Shown: positions 1 through 64,000 of the stretch, one piece after another
Layout: every line of letters starts with the position of its first letter
How positions within the stretch are numbered: position 1 is the stretch's first letter
Assembly (NCBI GenBank): GCA_964619725.1
Contig: CAZUFC010000034.1
Coordinates: 1 to 64,000 of the forward strand
Direction of reading: 5' to 3'
Length of the DNA stretch: 64,000 nucleotides
From: an uncultured bacterium
GTDB taxonomy: Bacteria > CSSED10-310 > CAZUFC01
Notes under the pieces: generated by a model
Databases searched by the model: none
Seen by the model: the letters and a program-made list of their open reading frames with translations, nothing else
What the model was told of the DNA's origin: nothing
Translations under genes and position numbers: made by a program

Positions 1-50
1 ATTTGTATTAGTCTATCAACTCAAGATTGCTCGCTTGGGATCCGGGATTA

Positions 51-1256
51 ATGAAATATATAATAAGCTTGTCTGCCGTATTGGCTTCGATGCTGATTCT
101 TGCCGGGTTCGAGTATGCTCAGGCTGATTCCTGGTATCACTGGGCATGGGCGAGACGCGTTTCGGTCACCATAGATTCCAGGATGATCGACGACGACCTT
201 TCCGGTTTTCCTGTTCTTGTGACGGAAGAAGGAATGAGTGAATCATTATTTCAATATGCTCTGGAGGATGGAAGCGACATAGCAGCGACCGCCGGCGACG
301 GTCAGACGAAACTGAAGCGGGAACTGGTGGAATTCGACAGGGAAAATCAGTCGATGGAATTATATGTGAAGGTTCCTCTGATATCAACTTCGGAAGATAC
401 GGTCTTCTATCTTTATTACGATAATCCGCAGGCGTCCGAAACCAATGATGCCGAAGTTTGGGACGAAAATTATTCGGCAGTATATCACATGAACGACGGG
501 GAGGACCGTTTTATTGTTGAAGATAGTACGCCCAACGGTTTTGACGGAACGAAAGTGAATATTCATGATCCGGACCCTGTTTATGAGGTCAAACCCAGCA
601 TTGAGATAGAGGGAAAAATTGGAAAAGCGCAGGATTTCGATCATTCCATCATCGATTGCGGCGTCCACCCGGAATTCAACCTGGGCAGGTATTTCACTCT
701 GGAAGCCTGGGGGGTTCCCGACACCGACGACCAGTATAACGGGGCTTTGATTGCTCACGACATGATGGATACGGGACGCCAGTACGCCCTGATCCAGATG
801 GACGGCGATCCCCCTCGCTACACCCGGCTTCAGGTCAATAAAACCGGCGACTACCGGGTGGGAACTCAGTATCCTGACGTCAATCTATGGAATCACATGG
901 TCGGCCGGTATAATCATAACCTTTCAAAATCACTTTTCTTAAACGGCCTAAAAGAAACGAACGAAGGAAACGGCGACCTGAACGATGCCCCGAATTCCAC
1001 CCTGATCATCGGAACCCACCATCTGATGAACTGGTCTTATCATCCCGGTTTTCGTGGAGCCATCGACGAGGTCCGCATATCGAACCTCGCACGTTCGGAT
1101 GCCTGGATTCTCGCAGGCTACCGTAATCAATCCGATCCCGCCGCTTTTTACCGAACGGAAGATGAGCTATCATCAATTCCCGTATTCAACTGCTTCGGCC
1201 TTTTAATCCTGACCGGAATCATCGGCGCATTGATTGTTAAAGGACGACAGAGTTAA
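51..1256 (+). CDS. Secreted DUF2341 + LamG/ConA-like domain protein with C-terminal IP-anchor (IPTL-CTERM-like)
   Basis: ORF track 27..1256; ATG at 51 precedes a signal-like segment (MKYIISLSAVLASMLILAGFEYAQA). DUF2341-type motifs FPVLV, DGSDI, YLYYDNP; LamG end GAIDEVRISNLARS; tail IPVFNCFGLLILTGIIGALIVKGRQS. Confidence 0.88.
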   Translation: MKYIISLSAVLASMLILAGFEYAQADSWYHWAWARRVSVTIDSRMIDDDLSGFPVLVTEEGMSESLFQYALEDGSDIAATAGDGQTKLKRELVEFDRENQSMELYVKVPLISTSEDTVFYLYYDNPQASETNDAEVWDENYSAVYHMNDGEDRFIVEDSTPNGFDGTKVNIHDPDPVYEVKPSIEIEGKIGKAQDFDHSIIDCGVHPEFNLGRYFTLEAWGVPDTDDQYNGALIAHDMMDTGRQYALIQMDGDPPRYTRLQVNKTGDYRVGTQYPDVNLWNHMVGRYNHNLSKSLFLNGLKETNEGNGDLNDAPNSTLIIGTHHLMNWSYHPGFRGAIDEVRISNLARSDAWILAGYRNQSDPAAFYRTEDELSSIPVFNCFGLLILTGIIGALIVKGRQS

Positions 1257-1452
1257 ATACTTCTTTTGTTTTGAACCCCTGTTCCGGCATCAGCAAACTC
1301 ATGACTTCATTTTTCCTTTTTTCCTTTAGTTTTTCCGACTCTGATCGCACAGTTTTCTGCCGATCTATTTAAAGGCGAAAAAATCGAATTGCTGTCAGAA
1401 TGAGACGATTTAGTTTTTATCGACAAGAAAAAAATTTCAAAAACCATTAATC

Positions 1453-1506
1453 AGAGTCTGTCCGCAAACTCGTTCAACGCATGAAAGATAAGCCCGGACA
1501 GGCGCT
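1453..1506. repeat. Small inverted-repeat element, related to the CTGTCC...GGACAG family
   Basis: AGAGTCTGTCCG (1453-1464) ... CGGACAGGCGCT (1495-1506), an imperfect IR. The right arm CCGGACAGGCGCT also occurs at ~50744-50756. Confidence 0.45.
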
Positions 1507-1550
1507 CCGAGTTTCTGATTTTCATTTGTGCAGCAAATCGAATATGGGTC

Positions 1551-1579
1551 TTGACAATACGGGGATGAAATAATATAAA
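1551..1579 (+). promoter_or_regulatory. Sigma70-type promoter of the giant gene
   Basis: TTGACA (1551-1556), 17-bp spacer, TATAAA (1574-1579). RBS-like CAGGAGGGG at 1729-1737 before ATG 1745. Confidence 0.65.
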
Positions 1580-1744
1580 AGGAAAGAATCGGTTTAACCA
1601 TAAGCTGGATTTTGTTTTGACGTCCTATTTGTTTTTCTTTTGAAGAAGAATTCAGCGCCGGGAAATTTAATTTTTTTTTGAGGATTTTGAAATCAAATTC
1701 ATGAAATTTTCAAAGATTTTAAAACTTTCAGGAGGGGTGTGCTC

Positions 1745-4700
1745 ATGAGGAGCATTTTTTCGTCTTTTCGGGTGTTTTTCCTTTTTTCTGTGATAGTTGC
1801 CATGATTTTTGCAGAGGTCATAGCGGGAGCTGCCTGGTATGGCGGCGGCTGGACCAAGCGTCAGTCGATAACGATAGATCATACGAAGGTTGATTCTGAT
1901 CTGAATGATTTTCCTGTATTGCTGACGGGGGCGAATGTTGATTCAACGCTGTTTGCAGGCGCTAAAAGCGACGGATCAGACATAGTTTTGACGGCTGACG
2001 ATGAGGTAACTCGGCTAAAGCGGGAGTTAGTGAGTTACGACGGTACGGCTGAGAGCATGGAGTTGTATGTAAGGGTTCCCCTGTTGTCGTCGAGTGTGGA
2101 CACGGTGATATACATTTATTACAGGAATTATTCGGCGAATGAGGCGAACGATCCTGACACCTGGGACGGTAATTATGTTTCTGTTTATCATATGTATGAT
2201 GGTCCTTCCAACACGATAACAGACAGTACGGTTAATGGATTTGACGGAACGAAGGGAGCAACCCTGAGCGTCGAGATAGACGGCAAAATAGGCGAGGCTC
2301 AAGACTTCGATCATTCGTGGATAGACTGCGGCGTTCATTCAGAGTTTAATTTACGTCAGTATTTCACGGTTGAATGCTGGGGATATCCTGACGCGAATCA
2401 ATATAACGGAGCGTTGGTAGCGCATGATATGAATTCGACGGGTCGTCAGTGGGATTTGATACAGATGGGTGGAAGCGGGACGTGTTACACGACGCTTCAG
2501 GTAAGGAAGAACAACAGCGATCAAAGGATTCACGGCGGTTATCCGACGATGAACGCCTGGAATCACATAGTCGCTGTATACAATTACACAACGGAGAAGG
2601 CGATATATTTAAACGGCGTGAAGTCATCGAATGCGGGTAACGGCGATCTTGACGATGCGCCTAATACGACCTTGCTGATCGGGACTCATTATGAGTATAC
2701 CTGGGGTCATCATCCCGGTTTTCTGGGAGGCATCGACGAATTAAGGATATCGAACGTTTCCCGGAGCGATGCATGGGTACTGGCGAGTTATCGGAACCAG
2801 GACGATCCGGCGGCATTTTCCTATGCAGGATCGGAGGAATCGGGTTGTGACGGAGATCAGGACGGTTATAGGAATCCTGATACTGATCCGTTGGATTGTC
2901 CGGGATTCCCGACAGAGCTTGACTGTGACGATTCTGATCCTAACACTTATCCGGGGGCGCCGGAGATATGCGATTACAAGGACAATCAGTGCGAGGGTGA
3001 TGCCGGATACGGTCAGGTGGATGAGGGAGCGGACCCGTTGGATAATGACGGGATATGTCCTGACGGCGATTTAAGCGGAACAGCGGGTGATGCGCCTTGT
3101 ACAGGAGGAGCGACGACTGATTGCGACGACAACTGCCCTGATGATGCGAATGCCGATCAGGCGGACGAGGACAGCGATGGAGTAGGAACGGTCTGTGATA
3201 ATTGTCCGGGGGATTACAATCCAGACCAGGCGGATTCTGACGGCGACGGTATTGGCGATTCCTGTGATTCCGACATCGACGATGACGGTATTTTAAACGA
3301 CGACGACAATTGTCCTGAGGTTTACAATCCGGACCAGGCGGATTCCGAGGAGGGGACTCCGAGCGGGATGGTCGGATATTGGACCTTTGACGACGGAGCG
3401 GGTTCAGAGGCATCGGATTATATGAATCAGCATCCCGGTTTGATACACGGAGCGACCTGGACGACGGGCAAGCTGGACGGAGCGTTAAGTTTTGACGGGA
3501 TAGACGATTACATTGATGTAGGAGATTTGGGGATAGAGGGAAATGACGCCCGCTCGATAGAATGTTGGTTTTATCCTTATGTGGATGAGACGCAAATGAG
3601 TTATTGGGAAGGACTGGCGACCATAGGCACGGACGACGGTCCTCAGCTTCATTCTTACGTTCTGTTGGTCAACAACGTAGATTCGCCGTGCGGCAGTCCC
3701 TATGTTCATACCATCGGCGGACATTATTATCTGTCCAATACTTGCGGGAATACGAAGGTAAGCGAACTGGGAATAAATCAATGGCATCACGCGGTACTGA
3801 CGCATAACGGCAGCCATCAGGAACTCTATATTAACGGGCAACTCGATGACTCCTCGGATTTAACTCTTGAAACTGATGCCGGCATAACGGTAATCGGCAA
3901 ACGGGCTATAGGAAACGGGGCATTTTTTGAAGGAAAAATCGATGAGGTTGCCGTATATAATCGAGCCTTGTCAGCATCTGAGATTGCTGATCATTACAAC
4001 AACGGATCAGGCAAGAAGTATGTTATAGAGGAAGGCGACGGAGTAGGCGACGTATGCGATAATTGTCCTGATGATTTCAATCCGGATCAGTCTGACGTGG
4101 ACGGCGACGGCATAGGCGACATGTGCGATGCCGATTATCATACGCCGACGCCTGTTCCGACGCCCTTGCCGCCGACTCCGACCATGCTCCCGACGGTAAT
4201 GTCGGAATGGAGCGAAGATACGACTGTCAATCTTAGCGTAGCTGATGTTTCAGATTATAAAAGCGGTCATCGCATCATAAACGACGGGACAGACGGATAC
4301 ATCGTCGTATGGACTAGCGATCTGGTGTATGCTCAGCGTTTCAGCGATACGGGCGTTAAAATGTGGGGACTTGACGGAGCCCTGGTGAGCACGAATGCAT
4401 CAAGCAACGGCTCTGCGCGAATATGCACCGACGGTTCCGGCGGCGCTTTGGTGTTCTGGAAGGATTCCAGAAACGGCAACGAAATATGGGGACAGCGTAT
4501 AAGCGGCTCCGGGCAGCGGCTATGGGACGACGAAGGCCTTCAAATATCACCTTCGGGCATCGATGCCGGTTGTGTTTTTGTTGTTTCAGATGATCAGGGA
4601 GGAGCATTCATAGCCTGGTATTACAACGGCGCCTACTGTCAACGCGTCGATTCGTCGGGAACGGTTTTATGGACGACTCAACTCGATCGTGAAAGCAATT

Positions 4701-7700
4701 CTCCCTGGGGAGTGAAACTCGAAAAGGACGGTCAGGGCGGCATTATATTAACCTGGTGCGCGCAGGTTTACGACGACGATGATATTTACGTTCAACGGGT
4801 GAACAGCGACGGGGAGAGACTCTGGGGACTTTACGGAACCTGCATTTGCAGTGCCAATGATACTCAATATTGTCCCAGAATACTGGCGGACGGTTCAGGA
4901 GGGGGATTGTTCCTGTGGATCGACGCTAGAGGAGGCATTGACCGTCTTTATATGCAGAAAGTCACATCCGGAGGTGTGGCCGATTGGAATGAAGATGGGA
5001 TATGCGTGTTTTACGGAGATAGCGACAGCTACGGACATGCTTTCGTTTCGGATGGAGCCGGCGGAGCTATCGTCACCTGGTTGTGCAATAATGACTCCAA
5101 CATGTATGCCTCCAGAATAGATGCTTCAGGCAATTCCGTATGGGGAGGCTATACCGCGTTGACCGACCATGGTCAGGTGAATGATGTATCGGATTCGCCT
5201 TACCAGACGGTCAGCGACGGAAGCGACGGCGCCATAGCCTTCTTCTCCATATATAACCAGACTGATTCACGCTACGAGATTCATGCTCAGAGGATTAAAC
5301 GCAACGGCGTTTTACCGTGGGGCATCAACGGAGTAGTCTTATGCGATAATGACACAGGGAATCGCAGTTGCGCCCGAGCTGCACCTTGTGAAGGCAATGA
5401 GGGCGGAGGTTTGTCATGCTGGCGCGACTACAGAAACGGAACAGGCGATCTTTTCGTTATGGGCATAGACATAAACGGTATAGCAGGGAATCCTTGCACG
5501 GCCATTGGGACGCCGACGCCTGCTTACAGCGCCACGCCAGAAGCGCCCACGCCTACTGTTGCACCGACTTCGACGACGAGCTGGAGTCTTATGGCGACGG
5601 AGGGATTGCGCGTATCAGAAAGTCAGACTAACCAGGACAGTCACAGGATCATAGCAGACGGTTACGGCGGATATATTGTCGTATGGTCGCATGATGAAGG
5701 ACAGGGCAAATTAGCTGACGTATGGGCTCAGAAATTCGATGAAAACGGGGCCAGGCTGTGGGGCGCCGAAGGGGTAAAAATATGCGCCAGAAACGGGGCC
5801 CAGGAATATCCCCGTTTGTGTTCGGACGGAGCTGGCGGAGCGTTTGTATTCTGGAAGGATGCCTGGAATTCGAATACCATATACGGTCAAAGGATAGGCG
5901 CTGACGGCATCACGCTATGGCAGGAAAACGGGATTCAATATGCAGCAACGGCAGCGGGAGCTTCCTGCCCGTTTGCTGCTTCTGACGACCAGGGCGGCGC
6001 TTACGTAATCTGGGATTCCAATACGGGAATCCATTGTCAAAGAGTCGATGCGAATGGAGTTCCCTATTGGGCGGAACCGCTGTTGCTGGCGGCGAACGGA
6101 ATGGGACCCAAAATCGCCGGCGACGGACAGGGCGGCGCGTTAGCTGTCTGGAACGAGGCGCGTGGAACAACGGGTGAAGATGTATATGTTCAGAGGCTGG
6201 CGCCCGACGGGACCAAGTTGTGGGGTGAAAATGATCTCTGCATATGTCAGAAAGCCAATAATCAGAACTGCGGCCGCGTCATCGGGGGCTCGGACGGTTC
6301 CGGCTTGTTTTTATGGGTGGATCAAACCAACAGCGAAGTTTATATGCAGAAGGTTTCAGCGGCCGGCGCAGCAGAATGGACTGCAGACGGCATTGAAGTC
6401 AGCGCGGGTCAATGCAACCAGGGGCATGCTTTCGTATCCGACGATAACGGCGGAGCGATTATTACTTATATAAAATCTCAAGAAAACAATTTATATGCGA
6501 AGCGGATCGATTCCACGGGTACGGAGGTTTGGGCGTCTGAAACCCAGTTGACGGATCACGGCGGCGTATATTTCATTTCTTATTCGCCCCATCAGACCGT
6601 TCAGGACGGACTGGGCGGAGCCATAACGTTTTTCACTTATGATAATTCTGGAGAATCCCGGTATGAAGTCGTCGCCCAGAGGGTTTCCGGCGACGGTTCT
6701 CTACCCTGGGGAATAAACGGAGCAGTATTAAATTATGCGGCCACGGGGACGCGGGAATGCGTCCGCGGCGTTTCGTGCAGCGCCGGCGGCGGAGGAGCGC
6801 TGGCTTGCTGGCCGGATACTCGAAACGGGACGAAGGACCTCTATGTAATGGGCATAGACGTTGACGGCTTATTAGGATACCCCTGTGCGCCTTTAGGTAC
6901 GCCGACGCCTGCGACGCCTTCGCCGACTCCGACGCCGACGATTCCATCAACCTGGAGCGACGATCCGTCGGTCAATCTGAGAGTCAGCAAAAATCAAATT
7001 CGACAGGATTCGAGTCTTCGGATTATTTCGGATGATCAGGGAGGATATGTGGTATCCTGGCTGTACGCAGGAGATGTCTATCCTCAAGGATTGTACGCAC
7101 AGCGATTTAATTCCGCGGGTAATCGCATGTGGGGGCCCGACGGAACGGCGATATGCACCGATACCGTGAAGACCTGGGGATCGCGCATGTGCAGCGACGG
7201 AACGGGAAGTATCTTTTTCTTCTGGACCGACGAACGCAATCCCAACGCCGAGGTATGGGGTCAGAAAGTCGATTCTGACGGAAACCTTTTATGGCCTGCA
7301 GGAGGAAAAAGAATATCGCCGGCCTGGTTGGACGCCAACTGTCCTTTCGCTGTTCCTGACGGAGAGGGCGGAGCCTTCATCGTATGGCAGGGCGACGGAG
7401 ATTTTTGTACCAGGATCAACGCTAATGGTGAATCGATGTGGAATGCACCAGTTCAACTAGGAAGCGCCAATTGGGGAAGTCCGAAAATCGCACTGGACGG
7501 AACCGGCGGAGTAATCGTTGCCTGGTATCAGTATGATTCATCGACTTCGAACGATATATACGCACAACGTCTTACTTCCGGCGGCGCTGAATTATGGGGA
7601 GCCGGTGGAATCTGCATATGCAACGGCAGTAATAATCAGGGGTGTCCGCGATTGACGTCGGATGGAGCCGGCGGCGGATTCTTCATATGGCGCGATCAGC

Positions 7701-10700
7701 GATATGGCTCGTATTACGCCGTCTTCATGCAGAGAGTATTGTCGGACGGAACCGTTGCCTTAAGAGGAGACGGAATAAGGGTTTCTCCTGATTACGTACA
7801 AAATTCCGGTCATTCGGTTACGACAGACGGAGCCGGCGGGGCTGTAATACTCTACTGCGGCAATGATTCCAATTTTTATGCACGTCGTTTTGATCATGAC
7901 TGCACAGACATTTGGGGCGGACCGGTTACTCTGACGGACCACGGCAATATCCAGGAAGTCGCCTACTCCCCTTATCAGGCCGTATCGGACAACAACGGGG
8001 GCGTCATCACGGTTTTCACGGCGTTAAACAGCGTGGAATCCAGATCGGAAGTCACTGCGCAAAGGATAACGTTAAATGGTAATCTTCCGTGGGGTATGAA
8101 CGGACTGACTCTCAGTCATTATTATGGCGGATGTCCCCGTGTCGCCGGTTGCCTGGAAGATACGGGAGGAGCTTTAGCATGCTGGTCGGATCAGAGGGAC
8201 GGTTCAGCTTCATTGTATGTAATGGGAGTAAACATAAACGGCGAATTGGGAGCGCCTTGTTGCTTGTTGCCTACGCCGGGACCTTCCACGCCCACGCCGA
8301 TGCCGACTGTCACCGCTACTCCCGAAGCGACTGCGGCATGGAGCGACGATCCTGCCGTGAATTTAAGAGTGTCTGAAACTCAAACGGCTCAGGACAGTCA
8401 TAGAATAATTGTCGACGGTTACGGTGGATATTTCGTAGTATGGGAAAATTCTCAGAACATATACATTCAGCATTTCGATCAGGACGGCAACCGTTTATGG
8501 GGACCGGAAGGACTGCTGATTTGTTGCGATTCCAATTCGCAGGAGAATCCGAGAATCTGTTCGGATGGCGCAGGCGGCGTTTTCTGTTACTGGACGGATT
8601 CCCGTACTGTCGGGACCTCTTCTTATGCCGTTTGGGGGCAGCATATCGGATGTGACGGAAACCTGTTATGGCGTGAAAACGGTATTAGAATATCACAGGA
8701 TGACGTAAATGCCGGTTGCTCCTTCTGCGTTCCCGATGATCAGGGAGGTTCTTACGTCATCTGGCAGTATGGCGGAGAAGGTTCTTATTGTCAGAGGATC
8801 GACCGTGAAGGGGAATGGATGTGGGCGCAACCTGTAAGCCTGGCCTTAGCCGGATGGGGAAACAAGATAGAGCAGGACGGTCAAGGCGGCGTACTGTTAT
8901 GTTGGTGCGACAACCGTGGAGAGACAGGAGACGACATTTACGTTCAAAGATTGGATGCTTCAGGCAGCAAGCTTTGGGGAACCCAAGATTTATGCGTCTG
9001 TCAGGCAACGGATTCACAGGAATGTCCCCGGATACTGGCCGACGGTTCGGGCGGAGCGTTCATACTTTGGTCCGACTACAGGGACGGAATGAACAAGCAG
9101 CTATATATGCAAAAAGTGAACTCGGCCGGTTTAACGGAATGGACCGAAGACGGGATTTGTCTGTATAGCGGTTCAACGGACGGACGCTGTCACAGTATAG
9201 TTCCCGACGGCAGCGGCGGGTTCCTGGCAGCCTGGAAGGACCTGACGGATTACAACAACATGTACGCCCTTCGTATAGACGCAACCGGTAATGATGTGTG
9301 GGGAGCGCCTCTGCAGTTGACCGATCACGGTGAGGCATTCCACCTGGCGTCCTCTCCCTATCAGATGGTTCTGGACAATGCCGGCGGAGCCGTGTTGTTT
9401 TTTACTCGAAACAATGCGACCGAAGGATATGAAGAAATAGACGCGCAAAGGATTATGCCCGACGGTTCTTTACCCTGGGGAGTAAATGGATTGACGCTGG
9501 CTTACAATGCCGCCGGCAATCGCAGATGCGCCCGGGGAGTTTCCTGTTCGACAGGCGGCGGAGGCGCCGTAGCCTGTTGGTCAGACACACGAGAAGGACA
9601 AAAAGTCCTTTATCTCATGGGCGTAGATTCTAACGGCGATATCGGCGATCCTTGTTATGCCGAAGGAACGCCCACACCGGTCGCTCCCTCGCCTACTCCG
9701 ACGCCTGTTCCGCCGTCGGAATGGAGCAGCGATCCGACGGAGAATCTTCGCGTAAGTAAAGTTCAGATAAATCAGCCCAACAGTTTCAAAATATTTTCGG
9801 ACGACGGAGGTTATTTCATATTGTGGGCTCATCGTGATTGTTCGAATGAATACAGCGTTCATATACAGAAATTTAATGCTTCGGGCGCACGGATGTGGGG
9901 AAATGACGGAATATGTCTCGATCAAGGAGACGTCGAAGATTGGGGAATGCGCATGTGCACGGACGCCTCAGGCGGCGCCGTAGCGTTCTGGACAGACTCC
10001 AGCGGTTCGCAATACGCTATAAAAGCTCAAAGAATAAGCAGCGACGGGAACATGTTATGGAATGAAGAAGGCGTATCTGTTTCGCCTTTCTGGCTTTCGG
10101 CCCGATGTCCCTGGGCGGCATCAGACGGTCAGGGCGGCGCATATATTTGCTGGCAAGGCGACGGCGTTTACTGTCAAAGAGTGGACTCGAACGGCAATAT
10201 AGCCTGGAACTATCCCAAACAGCTTTCAACCGACGCTTACGGCGGCATAAAACCTGCTCCTGACGGACAGGGCAACGTCTTGCTTGCGTGGTATTTCAAT
10301 GACGATACAACCGGTTATGATATCTATGTTCAGAAATTAGATCAGAACGGCACGGAATTATGGGGTTCAGGAGGTATCTGCATCGCTCAGGCTTCTAATG
10401 CCCAGCAATGTCCCCGCCTTGCAGCCGACGGTTCTGGGGGCGGATTCTTTATCTGGGAAGATCAGAGGTCAGGGTCTGCCAGTCTTTATATTCAGCATGT
10501 ACAGAGCGATGGAACCGTGTCGGGGCTTCAAAATGGAATTAATCTATCGTCAGGGACAGCAATCCAACAGGGTTATTCGGTAGTTTCCGACGGCACGGGA
10601 GGCGCTGTTGCGTGCTGGTGGGCTAATGACGGGAATATATATGCCAGGCGTGTCGATTCATATTTGTCTGATGTCTGGGGAACTTCCATACAGTTGACGA

Positions 10701-13700
10701 ACCACGGTAATGTAACCGAGATGGCTTACTCGCCTCATCAGGGGGTCTCCGACAATGCAGGAGGCGCCATAGTCTTTTTCTCAGTTTATAATTCGACTGA
10801 GGGACGCAATGAAGTAACGGCGCAGAGAGTAACGTCATTGGGGACGCTTCCCTGGGGCGATGACGGAGTAACGCTGAGCATTTATGATCCTCAATGGAAT
10901 CATTGTCCGCGGGGCGCTGCATGCAGCAGTCCCGGAAGCGGCGGGGCCCTGGCGTGCTGGCGAGATAATCGTGAAGGCGTGCCGGCCTTATACGTCATGG
11001 GTATCAATTTGGACGGCGAATTGGGCGATCCCTGCTCGGTAGTGACGACGCCGGTACCGCCGACTGTAACGCCAACTGTCGTTCCGACGGGAGAAACATC
11101 CTGGAGCGATGATCCGGAAACAGGATTAAAAGTAACGGATATGCAGGCGAATCAGCAGTCTCATCGCGTCATATCGGACGGCCTGGGCGGCTATTTTGTT
11201 CTGTGGCATCAAAGCGGATACAGCCAGAACGACATCTATATCCAAAGGTTCAACGAATTCGGCGCCAGAATGTGGGGACCTGACGGGATTGCCGTAACCG
11301 GAGCTGACAACGGCCAGGATTATCCGAAGGTGAGCGCGGACGGCGCCGGCGGAGCATATATTTTCTGGCAGGACAATCGAGACGGAACAACCCCTCAACA
11401 GATATGGGGACAGCATTTAAACAGCGATGGTCAAAATTTATGGATGGAAAACGGCATTCAGATTTCCCAGGATGACGTTCAGGCATCGTGTCCTTACACG
11501 GTATCCGACGATCAGGGAGGGGCTTATGTCGTCTGGCAGAATTACTCCAACGGTTCCTACTGTCAGAGGATCGGCTGGGACGGCTCACCTTTGTGGGCGA
11601 CTCCCGTACCCCTGGCTGAAGGCGGATGGGGCAACAAGATAGCCCGCGACGGACTGGGCGGAGTTATTCTGGTCTGGTATGAAACCAGGGGAGCGGCTGA
11701 CGATGATATTTATGTGCAGAGACTGGCGTCTGACGGAACGAAACTCTGGGGTGAGGACGATCTATGCATATGTCAATCAGCGGGTTATCAGAGTTGTCCA
11801 CGTTTGATAAGCGATGGAGCCGGTGGCGGTATTTTCTGCTGGCAGGATAATCGAAACGGATATTACATGGTATATGCGCAGAAGGTAACGGCTGACGGCA
11901 GCGTTGCCTGGACGGCTGACGGCGTCTGCATCGGTTGCGCAGGCTTTACGCCCACGCCGGTTCCCACGGGAACGCAAGGCCCGTCTCAAACGGCAACGCC
12001 TACTGCGACAGGTACTTCTATACCCGGACCTTCTTATCCGGCCCCGCCCTATGAATATCCGGCGCTGGTTTCAGACGGCGCAGGCGGAGCTATACTGACC
12101 TGGCTCTGCTCTAACGATGCCGATATGTATGCAGTCAGGCTCGATGCATCAGGTTCAGAAGCCTGGTTTGAACCAAAGAAGTTGACGGACCATGGAAGCG
12201 TAGACAGCGTAGCTTACTCTCCGCATCAAACCGTCAGTGACGGATTGGACGGAGCTATTGCCTTTTTCACGGTTTACAACGGACTGGAATCGAGACAGGA
12301 AATAACCGCTCAACGCGTCACAGCCGACGGCGACTTACCCTGGGGCATAAATGGAGTGGCCGCAGGTTATCATTCTGCCGGTTCTCGTGAATGCGCCAGA
12401 GGCGTATCTTGTTCGCTGGGCGGAGGCGGTGCGCTGGTCTGCTGGCCGGACGGCAGAAACGGATATTACGATCTTTACCTGATGGGCATTAACCTGGACG
12501 GCCAATTAGGCGATCCCTGCACCTTAATGGGAACGCCGACACCTGTTTCTCCTACGCCGACGCCTTTACCGACGAGTCCTTCGGAGTGGAGCCTTGATCC
12601 CTCTGAAAACCTGAGCGTATCGGTGAACCAGGTCAATCAGGGAACTCACAGGATAGCGTCGGACGAGCTGGGCAATTATTTTGTCGCCTGGGTATATGAA
12701 GGCGGCACGGGTCCTACAGGCGTATGGGTCCAGAAATTCAACGATCTGGGCAACCGTATGTGGGGTCCGGACGGCGTTTCCCTTTGTTCGGAAACAAATG
12801 AAAACTGGGGTATGAGAGTATGTCCTGACGAAAACGGCGGTGCATTTTGTTTCTGGACGGAAACGAAAACGGGCGGCTATCAAATCTGGGGACAGCACAT
12901 TGATGATGACGGCAGTTTATTGTGGGACGCCGGCGGAAAAAGAATGTCTCCCTTCTGGATATCCGAATCAGGTTGCCCCTGGTCGATACCTGACGGAAGC
13001 GGCGGCGCTTACCTCATGTGGCAGGGAAGCGACGGCGGTTATTGCGACAGAATTGATTCTGCGGGTGAAAGCGTTTGGACATCTTCTGTCATGATAACGG
13101 GAGACAATTGGCCGGGAATGAAGATAATTAGAGACGGTAACCAGGGAATCATTGCATCCTGGTATGCAAACGACCCGACGACAAACGATGATATTTTTGC
13201 TCAGAAAATCGCTGCTGACGGTTCAATATTGTGGGGGCAGGATGGCGTAACGGTATGCGGAGCTGATAATTATCAGCAATGTCCGCGCCTTATTTCAGAC
13301 GGAGCGGGAGGCGCTTATATCGTCTGGAAAGATAATCGGGACGGCGTGAACAGGCAGCTTTATATGCAGAAAGTCGACAGCGATGGAAATATCAAATGGT
13401 TGTTCGACGGTATAAATGTGTCCAACGGTTATATCCAGCACCGGGGTTACTCTGTCGTTTCTGACGGCGCCGGCGGAGCTATCGCGTCCTGGCCGTCGAA
13501 CGACGACGGCAACATGTATGCTGCGCGTATAAATGCTTCAGGGACAAATGTATGGGGTCAGCCAGTCGCGCTGACGAATCACGGCAGCCTGAGCAATCTG
13601 ACATATTCGCCCGATCATGCAGTTTCCGACAATACAGGCGGTTCAATCGTACTTTTCGTAACTGATGATCCTGTTGACTTAAGGTATGAAGCGACAGCCG

Positions 13701-16700
13701 TGAGGATAGCGTCTGACGGTTCGTTGCCCTGGGGGATAAATGGATTGGCATTAGGCATTTATGAATCAAACTGGGGATACTGCATCAGGGGAACGGAATG
13801 CGCTGAAGGTTCGAGCGGCGTGCTGGCTCTCTGGGTAGATTCGAGAACGGGTTCCAACAAATTATATGTAATGGGCATCGACTACAACGGCATGTATGGT
13901 AATCCATGTTCCTCTTTAGCCACCTCCACGCCGATACCTGCTTCGCCTTCGCCGGAGCCGCCGACAATTACTCCGGTTAATCCGACCCAAACGCCTGTTC
14001 CTCCGTCTCCGACTGAAGTTCCGCCGACAGCGACGGAAGCGCCCCCCACGCCTGATCCCGGCGCCGGCGGACCGCCTGAATTCGGCGAAAAGGCAGAGAT
14101 TCTCCGGGATGCGCAGTGCGTGCATGACGGTGAAACGCGACACCATTTATCCGTCACTGACTGGGACGCTGACGGCAAGCTGGACTTACTGACCGGTCTG
14201 GGCGACGGCAGGGTCAGCCTGTGTCTGAACGACGGAACCGTGAATGCGCCGCACCTGCAGGCGAGCGCGTTCGTAACCAGAGGACAATACGGCGGCGTCG
14301 AAATAGACGTGGGCGAGGACGCAGCGCCGATTTATTATGACTGGAATGCCGACGGCAAGCGTGATCTGCTCGTTGGAAAATATATGGGCAGGGTAGCGTA
14401 TTACGAGAACCTGGGAATGGACGACAGCCCGCTTTTCGATCTGGCGGAAGATATGACTGCGGGATACGGGCTTCTGGACGTGGGAAATAATTCGACGCCT
14501 TTTGCGGTCGACTGGAACAACGACGGCAAGGACGACCTGCTGGTAGGATCAGCAGACGGTTATGTCACTCTCTTCACTAATACGGGAACTAATGGAGCGC
14601 CGGAACTGGATGCGGGCGTGAATCTGCAGGCAGGCTACGGAGTTCTGGATGCGGGTTCGCTGGCTGCTCCTTATGTGGTCGATTGGAATGTCGACGGCAA
14701 AAAGGACCTGGTAGTAACGACGTCCGAAGCTCCTTACAGGATGGTTTTATATCAGAATGAGGGAACCGATGCAGCGCCTCAACTGGGCGACGGCGTGGTT
14801 CTGTATGACATCGACAGCCCGGTGGTTCTTTCCTCCGGCACAGGCTGGGATTTCGCGGACCTGAACGGGGATGCCCTGGATGACCTGGCGATAGTCGCGA
14901 ACGACGGCGCGGCAATGTATTATCCGAATTATGGAACGAACAATTCCCGCAGTTACACGGAATCGCTTTTCATCCCCGGCGCGAACATGTCGCATATATT
15001 CAAAAAGCCGAAAGCGCCCAGGGCGATCGATTGGGATGAGGACGGACTGAAGGACCTGCTGATAAGTGCGGGCAACCAGGGACGTCATTACGTGATATTC
15101 AATTCGGGAACGCCCGGGAGTCCGGTATTCAGCAAACAGAAACTGTTGACGACGATATCAGGAGATCACATCGGACTGGATGTTTACTACAAGAGTCCCG
15201 AAGTTATCGATTGGGACAACGACGGCAAGAAGGACCTTCTGGTCACTAAAATGCCGTCCGGCTGGGTGCAGGGATACACTTACCTTTATTTGAACCAGGG
15301 AGAGAATTACGAGCCGGAATTCGGCGATCCCCAGTTATTGACCATGATGGGTTATGCGCCGCTGGGTTATTCGGCCATGGGCGTCGAGACAGCCGACTGG
15401 AACGAGGACGGCAAGAAGGACGTGCTGATGGGCAGACATATGAACTGGGGCTGCGGATATTTTCAGTCTGCGTTTTTGAATGAAGGCACGGATGCTTCGC
15501 CGTACCTGGGTTATTTCAGCATCTTGAAGGTGCAAACGAGACCGATGTACGGCAATCTTTTCGCCAGTCCTCATGTCTGGGACTATGAAGAAGACGGCGA
15601 TCCGGACATCATCATTAATGACCCGGACGACGGTAAGTATCTCAATAAATACACGAACCAGGGTTACGGGTCCGTGATGCCGACGCTTGAGGATTCCGGA
15701 AGGCTGGAAGCTTCATACGGTTATGTGCAGGGCGGATACTTGACGTTTCCGGACGTAACGGACTGGAACGAAGACGGCAGAAAAGACCTCATCCTTGGTC
15801 AGAACGGCGGCATATACCATTATTTGAACACTCAGACGACCCGAACGTCGCCTGCGGAATTGCATGATTTTGAAGTGACGGCAGTGGAGACTGACTCCAT
15901 AACTCTCGGTTGGACAGACCCGAGCGAATCCGACATCAAGGGAGTCATGATCGTGCGGTCCGGCGTGCCTATAGACTGGCGGCCTTCCGACAGGCAGCAT
16001 TACCATGTGACTCCGGGCGTAGAGGTATCGCCGGGAGTGGAAGTAGTTTACCATGCGGAAGCTGAGAAAAACGGCAAGGGATGGTTTGAAGACACCGGTC
16101 TGCAGTTGGGCAAGACATATTATTACCGTATATTTGCATATGATCGCGTCCTTCCGGCCTATTCCAGGCAGGGCGTACAGGCGTATGCGGTAACGGGAGA
16201 ACCGACAGCCACGCCTGTACCTCCGACAGAAACAGCGGTTCCGCCTTCGCCGTCGCCTGTAGAGCCGACGGTATCGCCGGTTCCGGCAACGCCGACTATT
16301 ACAATACCGACGCCGGTCCCCGGAGCAGCCGGACCTCCGGAGTTTTCAGCGCCCTATGCGATTGTTAAGAAGGCGCAGCCTGTAAGTCCGGGAAATCAAG
16401 GTTTCAATTTATGCGTCACCGACTGGAACGATGACGGCAAGTTAGACCTGCTGGCGGGTATGGGCACCGGAAATCTAAGGTTATGTTTAAACGACGGTAC
16501 AGAAACTGAACCGCACCTGGCCGGTTGCTCGATGGTATCCACCAATTACGGTTATCTGAGCGTAGGCGGCAATGCTGCTCCTGTCCATCATGATTGGAAC
16601 GATGACGGCGTAAGAGATTTACTGATAGGAAATTCAAGCGGAATGGTCACTTATTACGTGAATCTTGGAACAGAAGCAGCGCCTGAATTCGGTTATGGAG

Positions 16701-19700
16701 TGAGTCTGGAGGCCGGTTACGACTGGCTCGACGTGGGTCAGGACGCCAAACCCTTTGTAGAGGATTGGGACAATGACGGCAATGACGACCTTCTGGTCGG
16801 CTCCTTCGCAGGCTATGTTTATCTTTTCATGAACGTAGGAACCGCGGGCTCTCCGCAGCTTGATGCCGGGACTCCTCTCCAGGCGGGTTATAACACGATT
16901 GACGCAGGCGCAGAAGCGAATCCCTGGGTTACTGACTGGAACGGCGACGGCAAAAAAGACCTGATTGTTTCCACAAGAAGCAAACCCTATAGAATGTTTC
17001 TTTATGAGAACAATGGTACGGACGCTGCTCCTTCATTCGATTCGGAAACGGCCTTGTATGATGAGGGCGACAAAGTCGTCTTGTCTAAATTGATGGGATG
17101 GTCGTTCGCTGACATGAACGGAGACGAAAATGAGGACCTGGCGGTTCTGTCCAACATAGGCAGCGCCATGTATTACCCGAATCACGGTACCGACGCATCC
17201 AGGATTTACGAGGATGCTCTCTATATTGAAGGAGATCAGGACGCTTCCATGTTCGGAATACTGGGGATTCCCAGAGTCGTTGATTGGGATGAAGACGGGT
17301 TGAAAGATTTATTCATGGCGATCCGGGGCAACGGACGTCACTACGTGATTTTCAACTCCGGGACGAACGGGTCACCTGAATTCCGCAGCCAGGAACACAT
17401 AACGACGACGACAGGTCGAAAGATCGGCTTCGGTTGGTATCAGAGTCCCGAAATCGTCGACTGGAACGACGACGGCAAAAAAGACCTTCTGATAACGAAG
17501 CTTCCCGATGGTTATGTCGGCATGGGCTTCACTTATCTCTATATGAACACGGGCGAAAATTACGATCCGCAATTCGGTGATCCGCAGATAATCTATTCTG
17601 ATGGGTATACTCCTTTGGGCAGATTCCCTGTCGCCGTAGAGACAGCCGATTGGGACTCAGACGGCAAGAAGGACGTACTGGAAACGCTTATGGGCAACAA
17701 CGCTTCCTATCCCGTAGCTTTTATCAATAATGGAACGGATGAATCGCCGCAATTCGACGTTTTTTCCTTTGATATGCTCATACCTGACCAGTCCGGCCCC
17801 ATCTTGGGCAGCATATTCTCCAATCCGCGCGTTTGGGATTACGAGGAGGATGGTGACCCTGATCTTGCTTTTTCAACCTGGGTTGACGATACTTTCGTTA
17901 AGCTATCGAACTTCGTCAATTTGGGGCCGGGTTATATGAATCTGCCTACATTACTGGATTGCGGAGCGCTGGAATCAGTTTTAGGACCGATTGAAGCGCC
18001 CATGGTGATCATACCGGAAATTACGGATTGGAATGAAGACGGCAAAAAAGACCTTTTAATGGGTAATTTCAACGCTATGTATGCCATGATGAATGTTCAA
18101 GCGGAACAGACATCGCCGGCTGAAGTCACCGATTTCAGCGTAGTCGGTACGGATACCGACGAGATAAGCCTGACCTGGACGGAACCCGACGACATTGACT
18201 ATGCCGGAGCGATCATCGTGCGATCCGAATCGCCCATCGTATGGCGTCCATCCGACCGACAGCATTATCATATGTACGGTGGAGCGGAAGTTTCACCAGG
18301 GGTGGAAGTGATTTACAGCTCTAACACTGCGAAGGGCGATAAAGGTTCCTGGACCGATACGGGGCTTGATCCCGGCACGACGTATTATTATCGAGCATTC
18401 ACTTTCGACCTGGTGTTGCCCTCGTATTCCGTCAACGGCGTGGAAATATCCGCCGCCACTTTAGCGTATACTCCAACGTCGATTCCGCCTTCTCCTACGC
18501 CCGTACCGACAGCTTCGCCGGCGCCTCTTGCAAATCTGCTCATTGGCAGCCAGGATATACGATTTGTACCGGTATTTCCTGACCAGGGCGAGGAAGTAAC
18601 GATTGAGGCAACGGTGCACAATTACGGCGATTCAGCTTCCGGCGAATGCCTGGTGCGTTTCTTTGCCGACTACGGCGCGGGACCGCTGCAGATCGGTACG
18701 GATCAGGTTCTGCCGGCATTGGCGCCGGATGAAAGCGGGAGCGTCACTATGAACTGGACGGCCGTCTGCGATACGTTCATCACTGTAACGGCAGACATTC
18801 TGGACGAGGTTGCGGAATCTAATGAGACGGATAATTCCGGATCGAGAAACGTTCCCATCGTTTATTGTCCGGGAGCGGTAACAGTGACGTTGGCGCCGGA
18901 GATGCTGACTGGGGCTGTGGGTACGGAAGCTGAATTCGACATCACCGTAGTCAACGGCAACCTGGGTCCGGATACGTTCGATCTGGTCGTCACGGGCTCT
19001 TTACCTCAGAACTGGTATGAACTTGATACGGATCAGCTTGTCTTGAATGCAGGAGCGACAGGCGAAGCGGAACTGACCGTTTCGATCCCGGACGATTGCG
19101 GAGCTATAGGCGCGTATAATTTCGAAATCGTAGCCATCTCCTCGGCGTTGGGAATGAATTTCACGGACGATGCGGTTCTTGAAGCTACTTCGGACGTTGC
19201 CGTAACCGAACGGCATCCTGTTGACGGAACGATTTCAGGAAGCCGCGACGTATCCTTCATCTGGCATACTTCCGGCATGTCGGACTGCACGTTGTATTAT
19301 CGCGAACAGGGCGCCGGCACGTGGAGCGAAATCGAGCTTTTGACGCTTGCCATGAACCATCATGCAGAAGTTGAGAATCTTGAGCGTAACACGGTTTACG
19401 AATGGTATGTGCAGGCCGATTCGACATGCGGAACGGTTGATTCGGCAGTCTGGACGTTCACGGTCGGCAACGGCGTTGTTTTCGATACAGACGTATACCA
19501 GTTCACTGTTGAACGAGACTATGACCAGCATGCTTCCGTGACGGTATACAACGAAGACGACGTGGAGCATGAGATAGAGCTGCATATTACGAATCCGAAC
19601 GATGAATTGATCGTGAACTTCGTCGGTCCGGGAAGCGAAGATGAAACGATATTCCTGGCGCCGGGAGAAACAGAAGAAGTCGAGCTCGTGGTTCATGCGC

Positions 19701-22700
19701 AGGATGTGGAGAGAGCGAACCAGACGAAAGACAACCAGGTAGTATTCGAGAATCTCGTCATCACATTAACGGCTGATGAAGGGACGCAACCCATCACGGA
19801 TGCTTCGCCCGCTGAGGTCAGCGTCAACTGGCCCCTGGTAGATTTCAGCATGACGGAAGAAAGCGAAGACCCGGTTACCCTGGTAAAGACGACATTGTTG
19901 TCCAATGCCGGCGATCCTTTGACCGACGTCAGGGTCCAGCCGGAAGGCGAGCTGCTGGATAAAGTCATTTTCCTGCCTCATATGGATCACGGCAAACTGA
20001 ATACCGGCGAATCTCTCGAAGTGAAAGTCGAACCGGTCTTCCAACCGGGAGTAAACTCTATCACGGGTAATTTGAAAGCGACGGCCGCTGATGAGACAGT
20101 CTCCCTGCCGGTGACCTTCCAGTGCGATCCTCCGAAATCGCTTTATGAAGTGGTTGTGGAGGGCTCCGAATATTGTTACTCGATGGCTGACTGGTTCTGT
20201 ACCAATCGTCCGACGATACGGATGAGCTTCAACGTATCATCTGTTTTAATAGAAAACGTGGAAACGGCAGTCATTTACACGTCGTTTGATCCACGGTCGG
20301 ACGTCAGGCCGCATGACGTAGACCTTTACATCAACAATCATCTTATAGGCGAATTGAACGACATCGTACCCAGCGGAACTTACGGGTTCGCTTTTGATCC
20401 GGGGATACTCAACACCAATCCGACAGGAACGGCATCCAACAGCTTCACCATCATCACTCACCATTTCAACGGCGGGCATTACGTCGTATCAACGAATTCC
20501 CTGGTCTACCTGCAGCTTGAATCTTCGACGCATCATTTCTGTGCGGAGGACCAGACGCAGGCGGATGCTATCGGAGCTCTGATGCCGCACGTATGCGATG
20601 AGTTTACCTTCGATCTTGATCCGAGAGTGCAATCGGTCAGCATACTGGATGACGGCGATTCGCCGACGGGAGTATTCTTCCCTGGTGAAACGGTTCAGGT
20701 GAAGGTGAGGGCTGAGAATCCGCATCCCGTTTACGGATTCGATGTCGTATATACATTGAAAATAGACACGGACGGCGACACGGGAACGGTGGAATGGAAC
20801 AGCCATGATGAAGGCGAAGACTGGAATGTCGAGATACCTCATAACAACGAGGCGTTCCATTCGTGGTACTGGACTGTTCCTTCAGGCTCTCCGACGATTC
20901 AACTGACCGTGGAAGCGCACGATGCGAACGATTACGAAGGAACGATCTATGATGAGCCTGGCTGGTTGTGGAATTTCGATGTAGGCGGCGGCATAACGGG
21001 TTACGTGCACGATGCGGTATCGGGCGATCCTATAGTCGGGGCATCGGTAACGGCGAGCGGCGGCTATCACGACGTCGACGGAACGGACGGCACGGGATAT
21101 TATGAGATAGAACGATTGCCGAACGGGACTTACGACGTGACGGCAGGCTCTCCGGGATATACGGCGCAGACGATACAGGATGTGTCGATATCCGGCGCGG
21201 TAATAACCGGTCAGAACTTCGATCTTTACATCCCCACGCCGACCATGACGCCGACGGTAACGATGACGCCCACGATAACCATGACTCCGACCATAACCAT
21301 GACGCCGACGGTGACGTTGACGCCGACAGTAACGGAAACGCCGACGCTGAGTCCCACCTGGACGCCGACTCCATTGTCGAGCGCCACGCCGACTCCGACG
21401 GCCAGCAGCACGCCTACAGCTACCGGCACGCCGACGGATACGCCTCTGCCCGCTCCTGATCTTTCGATCCTTAACCAGGATATCAGTTTCGATCCGAATT
21501 ATCCGGAAGACGGTGAGGAAGCGACGGTTTCTGTTGAGGTATTTAATACCGGCAACCTGGCGTCCTCTGAATGTGCAGTGCGGTTCTTTGCGGATTACGG
21601 TTCAGGACCGCTGCAGATCGGCGCTGATCAGACCATAGGGGCGCTTGATCCTGATGAATCGACCTCCGTCGACCTTACCTGGACGGCCGTATGCGATGCC
21701 GTTATCAGCGTAACCGCTGATGCATTGGATGAGGTGGCGGAATCGAACGAATCGAACAACACGGGCGAACGGCATGCTCCGATCAAGTACTGCCCGCAGT
21801 CTGTCGCTCTCGACATGACGCCGGAGACTGATACCGCCACAGTAGGAACGACCCGCGAATTCATTATTTCAATATATAATGAGAACCGCGGCCCCGACAC
21901 ATTCTCGCTGCTGGTGACGGGCGCTTTGCCCGGCACGTGGCAACAACTGGATAAGGTCGAACTTGCGTTGAACGCGGGTGAAACCGGCACAGCCGTTTTA
22001 ACGGTAACGATTCCCGACGACTGCGGAGCGATCGGTTCTTATGCGTTCCAGATAGTCGCCCATTCACAGCAGCTTGGCGTAAATTTCACGGATGAGTCCA
22101 CGCTGGATGTTGTAGGCGACGTGACCATAACGCAACGGCACCCTGAAAACGGAGTAACCGTCGGCGGTCGCGACGTCACGTTCAGTTGTCTGACGTCTGC
22201 GGAATCCGATACGACGCTGTATTATCGTGAACAGGGGGCCGGGGAATGGATTGAAGCGGCTGTAGATGAAGATGCTGACGTGCATCAGAAGGAAATTGAA
22301 AACCTAGTCAGGAACTCCACGTACGAATGGTATATTCATGCTGAATCGCTTTGCGGGACAGTCGATTCAAGCGTCTGGACCTTTACGGTCGGAAACGGCG
22401 TTCTGTTCAGCCAGGACAGCTACGCCTTCACGGTCGACCGCGATTACGATCAGCATGTCCAGGTTGGAGTCTACAACCAGGATGTTACGGCTCATCAGGT
22501 AGAGCTGCACATCACTAATCCTAACGATGACCTGATAGTCAATTTCATCGGACCGGGCAGCGAGGATGAAACCGTCATCCTGGAACCCGGCGAAACCAGG
22601 GACATAGAGCTGGTTATTCACGCTCAGGACGTCCAGGCGGACGAGCAGGCCGGCGAGGTCTGTTTTAACAATACCGTTTTTACGCTGACCGCTGACGAAG

Positions 22701-25700
22701 ACGGCGATCCCATCACTGATTCTGCGCCGTCATCGATCTGCGTAACCTGGCCGGTGGTCGATTTCCTCATGACGGTTGAGGATGAGGACCCGGTTACTCT
22801 TGTGAAAACGTTAAGGGTCGCCAACAACGGCGATCCGTTAACCGATCTGTCCGTGACGGCTCACAGCGGCTTATTAGGTCGCGTGCTCTTCATACCGGTA
22901 ATCGATCATTATCTGTTGAGCGCTTCATCGCACGTGGATTTCGAGCTTGAACCGCTGTTCCAGCCCGGTGATACGTCCTTGTCAGGCGAATTGAAGGCTA
23001 CGGCGGCCGGAGAGGAATACGAGCTGCCTGTGTCGTTTGCCTGCGATGCGCCCAAGTCGATTTACCAGGTAACCATTCCGGGATCGGAATACTGTTACCC
23101 CCTGGCGGCCTGGTTCTGCACGAACCGGCCGAACATTTCCATGGGATTCCATACTTCGGTCAACCTGGAGGATATCGACACAGCGGTCGTTTACACGACT
23201 TTCCAACCTCGTTCAGGCGTAAGGCCGCATTTCATCGATCTTTACATTAACGGTCATCTGATCGGCGAATTGAACGACATCATACCCGACGGGACTTACG
23301 GCTTTGCGTTCGATGCGGGTCATCTGCACTTTAATCCCAACGGATCGGCCCATAATACCTTCTCTATCAGGACGCAGCACTTCAACGGCGGTCATTACGT
23401 CGTTTCGACCAGTTCTCTGGCAGTGTTGATCCTGGATTCGACCACGGGTTACGTGTGTGCGGAAAGCCAGGCCCAGGCAGACAGCCTGGCGCTGACCTTC
23501 CCTCATTTCTGCGACGACATTACATTCGATCTCGATCCCAGGGTCCACACGGTACGCATTCTGGACGTCAACGGTCAGCCGACCGGCACGTTCTATCCCG
23601 GCGAAACGGTTCAGATAAAGGTGCGAGCTGAGAATCCGCATCCCATAGATACTTACGATACGACTTACACCTTGAAGGCGGATACCGACGGCGACACGGG
23701 AACAGTCGAATGGAACAGTCATGATGAAGGCGAAGATTGGGTCGTCTCATTAGATCACAATGCCGATATGGTTTACTCCTTCTACTGGACTGTGCCTTCC
23801 GGTTCGCCGACTGTCCAGTTCAAGATTGAAGCGCATGATACGAACGATTACGAAGGGACGATATACGATGAAACCGGTTGGGACTACCTGATACATGTCG
23901 GCGGCGGCATAACCGGTTATGTAAGGGACGGCGCTTCTTTCGATCCGATTGAAGGAGCAACGGTAACGGCAAGCGGCGGGTATCACGATCCTGACGGAAC
24001 GGATACGTCCGGGTATTACAATGTGGAACGATTGCCGAACGGAACGTATAACGTGACGGCTGGAGCTGCGGGATACGCTCCGCAGACGCAGACCGGTCTT
24101 GAAGTGTCCGGCGACATTCTCGTCAACCAGGATTTCTTCCTGCTGACGCCGACCGCAACATTGACGCCGACTCTGAGTCCGACGCCGACGGTTACCCTGA
24201 CCCCGACGGTTTCACCTACGCCTACGATCACGCAGACGCCGACCATCTCACCCACGCCGACCCTCAGTCCAACCCGAACGCCTACGGTTCAATCCACTTC
24301 GACGCCTTCTCCGACGGCCAGCTTCACGCCCAGTCCGAGCGCTACGCCGACCGATTCGCCTACGCCTGCGCCCGACCTGGTTATAACCAGCCAGGATATC
24401 GGATTCGATCCCTCCTATCCTGAAGAAATGGAATCGACCACGCTGTCAGCTACGGTTCATAACTATGGCGATGCCGTATCCGGCGAATTTTCGGTAAGAT
24501 TCTACGTCGATTACGGCGGAGGATTGCGTCACGTAGGTTCCGATCAACCCGTCGGACCGCTGGCGCCGGACGAATCGGCAACAGTCACGGAAAGTTGGAT
24601 AGCCGCCTGCGACAGCATCGTTTACGCAGTTGCAGACATTGACGAAGAAGTGCCGGAAACGAATGAATCCAATAATACCGGTCAAATCGAAGCGCCTCTT
24701 CTCTACTGTCCGCAGGCAGTTGCTATCGATCTTTCTCCTGAATTGAGAACGAAAAACGTCGGAACTGTAACCGAATATACGATTACAATTGAAAACGGGA
24801 ACCTCGGACAGGATACCTTCGATCTTGTAGTCACAGGAGCGCTCCCGCAAGCCTGGTACCAATTCGACGTCGACCAGTTAATTTTGACCGCCGGCGACAC
24901 GGGAACAGCCGAACTGACGGTTGAGATACCCGATGATTGCGCGCACCTGGGAACCTACGTGTTCCAGGTTGTTGCAAGCTCCCGCGAACTTGCGAATAAC
25001 TATGTCGACGAATCGACCCTGGAAGTGGTCAGCGATATCTCAATTACGCAACGTCATCCGGCTGACGGAACTACCACGGGAAGCCGCGACGTTATGTTTA
25101 GTTGGCAGACTTCAGCGGCGGCCGACTGCACCTTGTATTACAGGGTGCAGGGAGCTGGAACCTGGAACGAGATTGCGGTATCCGAGAGTGAGACCAATCA
25201 TCAGTATGAAGCGATCGGACTGGACCGTAATGAATCTTATGAATGGTATATCCATGCGGCATCCCTCTGCGGCGACACTGATTCGTCGGTCCGCAGCTTC
25301 TCGGTCGGCAACGGCATAGTCTTCACTCAGAACACATACCAGTTCACCGTGGAACGCGATTACGATCAGCCTGTCTGGATCGGCGTTTATAATCAGGACG
25401 TCGTGGCTCATACGGTTGTATTGAACATCGATAATCCCAATGATGACCTTATCGTTAATTTCGTCGGTCCCGGCAGCGAGGATGAGACGATCACGCTGCT
25501 TCCCGGAGAAAACCGCGATATCGAGCTGGTGATTCATGCCCAGGATATAGAGGCGAATGAGCTGCTTGGGGAGGTATGTTTCGACGATCTCGTCATAACG
25601 TTGACTGCAGATGAAGCGGGTGAACCTATTACGGATTCGGCTCCGACGACGATATGCGTCGAATGGCCGGTCATTGATTTTCTGCTGACCGAAGAGTCCG

Positions 25701-28700
25701 AAGAGCCTTATACGCTGGTTAAGACCATGCAGGTGACGAACAACGGCGATCTGTTGACGGATATGACCGTAACGGCGGAAGATGATCTGCTGGGAAGAGT
25801 CCTGTTCGTGCCCGTGATCGAGCATACCCGGTTAGAGAGCGGAGAGCATCATGATTTTCTGCTGGAACCTCTGTTTGAAATCGGCGAAAACACCTTATCG
25901 GGAACATTGCGCGCCGCTTCTGCAGGACAGGATGAGACGCTGGCGGTGAGTTTCAATTGCGAAGCTCCGAATTCGACTTATGAAGCGCTGGCTCCGGGAG
26001 CGGAAACATGTTACTCCATGGCCGGATGGTTCTGTACCAATCGCCCGAACATAAGCATGCGATTCCATGTAACTCTGGGCAACGAACCAGTGGAACAGGC
26101 GGCGGTTTATCTCAATATCACGCCCAGAAGACATCCGCCGAGACCTCACAACGTCAGGGCTTACATCAACAACCACCTGGTGGGCGAATTGCTGAACATG
26201 ATACCGAACGGCGTTTATGCTTTCGGATTCGACCCCGGCATATTGAATATCAGTCCCGGCGGCACAGCGACCAATAAATTGAGCATAATAACGCAGCATT
26301 ATAATGGCGGTCACTACTCCGTCACCACGAACAACCTGGTGGTGCTGCGCCTGGGTCCGAGCCTGGTCAGACTCTGCGCGGAAAGCCAGGAACAGGCTGA
26401 TGCCCTGGCTGCGACGCTGCCTCATTTCTGCGATCCGCCGAATTTCGATCTTGATCCCCGGGTACAATCAGTGCAGATACGCACGTCGGACGGACAGAGC
26501 GTCAACACCTTCTATCCGGGCGAAGACGTCAAGATAACTGTCAGGGCTGAAAACCCGCATCCTCTGGACACCTACCATGTCGCTTACACGCTGAAGATAG
26601 ACACTGACGGCGACACCGGCACGGTCGAATGGAACAGTCATGATGCGGGAGAGGATCGCGAAATCGTCCTGGAGCATAACGATCACGGATTCGTCACCTG
26701 GTACTGGCCGGTTCCCGGCGGAACGTCTCAGGTTACCCTTACGGTCGAAGCGCACGATGCCGACGATTACGAAGGAACGATCTATGACGGACCCGGATGG
26801 AACTGGGGATTCGCCGTCGGAGGCGGCATCACTGGTTATGTCAGGGACGGCGGCGATTACGATCCCATCGAGGATGCTTCTGTAACGGCAAGCGGCGGAT
26901 ACGGCGATCCGGACGGTACGGACAGTTCAGGATATTATGAACTGATGCGCGTGCCCAACGGGATGTATAACGTTACGGCAGGAGCCGCAGGATATGCGCC
27001 GTCGACTCTGGCCGGTCTGGAAATACAGAGCGAAGTGCTTGTAAATCAGGATTTCTACCTGCTGACGCCGACAGCGACGCTTACGCCGACCATTACTCCA
27101 ACCCCGACCGTCACTCTTACCCCTACTTCATCGCCTTCTCCCACCATCACCATGACCCCGACTCTCTCGCCCACGCCCACGCTTTCGCCGACTCCCACGC
27201 TCTCACCTACTCGAACGCCTACAGTGCCGTGGACGCCTTCACCGACGCCGACGGCCAGCAGCACGCCGACAGCCAGTCCGTTACCGACCGATACGCCGAC
27301 TCCGGCTCCTGACCTGGCAGTACGCGATCAGGATATCGGTTTCGATCCGGCTCAACCCGAAGAAGGCGCTGAAGTTACGTTAAGCGCTACGGTATGGAAC
27401 TTCGGGAACCTGACATCTGACGCATGCACAATCCGGTTCTATGCGGATTATGGTTCAGGACCGTTGCAGATCGGCGACGATCAGACTATAACTCCTTTAA
27501 CGCCCGATACGTCCGATACTGTGACGGTAGAATGGATTGCGGTATGCGATGCCGTAATCTCCGCCACAGTCGACGTGCTGGATGAAGTTGCCGAATCGAA
27601 CGAATCGAACAACACCGGAGAACGGGTCGCTCCGATTCCGTATTGTCCGCAGGCCGTCACGCTGTCGGTCACGCCGGAAACCCTGACCAGGCCGGTCGGC
27701 ACACAAGCGAATTTCAACATTTCCCTGTTCAACGGCAACCTGGCGCCGGATACTTTCGATCTGGTCCTGACGGGTTCGCTGCCGGGCGGCTGGTATGAAT
27801 TCGATCCGGAAGCGCTGGAACTGAATGCAGGCGAAACGGGATACGCCACGCTCGAAGTCGTCATACCCGACGATTGCGGCGTTATCGGCGATTATCCCTT
27901 CCAGATCGTCGGCATGTCTCAGCAGATGGGACAAAACTACACGGACGATGCTCAACTGGATGTCGTCAGTGAAGTTACGGTCTCCCTGCGACATCCTGCG
28001 AACGGCACGACTGTCGGCGGCAGGGACGTCATGTTCAGTTGGCAGACTTCCGCAGATTCCGATACGACGCTGTATTACAGGGAACAGGGAACGGGCGGAT
28101 GGACATCCGTAAGCGCCGGCGACGATGCGACCATTCATCAGGTTGAAATAACTGACCTGGATCGCAATAAAACTTACGAATGGTATATCGACGTCGATTC
28201 GCTCTGCGGGTCTCTTACCTCGAATACCTGGACGTTCGCCGTTGGAAACGGCGTCCTGTTCTCACAAAGCACGTACAATTTCACTGTAGATCGCGATTAC
28301 GACCAGCATGTCATGGTCAACGTGTACAATGAAGACGTCGTGGCTCATGAAGTAGAGCTGCACATTGAGAATCCCAACGATGACCTTATCGTTAATTTCG
28401 TCGGTCCGGGCAGTGAAGATGAAACGGTCGTCATGGCGCCCGGCGAAAACAGGGATATCGAGCTGGTCATCCATGCACAGGATGTCCAGGCTGATGAACT
28501 TGCCGGCGAGATATGTTTCGACAACACGGTATTGACATTGACGGCAGATGAAGAAGGCGATCCGATCACTGATTCGGCTCCTTCGACGATCTGCGTGACC
28601 TGGCCGGTGATCGATTTCGCACTGACCCAGGAAAGCGAAGACCCGGTAACCCTGGTCAAGTCGATGCGTGTAACGAACAACGGCGATCCGTTGACCGACA

Positions 28701-31700
28701 TGACGGTTACTGCGCACGGCGGTCTGCTGGGCAAGGTTCTCTTTGTCCCGGTCATAGACCATTACTTGCTGAACGGCTGTTCACATCTCGATTTCGAGCT
28801 GGCGCCGCTGTTCCAGCCCGGTGTTGATTATCTGTCCGGTCAGTTGAAAGCAGCGGCTGCAGGCGAAGAATACGTCATGCCGTTGACTTTCGCATGCGAA
28901 GCGCCCAAATCAATCTACGAGGTCGTCATACCGGGTTCCGAATACTGCTATCATATGGCATCCTGGTTCTGCACGAACAGACCGAACATTGCCATGAGGT
29001 TCCACACCGCAGCGCCGCTCGAGGATATCGATACTGCCGTGATTTATACGACGTTCCAGCCCGGCTGGGGAGGCGTAAAACCGCACAATATCGACCTGTA
29101 CGTCAACGGTAATTTGATCGGAGAACTAAACGACCTCATTCCCGACGGCACGTACGGTTTCGCTTTCGATCCGGCTTACCTGCACTTCAACCCCTACGGT
29201 TCCGCTACCAACACATTCTCCATCCTGACGCAGCATATGAACGGCGGCCACTACGTCGTATCGACCAACTCGTTGGCTATGCTTAGCCTGAATTCCACCA
29301 TCGGATACGTCTGCGCGGAAAACCAGGCGCAGGCCGATTCCCTGGCGCTGACCTTCCCGCATTTCTGCGATGAAATAACGTTCGATCTCGATCCCAGGGT
29401 GCAATCCACACGCATTCTGGATACGGCCGGCAATCCTGCAGGAACTTTCTATCCGGGAGAAACCGTCCAGGTGAGAGTCCGCGCTGAGAACCCTCATCCG
29501 CTTGATACCTACAATGTAACGTATACATTGAAGATAGATACGGACGGCGATACCGGAACAGTGGAATGGAACAGCCACGACGAAGGCGATGATTGGGTTA
29601 CGGTCATGGACCACAATGAAGAAGCCTACCATTCCTGGTACTGGACTATACCTCAAGGGTCTCCGATGATACAGCTTGCGATTGAAGTGCATGATACCAA
29701 TGATTATGAAGGCACGATATACGATGAGACCGGCTGGACCATGAGTTTCCACGTGGGCGGAGGAATAACCGGTTATGTGGTCGATGCGGTCACCGAACAG
29801 CCTATTGAAGGCGCAACAGTAACGGCAAGCGGCGGATACAACGATCCTGACGGCACGGATGAATACGGTTATTACGAGATACAGCGCATACCCAACGGAA
29901 CCTACAATGTTACGGCCGGCGCTGCAGGATATGCTCCGCAGACTCTGACCGGCCTGGAGGTCGAAGCGCAGATTCTGGTGAACCAGAACTTTGAATTGCT
30001 GATACCCACGGCCACAATGACCCCAACGATCACGCCGACACCGACGGTAACGCTCACCCCGACAAGCAGCGCCACGCCTACCGTGACCAGCAGCCCCACC
30101 GTTACAAACACTCCGACAATCAGTCCTACAAGAACGCCGAGTCCGTTGCCGACCTCAACCCATACGCCGACTCGTACTCCGACTCGAACGCCTTCACCCA
30201 CGCCGACTTTCACTCCTACGCCTGCTCCGGACCTGGTTCTGAGAACTCAGGACATCACTTTCGATCCGGCATACCCGGAAGAGGAGGAAGCAGCGATCAT
30301 ATCGGCTACTGTCCACAATTGGGGCAATCTCTCTTCAGGGACGTTCCATGTAAGGTTCTTTGCTGATTACGGCGCCGGGCCGCTTCAGGTCGGAAGCGAT
30401 CAGATTGCCGGACCGCTGGCGCCGGATGAATCCGTTACGGTATCCGAGTCCTGGACAGCCGTTTGCGGAGCGTCAGTCATCGCTACCGCAGACATACTGG
30501 ATGAAGTGGCTGAATCCGCTGAATCGAACAACACCGGCAGCAGAACAGCGCCTATACTCTATTGTCCGCTGGCCGTCACTCTTTCCATGACTCCTGAGTT
30601 GATCACTGCTCCTGTAGGAACAGAAACTGAATTCGACATCAGCGTCTCCAACGAAAACCTGGGACCTGATATCTTCGACTTGGATATCATAGGAACTCTG
30701 CCCTCAGCCTGGTACAATCTGAATCCCGATCAACTTATTCTCAACGCAGGCGAAACAGGCGAAGCGACGCTTCATATCGAAATACCTGATAATTGCGCTT
30801 ACATAGGAGACTATGCTTTCCAGGCTGTGGGGACGTCAGACATGATGGGTGAAATTTACACTGATGCAGGCGAGCTAGATGTCGTCAGCGAAGTTAACGT
30901 TTCAATGCGTCATCCTGTCAGCGGCACGACCAGCGGTTCAAGAGACGTTATGTTCAGTTGGCAGACTTCTGCAGCCGCCGATTCCACTCTGTATTACAGA
31001 GAACAGGGAGCCGGAAACTGGAACGAGGTCGCTGTAGCCCAAAACGCAACCAATCATCAGATAGAAATCGAAAGTCTCGAACGTAACGCGAGTTACGAAT
31101 GGTATATCTACGCTGTATCGCTCTGCGGAACAGTCACTACGCCGACCTGGGGCTTCTCCGTCAGCAACGGCGTCGTCTTCACTCAGGATACGTATCAGTT
31201 CACGGTGGAACGAGACTACGATCAGCATGTATGGGTCGCCGTTTACAACGAAGATGTCACGGCCCACGAAATCGAATTGCATATAACCAATCCCAACGAT
31301 GACTTGATAGTCAATTTCGTAGGACCGGGAAGCGAAGACGAGACAGTATTCCTGGCGCCGGGCGAAAACAGGGATATCGAGCTGGTCATTCATGCTCAGG
31401 ATGTGGAAGCGGATGAGCTGCTCGGTCAGGTATGCTTCGACAACACCATCCTGACGCTTACTGCGGATGAAGCTGGAGACCCTATAACCGACACGGCTCC
31501 TTCCACCATTTGCGTCACCTGGCCTGTCATCGACTTCACCATGACCGAAATAGCGGAAGCGCCCTACACGCTGATTAAAACTTTACGGGTAATGAACAAT
31601 GGCGATCCGTTGACCGACGTTACGGTGACTCCGCACGGCGGTCTGCTGGGACGCGTACTCTTCGTACCGGTAATCGATCATTACCTCCTGAACAGCGGAC

Positions 31701-34700
31701 AACATATCGATTTTGAGCTGGAACCGCTCTTCCAACCGGGAGACAATCTCCTTTCCGGACAATTGAAAGCGACGGCTGCGGGCGATGAGTACACGCTTCC
31801 TGTCAGCTTCAATTGCGAGGCGCCGAGTTCGATTTACGATGTGACGGTATTGGGCAGCGAATTCTGTTATGGGATGGCTGCATGGTTCTGCACGAACCGG
31901 CCCAATATATCCATGAGATTCCACGTATCTCTGGCCACCAGCGATGTTGACACCGCCGTAATTTACACCACATTCCAACCCAGATCGGGCGTGAGGCCTC
32001 ACTTTATCGACCTGTTCGTCAACAACCATCTGATTGGAGAATTGAACGACATTATACCTGACGGAACTTATGGATTCGCTTTCGATCCGGGATACCTCAA
32101 CATCAGTCCCGGCGGTTCGGCGACTAATACGTTCTCGATAAGAACGCAACATTTCAACGGCGGCCATTACGTGGTATCGACCAATTCCATGGCTATGCTG
32201 ACGATGGAATCGACAACGGCTCATGTATGCGCCGAGAGTCAGGCACAGGCCGATTCGCTGGCTTTGACCTTCCCGCATTTCTGCGATGACGTCACTTTTG
32301 ATCTCGATCCCAGGATTATGACCGTCAACGTGATGGACATGAGCGGCAACAACAGGAACTACTTCTACCCCGGCGATACTGTCAGAATAAGAGTCCGGGG
32401 GGAGAATCCTCACCCGCTGAATACTTACCATCTATCCTACACATTGAAGATGGATACCGACGGCGATACCGGCACCGTCGAGTGGGACAGCCATGAAGAG
32501 TTGGAGGATTGGGTAGTCGTATTCCCGCACAATGCTGACGAGTATCACTCGTGGTACTGGACGATTCCTTCCGGTTCGCCTAATGTGCAATTCAAGATCG
32601 AAGTGCATGACACGAACGACTATGGGAACACGATATATGACCAGACAGGTTGGGATTACAGCTTCCATGTGGGAGGCGGCATAACGGGTTACGTGAGAGA
32701 CGGAGTAACCATGGCGCCGATCGAGGGAGCTTCAGTAACGGCGAGCGGCGGACGTGCCGATCCCGATGGAACGGATGAAAACGGTTATTACGATATATCC
32801 AGAGTGCCGAACGGAACGTATAACGTCACAGCCGGCGCTCAGGGTTATGCCCCGCAGACTCTCCACAACGTGGTAGTTCAGGGAGGCATATTGGTCAATC
32901 AGGACTTCGAGCTTCTTATTCCCACTGCAACAATGACTCCCACCATAACGAACACGCCGACGGTAACGTTGACGCCTACGGTTAGTCCGACTCCGACAAT
33001 CACCAATACGCCTACGCTTTCGCCTACAGTGACTTTAAGCCCGACGAAAACCCCCAGTCCGCTTCCGACTTCCACGCCGACCAGGACGGCTACGGGCACG
33101 TGGACCCCGACGGCTACGCCGACCGACACGCCTCTGCCGGCGCCCGATCTTGTTATACGCAACCAGGATATCGGATTCGATCCGGATTACCCCGAAGACG
33201 GCGAAACCACGACCGTATCAGCAGCGGTTAACAACTTCGGAAATGATGCTTCAACATCCTGTTCAGTAAGGTTCTTCGCGGATACGGGCAGCGGACCGGT
33301 TCAAATCGGGTCGGATCAAAGCGTCGGAGCCCTGCTGCCGGATGAATCGCAGACCGTCTCGGTAACCTGGACGGCAGAATGCGATGCCGTAATATCGGCT
33401 GCAGCGGACATACTGAATGAGGTTTCGGAATCAAACGAAATGAACAATTCGGGACAACGCACCGCGCCTATCACTTATTGTCCGGACCAGATAACAGTCA
33501 GCATCGAACCCGGCAGCACGACAGCTACGGTGGATACGCAAACCGTTTTCACCGTCAATGTGACTAACCTGAACCTCGGCATTGACGCTTTCGATCTCTC
33601 GCTGCAGGGACTGCTGCCTGTCGGATGGACGGATATCGATCCCGCTCAGTTGATTCTTAATGCCGGCGAAACCGGTCAATCAACGCTGACGGTCGATATA
33701 CCCGACAATTGCGGTTCCGTCGGTTCCTACCCGTTCCAGATACTGGCGCATTCCACGGAATTAAACGGCGACTATACGGATGATGCGACGCTGGAAGTCG
33801 TTGCTCCCATCTCCATTACGGAACGTTACCCGGTATCGGGAACCACCGTCGGAGGCCGCGATGTAGTATTCAGTTGGAACACTTCCGCTGAAGCTGACTG
33901 CACCTTGTATTACAGGGATTCAACCTCTGGTTTCTGGAACTCGGTCACTGTCCTGGGAAGCGTTTTGAATCATTCCATTGAATTGGAAGACCTGATGCGC
34001 AACGAAACATACGAATGGTACGTGCATGCGGAATCTTTGTGCGACAGCGCTGATTCTCCCACCTGGACATTCACGGTCGGCAACGGCGTCATCTTCTCAC
34101 AATCCTCTTATCAGTTCACCGTTCAACGGGATTACGATCAGCATGTGCAGGTTGAAGTTTACAACCAGGATGTCATCGCTCATGACGTAGCTCTGCACAT
34201 CGATAATCCCAACGATATTCTGATCGTCAATTTCGTCGGACCGGGAAGTGAAGATGAAACTGTTACGCTGGCTCCGGGCGAATACAGAGATATCGAACTG
34301 GTCATACATGCACAGGATGTCGGTCCTGAACTGGCCGGGCAGGTCTGTTATCCCAATATAGCAGTCACTCTGACCGCTGACGAGGATACCGATCCCATCA
34401 CTGATTCCGCTCCCACGGAAATTTGCGTGCAATGGCCGGTGATCGACTTTGCGCTTACCGAACAGAGCGAAGACCCGTTCACCCTGGTCAAGACGATAAG
34501 AGCGGCCAATAACGGCGATCCGCTGACCGATCTGGACGTTATCGCCCAGGGAGGTCTGCTGGGGCGCGTCATCTTCGTGCCTGTCGTCGAACATTACCGG
34601 TTGACTTCCGGTTCCCATATCGATTTTGAAGTGGAACCCCTCTTCCAACCGGGAGATACCTCCCTGTCAGGTTCATTGCTGGCGAGTGCAGCGGATGATG

Positions 34701-37700
34701 ATGTCGTTCTGCCGTTGACGTTTGCCTGCGAAGCGCCCAGGAGCATCTTCCAGGCGACTGTACCGGGTTCGGAATACTGCTACAGCATGGCCAACTGGTT
34801 CTGTACGAACAGACCGAACATAAGCATGAGGTTCCATACCTCTGCAGCGCTTGAAGATATAGAAAGCGCCGTGATCTACACCACATTCGATCCCAGACCG
34901 AACGTGCGGCCGCACTTCATAGACCTGTTCATCAACGGACATTTGATCGGCGAATTGAACGATCTGATACCCGACGGCACATACGGCTTCGCATTCGATC
35001 CAGCCTTACTGCACTTCAATCCGAACGGCTCTGCCTCCAATAGCTTCGCTATAAGAACGCAACACTTCAACGGAGGGCATTACGCCATTACCTCTAATTC
35101 CCTGGTATTCCTGACGCTGAAACCAACGACGGCTTACGTCTGCGCCGAAGATCAGGCCCAGGCCGATGCCATTGCCCAGACATTCCCCCATTACTGCGAT
35201 GAAATTACCTTCGATCTTGATCCGAGAGTCCTGACGGTCCAGACCAGGAACGAAATGGGACAGGTCGCTCATACTTTCTATCCGGGCGATACGGTTGAAA
35301 TCAGTTTAAGAGCGCAGAATCCGCATCCCATGTACAACTACGATACGACCTTCACCCTGAAGATCGATACCGACGGAGACACGGGAACCGTTGAATGGAA
35401 CAGCCATGACGAAGGCGAAGATTGGGTCGTGTTGCTTGATCATAATGCTGATGAGCTGCATTCCTGGTTCTGGACGGTACCGTCAGGTTCGCCCAATATT
35501 CAGTTTACCATTGAAGCGCATGACACCAACGATTATGAAGGGACCCTCTACGACGAACCGGGTTGGAACTGGAATTTCCATGTCGGCGGCGGCATTACGG
35601 GATTCGTGAGAGACGATGATACCATGCAGCCTGTTGAAGGCGCATCCGTCACAGCGAGCGGCGGCTACAACGATGCGGATGGAACGGATGAAAACGGTTT
35701 CTACGAAATCCAGCGCATACCGAACGGAACTTACAATGTGACGGCAGGAGCTGTCGGTTATGTGCCGGGAACCCTGACTGACGTTGAAGTATCAAGCGAC
35801 GTGCTGGTGAACCAGGATATCTACCTGTTGATACCTACAGCCACCATGACGCCGACCGTAAGTCCCACGCCGACGGTTACGCTGACGCCTACGACGAGTC
35901 CCACCCCGACGGTCACAGCTTCGCCTTCGCCTACCTTCACCAATACGCCGATAGGAACGTTAACGCCGACGGAAACCCCGACATTGACGCCCACGCCGGA
36001 ACCGACAGGCACGCCTACTGTACCGCCCATGGTCGTATGGGTGGACGACGACTGGACCGGCAGCAAACCCGGAGATATCGTCGACGGACACGTCTTCGGA
36101 TACGATGCTTTCGCGACAGTCAACGACGCGCTCGCCGCCATCGATGCCGGCGGCGTCATTAACGTGCATTCCGGTTCCTACAATGAAACCGTCCTCTTCG
36201 GCCCTGCATTCCAGAAAAACGGCATTCAGCTCACAGGCGAAACCGGAAATCTACCCGTCATTGACGGCGGCGTTAAATTCCAGAATTACAGCGACCTGGA
36301 CGGCATTACCATTGAAAACCTCTACCTGCAGGGATACGCCGGATACCAGAGAATCGTGCAGATGACCAATTCCGGCGCCATCGAAAACTTCACCATGAAC
36401 AATTGCGTGCTTGACGGACAAAATGTTTCCAACCGTGACGGATTCTACGGCAATAAACTCACAGGAACATTGACGATAACCGATTGCGAATTCAAGAACA
36501 TTCTGGGAAGCTACGTCATGGATACCGATCCTGCGGCCCCAGGTCCCGAAGGAAACAACGAATACGCGTTCACGACTGTTGACTTCACAGGAAACAACAT
36601 CCACGACTGCAACGGCGGTACGGCGCTCAGAGGCAACAACGGCGATCCGACGGATGAGGTTAACGTCTACAATAACCTGTGGTCCAACATCGGCGGCGTT
36701 CAGGGAGAAACAGGCAAGTTCCATTCCGCCCTGGAAATAAACCATGCTTCTGAGGCAAACATCTACGACAATACCCTTTCCGACGTTTCCCTGGGACAGG
36801 GCGGCGAAGGACAGGCCGTCAGACTCTGGGATATTGAAGGACTGGGCATGTATTGCAACGATATACTCAGTAATGCCCAGGGCATATTCATCTTCGGAGG
36901 CGGAGGCATTTACGGAGGACCCTTCAATGTGCCCGGCGGATTCATCCAGTACAACAACATCGCCGGTAATTCAGACTACGGCCTTACGGTCGACGGCGAT
37001 GCCCTCGGCGGTCCCGTTAAAGCCGATTACAACTACTGGGGAGCCCCCGACGGTCCTTCCGGATGGGGCACAGGCGCCGGCGACGAAGTCTGGGGAGCCG
37101 TCACTTACGATCCGTGGCTCAGCTACGAACAGGGCGATCCCTGTCCTCCCGATTGCAGAAACGACGGCGACGTCGACAACAACGGAAGACTCTCACCCGG
37201 CGACGGACTGCTCTCCTTCCAGATTTACATGGAAACCATCCCCTATCCCACACTCGAAGAACAATGCTCCGCAGACTGCAACGGCAACTTCATGGTCACC
37301 CCGGAAGACGCTCAGTGCATTTTCTGGTCATACCTGGGTCTGGGCTGCGATTGCGTCGATCCCATTGCTAAATCAGGACCCGCTGCAGGCAAAAAACTCA
37401 AACCCATAACCGATCCCAGAACCGGAACCATCTCCATAGGACCCAAAAACATCTACGGATGCAACAGCGAAACCATCAAAATACCCATAGCAGTCAGCGG
37501 AATGTCATCCGCCGTCAACGCATTCGCCCTCGAATTCGAATTCGATCCCGATATGCTCAGATTCGTCTCCGCAGACAAAGGCGATACGATCAGCGACTTC
37601 GATTACTTCGGAGCCAATGAATTACAATCAGGAACGCTGAGAATCGGCGGATTCGATCCCGACACTAGCTCAGTCTCCAGCAGCAACGGCATACTCACCG

Positions 37701-37969
37701 TCCTCACATTCAAAGTCGAATGCGAATCATGTATAAACGGCGACAGCTCCATACTGAAACTGGAAAACCTCGATGACGACATCGCCGGCATCAACATTCA
37801 GAACGGTAACTTCATCTACGACTGCGAAGGCTTCTTCCCCACTCCCATTCCCACTCCCATGTTCAATCGCATTCCTGTCCTCGGCGGAACTGGCATCATG
37901 CTTCTGATTCTCCTCTTCGGCGCCTTCTTCATTACATCGAACGCCGTCATGAAAAAGAAAATTAAATAA
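1745..37969 (+). CDS. Giant (~12,070 aa) modular secreted surface protein, putative adhesin or scaffold, with C-terminal IP-anchor
   Basis: Single open frame in the ORF track (GTG 1739; ATG 1745 is better spaced from the RBS). Signal peptide; DUF2341+LamG; DNCP/DxDxDG TSP3-type repeats; second LamG; 7 propeller-like modules; 2 FG-GAP+Fn3 blocks; 6 CARDB/Ig/CarboxypepD_reg-like supermodules; beta-helix; dockerin-like and cohesin-like domains; tail [32 protein letters not shown]. Confidence 0.95.
4208..13920 (+). repeat. Seven tandem ~460-aa modules (probable beta-propellers) in the giant protein, separated by P/T linkers
   Basis: Module starts (Trp of WSxxxxxxLxV) at 4208, 5582, 6953, 8339, 9722, 11102, 12587. 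Internal ~60-aa repeats of type DGxGG...W.D.R....Y.QR...G..W...G. Confidence 0.9.
14070..18470 (+). repeat. Two tandem FG-GAP/VCBS propeller + Fn3-like blocks in the giant protein
   Basis: Repeated DW(N/D)xDGKxDLL Ca-binding loops. Both blocks start AGGPPEF/AAGPPEF and end with TSPAE...[10 protein letters not shown]...TYYYR.F..D.VLP.YS. Confidence 0.88.
18521..36025 (+). repeat. Six tandem ~975-aa supermodules (CARDB + Ig/Fn3-like + WFCTNRP domain + CarboxypepD_reg-like + P/T stalk)
   Basis: Starts at 18521, 21452, 24368, 27305, 30224, 33140 (period ~2.92 kb). Each has (A)PDL...QDI.F, E.NE.NN-type CARDB end, [12 protein letters not shown], WFCTNRP, HxNGGHY, [14 protein letters not shown], GGGITG.V.D and PNGxY.VTAG. 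Confidence 0.92.
37154..37828 (+). other. Dockerin-like duplicated Ca-binding segment followed by a cohesin-like domain
   Basis: [19 protein letters not shown]...[18 protein letters not shown] gives two F-hand-like loop-helix units. It is followed by TIKIPIAV...[18 protein letters not shown]...[10 protein letters not shown], a cohesin-like strand pattern. Confidence 0.72.
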
Positions 37970-37989
37970 ACCTTAAGCGTAAAACGAAA

Positions 37990-38032
37990 AAAGCGCCTGC
38001 TCATCTCCATTGATGATCAGGCGCTTTGGTTT
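37990..38032 (+). terminator. Probable intrinsic terminator of the giant gene
   Basis: AAAGCGCCTG-c-TCATC ... GATGA-t-CAGGCGCTTT hairpin ~20 nt after the stop, followed by T-rich ggtttctt. Confidence 0.65.
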
Positions 38033-38109
38033 CTTGCCGGATAGAGACTAAATAAAACGAAAACACATTAAAAATGTATCCGATGTCGTGATCATTGTCG
38101 TTGTAGAAC

Positions 38110-38144
38110 TTCACATCTCCTGACATTGACTGATATGAAATTGT
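38110..38144 (+). repeat. 35-bp direct repeat, copy 1
   Basis: TTCACATCTCCTGACATTGACTGATATGAAATTGT; 32/35 identical to 41593-41627. Confidence 0.75.
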
Positions 38145-38184
38145 TAGATGTTTAACCAAAACTCAAAATTATAACAAAAAATAC

Positions 38185-38252
38185 AGGGACAAAGGGACCT
38201 AAGGGACCTAAGGGACCTAAGGGACAGAAGGGACCTAAGGGACAGAAGGGAC
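38185..38252 (+). repeat. 9-bp tandem repeat AGGGAC(CTA/AGA), 8 cores
   Basis: AGGGACAA, AGGGACCTA x3, AGGGACAGA, AGGGACCTA, AGGGACAGA, AGGGAC, read directly. Confidence 0.9.
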
Positions 38253-38313
38253 GCCTTGAACATAAAATCATTTGTATAAGCAAAAACAGTCATTGGAAAA
38301 TTAAACCTCTCTA

Positions 38314-38456
38314 GTTTTTGTCCATAAACGGCGAATTTTTCCCAATACTGCGTCAGTCTTCGGATTTGCTCAGTCAAAGTATAAGGGCCGCCCCTGCCTC
38401 GCAAATCAGTACCATCCTTGTCTTAAGAAAAATTCGCCCGTTTATGGATCAAAAAC
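38314..38456. mobile_element. Non-autonomous element with ~27-bp terminal inverted repeats (MITE-like)
   Basis: GTTTTTGTCCATAAACGGCGAATTTTT ... AAAAATTCGCCCGTTTATGGATCAAAAAC, an IR with two 1-nt insertions. It shares GTTTATGGA(C) with the 57-bp element. Confidence 0.55.
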
Positions 38457-38458
38457 CG

Positions 38459-38515
38459 GAGTGGCTGTCCAGCATTAAATTTTGAATCGACAATCTAGTT
38501 TATGGACAGGCACTC
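38459..38515. repeat. 57-bp inverted-repeat element, copy 1
   Basis: GAGTGGCTGTCC ... GGACAGGCACTC; 51/57 identical to 50760-50816. Confidence 0.8.
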
Positions 38516-38537
38516 TCTAGAAAGAAACAGAATTTTT

Positions 38538-38605
38538 GGGCTGATCGTAATGGGGCTGCACTTTTTTATAAAACCTTTGACGAGACTGATCTAACAGGGG
38601 TGACA
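38538..38605 (+). repeat. Two degenerate left-end fragments of the hexamer-core element
   Basis: GGGCTGATCGTAATGGGGCTGCACTTTTTTATAAAACCTTTGACG and GAGACTGATCTAACAGGGGTGACA align by eye with the element start GAACTGATCAAACCGGGTTACACTTCTTTCAAAACTTTTGACGG. Confidence 0.5.
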
Positions 38606-38680
38606 AATTGTGATCTAGATACTAAAAAAGAACTTTCGTGCTCAGCGGAGCGGCTCTCATGCCCGTAATCGTAATATCGA

Positions 38681-38828
38681 ACATTGAACAAAAATGCGGA
38701 TTTTGCAGTTACATTTCTGCAGAATATCCCGTCATTTTGTTTCGACTGCGACTGCGATCCCGATCCCAATTACTGAAACAAACTGTCAAAAGTCTTGAAA
38801 AAAATGTAACCCTGGTTTGATCAGTCCC
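38681..38828 (-). mobile_element. Hexamer-core dispersed element, copy with 5 hexamers
   Basis: Reverse complement reads GGGACTGATCAAACCAGGGTTACA...TGTTTCAGTA-[ATTGGG ATCGGG ATCGCA GTCGCA GTCGAA]-ACAAAATGAC...GCATTTTTGTTCAATG. Confidence 0.8.
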
Positions 38829-38953
38829 GAAAGTTTGAATGAATTATGTTGCAATTCCAAGCCTTCCTGTTTGTCATTTATTTATTTGAATCAATAAGTC
38901 AGTATTTTTATCCTGACTCCAAACCCTCTAAGTTCAATCCCGGAATTCCGGTA

Positions 38954-40525
38954 TCAGCGTTGGATCGCAGCCCGGAATCGAAAACCGACCGACAGGCTCA
39001 TCAGCAAGAGCAGCAGCAAAGAGAATCCGAGACCGGCGGCAGGCACTGCTGTATTCTGTTGGTCGGTTTTCAGGCACAGGGAAAGGTTTACATCCATTGT
39101 TCGCCATTGTTGAGGCATGCGCCATACCGAGTATCCGTTGCCCTGGGGAGAACAAGCCTGCCAGAAAAGACAATCCTCCGGGTCCGGCATCGCCTGGACG
39201 GCTATCCATCCATCAGTCATGGATATGGGTTCCGGCAGATTCGCCGAATAAAACATCAGGTCGTATTGGTCGTAATCAATGCCCGTATCGATTGTTACAG
39301 GCGTCACGAACAGGCTTTCCGTCAATTGTCCGGGAAAGCCGCCGGAATCCTGATAAAATTTAATTTGAAAATCGCGGGAATGTTCGCAGGGTTCGTAGGT
39401 CTGGGTCATTTCTATACCCCACCAGCCCACCTGTATGAGGGCCCCGTCCAGGCCCGAAAAGTCGTCGGCGATAAGGCGTGAAACCCCCATGTCGGATAAT
39501 AAAGCCTCATTCTGTTCGTAACCGGCGAAAGCTCTTTGCGCGAATGTGGAATCCTCTGGACATTCCGGAGGCGGATAAGCGTCTGCACAATCTATTTGGA
39601 GCGAAAACTCGCCGTATTCAAAAAATTCGTAACCGTCGACCCAGATGTAGTAATGCCCCGGTTCCAGGTAAGCAGAAAAATTCACATGACCGAATTCGTG
39701 CACCTCGGATGGATCGATATCTGTACAAACCGGCGAAACATGAGCTCCGGCGAAATCGCAGCACAGAATATCTCCGGTCCATTGATCGCAGTGGGAGGCT
39801 ATGGCCCAGTCCGCATCGAAATCCGCTTCGCCGGTTACAGTGATGATCCTGGCCGTGCTGAGAAAAAACTCATAAACGATATCACGCGCCTGGAATCCTT
39901 CGCCGGCGCAACTGAAATAATTAAAATTATTCCACGTATTTCCCATGACGCATGCATCGCATCCCAGTATCCTGGGTTGGCTGCAGGAGTCGCCTGAAAA
40001 GGTTGCGCTTGGTTGCGGAGTCGGGTAAATGGTGGGCGTCTTTTCAGGAGTGACCGTCAACGTTTCTGTCGGAATTGCGGTAGCGGTCGCCGTCATAGTT
40101 CCTGTCGGAGGCGTCGGGAGGGTAAAAGTCTGCGTCGGCGTATGAAAGGGAGTTGATGTCATAATTTCCGTCGGAATCCTGGTGGGCGCTGTCGTCGGTA
40201 TCCCGGTCGGCATTATGCTCGGATGCGGTTGCTGAGTCCATGTTACAGAAAGAAAGATTGTATTTGTCGGCATAGGCGTCGAAGTCGGCGGCGCCGTCAT
40301 TTCCTGAGCGTTAGTCGCTGGCGGCCTTTCAGGCGTTGAACCGGCTTCCGCAGTCGCCGTAACCGTTCCCCGGAAAATACTGCTTGTCTCATCTAAACTC
40401 CGGGATGACGCATAATCCAACGTTCCCTCTACTGTTATTAAAATCAAAACCAAACTTAACGTCAGATTCATAAACGAAAATGCACCTCTGTCGTTCCTCG
40501 TGCAATATCTCATTTTATTCCGCAA
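38954..40525 (-). CDS. Secreted P/T-linker protein with Cys-rich PPC-like domain and C-terminal VP-anchor
   Basis: 523-aa ORF, start uncertain. N-terminal hydrophobic stretch, P/T-rich region, GDSC...DIVYEF...PGHYYIWVDG domain, ADDF-containing domain, tail VPAAGLGFSLLLLLLMSLSVGFRFRAAIQR. Confidence 0.8.
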   Translation of the reverse strand: MRNKMRYCTRNDRGAFSFMNLTLSLVLILITVEGTLDYASSRSLDETSSIFRGTVTATAEAGSTPERPPATNAQEMTAPPTSTPMPTNTIFLSVTWTQQPHPSIMPTGIPTTAPTRIPTEIMTSTPFHTPTQTFTLPTPPTGTMTATATAIPTETLTVTPEKTPTIYPTPQPSATFSGDSCSQPRILGCDACVMGNTWNNFNYFSCAGEGFQARDIVYEFFLSTARIITVTGEADFDADWAIASHCDQWTGDILCCDFAGAHVSPVCTDIDPSEVHEFGHVNFSAYLEPGHYYIWVDGYEFFEYGEFSLQIDCADAYPPPECPEDSTFAQRAFAGYEQNEALLSDMGVSRLIADDFSGLDGALIQVGWWGIEMTQTYEPCEHSRDFQIKFYQDSGGFPGQLTESLFVTPVTIDTGIDYDQYDLMFYSANLPEPISMTDGWIAVQAMPDPEDCLFWQACSPQGNGYSVWRMPQQWRTMDVNLSLCLKTDQQNTAVPAAGLGFSLLLLLLMSLSVGFRFRAAIQR

Positions 40526-41468
40526 TCTCCGTTATCCTGGGATGTTCATAAGGCCGAAGTTCGATGATCCTGTGGTCGTCGATCGGTATGTCCTGGGGAG
40601 ACAACACATCCGTGGATATTACGTAACCGCTTCGCTCCAGGTCCAGGGCGCAGTAATTGAGCGGAAAACCATATCCCTCCCTGGTGCAGCGGACGCCCCA
40701 TATAGTCTCACCGTCCGAAATCACCACATTCAAGGCGCTCCATTCATCACTAAAACCGGATATTAAATTCGTCGCCCATAAATGCAATGCTTCCTGTTCA
40801 TCAAGCTCCGTTTCCCCAAGCAACCTGCATAAATACAGAAAAAGATACTCCGTGTCGATGGGTTCGGTCGGACAATTCAAGGGCTCCGACCACCCCTGTA
40901 CCAGTTCATCGATCAAAAACGCCAGATCGTCTCCCCATACTGTACCGTTATGAGAAAATGTGTACCATTTTCCTCGAACCTCACGCAAAAAAGGATGCGG
41001 GTCAGCCACGTGAGAGCATCCTGAAGTGGCGTTTCGAAGATGCGCCACAATGACTTCCGGATCATACCGAATCATTAATTCCACAACAGAACAGAATATC
41101 TCCTGATCTTCGTTTATGGGTACCGGCGACCTTATAACAAGCGGATAACCCGGAATCCCCAGCAATCCCTTATGCTCAACGTTATCGTAACATGCAGCCG
41201 CCCAACCGCTTCTCTGGTATGAATCGGTTTGAGCAAACAACAGAAGCTGCTCACGCACATCCTCCATAACGCATGAATCTCCTGAAACTGCCCCGAATAA
41301 ACGACAATTTTCAGTCTTATCCGGCGCCCTCTTGCCTTCTTTCAAGTCCAAAGCATTCTTTGATCCATACGAATCAGCGGTTTTTCCCGCAACTGAGGCC
41401 GACAACGACAGCGCGCTCATCAATAAAATCAAAAGCATAGAATAACTTAAACAAGAAATGCGCTTCAT
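40515..41468 (-). CDS. Secreted class II glutamine amidotransferase-like Ntn-hydrolase (YafJ/EgtC-like) with signal peptide and propeptide
   Basis: CRLFG, AHLRNATSG, PHPF, FSHNGT and DTE motifs. ATG 41468 has AAAGGA upstream (track start 41498). A hydrophobic signal precedes the catalytic Cys. Confidence 0.82.
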   Translation of the reverse strand: MKRISCLSYSMLLILLMSALSLSASVAGKTADSYGSKNALDLKEGKRAPDKTENCRLFGAVSGDSCVMEDVREQLLLFAQTDSYQRSGWAAACYDNVEHKGLLGIPGYPLVIRSPVPINEDQEIFCSVVELMIRYDPEVIVAHLRNATSGCSHVADPHPFLREVRGKWYTFSHNGTVWGDDLAFLIDELVQGWSEPLNCPTEPIDTEYLFLYLCRLLGETELDEQEALHLWATNLISGFSDEWSALNVVISDGETIWGVRCTREGYGFPLNYCALDLERSGYVISTDVLSPQDIPIDDHRIIELRPYEHPRITEIAE

Positions 41469-41592
41469 AAAATATCCTTTCATATCAATCCCCAACATTG
41501 CCGGGGCTGAATATCATTGTAAAATTACTTGTGAAAAATGCAAATGTAGTTACAGACCTAAATTCAGAACTCACGTTATGTGGAGCTCCACA

Positions 41593-41627
41593 TTCACATC
41601 TCCTGACATTGAATGATAAAAAATTGT
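41593..41627 (+). repeat. 35-bp direct repeat, copy 2
   Basis: TTCACATCTCCTGACATTGAATGATAAAAAATTGT; matches 38110-38144. Confidence 0.75.
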
Positions 41628-41668
41628 GAAATTTTTGACGAAAAAAACAACAGTCGATCAAAAAGAAT

Positions 41669-42118
41669 TCAAGGCGCGCCTTCTATTTCACCGGATGACT
41701 GAAATTTTCCCCGTAATGCCGCATCAATTTCTTTCGGATCAAATATTGGTAAAACAGCATGCTTGAAATAATCAGCATCCCGCGTGATTATGCCTGCAGC
41801 TCCGACAGCCTTTGCTGCTTCATGAAGTAACGCATCCTCAAAATCTCTGAATTCCAGCGACAAGGCATTTGATAAAACGGATCGGTCTACCCGCGCGATT
41901 TTAAAAATCCTCAATAAGGTCGAAATACAATTTCGTGCATTTTCTTTCCCTAGATGTTTGCATACAATGTAATATACTGTCGTTACAGTGGTTCCGCACA
42001 GATAACCGGTCATTTCTCCTGTTTCAACCAGTGCAAATATTCTCAGCGCCGTTTCCCCGAACGTACGTCGCTTAAGCAAAACATCCAGAATTACCTTTGT
42101 ATCCACCAAAATTTTCAT
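41669..42118 (-). CDS. PIN-domain (VapC-like) toxin
   Basis: MKILVDTKVILD...DFEDALL...IITRD PIN motifs; ATGA 4-bp overlap with the upstream small gene. Confidence 0.88.
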   Translation of the reverse strand: MKILVDTKVILDVLLKRRTFGETALRIFALVETGEMTGYLCGTTVTTVYYIVCKHLGKENARNCISTLLRIFKIARVDRSVLSNALSLEFRDFEDALLHEAAKAVGAAGIITRDADYFKHAVLPIFDPKEIDAALRGKFQSSGEIEGAP

Positions 42119-42360
42119 CGATGCTTTTCCTCTACATAATCAGAATAATCCATCTCATCAGCAGAGGTCCCTTCAAGCATACCCCACAGAGATTTAGTCA
42201 GGGGCGGTAAATCATCCGTCTTTATCGGTGATGATGCTTTACTGAGAAAAATGAAATATTTTTCCACCAGCTTGGATAACGATGTCTCCTTCAGTTGTGC
42301 GTATTCTTTCGCCTTTTTTATTACCTGAGAGTCTAACCGGAGCGTTAGTTTGGTTTGCAT
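42115..42360 (-). CDS. Ribbon-helix-helix antitoxin (DUF6364-like)
   Basis: 81 aa, MQTKLTLRLD...AKEYA...SLSKLVE.YF; translationally coupled to the PIN gene; GGAGG RBS. Confidence 0.88.
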   Translation of the reverse strand: MQTKLTLRLDSQVIKKAKEYAQLKETSLSKLVEKYFIFLSKASSPIKTDDLPPLTKSLWGMLEGTSADEMDYSDYVEEKHR

Positions 42361-42375
42361 GGACGCCTCCTTTGC

Positions 42376-42427
42376 ACGTATATTCCCCTAAATTTTTATA
42401 CGTCATAATCCCCGGATTTGTCAAATC
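42376..42427 (-). promoter_or_regulatory. Toxin-antitoxin promoter with operator-like inverted repeat
   Basis: Minus strand TTGACA-18 bp-TATAAA. ACGTATA (42376-42382) / TATACGT (42397-42403) IR overlaps the -10. GATTTG-T-CAAATC palindrome (42415-42427) lies over the -35. Confidence 0.55.
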
Positions 42428-42477
42428 ACGCTGCCGAAATACCGGAAAATTGAAGGGAAACCAGGTAATAATATTTT

Positions 42478-42674
42478 GGGACTGATCAAACAGGGGTTAA
42501 ATTTCTTGCAAAACTTTCGATGGTTTGTTTCAGTAATCGGGGTCGGTATCGGGATCGGGGTCGGGGTAGGGATCGGGGTCGGGATCATGGTCGGGATCGC
42601 AATAGCAATCGAAACAAAATGATGAGATATTATTTCGAATTGCAACCTCAAAAGACGCATTTTTGATCAATGCC
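42478..42674 (+). mobile_element. Hexamer-core dispersed element, copy with 13 hexamers
   Basis: GGGACTGATCAAA...TGTTTCAGTA-[13 x RTCGGN-like]-ACAAAATGATG...CAAAAGACGCATTTTTGATCAATGCC. Confidence 0.85.
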
Positions 42675-42811
42675 ATTTTTTTATTCATTTTCCTGCTGGT
42701 CAAAATTGACTATTACATTGGGAAGTAATATCATCATAACAGGACAGAATTTGACAGAACGGAACGACGTAGAAATAATTTCTGGATTTAATTGCAGGAG
42801 GAAAAACAGTC

Positions 42812-45800
42812 ATGATAAAGAAAAGTATACCTTTAATATTCTGCACGTCTGCGATCTTGATCTTTTTTGGTTTTAAAGTCCTTGCAGGCGAGGAGCGTAT
42901 TTCAAACCGGGGCATGCTCTCGGATGTTCACGGCAACCGGCAGAATGCGGCAGAACCGAAAAAGGCGAAGAGCAATAAGCAAGGCGTTTTATCGTCCAAA
43001 AGCGACTCAGAAGTTGTTCTCGGTCGGCGATCCGCACTGGACCATCGTTTTCAGGACGGCGGCATATTTTCCGGGGCTTCACCTGAAAGGGAAATGCTGC
43101 GTTACAGGACGCGAATATCCAAATCATTCGACAACGGAGACGGCACGAAAGCGGCTTATTTTGTGGGAGAAGTACATTATCTGGATGAGGAGGGCGCCTG
43201 GCAGGACATTGACTACCGTATCGGTGAGAATACCGGCGGCAACGCGGCAGAATATCCTTACGCCAACCTGACGAATGCGGTAAAGACTTATCTGCCCATG
43301 AATTTCAATTCTGACGGTATACTTTGCGGCCGGGACGGATGGGATGCCGTTCAATTCGGCGGGTCGCCTGGATTAGCGGTCAAAAGCGAAAACGGCGATT
43401 TTATTGAATCGTATGAACCTTCAGGAACAGAAGGGAAGGTTTCTGACAGATCGATTGAGTATTCCGGCGTTTATCCGGGTATTTCTGCAGAATACCAGAT
43501 ACTGGATGTGGGCATCGGACACATTCTGACGATTGAATCTCTGGATTTTCTTGAATCCGTCCGTGATGGAGAAGCCGTCTTCTCTTTTTCTATAGACAGA
43601 CCGGAGGGGACTCAAATTCTGGTTGACGGATCGGAAAAATCAGACGATTTCGAAGCCGAAACGTTTTCTGTGGTCTCACCTGACGGAGCTGTTTTTACAA
43701 TCAATCCCGCAACCATACACGACGGCAAATTCGATGCGGAGTATCTGAAAATTTTAAATATTCCGAAAATAGACCTGGCGGGCGACAAGCTTGCTCAAGC
43801 TGAGAAAAAAGTAATGGAAGCGAACGAAAAATGGGGAGATTCCTACAGAAAATCGACCTATAAGGTAAGGGTGGCGGTGGATGATATTGCAGTCTCCTTT
43901 TCTTTACCGGTGGATTGGCTGATTGAATCAGACAGGAAACTTCCGGTGACGGTCGGAATCAAGATGAAGGTGGAGAAAAAACATTATCACCTGATTGAGC
44001 TGGATATACTTGATTATGTTGAATATTATGCGTACATCGGTTCTCAGGACGGCGAATTTTCCAGCAGTTCTTGCGCCTACAGGACATACTATGAAGACAG
44101 CCGGTGTCAGTTCGTCATCCTGGCGGATGAATTGAATGCTGCTGGAGTAGCGCCCCGTTCGCTCTATTCAATGGGCTGCCGAACCTACACTGATCCGTCC
44201 AGTCCACTGAACAATTTCACTTACCGCATGCAAAATCGTTATGATACTACATCCTCGAGCTGGATCAATTCCGACTGGACGATAACTGCCGGTCCCATAA
44301 CGGAATGGACGCCGCCGACATCAGGCAACTATGCCAGAACAGCGGTCAGTTATTTTCAGTGGGACGGATTGAAGAACCTTTTTATCGATCTCTCCCGCGA
44401 CGATTCAGACTGGACATCATGTTCCGGCTCATGGTGGCGCTGGGATGCGGGAGCGGACCGCATGTGCGGCGGGTACACGGATTCAGGTTACGGCTCCTGG
44501 CCTTTCGACGGTCTTTACGCCAATGTATACAGCCATGTCCCTCACTTGCGGATTGAATGGAGCGAAAGTTGCCGCCCCTGCGACTTGCTGGTTCAATGGG
44601 GATTCTGGTACGGCGAATTTTATCCCTGGTATGAATATGAAACTCATGGTCCCCGTATCATGACGAATCCCGGATGCCGGTGGTATAAATTCTGGCTGGA
44701 TGAATGGCAACTCTACAGGTTTACCTTCTGCGAAGGCGGAGGAAGCTTCGATACCGACCCAGTATTGGAAATGTTCGATGATACCTGCACTGAAGTCGCA
44801 AGCGCTGATGACTACTGCGGCCTCGGTTCACAATTGGATTGGGCGCCGGAAACCTCAGATTATTACTACCTGAGAATCCGCGAATACAGTTACGGCGATC
44901 TTACATATACGCTTGCATACAAAACTATGGAAGGACCATGCGCAACCTGCCCGGATTATGAAATTACGTTATCCGAGCCCACGACAAGCTGGCAGACGGA
45001 CTCCTGGCACATCTATGTGGACGGATGTGAGTTGGACAGAGTATCCCTCACCGCCGGCAACACCTATACTTTTTCAATTTGCAACGGAGGCGGCGATGCA
45101 GCTTTCGATACTTATCTGAGGCTTTACGATCCAAATTGCACGGAAGTCGCCTACGATGACGACGGATGCGGCGATCTTCGTTCTGAGCTTGTCTACGTAC
45201 CCTCTACAACAGGCTATCATTATATTGAAATTAACAGTTTCGGCGGATACTATGGCGGAAATTATACGCTCGCATATAAATACGACCCGCCAACGCCTAC
45301 TCCCACCAGGACGCCGACGCTGACGCCGACGCGAACGCCTACAAGAACGCCGACACGCACTCCGACTGCGACTTTATCACCCACGCGAACACCCACGAGA
45401 ACACCGACGAGAACACCGACACGGACGCCGACAAAAACGCCGACACGCACTCCGACCGTTACATTATCCCCCACGCGAACACCCACAAGAACCCCCACCA
45501 GAACCCCTACAAAAACCCCCACCCGTTCGCCGACAATGACCCTTTCTCCAACCTCTTCTCCCACTCGAACTCCAACTGACACCCCCACAAGAACGCCTAC
45601 AGTAACGTTATCTCCTACAAATTCTCCCACTAGAACTCCTACAAAGACGCCGACAAAAACGCCGACCCAATCGCCGACAGCGACGCTTTCTCCAACTCAA
45701 TCCCCGACGAATACGCCCACTGTAACTCTATCCCCAACGCATTCGCCTACAAGAACCCCGACCCGTTCACCAACGAATTCGCCGACTAAAACCCCGACAG

Positions 45801-47329
45801 TCACGCTGTCGCCCACCCTGTCGCCTACGAGAACTCCTACCCGTTCACCAACGAATTCACCGACTAAAACCCCCACGGTCACGCTGTCGCCTACCCATTC
45901 GCCTACAAGAACTCCTACTCTCTCTCCCACAAAAACGCCGACTCTTTCACCAACCGTAACCTTATCGCCGACCTGTTCTCCCACACTGTCCCCAACTATG
46001 ACGCTTTCGCCGACCTCCTCGCCGACAAGAACGCCTACGTTTACCTTGTCGCCCACTCATTCGCCAACAAGAACACCAACGGTAACCCTGTCCCCCACCA
46101 ATTCACCCACAAGAACTCCCACCCTGTCGCCTACTGAAACACCCACTCTTTCACCGACCGTTACCTTATCGCCGACATCTTCTCCCACACTGTCGCCCAC
46201 TGTGACGCTTTCACCGACATTCTCGCCGACCAATTCACCCACCGTCACGCTGTCCCCAACTTATTCGCCTACAGAAACTCCGACGGTAACCTTGTCCCCC
46301 ACCAATTCACCCACAAGAACTCCCACCCTGTCGCCTACTGAAACACCCACTCTTTCACCGACCGTTACCTTATCGCCGACATCTTCTCCCACACTGTCGC
46401 CCACTGTGACGCTTTCACCGACATTCTCGCCGACCAATTCACCCACCGTCACGCTGTCCCCAACTTATTCGCCTACAGAAACTCCGACGGTAACCCTGTC
46501 GCCAACCAATTCGCCCACAAGAACTCCCACCCTGTCGCCTACTGAAACCCCGACTCTTTCACCGACCGTTACCCTATCGCCGACATCTTCTCCCACACTG
46601 TCGCCCACTGTGACGCTTTCACCGACATTCTCGCCGACCAATTCACCCACCGTCACGCTGTCCCCAACTTATTCGCCTACAGAAACTCCGACGGTAACCC
46701 TCTCCCCCACCAATTCACCGACTGAAACTCCGACGGTAACCCTGTCCCCCACCAATTCGCCGACACAAACACCTACGCTTTCGCCCACGGAATCACCGAC
46801 TCTCTCACCCACCTTATCCCCTACCGGTTCTCCCACATTATCGCCGACACTCACGCTTTCACCGACTGCTTCACCTACAGAAACTCCAACCCTAATCCCC
46901 ACGGAAACGCCTACACTCTCTCCCACCGTCACGCTATCGCCGACTCTTTCTCCCACTTCATCTCCTTCACCGACAGACTCGCCCACATTTACTCCAACTC
47001 TATCTCCGACACAATCTCCTACCGTTACTCAATCTCCTACTCTCTCTCCCACAAGTTCCCCGACTGATATACCAACAGGCACCCCGACCGACACACCTAC
47101 AGAAACGCCCACTTCCTCACCCACGCTCTCTCCCACAGCAAGCCCCACTGATGAACCGACTTCTTCCCCCACACTCACGCCTTCAAATACTCCCGCCGAA
47201 ACCCCCACACCGACTGACACGCCCACTGTAGCGCCTATTCCGGCCGTCGGCTCCAGCGGTTTGCTGATCCTTATCGCTTTCGCTACTCTGATTCTGTTCA
47301 AACGAGAAATTACTGGAAAAAGAAAATGA
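42812..47329 (+). CDS. Secreted protein with PPC-like domains, ~650-aa Pro/Thr/Ser stalk and C-terminal IP-anchor
   Basis: 1505-aa ORF, GGAGG RBS, signal peptide. Two PPC-like domains (YRFTFC...DDYCG; YTFSIC...DDDGCG), PT/SPT stalk ~45286-47230, tail [30 protein letters not shown]. Confidence 0.9.
46081..46692 (+). repeat. Three near-identical 204-bp (68-codon) tandem repeats in the P/T/S stalk
   Basis: Units start at 46081, 46285 and 46489 (GGTAACC.TGTC.CC.ACCAATTC). Antisense ORFs in the track recur with a 204-bp period. Confidence 0.9.
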
Positions 47330-47380
47330 TGGGAGATTCTATCGAATTGTAACCTCGAAAGAGGTATTTTTGATCAATGC
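47323..47380 (+). mobile_element. Right-end fragment of the hexamer-core element
   Basis: AAAATGATGGGAGATTCTATCGAATTGTAACCTCGAAAGAGGTATTTTTGATCAATGC matches the 3' part of the full copies. Confidence 0.75.
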
Positions 47381-47451
47381 TTTTTTTCTGTTCGGGTGCG
47401 ATTTCCGATAATCTGGAATTCATAGATACCGGCAAATCCTTATCAATTATT

Positions 47452-48000
47452 TCAATGTCGATAGGCCTTCTCACCCGCCCTGACAGGAGCATCCAGCCTG
47501 TTTTCGTCCGGCGGAATCGGACAGGAATAGTTCTGACCGTAAGCGCAGAACGGATTGTAAGCCTTATTAAAATCAACGATCCATAACTCGCCGTCATCGC
47601 TCCTGTCCAATCTTTCGTCCAGGTCCAGGTATCTGCCTCCTTCGTAAGTTTCCTTGCCGGAAGTCGCATCCTTGAACGGTATGAACAGCCCCTGCTCTTC
47701 CTCATCGTCTTTGTAGGCCTGCAGCACGCAATCCCTGCCGTTCACCTCGAACCTGAATTCGCCCCATCGAATCATCCGGCGAATATCACCGGTCGTATCC
47801 TCTACATCAACTACTCTCTTCTTCTCGTGTTCATGCAACGGCAGCGACATCATTAAATCTTCTTTCAAGTCGTAATATTCCAGTCCGTCAAAAGATTCCT
47901 GCTCTTCAGGCGGTATCGGGGACCGGTGATCCTCGGCAAAAAAACGATCTTTCGTCCGCCTCATGTTCTCCATATATTTTCTCCATTGTTTCTTTCGCAT
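47452..48000 (-). CDS. DUF1684 family protein
   Basis: PFKDATSGKETYEGGRYL and DFNKAYNPFCAY...SCPIPPDENRL...AGEK motifs. Confidence 0.9.
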   Translation of the reverse strand: MRKKQWRKYMENMRRTKDRFFAEDHRSPIPPEEQESFDGLEYYDLKEDLMMSLPLHEHEKKRVVDVEDTTGDIRRMIRWGEFRFEVNGRDCVLQAYKDDEEEQGLFIPFKDATSGKETYEGGRYLDLDERLDRSDDGELWIVDFNKAYNPFCAYGQNYSCPIPPDENRLDAPVRAGEKAYRH

Positions 48001-48207
48001 GATAAAATTTCTCCCCTTTTTCGTGTTAGTCGCCTTGAATGTAAAATTTAATGATGCTTCTTCCGCCTACTAAAACCAGGCCGGAATAAATCCTTTATCA
48101 AACTCAACCGCAGCTTGAGCCGGACGGCGAAAACGCTTAAACAAAAGCTGATGGGGCTTCTTCCCGCCGGTTATCCTTGCCCGCCTTTATCTCGACGCCT
48201 ACCCCCC

Positions 48208-49011
48208 TTACATTTTTTCCATAGGCGATGCTTTCTTTTCGTATCCTACGGGCAGCTCAAACAGAGAATCGTCAAAATCCTTCTCGCTGAATTCTTTCAA
48301 TTCCGTCCTGTATTGCATCTCTCCATCGCTGTAATAAATATGGCGCACAGGAAAACCGGAGAATCCCTCTTCTTCGCCGGCTTCCACTTTGAAAGCACGG
48401 AAAAATGAGGGCATATCTTTGGAAAACTGCTCGAAAAATTCGCTCCATCCCTTCATCACTTGAAGTTCATCCCGATCAATGTCTAATTCATCCATCGCCG
48501 CGGTCCATATTTCCTCTACTTTCTCTCCTTCCGTATACCCCGCGTATTTGTCTGTCATCCATCGGTTCACTTTGACTCCTTCAGCCTCTTTTTTGTATTC
48601 GACCTTTTCGGTCATCCCTGGCATACGGTTTTTCATCATGTTTTCCATCATTTGACGTTGTTCGGCCGGCACGTTCTTCATTTGCTTCTCTATTCTATCC
48701 ATTGCATCAGCAATTTTTTTCTGAACTTTCTCCAGGTCCGCTTTGGTTATCTCTGTATATGTTTTATCACCATGGTCTATCATCCAGAAAAGTTCCTTGT
48801 CGTCCCGAAAGATTAAAACGGTCGATTCCCCGTTTTCCGATTCGACTCTCATCTTCTCCTTTTCAATATATGCTTTAGCCGTCGTAGTCTCCTGCCTGCC
48901 GATCTGCGATTCGGTTTCATTCACGAACAGGTAACCGCCCTGAGCGGATACGATGGAAAATAGACCCGTCAGAATGATGACCATAAAAAATCTTGCCGTG
49001 TTTCTGTACAT
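48208..49011 (-). CDS. Secreted DUF4412-like protein
   Basis: ATG 49011 with AAGGAGGA RBS; the track start 49053 lies inside the repeat element. Signal peptide, KMRVE...DKTYTEI, GFPVR, FELPVGYEK. Confidence 0.78.
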   Translation of the reverse strand: MYRNTARFFMVIILTGLFSIVSAQGGYLFVNETESQIGRQETTTAKAYIEKEKMRVESENGESTVLIFRDDKELFWMIDHGDKTYTEITKADLEKVQKKIADAMDRIEKQMKNVPAEQRQMMENMMKNRMPGMTEKVEYKKEAEGVKVNRWMTDKYAGYTEGEKVEEIWTAAMDELDIDRDELQVMKGWSEFFEQFSKDMPSFFRAFKVEAGEEEGFSGFPVRHIYYSDGEMQYRTELKEFSEKDFDDSLFELPVGYEKKASPMEKM

Positions 49012-49042
49012 TTTTATCCTCCTTATAATTATTAATATTTTC

Positions 49043-49249
49043 GAACTGATCAAACCGGGTTACACTTCTTTCAAAACTTTTGACGGTTTGATTCAATAAT
49101 CGGGGTCGCAATCAGTATCGGTATCGGGGTCAGGGTCGCAATCGGGGTCGCAATCGTTATCTAAATCGGGATCGTAATCGGAATCGAAACAAAAGGATGG
49201 GAGATTTTGTCGAATTGTAACTTCAAAAGACGCATTTATGATTAATGCC
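49043..49249 (+). mobile_element. Hexamer-core dispersed element, copy with 15 hexamers
   Basis: GAACTGATCAAACCGGGTTACAC...-[15 hexamers ATCGGG/GTCGCA/ATCGGT...ATCGAA]-ACAAAAGGATG...CAAAAGACGCATTTATGATTAATGCC. Confidence 0.85.
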
Positions 49250-49331
49250 GATATTCTTTAAGCCTTCTCTGCTGGAATGTCCCTTACTCAAGCATTTTGA
49301 ATATAACACAAATCCGGTTTACGATCAAATG

Positions 49332-49793
49332 CTAAACGTTCAAACGCCAGATAGCCCAGTTCAGGACTGATGCGAAAGAGACCCACAACAGGTAAGGCAG
49401 CAGTAAAACGCCGGCAAGCGGTCTGATTTTCCAGAAGGATATCATGGTGATCAGGATCATGATCCAGAGCAGCGATACTTCAAAGAAGGCGAGATCGGGG
49501 CGTTGCAGTCCGAAGAAAAGGTATGACCAGAGGGCGTTCAAGGCCAACTGTATCAGGAAAACCGCCGTGGGAAAAGTCATACGGTAATCTCCGGGCGTTT
49601 TCCATATCAACCAGGCGGCCGTGCCCATCATGATATAAAGCGCTGTCCAAACTGGTCCGAAAACCCATCCCGGCGGATTGAAAACAGGCTTTTGAAGCGC
49701 CCGGTACCATTCTCCAGGCATAAATTTCGAACCGATAAAACCGGCGGAAAGCGATACGAGTATCCAAAGGATGAGACGGATTATTTCTTTCAT
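49332..49793 (-). CDS. tspO: TspO/MBR tryptophan-rich sensory protein
   Basis: WYRALQKPVFNPPGWVFGPVWTALY, QLALNALWSYLFFG and LLPYLLWVSFA signature motifs. Confidence 0.95.
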   Translation of the reverse strand: MKEIIRLILWILVSLSAGFIGSKFMPGEWYRALQKPVFNPPGWVFGPVWTALYIMMGTAAWLIWKTPGDYRMTFPTAVFLIQLALNALWSYLFFGLQRPDLAFFEVSLLWIMILITMISFWKIRPLAGVLLLPYLLWVSFASVLNWAIWRLNV

Positions 49794-49877
49794 GAAATGT
49801 CCTTTCAGGCGGCCCTGTTCAATAACCGGTCAAACGCGGAAACAGAATCCGCCTTGAAGGTCAGAGCCCTTCCTAAT

Positions 49878-50519
49878 TTATTGATCGTCTTTGTTCTCTT
49901 GCATCTCCTTGTGTATTTCCCTGAATATCCTTTTGATTCTATCCGTAATTTCTTCACCATTCTTTTTTTCTTCTTCATCCATAAATTCAACCTCCAGCCT
50001 GGACTCAAACTTGTCCATAGCTTTTTCCAGGAAGCCTATTTTCTGTTCCAGGACTTTTCTTTCTCCCGTTTCCCAGTATTCTCCCTCATCGGTTACTTCC
50101 AGATTGGATATGTAGCGTTTTTTCAGATACCGGAGCAATTCGATCAGCGTAATGTGCGTTTCTATCGGAGCGAATTGAGTTTTCACCGAATTGTATTGTT
50201 TTCCTGCTTCGATTTTCCCTTCAAGCATCAGGATCGTTCCCATTATGGAAGTTAAATTGCCCTCGGAATCGAAGAAAAATTCTGCGGTTTCACAATGCTC
50301 GTGAGGCTGAATACTGATACCTTTGAGTCCCAGATGACCTTCAATATTGGCTTTACCGACTTCATGCACCAATTGTGCGTCAGAAGGCTCACTCCAATCC
50401 TCATCAAGCATTTGCGCTTCCCAGCCCAGTCTGCGGGCGAATTCAGCCAGTTCATTCCGTAAAACAGACTCATCGGATATGTGGTCCAGCTTACCTCTGT
50501 AATGAATCGTTACTCCCAT
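49878..50519 (-). CDS. Hypothetical protein
   Basis: Open frame. Probable start MGVTIHYRGKL at 50519 with GAGGT upstream (track start 50561). KTQFAP...H and DEGEYWET motifs; no function recognised. Confidence 0.75.
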   Translation of the reverse strand: MGVTIHYRGKLDHISDESVLRNELAEFARRLGWEAQMLDEDWSEPSDAQLVHEVGKANIEGHLGLKGISIQPHEHCETAEFFFDSEGNLTSIMGTILMLEGKIEAGKQYNSVKTQFAPIETHITLIELLRYLKKRYISNLEVTDEGEYWETGERKVLEQKIGFLEKAMDKFESRLEVEFMDEEEKKNGEEITDRIKRIFREIHKEMQENKDDQ

Positions 50520-50759
50520 TTTTTCAACCTCGTTTTCGTTTTTAACCTTGACAGCATCCAAGGATGTTTCATTGATGATACCTGATTTTCCGGATGAGTC
50601 AATTCGAGTTTTTGACGATTACGGATATGGTTAACGGATTACGTTTCATCTCTGCATCGCCCGCTTTATCAAAAAAAGCAATTGATTTCAATCTATTAGG
50701 TTGATCTTATCAGGAGTTCTAAATATCAATTCAAAATCTAATGCCGGACAGGCGCTATC

Positions 50760-50816
50760 TAGTGACTGTCCTGCATTAAATTTTGAATCGACAATCGAGT
50801 TTATGGACAGTCACTA
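50760..50816. repeat. 57-bp inverted-repeat element, copy 2
   Basis: Perfect 12-bp IR TAGTGACTGTCC ... GGACAGTCACTA, abutting another arm GGACAGGCGCTA just upstream. Confidence 0.8.
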
Positions 50817-50914
50817 TCTAAAACTTCAGCAAACTCCATTGCAGATTTCCTATTGTTTTCAGTTATAAGATCATTTATAATTTCTTCAACAATTTTGATC
50901 GTAGGAGGCTGCAG

Positions 50915-52240
50915 ATGATTTCGCTGAAGAGGATAAGTCATATCATCGTTTCATATTGTTTGCTCGCAATCATTTCTGCTCATTCAGACGTTCAGGCCGG
51001 AGGATACGCTGTTCAGGAGATCGGTTCTCAACGAACCAGCATGAAAGCCACGGTAGCCCGCGGAACCGACCTTACGACCATGTTTTCGAATCCCGGAGGA
51101 TTGGCGCGTTTAAAAGGCACGCGATTTTACGGATTCCTGATGCCCGCTCAAATACTGGCGGAATTCAGCCTGCAGGATGAGGACGGCGAATATTCGGAAT
51201 GGATCGAACCGACAGCGGCTTATGGATTCGTTCCTTTTCTGGGCGCGAGCAGCGATTTCGGTTTTAAAAAGTGGGTGTTCGGTCTTTCATGGTATTTTCC
51301 CAACCTATCTGCTTCCTCGCTTCCTGAAGATTCTCCGTTGCGGTACCATGCCATAGAAGCTTATTTTATAAACTGGTTTTTAACCGGTTCCGCAGCGTAT
51401 GAATTACATCCTAAAGTATCGCTGGGCGCCGGAGCGAGTCATATCTATGCGCTTCAGTATTATAAAACCATGCTCGATCTTTCCACGCTGGATATACCTC
51501 AGGCGCCTATTCCCCTGGCAGGCGATGCATTAATGGAAGCCTGGCCGGAGGGCGACGGTTTCGTATGGAACGCCGGCATTATTTTAGGACCCTGGAAAGG
51601 CGTAAAATTCGGACTGACCTATACCAGTTGCGAATGGATAGAAATGGAAGGCGACCTGGAAGCTGAAGGCGAACTTTACGGAATGATACCCGGGGAAGTA
51701 AAAGGCCGGTTTTATCAGGATACTCCGATTCCAGATTACATCAGGGCAGGCATCAATTATCAGGTAAATCATTCCTGGCAGGCCGGATTTGATTGGACAC
51801 TCTGGCATTACAACATATATCAGAAAAGCGAGCGAAAAATTAACGGCGCCCTCTCCGTACCGGGCATGCTGGAAGAAGACCTGGACCTTGATTTTACCAT
51901 AGAGAGCGACAGGTCCTACGGCAATTCATATAATCTGGCCGCCGGCATCGAGTATATCCAGCGGAAACGGAATAACTGGACATGGACACTGGGATTCGAA
52001 TACGATAAATCGCCCATTCCCGACAGGACATTCAGCGTGGAGAATCCCACCTCCGATTTTATCGCCGCAGGCCTGGGACTTCATTTGCCTATATCCAAAA
52101 AATGGACCATGGGCTCGACCCTAGGCATACAAAGACAAAAACAGCGCGACATCAGAAACAGCGAAACAGTTCCACCAACCAATGTAAAAACAAAGGCGAT
52201 AATGCTCAAAGCAGCATTGTCTTTCAGTTATAGGCGATAA
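50915..52240 (+). CDS. OmpP1/FadL/TodX family outer-membrane transporter
   Basis: GGAGG RBS, signal peptide, N-terminal GGYAVQE...NPGGLA hatch motif, YDKSPIP near the C-terminus, terminal amphipathic strand LSFSYRR. Confidence 0.85.
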   Translation: MISLKRISHIIVSYCLLAIISAHSDVQAGGYAVQEIGSQRTSMKATVARGTDLTTMFSNPGGLARLKGTRFYGFLMPAQILAEFSLQDEDGEYSEWIEPTAAYGFVPFLGASSDFGFKKWVFGLSWYFPNLSASSLPEDSPLRYHAIEAYFINWFLTGSAAYELHPKVSLGAGASHIYALQYYKTMLDLSTLDIPQAPIPLAGDALMEAWPEGDGFVWNAGIILGPWKGVKFGLTYTSCEWIEMEGDLEAEGELYGMIPGEVKGRFYQDTPIPDYIRAGINYQVNHSWQAGFDWTLWHYNIYQKSERKINGALSVPGMLEEDLDLDFTIESDRSYGNSYNLAAGIEYIQRKRNNWTWTLGFEYDKSPIPDRTFSVENPTSDFIAAGLGLHLPISKKWTMGSTLGIQRQKQRDIRNSETVPPTNVKTKAIMLKAALSFSYRR

Positions 52241-52461
52241 AATTATGGGCCTTTTTCCGGAGCGCTGAAGGTTATCTTTGAAACCGTTCTTCAACTGACA
52301 AAATGACCATCGCTTAGTTTATTAATCCCCTGGATCGCGCACGTTTTTCAATCTGAACATCAATATATGGGGGCGGCGTAACCCGGCATCTCTCGTTCGA
52401 TCATACGCCAGTTTCAAATTTCAGAGCCTCATGGGATATTCTGAACTTAAATGAAGCGCCT

Positions 52462-52480
52462 TCTGATTTGACAAATCAGA
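52462..52480 (+). promoter_or_regulatory. Perfect palindrome overlapping a TTGACA -35 hexamer
   Basis: TCTGATTTG-A-CAAATCAGA, ~75 bp upstream of ATG 52556. Confidence 0.45.
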
Positions 52481-52555
52481 TTTTGTACGTTAGAAGGGTA
52501 AGGAATCCAATTTGAAGTTTTTAAATGAGGGAATTCTTGTCATGGAGGTAATTTT

Positions 52556-55500
52556 ATGAGTCACGGGAAGTTTTTTTGTTTTTATGTTTTTTTTGCGGGT
52601 TTGACGATATTAATCTCGTCGTCTTTTTCAGCGACAGAGATCACTGAAGGCGATATTACGACCGATACGGAGTGGGACCTGGCGGGTCATCCTTACTGGG
52701 TAAAAACTAATGTTGAAATAAAAGGGGGAGCGACTTTAACGATAGAAGCTGGAGTCGTAGTCAAGATGGCATATACTAACGCTTTGTGTATAAAGGTTGT
52801 GAACGGTTCGCTCGAGCTGTTGGGAACGGAGACTGATCCTGTTTACTTCACGTCTGAGCGAGATGACACATTGCCTTTACCGTACGGTGAGGATACGAAT
52901 GGTGACGGAGAAGCGACTGCTCCTGCGGCCGGAGACTGGGGTTATTTACAGTATAGCGCTCAATCAGGCAGCAGCATTCTGTCGAACGTTGAATTCCGTT
53001 ATGGCGGCAATGGACCGTCTGCTGTGGATTATCTGATCTTCGTTCATAATGCTGACGTGAACATCAGCGACATAAAAATAGTCGATGCTTTTGAACTGGC
53101 GATTTATTACAGTTCCCCTTCAACAGCCATGTCGCCTTCGATAACAGGCGTAGAGATATTAAATTGCGAGACAGGCATCGACTTCTATCCTTCCTCTGTA
53201 ATTGACTCTCCCCTCATCTCCGATAACACGATAACCGCTACCTCATGCGGAATATCGTTCAGGTCTTCCGACTCGTCGCTTAACGGACTCATAAGCGGCA
53301 ATGTAATAACCAGTCCGTCCGGCACGGGAACCGGCATTATTATTCGATATAGCGATTCATCGACCGCCGTAACGGATAATACGATCACCGACATGGTTAA
53401 CGGATTACATTTTCTTTCTGCTTCGCCCACGGTATCCGGAAATACAATCAGCAACTTGACCGAATATCCATTGATGTATCAAAACTCCTGTTCACCGGTC
53501 TACAGCGGGAATTCCTTCACGAATATCGGAATGCCGGCCATAGCTGTTTGGGGAGATATAGAGGAATCGTCAACCTGGATCGACGTTCAGGGTCTCGGCT
53601 ATCCTTATCATATAATAGAAACCCTGGGGATCGATAATGATACTACGCTGAACATCGATCCCGGAATAGCCGTCAAGTTCAAGCCTGTTTCCAATAACGG
53701 CATGGAAATCCGTGGAGTATTATCGAGCCAGCCGACAGGAGAACCGGTCATTTTTACATCAATGAAAGATGATACCGCCGGAGGCGACTCAAACGGCGAC
53801 GGTTCGGCCACAGTTCCTTCTCCCGGCGACTGGGGCTATCTATGGTATCAGTCTCAAGCTTCAGGCATACTCCACAATGCGGAATTGAGATATGGAGGCA
53901 ATGGTTATGCTTCCGTCGACTACGTCATCTGGGTTGGCGGATCAGACATGGACATCAGCGACATTACAATAACCGACTGTTTTTCCAGCGGCATTTTATA
54001 TCAATCGTCGAGTTATGCCGTCACGACCCCATCCATCACGAATGTAGTCATACCCTCCTGCGAAACAGGCATACGATTTAGTCACGGCAGTCAGGATTTT
54101 TCATCGGAAATATCTGATAATCAAATAAACGCATCGGTTTGCGGCATTCTCTTTAACGGTTCGGATGCAGCGTTTCCGACCTTTACAATAAACGCTAATG
54201 TAATTGAAAGCTCGCAGGGTTCAGGAACCGGGATTCATGTCATAGACTGCGATGCAACATCCTCTGTATCGAACAATACGATATCAAACATGACGAACGG
54301 GTTGCATTTTGAAGATGCATCACCGACCGTCACCGGCAATTCAGTTACCGGTGCGGCTGAATACCCGTTAATTCAGCAAGGCAGCAGTTTCCCGGTTTAT
54401 AGCGGAAATACTTTCAATAATATCGGACTTGAAGCGATTGCCGTCTGGGGAGTAATTCAGACGTCAGGAACCTGGAATGATGTTCAAAACCTGGGCTATC
54501 CCTATCATGTTGAAGAAACCGTGGAGATTGATGATGGAGCGACGCTGAGCATCGACCCCGGTATGGTCGTCAAGTTTCAAACGACCGGATATCCGTGCTT
54601 CGATATCAGGGGCATGTTGTCTCTTCCCTCGTCGGGCAGCAGGGTCGTTTTCACCTCAATGAAGGACGATACGGCAGGCGGCGACTCAAACGGCGACGGC
54701 TCTGCTTCGGTTCCTTCTTCGGGAGACTGGGGATACTTTCATTACTATCCTCAAGCCGTCGGAAACATAGTTCAAAATGCTGAATTTCGTTATGGCGGCA
54801 ACGGAAAATATTCGGTCGACTATGTCATTTGGGTAGCAAAGGCGAGTACGGAAATCCGCCATAATGCATTTTTCAACGCGTATGACACCGGCATTTATTA
54901 TCAGGCATCCACTACCGCTGACAGCACTGCGCTGATTCACCATAACACGATAATGAATGCGGATACCGGCATCCGGTTTATGGGAAGCGCGGATTACAAT
55001 TCAACGGCTCAAATCACCTACAACTACATTGACGCAGGCGAATCTTCCGTCGCAATTGAATTGCGAAAAGCCTGCGCCGCTTCAGATATCGGGAACAACA
55101 CCATCGTCAACAACTTTATAGGCGTTGATGCTGTCGATCCCCAGGGGGCTTTCACTGTCAGGGAAAACAATATTGTGGGTAATTCCGAATACGGCGTCCG
55201 ATGCGACGGTCCTGTATGCATCCTGGCAGACGACAACTGGTGGGGCCATGAGACTGGGCCCCTGGATGAAGAGGCGGGAGCGGGAGTATGCGATAATCTT
55301 CACGCCGGCGGAGGCGATGAAATAAGCGAATATGTCGATTACGGCGACTGGTCTAATAACTGGATTCCCAATTATCTGCTGAACTGTTCCGAGGCGATTC
55401 AGGTGACCTGCGGCAGCACATTGAATTATCAGACAACGGCCGACATGCAATCGAACATTGACTATTACGGATGCGATCCCTCTTTGTATATGGGCGGAAA

Positions 55501-55975
55501 TGAAAAAGTTTATTCAACGACGACCGAATCTTCCGGCAGCCTGCAAGTCGTTCTATGGCCGGATTCGGAAACCGAACCTTACGTTTTTATTCTGGGTTCA
55601 TGCAATGAAAACGCCTGCCTGGCTTCAGACGAACGATGCGCCGTTTTGCCGGACGTACCTCCGGGACAGTATTACATCGTAATAGACAGCCCTTCCGGTC
55701 ATGCTGATTTCGATATCGGAATCTACTGCGGATTACCGACTTTTACGCCGACTCCAGCCGTCACGCAAACCCAGTCGCCGACAGCTTCTCCCACAGAAGG
55801 CACAACAACGCCGACCGTTCCGATTCTGACGCCTACCGCAACAGAATCGCCGACCGCCGCCGTTGTGCCCGCAGCTTCTTGCGGAACAGCGATTTTACTC
55901 CTGGTTCTGCTGAGCGCTTTGATATCTTATCGAAAAATGGGAACTGATCAAAACGGGGTCTCACTTCTTCCATAA
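52556..55975 (+). CDS. Secreted right-handed parallel beta-helix repeat protein with Cys-rich PPC-like domain and VP-anchor
   Basis: 1139 aa, GGAGG RBS, signal peptide. Three FTSxxDD...GD(S/T)NGDG..P..GDWG repeats, NxI beta-helix ladders, DNWWG cap, P/T linker, tail VPAASCGTAILLLVLLSALISYRK. Confidence 0.88.
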   Translation: MSHGKFFCFYVFFAGLTILISSSFSATEITEGDITTDTEWDLAGHPYWVKTNVEIKGGATLTIEAGVVVKMAYTNALCIKVVNGSLELLGTETDPVYFTSERDDTLPLPYGEDTNGDGEATAPAAGDWGYLQYSAQSGSSILSNVEFRYGGNGPSAVDYLIFVHNADVNISDIKIVDAFELAIYYSSPSTAMSPSITGVEILNCETGIDFYPSSVIDSPLISDNTITATSCGISFRSSDSSLNGLISGNVITSPSGTGTGIIIRYSDSSTAVTDNTITDMVNGLHFLSASPTVSGNTISNLTEYPLMYQNSCSPVYSGNSFTNIGMPAIAVWGDIEESSTWIDVQGLGYPYHIIETLGIDNDTTLNIDPGIAVKFKPVSNNGMEIRGVLSSQPTGEPVIFTSMKDDTAGGDSNGDGSATVPSPGDWGYLWYQSQASGILHNAELRYGGNGYASVDYVIWVGGSDMDISDITITDCFSSGILYQSSSYAVTTPSITNVVIPSCETGIRFSHGSQDFSSEISDNQINASVCGILFNGSDAAFPTFTINANVIESSQGSGTGIHVIDCDATSSVSNNTISNMTNGLHFEDASPTVTGNSVTGAAEYPLIQQGSSFPVYSGNTFNNIGLEAIAVWGVIQTSGTWNDVQNLGYPYHVEETVEIDDGATLSIDPGMVVKFQTTGYPCFDIRGMLSLPSSGSRVVFTSMKDDTAGGDSNGDGSASVPSSGDWGYFHYYPQAVGNIVQNAEFRYGGNGKYSVDYVIWVAKASTEIRHNAFFNAYDTGIYYQASTTADSTALIHHNTIMNADTGIRFMGSADYNSTAQITYNYIDAGESSVAIELRKACAASDIGNNTIVNNFIGVDAVDPQGAFTVRENNIVGNSEYGVRCDGPVCILADDNWWGHETGPLDEEAGAGVCDNLHAGGGDEISEYVDYGDWSNNWIPNYLLNCSEAIQVTCGSTLNYQTTADMQSNIDYYGCDPSLYMGGNEKVYSTTTESSGSLQVVLWPDSETEPYVFILGSCNENACLASDERCAVLPDVPPGQYYIVIDSPSGHADFDIGIYCGLPTFTPTPAVTQTQSPTASPTEGTTTPTVPILTPTATESPTAAVVPAASCGTAILLLVLLSALISYRKMGTDQNGVSLLP

Positions 55976-56094
55976 CTTTAGACGGTTTGTTTCAGTAATC
56001 AGGGTCGGTATCGGTATCGCAATCGAAATCGAATCAAAATGATGCGATATCCTGTCGAACTGTAACCTCAAAAGAGGTATTTTTGCTCAACGCC
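55939..56094 (+). mobile_element. Hexamer-core dispersed element, copy with 6 hexamers; overlaps the CDS end
   Basis: GGGAACTGATCAAAACGGGG...TGTTTCAGTA-[ATCAGG GTCGGT ATCGGT ATCGCA ATCGAA ATCGAA]-TCAAAATGATG...TTTTTGCTCAACGCC. Confidence 0.85.
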
Positions 56095-56166
56095 GAAAAA
56101 TGAACACATAAAAACGTATTCGAAAAGTCGCCATTAACCCGGAAATCCATTCAAAACGCCCGTAAT

Positions 56167-57222
56167 TTAAACTACGGCATCATAAATCAAATCCAGTACG
56201 TTTCTGACCGGAAGGCTATTGCCGTTTCGCCTCGCCATATTACTCAGGTTCAATTCGCAGGTGGGACACAGGGTAACGAGAGTATCCACATTGAGGTCCA
56301 ATGCCTGTTTCACTCTTTTTTCCGCCATTTTTTCGGAAAGCTCCTTGCTGGTGACCAGAACTCCGCCCCCTCCGCCGCAGCACTCAGCCTGTTTGCCGCT
56401 TGCAGGGAACTCAACCAGCTCGACGCCGATTTGCTTCAATATATCCCTGGGCTCATCAACCATATTCATGCCCCGCGCCAGGTTGCAGGGATCGTGGTAG
56501 GCGGCTTTGATTCCTAGTTTTTCACCGTTGAACTGAGGTAATCGTTCGGCAATTTCCTTAATGACGTATTTCGGTTTCAGTTCAGGATAGGATTTTTCGA
56601 TAAAAAAGGCGCATGTTGTGCAAAGACAGATAAATTCTTCGTTGGGAAAAGTGTTTTTGAATTTCTCCTTGTGATCAGCCAGCTCATCTTTATAACCCAA
56701 CACTCCGAAAGGCATTCCGCAACATACTTCATCGACGACCCTGGGTTTAACCCCCAGTTTTTCAAGCACAGCAAGATATTTTTCAGCATCCTCAGTCCTT
56801 TCCAGGAATCGGCATCCCAGGAGGACGGGAGTCGTTCCGTTGCGCTGCGGAGCCTGTAACGACTGTCCGTAGATATTGCCGGTTGCATTGATCTTATCAA
56901 GCAGCTCTCTGTGCGAATCGTAGCCGAACCCCGCTTCGTAAATATCAGCCCTGGCGGCCGTTATAATGTCAGGTATCGACACGTTTGACGAACAACGTTC
57001 GACACAGTCTCTGCAATAGGTGCACTGGTAAAGTTTGTCCATAATGTAGTCAGAAGGTTCCAGCTTGCCTGAAAGAAGGGCATGCGCCAGCATAACTTTA
57101 CCCCTGGCGCCGTCTGACTCCCAACCTAATTCTTTATAAACAGGGCATCCTTCATAGCAGTAAGCGCATCGGATGCATATATTCATCTCATTTTCCCATT
57201 GTTCGAGATACTTTGTCTCCAT
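56167..57222 (-). CDS. Fe-S oxidoreductase subunit (GlcF/GlpC-like; two 4Fe-4S motifs plus CCG domains)
   Basis: CIRCAYCYEGCP, CTYCRDCVERC, CCG, YHDPC, CCGGGGG, CPTC. Confidence 0.9.
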   Translation of the reverse strand: METKYLEQWENEMNICIRCAYCYEGCPVYKELGWESDGARGKVMLAHALLSGKLEPSDYIMDKLYQCTYCRDCVERCSSNVSIPDIITAARADIYEAGFGYDSHRELLDKINATGNIYGQSLQAPQRNGTTPVLLGCRFLERTEDAEKYLAVLEKLGVKPRVVDEVCCGMPFGVLGYKDELADHKEKFKNTFPNEEFICLCTTCAFFIEKSYPELKPKYVIKEIAERLPQFNGEKLGIKAAYHDPCNLARGMNMVDEPRDILKQIGVELVEFPASGKQAECCGGGGGVLVTSKELSEKMAEKRVKQALDLNVDTLVTLCPTCELNLSNMARRNGNSLPVRNVLDLIYDAVV

Positions 57223-57361
57223 CTTACATTTTCCCCTTTCCCGATAAGACGGGATCGCAGTTTGAATTGATCAAAGGATTAACAATCATGACAGATTTGT
57301 ATGTTGAATAAATTTCTCGCCTGCAAGACGCCCTTTTATTCTTATCCTGCAGACGTTCGGC

Positions 57362-58792
57362 TCAAGCCGTGATCCTGTATCTCAGATCAGTAGCCGTTAC
57401 CCAGTCGTCAGGAGCATCCATAATTTTATGCGGATTCAAAATATTGTTCGGATCGAACGCTTTTTTCACGGCCCTCATTATGGGGATCAAATCCCTGTTC
57501 GCTTTTTTCCAGTAAGGAGCTTTGGACAGCGCTATGCCGTGTTCTCCTGAAATTACGCCGCCGGCTTCATTGATGTAATCATAAAGTTCTTCAGCGGCAT
57601 TTTTGGCATCTTCCCATTGGCGCCGTTTGGTGACGTCCAGCATGATCTTGGTGTGAACGACGCCTGAGCCGCAATGTCCGTAAACCGACATGATCACGTT
57701 CCAGCGTTTGGCGATTTCATGAATTTTGTGGGTCGCTTCAGCCATACGGGAATATGGCACGGCCATATCGTCCGCCAGGTCGGTGCATATAATGCCGGGT
57801 TTGTATCGTGAAAGGGCCGCAAAAAGTTTTTTACGCCCCATGAATATCCTGGCTCGCTCACCCGCATCATAACTCATTTTAATTCCGTGTCCCCCATGCT
57901 TTTCGCAGATGCTTCTTATGCTCTGAATTTCCTGGTCCACCGCTTCACGGGACTTGCCGTCAGCTTCAAACAACAGGATGGCTTCCACGTCCGGCAATCC
58001 CATATCCATCTGGCTGTTGACCACGGAAATGGCTATGTTGTCCATCAATTCCAGCACAGAAGGTGAACAACCGCCGGACATGACGTCCCTGATCGTTTCG
58101 CCTGCTTCACCGACAGTATCGAAACAGGCTATTCCCATACAGCGCAGCAACGGCAACGGCACAATTTTCAAGGTCGCCTCAACCACAATCCCTAAAGTGC
58201 CTTCAGAACCCACCATCAGCTTCTCCAGATGATATCCCGCTGAATGCACCCGAGTATTCGCTCCCATCTCCAAAAGCCTGCCGTCGGCCATCACTACCTT
58301 CATACCCAAAACCGAATCTCGCGTCGCTCCATATTTCACAGACCTTATTCCGCTGGCGTTAGCCCCTATCTCGCCCCCTATCGTGGCGATCTTACTCGAT
58401 GCCGGACCGGCAGGCCAAAAAAAACCATGCGGCTTGAGCGCCCGGTTTAATTCGTCGTCGATCACGCCCGTTTCCACTCGAACCAACGTGTCGTCAGGTC
58501 TGATCTCCAGTACCCTGTTCATCCTCTTCAAATCCATCACTATCCCGCCGTCAATTGGTACCGCGTGCCCCGAACATCCCGATCCGGAACCTCTCGCAAT
58601 TAAAGGTACTCGATGCTCGTTCGCATACGCTGCGATCTTCTGCACCTGCTCTACGCTGCGAGGCGCAATTACCACATCCGGCATGCTGTGATGCACAGAT
58701 GCATCACCGCCGTAAATAAACAATTCCGCTGCATTATCAGCGACGTTCTCTTCGCCGACGATCGACTTGAGTCTTCCCAGGTCCAGCTCCAT
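57362..58792 (-). CDS. FAD-linked 2-hydroxyacid oxidase/dehydrogenase (GlcD / D-lactate dehydrogenase-like)
   Basis: RGSGS, TIGG...NASG...KYG, GSEGTLGIV, GHCGSG.VH, SGEHGI, FDPNNILNP.K; AGGAGG RBS. Substrate cannot be determined from sequence. Confidence 0.9.
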   Translation of the reverse strand: MELDLGRLKSIVGEENVADNAAELFIYGGDASVHHSMPDVVIAPRSVEQVQKIAAYANEHRVPLIARGSGSGCSGHAVPIDGGIVMDLKRMNRVLEIRPDDTLVRVETGVIDDELNRALKPHGFFWPAGPASSKIATIGGEIGANASGIRSVKYGATRDSVLGMKVVMADGRLLEMGANTRVHSAGYHLEKLMVGSEGTLGIVVEATLKIVPLPLLRCMGIACFDTVGEAGETIRDVMSGGCSPSVLELMDNIAISVVNSQMDMGLPDVEAILLFEADGKSREAVDQEIQSIRSICEKHGGHGIKMSYDAGERARIFMGRKKLFAALSRYKPGIICTDLADDMAVPYSRMAEATHKIHEIAKRWNVIMSVYGHCGSGVVHTKIMLDVTKRRQWEDAKNAAEELYDYINEAGGVISGEHGIALSKAPYWKKANRDLIPIMRAVKKAFDPNNILNPHKIMDAPDDWVTATDLRYRITA

Positions 58793-59294
58793 AAATTTTT
58801 TCCTCCTTTTTTTCGCCTGAATCTGACATTACTTCGGTTCAATAATTCAAAAATCAGCATAAACGGCCCATCAATCCGGTAATCCTGTTAATATCCGTAG
58901 GTCGACTATGATGATGCGGATATGAAAATTCTCAAGCTAAGGCGGGCCGCTGTCGGCAAGATACATTCCTGAAGCGACTGCCGTACCGTATCCGGAATGA
59001 CCTCTCAACTCCCTCTCCAAAAGCTTCATATCCTCATAATCATAGCCGATGACGCCGTTTGCGCACCTTGACATTCATAATCAAGGATATCCCTGGTTAC
59101 GAACTGAATCCGTCATACCAGATTAAAAATGAAATGTAAAGCTCAATGCGCGAATGCGACAGATACTTTCACAAACGCCTGGATATCGATTGACGGCAGA
59201 TCGAATCCATGTGAGACTCACATGTCCGGGCAAACGTCATCAAGCACGGCAGACGCTCGCATGCAAAAATATGACTTCTGATGTTCTATACGTA

Positions 59295-60362
59295 TTAAAA
59301 TACTTCTCCCAAAGTCCAGGAATAGAGGTTATTTCTGAATACGGGTTCTCTGCTTCCGTCGGGATAGACGAAATCCATGTCCATAAAGATGGGATGCTCG
59401 GCCCAGATGGTATCGGGGAAGTGCTTTTTCGGACCGTAACCCCAGTGCATACCCATGGTTTTTTCATCGCCCACGTGAGTTCCGTTGCATCGGGCTTCTT
59501 CATTGACTCCCAGTCCCAGTTTCGTAATGACGGCCATATCGGGATTGACCGGATCGAGGATATGGTCGCGCTCTTTCTTCGCCTGGGGCCCGTCGCCGAT
59601 TATTTCAACTATGCGATTCTTTTCAATCCTGTAGACGACCAGTTCGTTGTCGATCAGCGCCGGCATCATGCCTTCGGTCCGGCTGTCGCCCATAACACCG
59701 CTCGCCGTTCCCGCATAAGGCGGTATATTGGCGCAGCCTGAAGGCAGATTGATGAATTCGCCAGGTCGATGAGCCTCCCCGTTTTCATTGAACTGATAAC
59801 GTTGTCCTCTCAGATCGAATCTGCAGAAGAATTTATCCTCTTCGTACCGGAAGAACATTTCGACGGATGAAGCACGCGCCATTTTGTGAGTCAAAATTTC
59901 AAAACGGAGGGGAATTTTGGAATAATCCGCGCGAAATCCCTCGAAATCTGCCGTGACTCCCGGAGCCGAAGCGAAGCGGAAATTCTGCCGCTGCAATTTT
60001 CCCAGCAGAACACCGGTAATAGACGGTCCGGTAATGGCTATAACGATGTCCTTTTCTCCCCAATCACCCATGATTTTATCCAGGTTGACGGATTTGCCCT
60101 GCAGATAACCGTCAGCATCAAAACCGGCAGGCGTGGGATCGCGAAGGTCCAGCGTCACGATCGGATTGACGGTGAAACCAATCTCCTCCGACAGCTCAAC
60201 CATCACCTTGTGCCACGCCTCGGTCATTTCTTTCCGGTGTTTCACTTCCTGACCGGCCTTCGATTCATCCCGCGGGTAGTCGTTAAGAAAAGTCACGTTC
60301 TCGCCGGGTTGCGGAGCGAAGGCATCCATGTAAAGTTTTTTCAGATCATAGGTCAAATGCAT
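59295..60362 (-). CDS. Divergent peptidase M29 (aminopeptidase T-like) fold protein
   Basis: NLPSG, LGLGVN and DEK..GMH.GYG motifs; ATG 60362 with AAAGGAG RBS (track start 60389). Confidence 0.65.
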   Translation of the reverse strand: MHLTYDLKKLYMDAFAPQPGENVTFLNDYPRDESKAGQEVKHRKEMTEAWHKVMVELSEEIGFTVNPIVTLDLRDPTPAGFDADGYLQGKSVNLDKIMGDWGEKDIVIAITGPSITGVLLGKLQRQNFRFASAPGVTADFEGFRADYSKIPLRFEILTHKMARASSVEMFFRYEEDKFFCRFDLRGQRYQFNENGEAHRPGEFINLPSGCANIPPYAGTASGVMGDSRTEGMMPALIDNELVVYRIEKNRIVEIIGDGPQAKKERDHILDPVNPDMAVITKLGLGVNEEARCNGTHVGDEKTMGMHWGYGPKKHFPDTIWAEHPIFMDMDFVYPDGSREPVFRNNLYSWTLGEVF

Positions 60363-60563
60363 TTCGGTTTCTCCTTTCATTAAGTTCACAGAAAACAGGA
60401 AAGTTGCGGCATTATAACTAAAAGTCTGAATTGTGACAATTAATTTGTCGCAATATATTTTCGAATTTTGTGAATAAGGTTGCGAGAAGATGTGTTTACG
60501 AGAGTAGTATCAACGTAATGGGAGTTTATTCAATTGGCTTTCAACCGGTGAAGGAGGACAAAA

Positions 60564-63500
60564 GTGAAACAGAGAACAATCGTTGCGATGATTGTCTTTT
60601 TGTTTGTGATGAAGGGCTCGGCGAGTTCGGAGGTATCCTGGACTGATCAGTCGAGTCCCTTAAGTTATGGAAACTTTAATGACGTTTATGTGACTGATCT
60701 GGATAAAAATGGGATCAAGGATATAATTGCTGCGAGTTCGGAGATATGGGGAGTATCGCAAGCTGAAGGCATACCGGTGTGGCTGGGAACAGCCATGAAT
60801 GACGGGACATTCGGCTGGGCGCTTTCCGAGGACAATTTTCCTTCCGGCAGATCGGCATCCATGCCGTTAGTCGACGAGTATAATGTCGGCAACGGCTGCA
60901 TGATGCGCGTAACCATAGGAAATCCTTTTACGGAAATATCCGATTGGGAGGCGATCTGCTCTGAGCCGGCTCATATTGAAACCGTAATAAGTCACGGCAG
61001 CGGCAATTGCACTATTGATCCGGAGGCAGAAGGCACGTTTGTGCATGAGATGTGGTGCAGGGACATGGATGCCTGGACCTGCCGTTACAATCAGAGTCAA
61101 GGCGCCTGGATCATAAGTTCCCAATATCATGGGACATTGAATTCTCGAGCCCATACCGATGAATTTTATACGAGTGATCTGGACATAATCGGCTTTACGA
61201 TTGAAAGCGAAGATGACCCTCCGGAAAACAACGACCAGATAACGTTTATTACGAGGACATCGGAATTTCTGATTTTAAACGCCCATGAAACGGAGGTCGA
61301 TACCGATCCTTCTCCGGGAATAACGGCCTGGCCGCATGCGAATACCGGCGGACCGTGGATGGATTGGCGACCGATACTCGGCTCATGGATACTGGCGGGA
61401 ACCGATAACTTCGAAACAGGGGATAAATTCACCTTTCACATTCCTGAAGGACCTCCGACGAATGATATCTACAATCAGGTACTTTCTGTCGACATTGATC
61501 TTGACGGCGATATGGATTTGATCGGCGCAGGAGAAGGCGGCATAAAAGTATTCATGCAGATGGGAGCGCGCGTTGGTCCTGTTATGTTTCTACCGGAGGG
61601 AGAAAGAATAAAGAATCAAAGCGAGCGTGAGTATGAAGTTGAAATTACTATAGCGAACCATTCTTCCATCACCACGGAATACTGGGTATTCACTTTCGAC
61701 TCTGAAGACTGGACGTGGGACATTGAATCGGAACTTTTCGGCGAAAATACGAGACCTGTTTATGAGCAAGGCACGTGGACGGGCAAAACGGATTACGGTC
61801 AGTTCACTTATGAGATAGAATCTTCAGGTGTTCCCTTTGACGGCGACAGATTAATTTTTTCGACCTACCATTTATCCTGGTCTGACGCTCAAATCGTGGA
61901 TTCTCAGGAGTCATATGCCGGTTTAACTGCATCGGACTTCAATAATGACGGTATGATTGACATAGCGGCATCGCCTGAGTCCGGAGGGATAGAAGTTTTT
62001 CTGAATGAAGCGCCTTACGGCTGGCAGCGAATGGAAAAGATACCTTCGTCGGATGCCGTTGCTGCTCTGGATTCTGCAGACATGAACAATGACGGAAAAA
62101 CCGATATCATAAGCGCCGGATTCACGGGCGGGATCAGCCTCTGGCCCGGAGACGGAACCGGCGGATTCGGTCCCGACCAGGGTCCTGCAGACGATAATGT
62201 TTATGATTCAGTCGATACAGGGGACATCAACAAGGACGGAATCGCCGACATTACGGCGGTTTCGGCCGACAACGGCATATACGTCTGGTATAGAGACAGT
62301 GAGGGTGAATGGTTTCAAGTCGCACGATCTTCACCGCCTTCAGCAGACCGCGATAACGTCGGCACGGGCACGATGAGCAGAATAACGACGAACAGCGCGA
62401 CCACGCTGACAGAAGGCTGGATGGCGGAATGTATAGAAGAACAGAAGGATGGAGGTTTTTTTCAGATAACAGGCACCAGGTCAGGCGTTATGGACAAATT
62501 AGCTGAAGTCGACGAACTTTATATTTCGGACGGCGGTGAGTTGCAATTCATGATATTTGACGGAGCGATCGATTTTGCGGTCGACGACCGGTTCACTTTT
62601 ACCACATCGAAAGGACCAGTCAGCAATCATCGATTCTCGAATGCTGTTCTCGCTGATTTAAACCAGGACTCGAATCCGGACATTTTTTCTGCCAGCGCTG
62701 ACGGTTTGGGCATTCGGATATGGAAAGGAAACGGAGGCTACGGCTGGCTCTCTGAAACTACACCCAAAGATTCAAGCAACTATTCGGATTGCGAAGCAGT
62801 GGATTTGAATTTCGACGGTAATCCCGACGTCGTGGCGGCAAGTTCCTCCTATGCCGGAATACAGGTCTGGCTCTCCAATAATGCCGATAAATATTCCTTT
62901 CAAGGCTGGACAGCGAAACCCGCAGCATCCGGACAATTTGCCAGAAACGCCATTGCCGATATAGACAATGACGGCATACAGGATATTGTTGCGGCGAACA
63001 TCGAACCTGACGGTGAAGGCATCTACATCTGGAAAGGCAATGGTCTGGGCGAATGGGAAAATGTCAACGGGCCTACCGAAGTCCCTCATTATTACTCGAC
63101 CGATACGGGAGACCTGAACCATGACGGTTTGGAAGATGTCATTGCCGGGCATTTCGAATCAGGCATCAGCGTATGGTTGAATACGATGGAAGGCGGATGG
63201 GGACTTGACGTCGGTCCCGCAGTTACGGGTTCCTATTGGGGGGTCAAGCTCGTCGACATTAACCGCGACGGCAATCTGGACATCCTGGGAGCCAAGGATT
63301 TCGACTACGAGACCGGAGGAGTCGTTTTTTATCTTGGAACAGGCGACGGAACATTCGGCTCTCCCATACCTTTGCCCGGCGCGGTTTACAATTTCTGGGA
63401 TGCTGATGCCGGAGATTTCGATCTGGACGGATTCATCGATATCGCCGCTGCCAAATATTCGGGAGACGGCGGAACTTTCGTCTGGTGGGGCGGCAAGGAT

Positions 63501-64000
63501 GGAATGAGAACGCAGTTTTACAATCCTGCGGTTATTTTCTCACCCGGAGGACACGATCATATCTACGGCATTGTCGTCGAAGACTTTAATTACGACGGAT
63601 TCGATGATTTCGCCATCGGTCAGGATGCAAACGGAATCAGTTATTTCCTCAGCGCCTGGAATAAAAACGGAAACGTTACATTTTTCAGCGGTTTTGTGGG
63701 CGGATTCAATCAAATCAGAAGCATAGATGCCGGCGACATCGATTTAGACTGCGACCTGGATATCGTCGCTGCAACCAAAGGAGGCGGAGTCCAATCTTAT
63801 CGCAATACCGTATACTATCCCGGCGGGGGCATTAGTTGGAGTCCTTTGTCGCACCCCACTACCACCGGCAATTATATCGGCGTATCACTGGCAGACATGA
63901 CTCAGGACGGATTACTCGATATCGTCGCTTCCTCTGAAGGATCAGGCGCTTCCGGCGTCAACGCCTGGCTGAACGCAAGAAACTTCGACATGATTACGGT
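60564..64000 (+). CDS. Secreted FG-GAP/VCBS repeat protein, 3'-truncated by the window and absent from the ORF track
   Basis: AAGGAGG RBS, GTG 60564. MKQRTIVAMIVFLFVMKGSASS signal-like segment, then DLDKNGIKDII, DFNNDGMIDI, DINKDGIADI, DLNHDGLEDV repeats. The same frame was open wherever I translated it, including the window end (...GVNAWLNARNFDMIT). Confidence 0.88.
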   Translation, partial: MKQRTIVAMIVFLFVMKGSASSEVSWTDQSSPLSYGNFNDVYVTDLDKNGIKDIIAASSEIWGVSQAEGIPVWLGTAMNDGTFGWALSEDNFPSGRSASMPLVDEYNVGNGCMMRVTIGNPFTEISDWEAICSEPAHIETVISHGSGNCTIDPEAEGTFVHEMWCRDMDAWTCRYNQSQGAWIISSQYHGTLNSRAHTDEFYTSDLDIIGFTIESEDDPPENNDQITFITRTSEFLILNAHETEVDTDPSPGITAWPHANTGGPWMDWRPILGSWILAGTDNFETGDKFTFHIPEGPPTNDIYNQVLSVDIDLDGDMDLIGAGEGGIKVFMQMGARVGPVMFLPEGERIKNQSEREYEVEITIANHSSITTEYWVFTFDSEDWTWDIESELFGENTRPVYEQGTWTGKTDYGQFTYEIESSGVPFDGDRLIFSTYHLSWSDAQIVDSQESYAGLTASDFNNDGMIDIAASPESGGIEVFLNEAPYGWQRMEKIPSSDAVAALDSADMNNDGKTDIISAGFTGGISLWPGDGTGGFGPDQGPADDNVYDSVDTGDINKDGIADITAVSADNGIYVWYRDSEGEWFQVARSSPPSADRDNVGTGTMSRITTNSATTLTEGWMAECIEEQKDGGFFQITGTRSGVMDKLAEVDELYISDGGELQFMIFDGAIDFAVDDRFTFTTSKGPVSNHRFSNAVLADLNQDSNPDIFSASADGLGIRIWKGNGGYGWLSETTPKDSSNYSDCEAVDLNFDGNPDVVAASSSYAGIQVWLSNNADKYSFQGWTAKPAASGQFARNAIADIDNDGIQDIVAANIEPDGEGIYIWKGNGLGEWENVNGPTEVPHYYSTDTGDLNHDGLEDVIAGHFESGISVWLNTMEGGWGLDVGPAVTGSYWGVKLVDINRDGNLDILGAKDFDYETGGVVFYLGTGDGTFGSPIPLPGAVYNFWDADAGDFDLDGFIDIAAAKYSGDGGTFVWWGGKDGMRTQFYNPAVIFSPGGHDHIYGIVVEDFNYDGFDDFAIGQDANGISYFLSAWNKNGNVTFFSGFVGGFNQIRSIDAGDIDLDCDLDIVAATKGGGVQSYRNTVYYPGGGISWSPLSHPTTTGNYIGVSLADMTQDGLLDIVASSEGSGASGVNAWLNARNFDMIT

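Follow-up and report, generated by a model that had tools for sequence, protein, structure and literature searches.

Secreted proteins of an uncultured CSSED10-310 bacterium share a C-terminal signal that is probably served by a divergent exosortase H

The shared tails and their occurrence across the genome

The window analyzed here, a 64,000-nucleotide stretch from the genome of an uncultured bacterium, raises the question of why five secreted proteins should end alike and which enzyme would act on those ends. All five open reading frames (ORFs) were found to end exactly as quoted in the original prediction, with [IV]P[AV] and a short spacer ahead of a hydrophobic helix and a run of basic residues (Table 1), and a signal-peptide-like N-terminal segment, judged by eye, is present in each. 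Domain matches in the largest protein were to DUF2341, Laminin_G_3, FG-GAP, CARDB, CarboxypepD_reg, Wzt_C, A2M and cohesin, and no Pfam or NCBIfam family was matched by the protein from 38954-40525. The P/T stretch described before three of the five tails was seen; it is long in the proteins from 42812-47329 and 52556-55975 and short in the largest protein. The motif is kept without any P/T linker in the proteins from 51-1256 and 38954-40525. With respect to the cell envelope, the FadL/TodX-type channel encoded in the window indicates a diderm, which would place the action of a sorting enzyme at the inner membrane.

Table 1. Position of the window proteins, their tails and the genes at the enzyme locus (unprefixed positions refer to the window; C134 is a separate contig of the same genome)
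Feature	Position	Strand	Evidence and remarks
DUF2341 + Laminin_G_3 secreted protein, 401 aa from ATG at 51	51..1256	+	Tail 1176-1253: IPVFNCFG, helix, KGR; tail model 21.1 bits
Giant secreted protein, 12,076 aa	1739..37969	+	Tail 37871-37966: IPVLGGTG, helix, KKKIK; tail model 15.9 bits; A2 profile E 2.9e-6
Secreted protein, 523 aa	38954..40525	-	Tail 38957-39046: VPAAGLGF, helix, RFR; tail model 17.4 bits
Secreted protein with long P/T/S linker, 1,505 aa	42812..47329	+	Tail 47237-47326: IPAVGSSG, helix, KRE..KRK; tail model 30.2 bits; A2 profile E 1.0e-10
FadL/TodX-type outer-membrane channel	50915..52240	+	Pfam Toluene_X 102.7 bits; context, outside sorting system
Right-handed beta-helix / NosD-like secreted protein with P/T linker, 1,139 aa	52556..55975	+	Tail 55865-55972: VPAASCGT, helix, YRK; tail model 25.9 bits
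Conserved membrane protein (partner)	C134:12339-12983	-	Next gene, overlaps enzyme gene
Exosortase-family enzyme, 190 aa	C134:12955-13527	-	TIGR04178 and PF09721 over cut-off
Cargo protein with matching tail	C134:13957-16587		Adjoins enzyme gene

The source genome is a 9.17 Mb bin (90.9% complete, 6.5% contamination), and a crude six-frame call of ORFs of at least 90 aa gave 14,333 ORF ends. Genome-wide, 223 of 363 C-terminal tails with a helix and basic residues carry [IV]P within the 14 residues upstream, versus 1,252 of 14,793 random 15-residue windows (8.5%), an enrichment well above what chance would give. An HMM built from the five window tails alone, as had been proposed, matched 110 ORF ends at 12 bits or more (the five included) versus 9 of 73,662 internal 60-residue windows. 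The census tail model, which was trained on the tails that it counts, matched 234 ORF ends versus 12 of the same internal windows, and no reversed sequence matched it at 12 bits or more. For this census only the last 60 residues of each ORF were searched, since hmmsearch on whole ORFs under-scored the tails of very long proteins (none above 5,000 aa was recovered). The ORFs matched by the tail model make up 8.9% of the genome.

The consensus of these tails reads (T/P)n-P-[IV]-P-A-x4-G, followed by the helix and by R/K. I or V is found at position 0 and P at +1 in 100% of tails, with A (49%), S (15%) or T (12%) at +2, L (17%) at +3 and G (60%) at +7. The T-L and W of IPTLxxWG are absent from the consensus, as originally described, W lying outside the six commonest residues at +6; neither an invariant Cys nor Gly-Gly is present. 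The spacing between [IV]P and the end of the helix is constant (mode, 22 residues), and a stretch of at least 50% P/T/S precedes 122 of 194 scored tails. In some ORFs an internal copy of the signal followed by a second helix was seen directly. These data indicate that the tails are a real genome-wide surface-sorting signal on more than 200 secreted proteins, which would be cleaved and anchored through it.

The tails were also scored with curated models. An NCBIfam search of the five window proteins and of their 40-residue tails reached no curated sorting-signal model; one window tail scored 14.1 bits with LPXTG_anchor, below the cut-off of 15.9. IPTL-CTERM (TIGR04174, cut-off 20.5 bits) matched none of the five window tails, and among 122 candidates genome-wide it gave 14 matches at E<=10, two of them over the cut-off. 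When 25 tails were searched against NCBIfam, midcut_by_XrtH was best represented (5 members, E<=10), IPTL_CTERM matched one tail and no model covered the set. The midcut-by-XrtH model (NF033207, cut-off 45 bits) gave 41 matches at E<=1, the best at 24.2 bits and none over the cut-off, and in C171, C203, C155 and C64 the match extends through the second helix. VPxxxP-CTERM (TIGR04143) was rejected on score, the best tail reaching 14.4 bits versus a cut-off of 30. PEP-CTERM (TIGR02595, cut-off 16) was likewise rejected, with three matches at E<=1, of which two lie just over the cut-off (17.4 and 16.7 bits; E 0.12-0.2), and with that cut-off also exceeded in 2 of 14 control genomes. In the proposed comparison with the IPTL-CTERM and PEP-CTERM models, the window tails reach neither model and two tails elsewhere in the genome pass IPTL-CTERM.

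A candidate enzyme and its membrane partner

The window had been described as free of sortase and exosortase genes, and the one gene of the genome that passes an exosortase-family cut-off does lie outside it, on C134. Its product scored 65.7-67.9 bits with TIGR04178 (cut-off 23) and 35.5-37.5 bits with PF09721 (cut-off 25.7), which places it in the superfamily. Three further weak TIGR04178 matches (C25, C63 and C35) are below the cut-off, and two of them contain stop codons. Classical sortase (PF04203) gave no match in the 90.9% complete genome, and no rhombosortase was found over cut-off; six rhomboid-like matches in the genome all fall below, and sub-threshold rhomboid matches occur also in 14 control genomes.

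With respect to subfamily, the enzyme is under every named cut-off. It scored 76.4-76.6 bits with XrtH (TIGR04177), under the cut-off of 86, and 78.2 bits with ArtB (TIGR04144), numerically the best NCBIfam score, for which the cut-off is 150; public sources name it only generically, as an exosortase/archaeosortase family protein. C96, R137 and H156 are invariant across 23 aligned homologues; according to work on archaeosortase A, the conserved Cys, Arg and His are the catalytic residues. Both the enzyme and the tails were found in all 14 genomes of the phylum (relatives labelled CSSED10-310), where the XrtH score ranges from 63.8 to 91.2 bits; two genomes, both deeper-branching, pass the cut-off and 12 are below it. 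Tails are by far most numerous in the source genome, and the lowest tail-profile counts were 2 (G011, 9.2 Mb) and 1 (G013, 6.1 Mb), in a comparison that spans enzyme-holding genomes only. The nearest representatives outside the clade of the enzyme pass as XrtH, and none of the 60 nearest representatives scanned reached the ArtB cut-off. In a quick IQ-TREE search of 83 rows, midpoint-rooted and with SH-aLRT support only, the clade groups with the XrtH-passing P0046 and P0048 (support 93), P0045 falls inside it, and its sister clade consists largely of XrtH-passing members (98).

The gene that follows the enzyme gene encodes a conserved membrane protein, and of the 13 loci having downstream sequence, 12 have this partner gene immediately 3' of the enzyme gene. 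The XrtH_assoc model (NF041730, cut-off 35 bits) matched 5 of 12 partners at E<=1, with a best E-value of 8.7e-6; all matches are sub-cut-off (phylum best 23.3 bits), and the partner of the source genome itself gave no NF041730 match. Four of the weak NF041730 matches in the phylum directly adjoin the enzyme gene. A model of the enzyme-partner complex scored 0.71 while the best control scored 0.00, on a scale whose calibration mark was attained for 116 of 157 solved complexes but for just 2 of 215 mismatched pairs; agreement among the runs covers at least 66% of contacts and the partner pLDDT is at least 72. The idea that the partner is a degenerate exosortase paralogue was rejected, as hhalign against the enzyme alignment returned a probability of 1%.

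Further genes at these loci were inspected. A cargo gene with a matching tail adjoins the enzyme gene, a cargo protein encoded beside the enzyme of a relative (L013) ends IPSLSWWG, and glycosyltransferase genes are found near the enzyme. A sigma-54 response regulator and a histidine kinase beside the cassette were considered as the PrsR/PrsK pair of PEP-CTERM systems and rejected as a generic pair; the regulator scored 420 bits with TIGR02915 (cut-off 502.6) and was outscored by AtoC, and the kinase scored 86.7 bits with TIGR02916 (cut-off 300).

Readings of the signal and the proposed mechanism

We consider it likely that a divergent exosortase H (XrtH) system uses the tails as its cognate sorting signal. 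As judged from sequence, the system is most likely a variant of the known XrtH/IPTL-CTERM system, and a separate system is not supported, because the sub-threshold XrtH score, the placement in the quick tree, the XrtH-type partner, the I/V-P with G at +7 and the few IPTL-CTERM passes all point in the same direction. Of the original prediction, an exosortase-type C-terminal signal with a dedicated enzyme is supported, as is the use of this signal by numerous secreted proteins with P/T linkers. The further claim was of a lineage-specific sorting signal served by a transpeptidase of its own; read as a system separate in origin from XrtH/IPTL-CTERM, this appears unlikely. Such a separate system would fit the failure of curated signal models to capture the tails (midcut_by_XrtH 5 and IPTL_CTERM 1 of 25), the position of the enzyme below every named subfamily cut-off and the generic family name. 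However, XrtH is a co-best match, 10 bits under its cut-off, and is passed by two genomes of the phylum; the nearest outside relatives pass as XrtH and are joined to the clade in the quick tree; an XrtH-type partner gene is conserved; and both the motif positions shared with IPTLxxWG and the IPSLSWWG ending in a relative tie the signal to the known one.

Two other explanations dispense with an exosortase acting on these tails. That they are plain, uncleaved C-terminal membrane anchors, with [IV]P-A...G as a helix-capping preference after P/T linkers, is quite unlikely. Cleavage is carried over here from known families, and with P/T/S-rich stretches before so many tails a proline close to the helix might in part be a matter of linker composition, but the [IV]P distance is fixed, G is enriched at +7, the motif is kept in the two linker-less window tails, and a dedicated enzyme with intact Cys/Arg/His is conserved in 14 of 14 genomes. 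We regard as very unlikely that an unrelated intramembrane protease (rhomboid or CPBP-type, as for MYXO-CTERM) cuts the signal and that the exosortase-family gene has a different role. According to PMC11980579, the processing of MYXO-CTERM depends on a protease other than an exosortase, and the genome does hold six rhomboid-like matches, all under the rhombosortase cut-off; yet sub-threshold matches are also present in the control genomes, the signal is without the invariant Cys and the Gly-Gly, a cargo gene adjoins the enzyme gene, and the signal resembles IPTLxxWG, the curated partner of which is XrtH.

Under the preferred reading, in which the tails are the signal of an XrtH-type variant, N-terminal signal peptides would direct the export of cargo, and the C-terminal helix, with the basic residues on its inner side, would keep the cargo anchored in the inner membrane. 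The 190-aa enzyme, probably acting as a complex with the membrane protein of the overlapping next gene, would recognize P-[IV]-P-A-x4-G on the outer side of the helix, remove the helix and hand the protein to an acceptor, and proteins borne on P/T-rich and possibly glycosylated stalks would in this way coat the surface. That the tails are cleaved, that an acceptor takes over the cargo, that the cargo is glycosylated and where it finally resides are proposed here by analogy with known families; glycosylation of the P/T linkers is plausible given the glycosyltransferase genes near the enzyme. We know of no experiment that shows cleavage by any XrtH. A more far-reaching version, which is possible although we hold it doubtful, is that XrtH and its partner form an obligate two-subunit enzyme retuned from IPTLxxWG to P-[IV]-P-A-x4-G, that in one lineage the cargo grew beyond 230 proteins, which take up about 9% of the genome, measure as much as 12,076 aa and form a glycosylated, P/T-stalked coat, and that internal signals would also be cut so that one chain gives two surface products.

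Significance and comparison with known systems

Exosortase H and IPTL-CTERM are represented by database models but have hardly been studied by experiment. A full-text literature search on IPTL-CTERM, exosortase H and XrtH returned one relevant use, for an S-layer protein of Methylomirabilis, and a preprint mention of exosortase H. The curated models miss the version of the XrtH/IPTL-CTERM system found in a whole phylum, and nearly all cargo would be left unlabelled in annotation, as two tails are over the IPTL-CTERM cut-off versus 234 in the census. A dedicated signal model would mark about 9% of the genome as surface cargo and give a first view of the cell envelope in this uncultured phylum. 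The predicted enzyme-partner complex suggests a testable reason for the constant association of XrtH with a second membrane protein.

Compared with ArtB/VPXXXP-CTERM, the system has in common a short exosortase-family enzyme and many tails that start with V-P, but it differs in score for both the enzyme (78.2 versus 150 bits) and the best tail (14.4 versus 30 bits). Exosortase A/B with PEP-CTERM and archaeosortase A with PGF-CTERM belong to the same superfamily (PF09721) and follow the same tripartite architecture and many-to-one cargo logic, which is described in PMC3237569. These enzymes differ in having eight predicted transmembrane helices, according to the same paper, whereas the enzyme here has 190 residues, and their motifs are P-E-P and P-G-F.

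The closest likeness is to XrtH, which is also a short exosortase (about 180-190 aa) with conserved Cys/Arg/His and, with NF041730, has a membrane-protein gene immediately 3' of the enzyme gene; the internal signal followed by a second helix in some ORFs recalls the XrtH midcut layout. In contrast to that system, the enzyme here scores 76.6 versus 86 bits and the partner is sub-cut-off, or undetected in the source genome. IPTL-CTERM, whose IPTLxxWG motif is worded as in a database source name, shares the many-to-one cargo, the tripartite tail of motif, helix and basic cluster, and the I/V-P at the motif start with G seven residues on, and a few genome tails pass TIGR04174. The signal described here differs in its P-[IV]-P-A-x4-G motif, which has A/S/T at +2 and lacks the W at +6, in usually following a long (T/P)n linker, in the small number of tails over the model cut-off relative to the census, and in the very large cargo set that it serves (8.9% of the genome, with proteins of up to 12,076 aa).

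Tail-bearing proteins in the window and across the genome

All five window proteins whose common C-terminal signal had been proposed in the original prediction terminate with the tails described, as confirmed on the ORF ends. In each, [IV]P[AV] is followed by a brief spacer, then a helix free of charged residues and a basic end, the N-terminus is signal-peptide-like as judged by eye, and the tail is the sole relatedness among the five. When proteins and tails were scanned, none of the curated sorting-signal models was matched by the window tails, the only tail match being a single tail to LPXTG_anchor at 14.1 bits against a cut-off of 15.9. The giant ORF, one open frame and the biggest member of the tail-bearing (cargo) set, matched DUF2341, Laminin_G_3, FG-GAP, CARDB, CarboxypepD_reg, Wzt_C, A2M and cohesin. 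Beside these genes, 11 bases of the GATase_4 gene coincide with the start of the 523-aa cargo gene, both being on one strand; the PIN-domain gene lies upstream of GATase_4. The FG-GAP repeat protein has a signal-peptide-like start and no sorting tail at its end; cargo status is not universal among the large secreted proteins here.

Coordinates of the features discussed (C-numbers, contigs of the genome under study, G000; C34 carries the window at bases 1-64000; L007, a locus with an enzyme homologue in a relative)
Feature	Location	Strand	Details
Cargo ORF 1	C34:51-1256	+	401 aa counted from ATG; DUF2341 + Laminin_G_3
Cargo ORF 2	C34:1739-37969	+	12,076 aa, giant mosaic protein
Cargo ORF 3	C34:38954-40525	-	523 aa, without family
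GATase_4 protein	C34:40515-41498	-	class-II glutamine amidotransferase-like; hydrophobic N-terminus
PIN-domain protein	C34:41669-42118	-	
Cargo ORF 4	C34:42812-47329	+	1,505 aa, without family
Cargo ORF 5	C34:52556-55975	+	1,139 aa; right-handed beta-helix / NosD-like
FG-GAP repeat protein	C34:60564-64000	+	1,635 aa; extends to about 65471 of C34
Exosortase-family enzyme	C134:12955-13527	-	190 aa; TIGR04178 67.9 bits, PF09721 35.5 bits
Cargo gene flanking the enzyme and its partner	C134:13957-16587		same tail
S41 peptidase with PDZ domains	L007:7344-9068	-	Pfam
Internal-signal ORF	C203:97-9159	+	begins 97 bases from contig end
Internal-signal ORF	C171:6391-15348	-	begins 97 bases from contig end
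Internal-signal ORF	C64:15893-18937	+	LTD domain ahead of signal; phosphodiesterase + BNR part after
Hairpin paralogue	C226:1528-1920	+	
Hairpin paralogue	C10:17419-18711	-	
Hairpin paralogue	C155:14892-16145	+	

Six-frame translation of the 9.17 Mb genome gave 14,333 ORFs of at least 90 aa, a crude set in which shadow ORFs are counted and genes cut at contig ends are left out. In 363 of these the C-terminus consists of 14 or more uncharged residues and then K/R, and [IV]P lay at most 14 residues upstream in 223 of the 363 (61%) versus 1,252 of 14,793 random 15-residue windows (8.5%), so that the motif is indeed enriched before C-terminal helices genome-wide. The motif-anchored consensus was (T/P)n-P-[IV]-P-A-x-x-x-x-G, about 14 hydrophobic residues and R/K, with G at +7 in 60%, A/S/T at +2 in 76%, and T and P alternating ahead of the motif. 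The HMM of the five window tails that had been suggested for scanning the genome reached at least 12 bits at 110 ORF ends versus 9 of 73,662 internal 60-residue windows. All but three of these (107) fell within the 234 ORF ends retrieved at the same threshold by a genome tail HMM, a circular census as that model was trained on the tails being counted; at that threshold it matched 12 of the 73,662 internal windows and no reversed sequence, and it recovered all five window tails (15.9-30.2 bits). The 234 ORFs sum to 271,940 aa, accounting for 8.9% of the genome, and seven cargo ORFs, the giant window ORF and six more, exceed 5,000 aa. In an earlier scoring pass, P/T/S made up at least half of the 30-residue stretch ahead of the tail in 122 of 194 tails, and a crude pattern found a signal-peptide-like N-terminus in 148 of 194 tail ORFs versus 1,480 of the 3,317 remaining ORFs that reach 300 aa. 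The sorting-signal observation is confirmed, and its extent is much larger than the five window proteins.

With respect to the 14 species genomes of the phylum (CSSED10-310), a profile of 25 tails (A2) counted at E<=0.01 gave at least 139 matches in G000 (150 of 458 candidates scored), 7-29 in each of eleven other genomes, two in G011 (9.2 Mb) and one in G013 (6.1 Mb). From these counts the signal is ancient in the phylum and strongly expanded in the G000 lineage. The G000 bin, with a contamination estimate of 6.5%, is roughly double most relatives in size (2.6-6.1 Mb; one 9.2 Mb), and tails per Mb are several-fold higher in it, taking 234 from the census versus 7-29 profile matches in the eleven relatives.

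Full signals also occurred within ORFs. On C203, C171 and C64 the signal is followed by a signal-peptide-like second helix and another large secreted part with no intervening stop codon, a layout like the curated 'midcut-by-XrtH' model that scores beneath its cut-off. In three paralogues (C226, C10 and C155), roughly 25 residues separate a signal peptide from an [IV]PA signal and its helix; after a basic loop and a second helix comes CarboxypepD_reg, whose match begins only at profile position 15-30. A membrane hairpin seems to divide the domain, and the brief N-terminal piece would supply the domain's missing strands.

An exosortase-family enzyme and its membrane partner

As originally stated, the window holds no sortase or exosortase gene; the one exosortase-family gene over cut-off in G000 lies on C134. 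No classical sortase was found in the genome, and no rhombosortase match exceeded its cut-off. The enzyme scored below the cut-offs of the Archaeosortase B (ArtB; 78.2 versus 150 bits), Exosortase H (XrtH; 76.6 versus 86) and Exosortase X (64.4 versus 170) models. Residues C96, R137 and H156 were invariant across 23 aligned homologues. The 44 homologue clusters in public data bear, where named, generic names or automatic ArtB or 'exosortase H (IPTLxxWG-CTERM-specific)' labels, and named records are candidate division CSSED10-310 MAGs and one labelled Schekmanbacteria.

Directly 3' of the enzyme gene, and overlapping it in G000, is a gene for a membrane protein of about 200-250 aa, present in 12 of 13 loci having downstream sequence (absent in L015; L011, which stops at the enzyme gene, lies outside this count). 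The partner matched no Pfam family, and an exosortase paralogue was ruled out (hhalign probability 1%). NF041730 ('exosortase H-associated membrane protein') was matched by 5 of 12 partners (best E 8.7e-6) and did not detect the G000 copy; its best score in the phylum was 23.3 bits, under the cut-off of 35, and four weak matches adjoin the enzyme gene. A model of the enzyme-partner complex scored 0.71 (best control 0.00), where 116 of 157 solved complexes and 2 of 215 mismatched pairs attain the calibration mark, counts that apply only roughly because custom alignments were used. Contact agreement between runs was at least 66% and partner pLDDT at least 72. The confident predicted interface includes enzyme residues adjacent to C96 and H156 and the partner's invariant N96, P99, A102, Q175 and W186 region, and the predicted complex supports binding of the two proteins.

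In G000 this pair is flanked, besides the cargo gene, by two GT2-type and one GT4-type glycosyltransferases, an LpxL-like acyltransferase, a generic histidine kinase with sigma-54 response regulator and a HEAT-repeat protein. Relatives have an S41/PDZ C-terminal processing peptidase gene convergent to and right after the partner gene, with two GT4 glycosyltransferase genes 2.3-3.5 kb beyond; Pfam checking covered the L007 copies, and ORFs similar in size to the L007 peptidase occur at L006, L008, L009, L010, L012, L016 and L017. This arrangement was absent beside the G000 pair. A FadL-type outer-membrane protein encoded within the window is in line with the Gram-negative type predicted for the phylum in PMC8248873, a paper containing nothing on sorting systems.

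Relationship to XrtH/IPTL-CTERM and other sorting systems

The original prediction held the tails to be a lineage-specific signal with its own transpeptidase. An exosortase-type sorting system is supported; a separate one is not. The enzyme is present in all 14 species genomes, where the XrtH model gave 63.8-91.2 bits and only the two most divergent, G011 and G013, passed the cut-off of 86. Searching 1.84 billion representatives with a profile gave 4,266 matches at E<=0.001; among 60 of the best 150, each of at most 235 aa, 27 passed the XrtH cut-off, including the nearest outside the clade (P0045, P0046 and P0048), and none reached that of ArtB. In a quick midpoint-rooted tree of these 60 and 23 clade members, the enzyme clade grouped with P0046/P0048 (SH-aLRT 93), P0045 fell within it, and the sister group was largely XrtH-passing (SH-aLRT 98). 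The IPTL-CTERM model (TIGR04174) gave 14 matches in G000 at E<=10, two over cut-off (22.2 and 20.8 versus 20.5 bits) and none of them in the window; across the phylum one or two tails passed in 5 of 14 genomes. Intermediate tails were seen, VPAFSVWG in G000 and IPSLSWWG on cargo beside the L013 enzyme gene. A drifted XrtH/IPTL-CTERM system is most likely. No description of the variant signal was found in the searchable, largely non-subscription full-text literature.

By analogy with known tripartite systems, cargo would be exported, retained through the C-terminal helix, cleaved at the motif by the Cys enzyme, probably acting in complex with the partner, and handed to an acceptor; on the same grounds we infer cleavage, acceptor, glycosylation and final location. 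The IPTL-CTERM domain reported for the Methylomirabilis S-layer protein (PMC8671808) fits a surface-coat role; exosortase H is also mentioned in a preprint. Like IPTL-CTERM, the tails carry I/V-P, with G at +7, but neither T-L (+2/+3) nor W (+6). Both the three-part tail and the pairing of many cargo proteins with one enzyme follow the scheme set out for LPXTG, PEP-CTERM and GlyGly-CTERM (PMC3237569).

What the first reader, a model, noticed from the sequence alone, without database searches (positions are those of the whole stretch)
1745..37969. A 36-kb single ORF encoding a ~12,070-aa non-enzymatic giant protein with no visible outer-membrane export signal
Seen: one stop-free frame with its own promoter (1551-1579) and terminator (37990), a Sec-type signal peptide and a C-terminal membrane anchor. 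It contains at least eight distinct module types, each amplified in a block. It has no RTX nonapeptides, autotransporter barrel or T9SS-like C-terminal domain, although the FadL-type gene implies an outer membrane. Repeats are diverged at the DNA level, which argues against assembly-driven inflation. Inference: a >1 MDa adhesin or scaffold whose route to the surface is unexplained.
Basis: partly seen in the sequence, partly recalled or inferred. Interest (0 to 1): 0.82.

Follow-up and report, generated by a model that had tools for sequence, protein, structure and literature searches.

The report
Giant surface protein with exosortase tag
A real 36-kb gene encodes a 1.3-megadalton modular cell-surface protein whose supposed membrane anchor is most likely one of about 200 cleavable sorting tags in this genome, pointing to a dedicated sorting enzyme rather than an unexplained export route.

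Summary
The ORF is real: window 1745-37969 (+), 12,074 aa, no internal stop. Its repeats share only 64-72% DNA identity and no 31-mer. Contigs from four metagenome runs of one study match the 3' 20 kb without a difference. The 5' 16 kb was not checked against reads.

Architecture: signal peptide, DUF2341/LamG/TSP3 head, 7 beta-propeller units, 2 FG-GAP+FN3 units, 6 Ig-rich ~960-aa units, a beta-helix, one cohesin and a C-terminal tail.

The "membrane anchor" is better read as a sorting tag. The consensus is (I/V)-P-A-x-(S/G)-x-x-G, then a TM helix, then basic residues. About 205 ORFs end this way, including 20 of the 36 frames of 2,500 aa or more; controls gave none.

The genome has one exosortase/archaeosortase gene, closest to XrtH and ArtB but below both cut-offs. 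It occurs in 14 of 14 genomes of the phylum, probably CSSED10-310.

The likely route is Sec, then exosortase processing. The outer-membrane step stays open, as for all exosortase cargo; two GspL+secretin loci and one Wza-type gene are candidates. No orthologue with this architecture was found. This is a new variant of known kinds, of moderate interest.

The parts
1551..1579 (+). sigma-70-like TTGACA-17-TATAAA upstream of the gene
   Evidence: Read. The promoter scan did not list it. It is a consensus resemblance only.
1730..1735 (+). AGGAGG ribosome-binding site, 9 nt before ATG 1745
   Evidence: Read.
1745..37969 (+). Giant ORF: 12,074 aa plus stop, 1.30 MDa, pI 4.1
1745..1825 (+). Probable Sec signal peptide (aa 1 to about 27)
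   Evidence: Read by eye (Arg2, Arg9, hydrophobic core). No predictor was run.
1826..4201 (+). N-terminal head: DUF2341, two Laminin_G_3 (ConA-like) domains, thrombospondin type-3 Ca-binding repeats, PT linker
   Evidence: Laminin_G_3 122.5 bits (2 stretches), TSP_3 33.4 bits, DUF2341 23.8 bits against a cut-off of 23.4. MtsC-like TSP3 region, 90.3 bits, far below its 350 cut-off.
4202..13933 (+). Seven B units of about 445 aa, each a beta-propeller, joined by PT linkers
   Evidence: 42-49% identity. AF2 model of unit 1: pLDDT 86.7, pTM 0.88, all beta. Foldseek PDB top hits are the CylK propeller (E 1.2e-12) and the 7-bladed lectins PHL, PLL and CV39L. No Pfam family found.
14042..18526 (+). 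Two C units of about 740 aa: FG-GAP/VCBS-type propeller plus FN3
   Evidence: 51.5% identity. FG-GAP_3 199.9 bits in 8 stretches; fn3 26.3 bits.
18512..35953 (+). Six D units of about 960 aa: CARDB, FN3-like (Pur_ac_phosph_N), an unassigned Cys-containing core, a Wzt_C/MG2-like Ig domain, CarboxypepD_reg and a long PT linker
   Evidence: The AF2 model of a whole unit failed (pLDDT 46.9). The core has no clear relative (Atlas 0.85; PDB profile search found only Ig and CarboxypepD_reg matches).
36032..37144 (+). Probable right-handed parallel beta-helix (NosD/Beta_helix-like)
   Evidence: Atlas feature scores 0.94-0.96 to NosD/Beta_helix/DUF1565 clusters. Pfam gave no hit here. This is a lead, not a test.
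37151..37342 (+). Dockerin-like pair of Ca-binding loops ([12 protein letters not shown] ... [12 protein letters not shown])
   Evidence: Read by eye. PF00404 did not match it at E<=0.001.
37469..37726 (+). Cohesin module
   Evidence: PF00963: 37.5 bits and 40.4 bits against a cut-off of 24.1. Weak match to cellulosomal cohesin chains in PDB (E 0.004).
37871..37966 (+). C-terminal sorting tag IPVLGGTG + TM helix + KKKIK
   Evidence: 23.9 bits (E 2.7e-5, rank 176 of 17,805 tails) against an HMM built from 160 other tails of this genome, with the giant held out. No NCBIfam CTERM model hit it.
37992..38035 (+). Intrinsic-terminator-like hairpin plus U-rich run
   Evidence: -27.6 kcal/mol, z -5.08. 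The simple scan did not list it.
27..1256 (+). Upstream 409-aa paralogue of the giant's head (DUF2341 + LamG) with its own tag
   Evidence: 65% DNA identity, 592-1149 against 2260-2819; 24.3 bits.
42812..47329 (+). Another tagged protein in the window, 1,505 aa, no Pfam family
   Evidence: 34.0 bits.
52556..55975 (+). Another tagged protein in the window, 1,139 aa, beta-helix (Beta_helix/NosD)
   Evidence: 27.5 bits.

Best explanation
The gene encodes a 1.3-MDa acidic beads-on-a-string surface protein. It consists of lectin-like and Ig-like modules joined by Pro/Thr linkers.

Proposed route:
1. An N-terminal signal peptide takes it through Sec (inferred).
2. The C-terminal tail, IPVLGGTG + TM helix + KKKIK, holds it in the inner membrane (inferred).
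3. The genome's single exosortase-family enzyme, an XrtH/ArtB-like short form with invariant Cys96, Arg137 and His156, cleaves at the (I/V)P motif and probably transfers the protein to another molecule (inferred from family knowledge).
4. The protein then crosses the outer membrane by a route that is not known. Candidates are one of two GspL+secretin loci, or export coupled to a polysaccharide through the Wza-type protein (speculative).

Outside the cell, the propellers, LamG, CARDB and Ig modules would bind glycans or other surfaces in the microbial mat. The cohesin could dock dockerin-bearing proteins.

The giant is the largest of about 205 tagged proteins. It looks like a concatenation of module sets that occur separately in smaller paralogues of the same genome.
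For: Shown by the sequence:
- The ORF and its modules.
- The tag family. At 20 bits or more, 205 of 17,805 ORF tails match the tag HMM, against 0 reversed tails and 0 mid-protein segments. The giant's tail, held out of training, scores 23.9 bits.
- The tag consensus, from 201 of the 205 tails: I55/V41 - P100 - A64 - x - S27/G27 - x - x - G82, then L/I-rich residues.
- Tag frequency rises with frame length: 22 of 14,170 frames of 100-300 aa, 95 of 3,259 of 300-1,000 aa, 68 of 340 of 1,000-2,500 aa, and 20 of 36 of 2,500 aa or more.
- Tagged ORFs of 300 aa or more have a signal-peptide-like start in 129 of 180 cases, against 1,087 of 3,382 untagged ORFs. This is a crude heuristic.

The enzyme:
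- There is one exosortase/archaeosortase gene at G000:C134:12958-13527(-). It scores 65.7-67.9 bits on TIGR04178 (cut-off 23) and 35.5 bits on PF09721.
- A tagged 879-aa gene lies next to it.
- Its best subtype models are ArtB (model name archaeo_VPXXXP, 78.2 bits) and XrtH (76.6 bits).
- Consistently, the best CTERM models on the tails were IPTL_CTERM (4 of 10 tails, 1 over the cut-off), midcut_by_XrtH (6 of 10, none over the cut-off) and VPxxxP/VPAMP (1 each).
- Cys96, Asn134, Arg137 and His156 are invariant in 10 of 10 homologues.

Conservation:
- The exosortase is found in 14 of 14 genomes of the phylum, with a conserved downstream membrane protein. In the one relative scanned with Pfam, an S41 peptidase and two GT1 glycosyltransferases lie nearby.
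- The same tag occurs on 3 ORFs in a 396-kb sample of relative G005, and on metagenomic homologues P0035 and P0037.

The cell is diderm: 6 Omp85 matches and 7 secretins. GspL-like genes lie 4-4.5 kb upstream of two of the secretins. There is one Poly_export (Wza-type) match.

Published model for exosortase cargo: Sec, then tethering by the tag, then exosortase processing, then an undefined outer-membrane route (PMC12188702, passages). GlyGly-CTERM and MYXO-CTERM cargo need a T2SS (bioRxiv 10.1101/2023.06.07.544157, passages).
Against: - The giant's own tail hit no NCBIfam CTERM model at E<=10. Only 1 of the 10 tails tested passes the IPTL_CTERM cut-off.
- The exosortase is below the curated cut-off of every subtype (XrtH 76.6 against 86; ArtB 78.2 against 150).
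- No cleavage, transfer or surface location has been observed, and no RNA run was listed.
- All 14 phylum genomes carry the enzyme, so there is no negative set for a co-occurrence test.
- 160 of the 205 tagged tails were the HMM's own training set, and one training row is probably a chance antisense frame.
- Myxosortase/CPBP-type proteases were not searched for.
- Passing a 1.3-MDa protein through a T2SS secretin or a Wza channel has no precedent that I know of (from memory).
- The binding functions are inferred from folds only. TM-scores to propeller lectins are about 0.5-0.65 at 12-15% identity.
Confidence: 0.6

Rival explanations
1. The tail is a permanent anchor. The protein is exported by Sec and stays tethered to the inner membrane by its uncleaved C-terminal helix, filling the periplasm or reaching outward. 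This is the 'SP+TM' reading applied to giant proteins in other phyla.
For: The giant has a signal-peptide-like start and a single C-terminal TM helix. Its tail passes no curated CTERM model. A 2026 preprint on Omnitrophota giants reads the SP+TM class as secreted and membrane-anchored (10.64898/2026.06.07.730766, passages).
Against: A plain anchor needs no conserved (I/V)PAx(S/G)xxG motif placed right before the helix in about 205 proteins. It also needs no basic cluster at the extreme C-terminus, and no phylum-wide exosortase with an invariant Cys/Arg/His. From general knowledge, a 12,000-aa chain of folded propellers is hard to fit in a periplasm.
Confidence: 0.15
2. The protein is mainly an enzyme-bearing, cellulosome-like scaffold. 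The beta-helix would be a polysaccharide-degrading domain, and the cohesin would recruit dockerin enzymes, so the protein serves polymer degradation or predation rather than adhesion. This concerns function and is compatible with the exosortase route.
For: A beta-helix lead scoring 0.94-0.96. A cohesin over the Pfam cut-off. The genome holds 31 cohesin matches (30 over the cut-off) and 11 dockerin matches. West-Roberts et al. propose attachment and cell-wall digestion for dockerin-type giants (10.1101/2023.11.21.568195, sections 9 and 12 read).
Against: There is only one cohesin in 12,074 aa. No catalytic family passed a Pfam cut-off with a matched stretch; GH43 scored 32.3 against 32.2 bits with 0 stretches, which reflects propeller likeness. 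Pfam did not call the beta-helix. No binding was tested.
Confidence: 0.15
3. The ORF is an assembly artefact. It would be a chimera, or an inflation, of the many paralogous modular genes of this metagenome-assembled genome.
For: The genome is a MAG of 344 contigs with 6.5% contamination. The same modules occur in 30 other ORFs. Read evidence came only as short Logan contigs, from one study. One weak joint was seen in X2 (21406->27284, side 21), and loose ends cluster near 27250-27300, which is PT-linker DNA.
Against: No 31-mer recurs within the gene, and only 14 are shared with other contigs. X1 contigs tile 18000-37999 with 0 differences at a flat depth of 8.2-8.9. Single contigs bridge the C2/D1 and D6/beta-helix junctions. 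X2 covers 30 of 30 bins with identical pieces. The frame stays open for 36 kb across every junction. Paralogues are only 51-63% identical in protein.
Confidence: 0.05

Closest known systems
Exosortase/archaeosortase sorting systems, especially XrtH with IPTL-CTERM and ArtB with VPXXXP-CTERM (NCBIfam TIGR04177/TIGR04174 and TIGR04144/TIGR04143)
   Same: The tag is tripartite: a short motif, a TM helix and a basic cluster at the extreme C-terminus. Many cargo proteins share one enzyme. The enzyme is a short (190-aa) multi-pass membrane protein with invariant Cys, Arg and His. XrtH/ArtB and IPTL/VPxxxP are the nearest models for enzyme and tag respectively. The P-to-G spacing of the motif equals that of IPTLxxWG (that signature is recalled, not from a call).
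   Different: The enzyme is below both subtype cut-offs. The motif is (I/V)PAx(S/G)xxG, and most tails, the giant's included, fail TIGR04174. The cargo set is very large: about 205 ORFs, with 248,823 aa in those of 300 aa or more. It includes 20 of the 36 frames of 2,500 aa or more. The lineage is a barely studied candidate phylum (PMC8248873 main text read, no mention of this).
PEP-CTERM/exosortase (XrtA, CrtB) systems of diderm bacteria
   Same: Both work in a diderm host. In relatives the exosortase lies near glycosyltransferases. The expected route is Sec, then tethering, then processing (PMC12188702).
   Different: There is no PEP motif; only 1 of 10 tails reaches the TIGR02595 cut-off (16.6 against 16). 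The enzyme is a short form, not the protein with eight or more TM helices that Haft's preprint describes for the PEP-CTERM sorting enzyme (passage). In this genome no EPS genes were identified beside the enzyme. The ORFs beside it on contig C134 were listed, and only two of them were scanned with Pfam, without a hit.
Large (10,000 aa or more) and giant bacterial surface proteins of uncultivated phyla (West-Roberts et al. 2023, bioRxiv 10.1101/2023.11.21.568195)
   Same: Size class. Thrombospondin type-3 repeats, dockerin/cohesin-type modules, beta-propellers and beta-helix. A C-terminal TM region. Proposed roles in attachment (sections 5, 9 and 12 read).
   Different: My regex found one TM-like stretch in the giant, and Pfam found no SecA/DEAD, C39 peptidase or acetyltransferase domain. 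Neither that paper nor the 2026 Omnitrophota preprint uses the words exosortase or PEP-CTERM (0 occurrences). The best giant-sized relatives of the head share 27-34% identity over 24-72% of the 820-aa query region (rows P0001-P0008).
Cellulosomal anchoring scaffoldins
   Same: A cohesin module close to a C-terminal cell-anchoring signal. Dockerin-bearing proteins are present in the same genome.
   Different: There is one cohesin, not an array. The anchoring signal is an exosortase-type tag rather than SLH or LPXTG. The host is diderm. No cellulase context was seen.

Membership tests
Exosortase/archaeosortase family (the enzyme at G000:C134, not in the window) | Match to the family signature model TIGR04178 over its cut-off | tested here: met
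   67.9 and 65.7 bits against a cut-off of 23. PF09721: 35.5 bits against 25.7.
Exosortase/archaeosortase family (the enzyme) | Conserved Cys, Arg and His in the membrane core (their catalytic role is recalled from the literature, not from a call) | tested here: met
   C96, R137 and H156 (and N134) are invariant in 10 of 10 aligned homologues.
Exosortase H (XrtH, TIGR04177) | Score over the curated cut-off of 86 bits | tested here: not met
   76.6 bits.
Archaeosortase B (TIGR04144) | Score over the curated cut-off of 150 bits | tested here: not met
   78.2 bits.
IPTL-CTERM sorting domain (TIGR04174) | The giant's tail matches the model over the 20.5-bit cut-off | tested here: not met
   No hit at E<=10 for the giant's last 60 or 141 aa. 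Of 10 tails tested, 4 hit and 1 passed (21.6 bits).
C-terminal sorting tags in general (tripartite CTERM domains) | Signature motif, then a hydrophobic TM segment, then a basic cluster, at the extreme C-terminus of many proteins in one proteome | tested here: met
   205 tails at 20 bits or more against 0 in two controls. The held-out giant tail scores 23.9 bits. Consensus. The definition is taken from passages seen.
C-terminal sorting tags in general | Cleavage of the tag by the cognate enzyme | not testable with these tools
   Needs proteomics or a reconstituted assay.
GlyGly-CTERM/rhombosortase | A rhombosortase (TIGR03902) in the genome | tested here: not met
   Best score 43.7 bits against a cut-off of 84. 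Generic rhomboids matched in all 14 control genomes, none over the cut-off.
RTX adhesins (T1SS) | Ca-binding nonapeptide repeats (HemolysinCabind) | tested here: not met
   No match in five Pfam scans covering aa 1-12074.
Autotransporters/T5SS | A C-terminal beta-barrel translocator domain | tested here: not met
   No Pfam match. The C-terminus is cohesin plus tag.
T9SS cargo | A C-terminal Por_Secre_tail domain | tested here: not met
   No PF18962 match in the giant, although the same library found it in P0142. The genome-wide TIGR04183 search was uninformative because the controls were silent.
Cellulosome-type scaffoldin | Cohesin module(s) that bind dockerins | tested here: inconclusive
   One cohesin over the cut-off and 11 dockerin matches in the genome. 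Binding was not tested.
Omnitrophota-type giant proteins (Archaeovorin or dockerin type) | Numerous TM regions and a divergent SecA DEAD domain (abstract and section 9 of 10.1101/2023.11.21.568195) | tested here: not met
   My regex found one TM-like stretch, at the C-terminus. No SecA family in the Pfam scans.

The most novel reading that the evidence does not exclude
The candidate phylum that holds this genome (probably CSSED10-310) uses a so far unclassified short exosortase and an (I/V)PAx(S/G)xxG tag as its main pathway for displaying surface proteins. In this genome the pathway has expanded to about 205 cargo proteins, among them megadalton proteins. If so, the single C-terminal 'TM anchors' reported on giant proteins of other uncultivated phyla may also be cleavable sorting tags, and an exosortase system can handle cargo of more than 1 MDa across a diderm envelope.
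Probability: 0.35. Interest if true: 0.6.

Novelty: new variant of a known kind. Interest (0 to 1): 0.45.

Why it matters
Proteins of 10,000 aa or more are known from many uncultivated phyla, but how they are exported and attached is mostly unaddressed. Two papers on giant proteins that I searched do not mention exosortases or C-terminal sorting tags. A library search for 'exosortase' together with 'giant protein' found nothing.

Here the largest protein of a 9.2-Mb genome carries a recognisable tag that it shares with about 200 other proteins, and the genome has one candidate sorting enzyme. That turns 'route unknown' into a testable pairing of tag, enzyme and active-site Cys. It also gives a natural extreme cargo for asking how exosortase substrates cross the outer membrane, which a 2025 cyanobacterial study calls unclear.

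Two by-products:
- A widespread propeller repeat (35,551 cluster representatives) for which 6 of 6 members scanned gave no Pfam hit over the gathering cut-off with a matched stretch on the propeller.
- A clear case of a giant gene built by concatenating module sets that exist separately in paralogues.

Tried and rejected
- Expression: no RNA holder was listed for the gene.
- Read support: only Logan contigs were available, and only for 18000-37999 (the cap is one call). Listed X1 pieces leave 27549-27559 without a listed bridge. One X2 joint (21406->27284, side 21) and loose ends near 27250-27300 lie in PT-linker DNA and were judged to be repeat noise, not structure.
- AF2 of a whole D unit failed (pLDDT 46.9), so no fold search was run on it.
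- A PDB profile search with the D units gave only Ig and CarboxypepD_reg matches. The Atlas gave no clear relative for the D core (0.85).
- NCBIfam on the giant's C-terminus gave no CTERM model.
- The genome-wide TIGR04183 (T9SS tail) search was uninformative because nothing matched in the controls either.
- PF03934 (GspK) matched in 10 of 14 controls, Gram-positives included, so I did not use it as T2SS evidence.
- Orthologue searches:
  - Head, among proteins of 5,500-17,500 aa: 34 hits, none close.
  - B7/C1 junction, in JGI metagenome contigs: 9 loci, all matching only the FG-GAP part at 28-43% identity.
  - D unit, in 30 related genomes: only the CarboxypepD_reg/linker part matched.
  - D core, among proteins of 1,701-4,855 aa: 9 hits. 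Two are this genome's own, one is a foreign protein at 55% identity (P0037) and six are at 27-35%.
- Supplementary files of the papers were not consulted. Supplements of 10.1101/2023.11.21.568195 may list large proteins of other phyla that bear on the claim that no orthologue exists.


Full report
**1. The observation**

The window holds one open frame from 1739 (GTG) or 1745 (ATG) to 37969 on the + strand. A stop-free run of 12,000 codons cannot arise by chance in DNA of about 53% G+C.

The window is bases 1-64000 of contig C34 (66,295 bases). C34 belongs to a metagenome-assembled genome of 9.17 Mb in 344 contigs, 90.9% complete and 6.5% contaminated. The frame is the longest in that genome. 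The next is 8,482 codons, and 36 stop-to-stop frames reach 2,500 codons.

A hairpin at about 37992-38025 followed by a U-rich run folds at -27.6 kcal/mol (z -5.08). The simple terminator scan did not list it. TTGACA-17-TATAAA at 1551-1579 is present, but the promoter scan did not list it.

**2. Is it an assembly artefact?**

The repeat copies are 64-72% identical in DNA. None of the gene's 36,195 31-mers recurs within it, and only 14 occur on other contigs.

Four runs of one microbial-mat metagenome study hold the DNA: X1 with 0.99 of the sampled words (possibly the source), X2 0.57, X3 0.24 and X4 0.11. These were laid on 18000-37999:
- X1 contigs tile the stretch with 0 differences at a flat depth of 8.2-8.9.
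- Single contigs bridge the C2/D1 and D6/beta-helix junctions.
- X2 covers 30 of 30 bins with identical pieces.

The weak points are these. All the evidence is short contigs from one study. The listed X1 pieces leave 27549-27559 without a listed bridge. One poorly supported X2 joint and several loose ends fall in Pro/Thr-linker DNA. I put the artefact reading at about 5%.

**3. Anatomy**

Self-comparison and Pfam scans covering the whole protein give the following order.

| Residues | Part | Evidence |
|---|---|---|
| 1 to about 27 | Signal-peptide-like start | By eye |
| up to 819 | Head: DUF2341, two Laminin_G_3 domains, thrombospondin type-3 repeats | |
| 820-4063 | Seven B units of about 445 aa, 42-47% identical | |
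| 4100-5594 | Two C units, 51.5% identical: FG-GAP_3 (199.9 bits, 8 stretches) plus FN3 | |
| 5590-11403 | Six D units of about 960 aa, 55-61% identical: CARDB, FN3-like, an unassigned Cys-containing core, Wzt_C/MG2-like Ig, CarboxypepD_reg, a 40-50-aa PT linker | |
| 11430-11800 | Resembles right-handed beta-helix proteins (Atlas 0.94-0.96) | |
| about 11803-11866 | Dockerin-like loop pair | By eye only |
| about 11909-11994 | One cohesin (37.5-40.4 bits against a cut-off of 24.1) | |
| 12043-12074 | Tail IPVLGGTG + hydrophobic helix + KKKIK | |

The B unit has no Pfam family. Its AF2 model is confident (pLDDT 86.7, pTM 0.88, all beta). It matches beta-propellers, led by CylK and the seven-bladed sugar-binding lectins PHL, PLL and CV39L.

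A profile of the seven B units finds 35,551 cluster representatives at E<=0.001. I scanned six of them with Pfam. None gave a hit over the gathering cut-off with a matched stretch on the propeller, and one carries a T9SS tail.

The whole protein is 1.30 MDa with pI 4.1. The whole-unit D model failed (pLDDT 46.9).

**4. The tail is a sorting tag**

Printing the C-termini of the large frames showed the same ending again and again. I built an HMM from 160 such tails, leaving the giant out, and scored the last 60 aa of all 17,805 complete frames of 100 aa or more.
- 205 tails reach 20 bits.
- No reversed tail does (maximum 15.4 bits), and no mid-protein segment does (maximum 11.2 bits).
- The held-out giant scores 23.9 bits (E 2.7e-5).

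The consensus is PT-rich linker, I/V (55/41%), P (100%), A (64%), x, S/G, x, x, G (82%), a Leu/Ile-rich helix and then basic residues.

The tag becomes more frequent with frame length:

| Frame length (aa) | Tagged | Share |
|---|---|---|
| 100-300 | 22 of 14,170 | 0.2% |
| 300-1,000 | 95 of 3,259 | 2.9% |
| 1,000-2,500 | 68 of 340 | 20% |
| 2,500 or more | 20 of 36 | 56% |

Tagged frames of 300 aa or more have a signal-peptide-like start in 129 of 180 cases, against 1,087 of 3,382 untagged ones. That heuristic is crude.

Three more tagged genes lie in the window: 27-1256 (a paralogue of the giant's head), 42812-47329 and 52556-55975.

I tested ten tails against NCBIfam. IPTL_CTERM hit four and passed its cut-off in one. 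midcut_by_XrtH hit six weakly. PEP_CTERM reached its cut-off in one. The giant's own tail hit nothing.

**5. The enzyme**

The genome holds one exosortase/archaeosortase gene, at G000:C134:12958-13527(-), 190 aa. It scores 65.7-67.9 bits on TIGR04178 (cut-off 23). Its best subtype models are archaeosortase B (model archaeo_VPXXXP, 78.2 bits against 150) and exosortase H (76.6 against 86). It therefore belongs to the family but to no curated subtype.

A tagged 879-aa gene lies beside it. Homologues at 52-57% identity lie in MAGs titled 'candidate division CSSED10-310 bacterium'. All 14 of 14 genomes that the tool places in the window's phylum have the gene. The phylum is therefore probably CSSED10-310. 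The one paper on that phylum that I read in full (main text) predicts Gram-negative cells and says nothing about sorting systems or giant genes (PMC8248873).

Cys96, Asn134, Arg137 and His156 are invariant in 10 of 10 homologues. Their catalytic role is recalled from the literature.

A membrane protein follows the gene in all the loci. In the one relative scanned with Pfam, an S41 peptidase and two GT1 glycosyltransferases are nearby.

The tag is not private to this genome. Three clear examples occur in a 396-kb sample of relative G005, and the metagenomic homologues P0035 and P0037 end the same way. No rhombosortase passes its cut-off.

**6. The route**

The cell is diderm: six Omp85 matches, seven secretins and the FadL gene.

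The published model for exosortase cargo has four steps: Sec export, tethering by the tag, processing by the exosortase, and an outer-membrane step described as 'currently unclear' (PMC12188702, passages). GlyGly-CTERM and MYXO-CTERM cargo need a T2SS (bioRxiv 10.1101/2023.06.07.544157, passages).

This genome offers two loci with a GspL-like gene 4-4.5 kb upstream of a secretin, on C26 and C23, and one Wza-type gene.

It remains open for the outer membrane. No secretion genes flank the giant in the window.

**7. How the giant arose**

HMMs of the modules, scored against all frames of 300 aa or more, find them in 31 frames:
- B units: 27 in 4 frames.
- C units: 29 in 11 frames.
- D units: 24 in 15 frames.
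- Beta-helix: 7 frames.
- Head: 5 frames.

Smaller paralogues carry simpler sets: B9-D2 (C8, C2), C3-5-D1 (C132, C60, C126) and D2-helix-cohesin (C7, C182). The giant is head + B7 + C2 + D6 + helix + cohesin + tag, which is a concatenation of these sets.

Close D copies (51-63% identity) are abundant in this genome. In 30 related genomes only the CarboxypepD_reg/linker part matched. In the large protein database there is one foreign protein at 55% identity and six at 27-35%.

No orthologue with the giant's architecture turned up. The best giant-sized relatives of the head share 27-34% identity over 24-72% of the 820-aa query region (rows P0001-P0008). The B7/C1 junction was not found in JGI contigs. 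Records of the window's own genome may be hidden from these searches.

**8. Comparison and verdict**

Proteins of 10,000 aa or more are known from many phyla and are read as attachment or cell-wall-degrading factors (10.1101/2023.11.21.568195, sections 5, 9 and 12). This protein lacks the many TM regions and the SecA domain of the Omnitrophota giants.

Exosortase systems and IPTL-type tags are curated in NCBIfam. New here are an unclassified enzyme subtype with a variant motif, its phylum-wide presence, the size of its cargo set and a 1.3-MDa cargo protein. Neither giant-protein paper uses the words exosortase or PEP-CTERM. A library search for 'exosortase' plus 'giant protein' returned nothing, as did 'exosortase' plus 'IPTL-CTERM'.

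I rate it a new variant of known kinds, interest 0.45. The function (adhesion or glycan binding, perhaps docking through the cohesin) is inferred from folds alone, and 'non-enzymatic' is unproven because of the beta-helix.

Noticed in passing
window 38183-38255: About eight tandem copies of a 9-nt unit (AAGGGACCT, with AAGGGACAG variants) lie in the intergenic stretch just after the giant gene's terminator (read).
   Followed up: no
window 27-1256 (+): A 409-aa gene directly upstream is a paralogue of the giant's DUF2341+LamG head. It shares 65% DNA identity over 558 nt and ends in its own sorting tag (24.3 bits).
   Followed up: partly
window, minus strand inside the giant gene (stop-to-stop frame of 525 aa covering ORF 25112-25825): An antisense frame ends in a tag-like tail (VPAAG..., 19.3 bits). 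It is probably a chance product of the reverse complement of PT-linker DNA. It was among the HMM's 160 training rows.
   Followed up: partly
B units, window 4202-13933, and proteins P0035-P0184: The propeller blade repeat of the B units matches 35,551 cluster representatives at E<=0.001 (8,558 at 1e-30). In 6 of 6 members scanned, no Pfam family passed its cut-off with a matched stretch on the propeller. One member carries a T9SS Por_Secre_tail, so the same module travels with different sorting signals.
   Followed up: partly
G000 genome-wide: Tagged frames of 300 aa or more sum to 248,823 aa. That is about 8% of one third of the genome length in codons. The genome has 36 frames of 2,500 aa or more. 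Its size of 9.17 Mb compares with 2.6-6.1 Mb for 12 of its 13 phylum relatives; the other is 9.2 Mb.
   Followed up: partly
G000:C276:3493-3651 and C277:903-1061: Two small contigs give identical dockerin matches (same score, same 578-aa frame). They may be duplicated or redundant contigs in the bin.
   Followed up: no
G005:C26:13379-13948 (L051): A 190-aa frame with a perfect tag lies just downstream of a hit inside a 5,762-aa frame on the same strand. This could be a frameshift or a split giant gene in the relative.
   Followed up: no
window 46001-48000: GC skew drops to -0.435 at the 3' end of the tagged 1,505-aa gene (42812-47329), which matches no Pfam family. The cause is probably its long Pro/Thr/Ser-rich region.
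   Followed up: no
L025-L033 (relatives' exosortase loci): Gene order around the exosortase is conserved: a TPR protein, the exosortase, a membrane protein matching no family, an S41/PDZ peptidase on the other strand, and two GT1 glycosyltransferases. An RpoD-like gene lies upstream. Only L027 was scanned with Pfam.
   Followed up: partly
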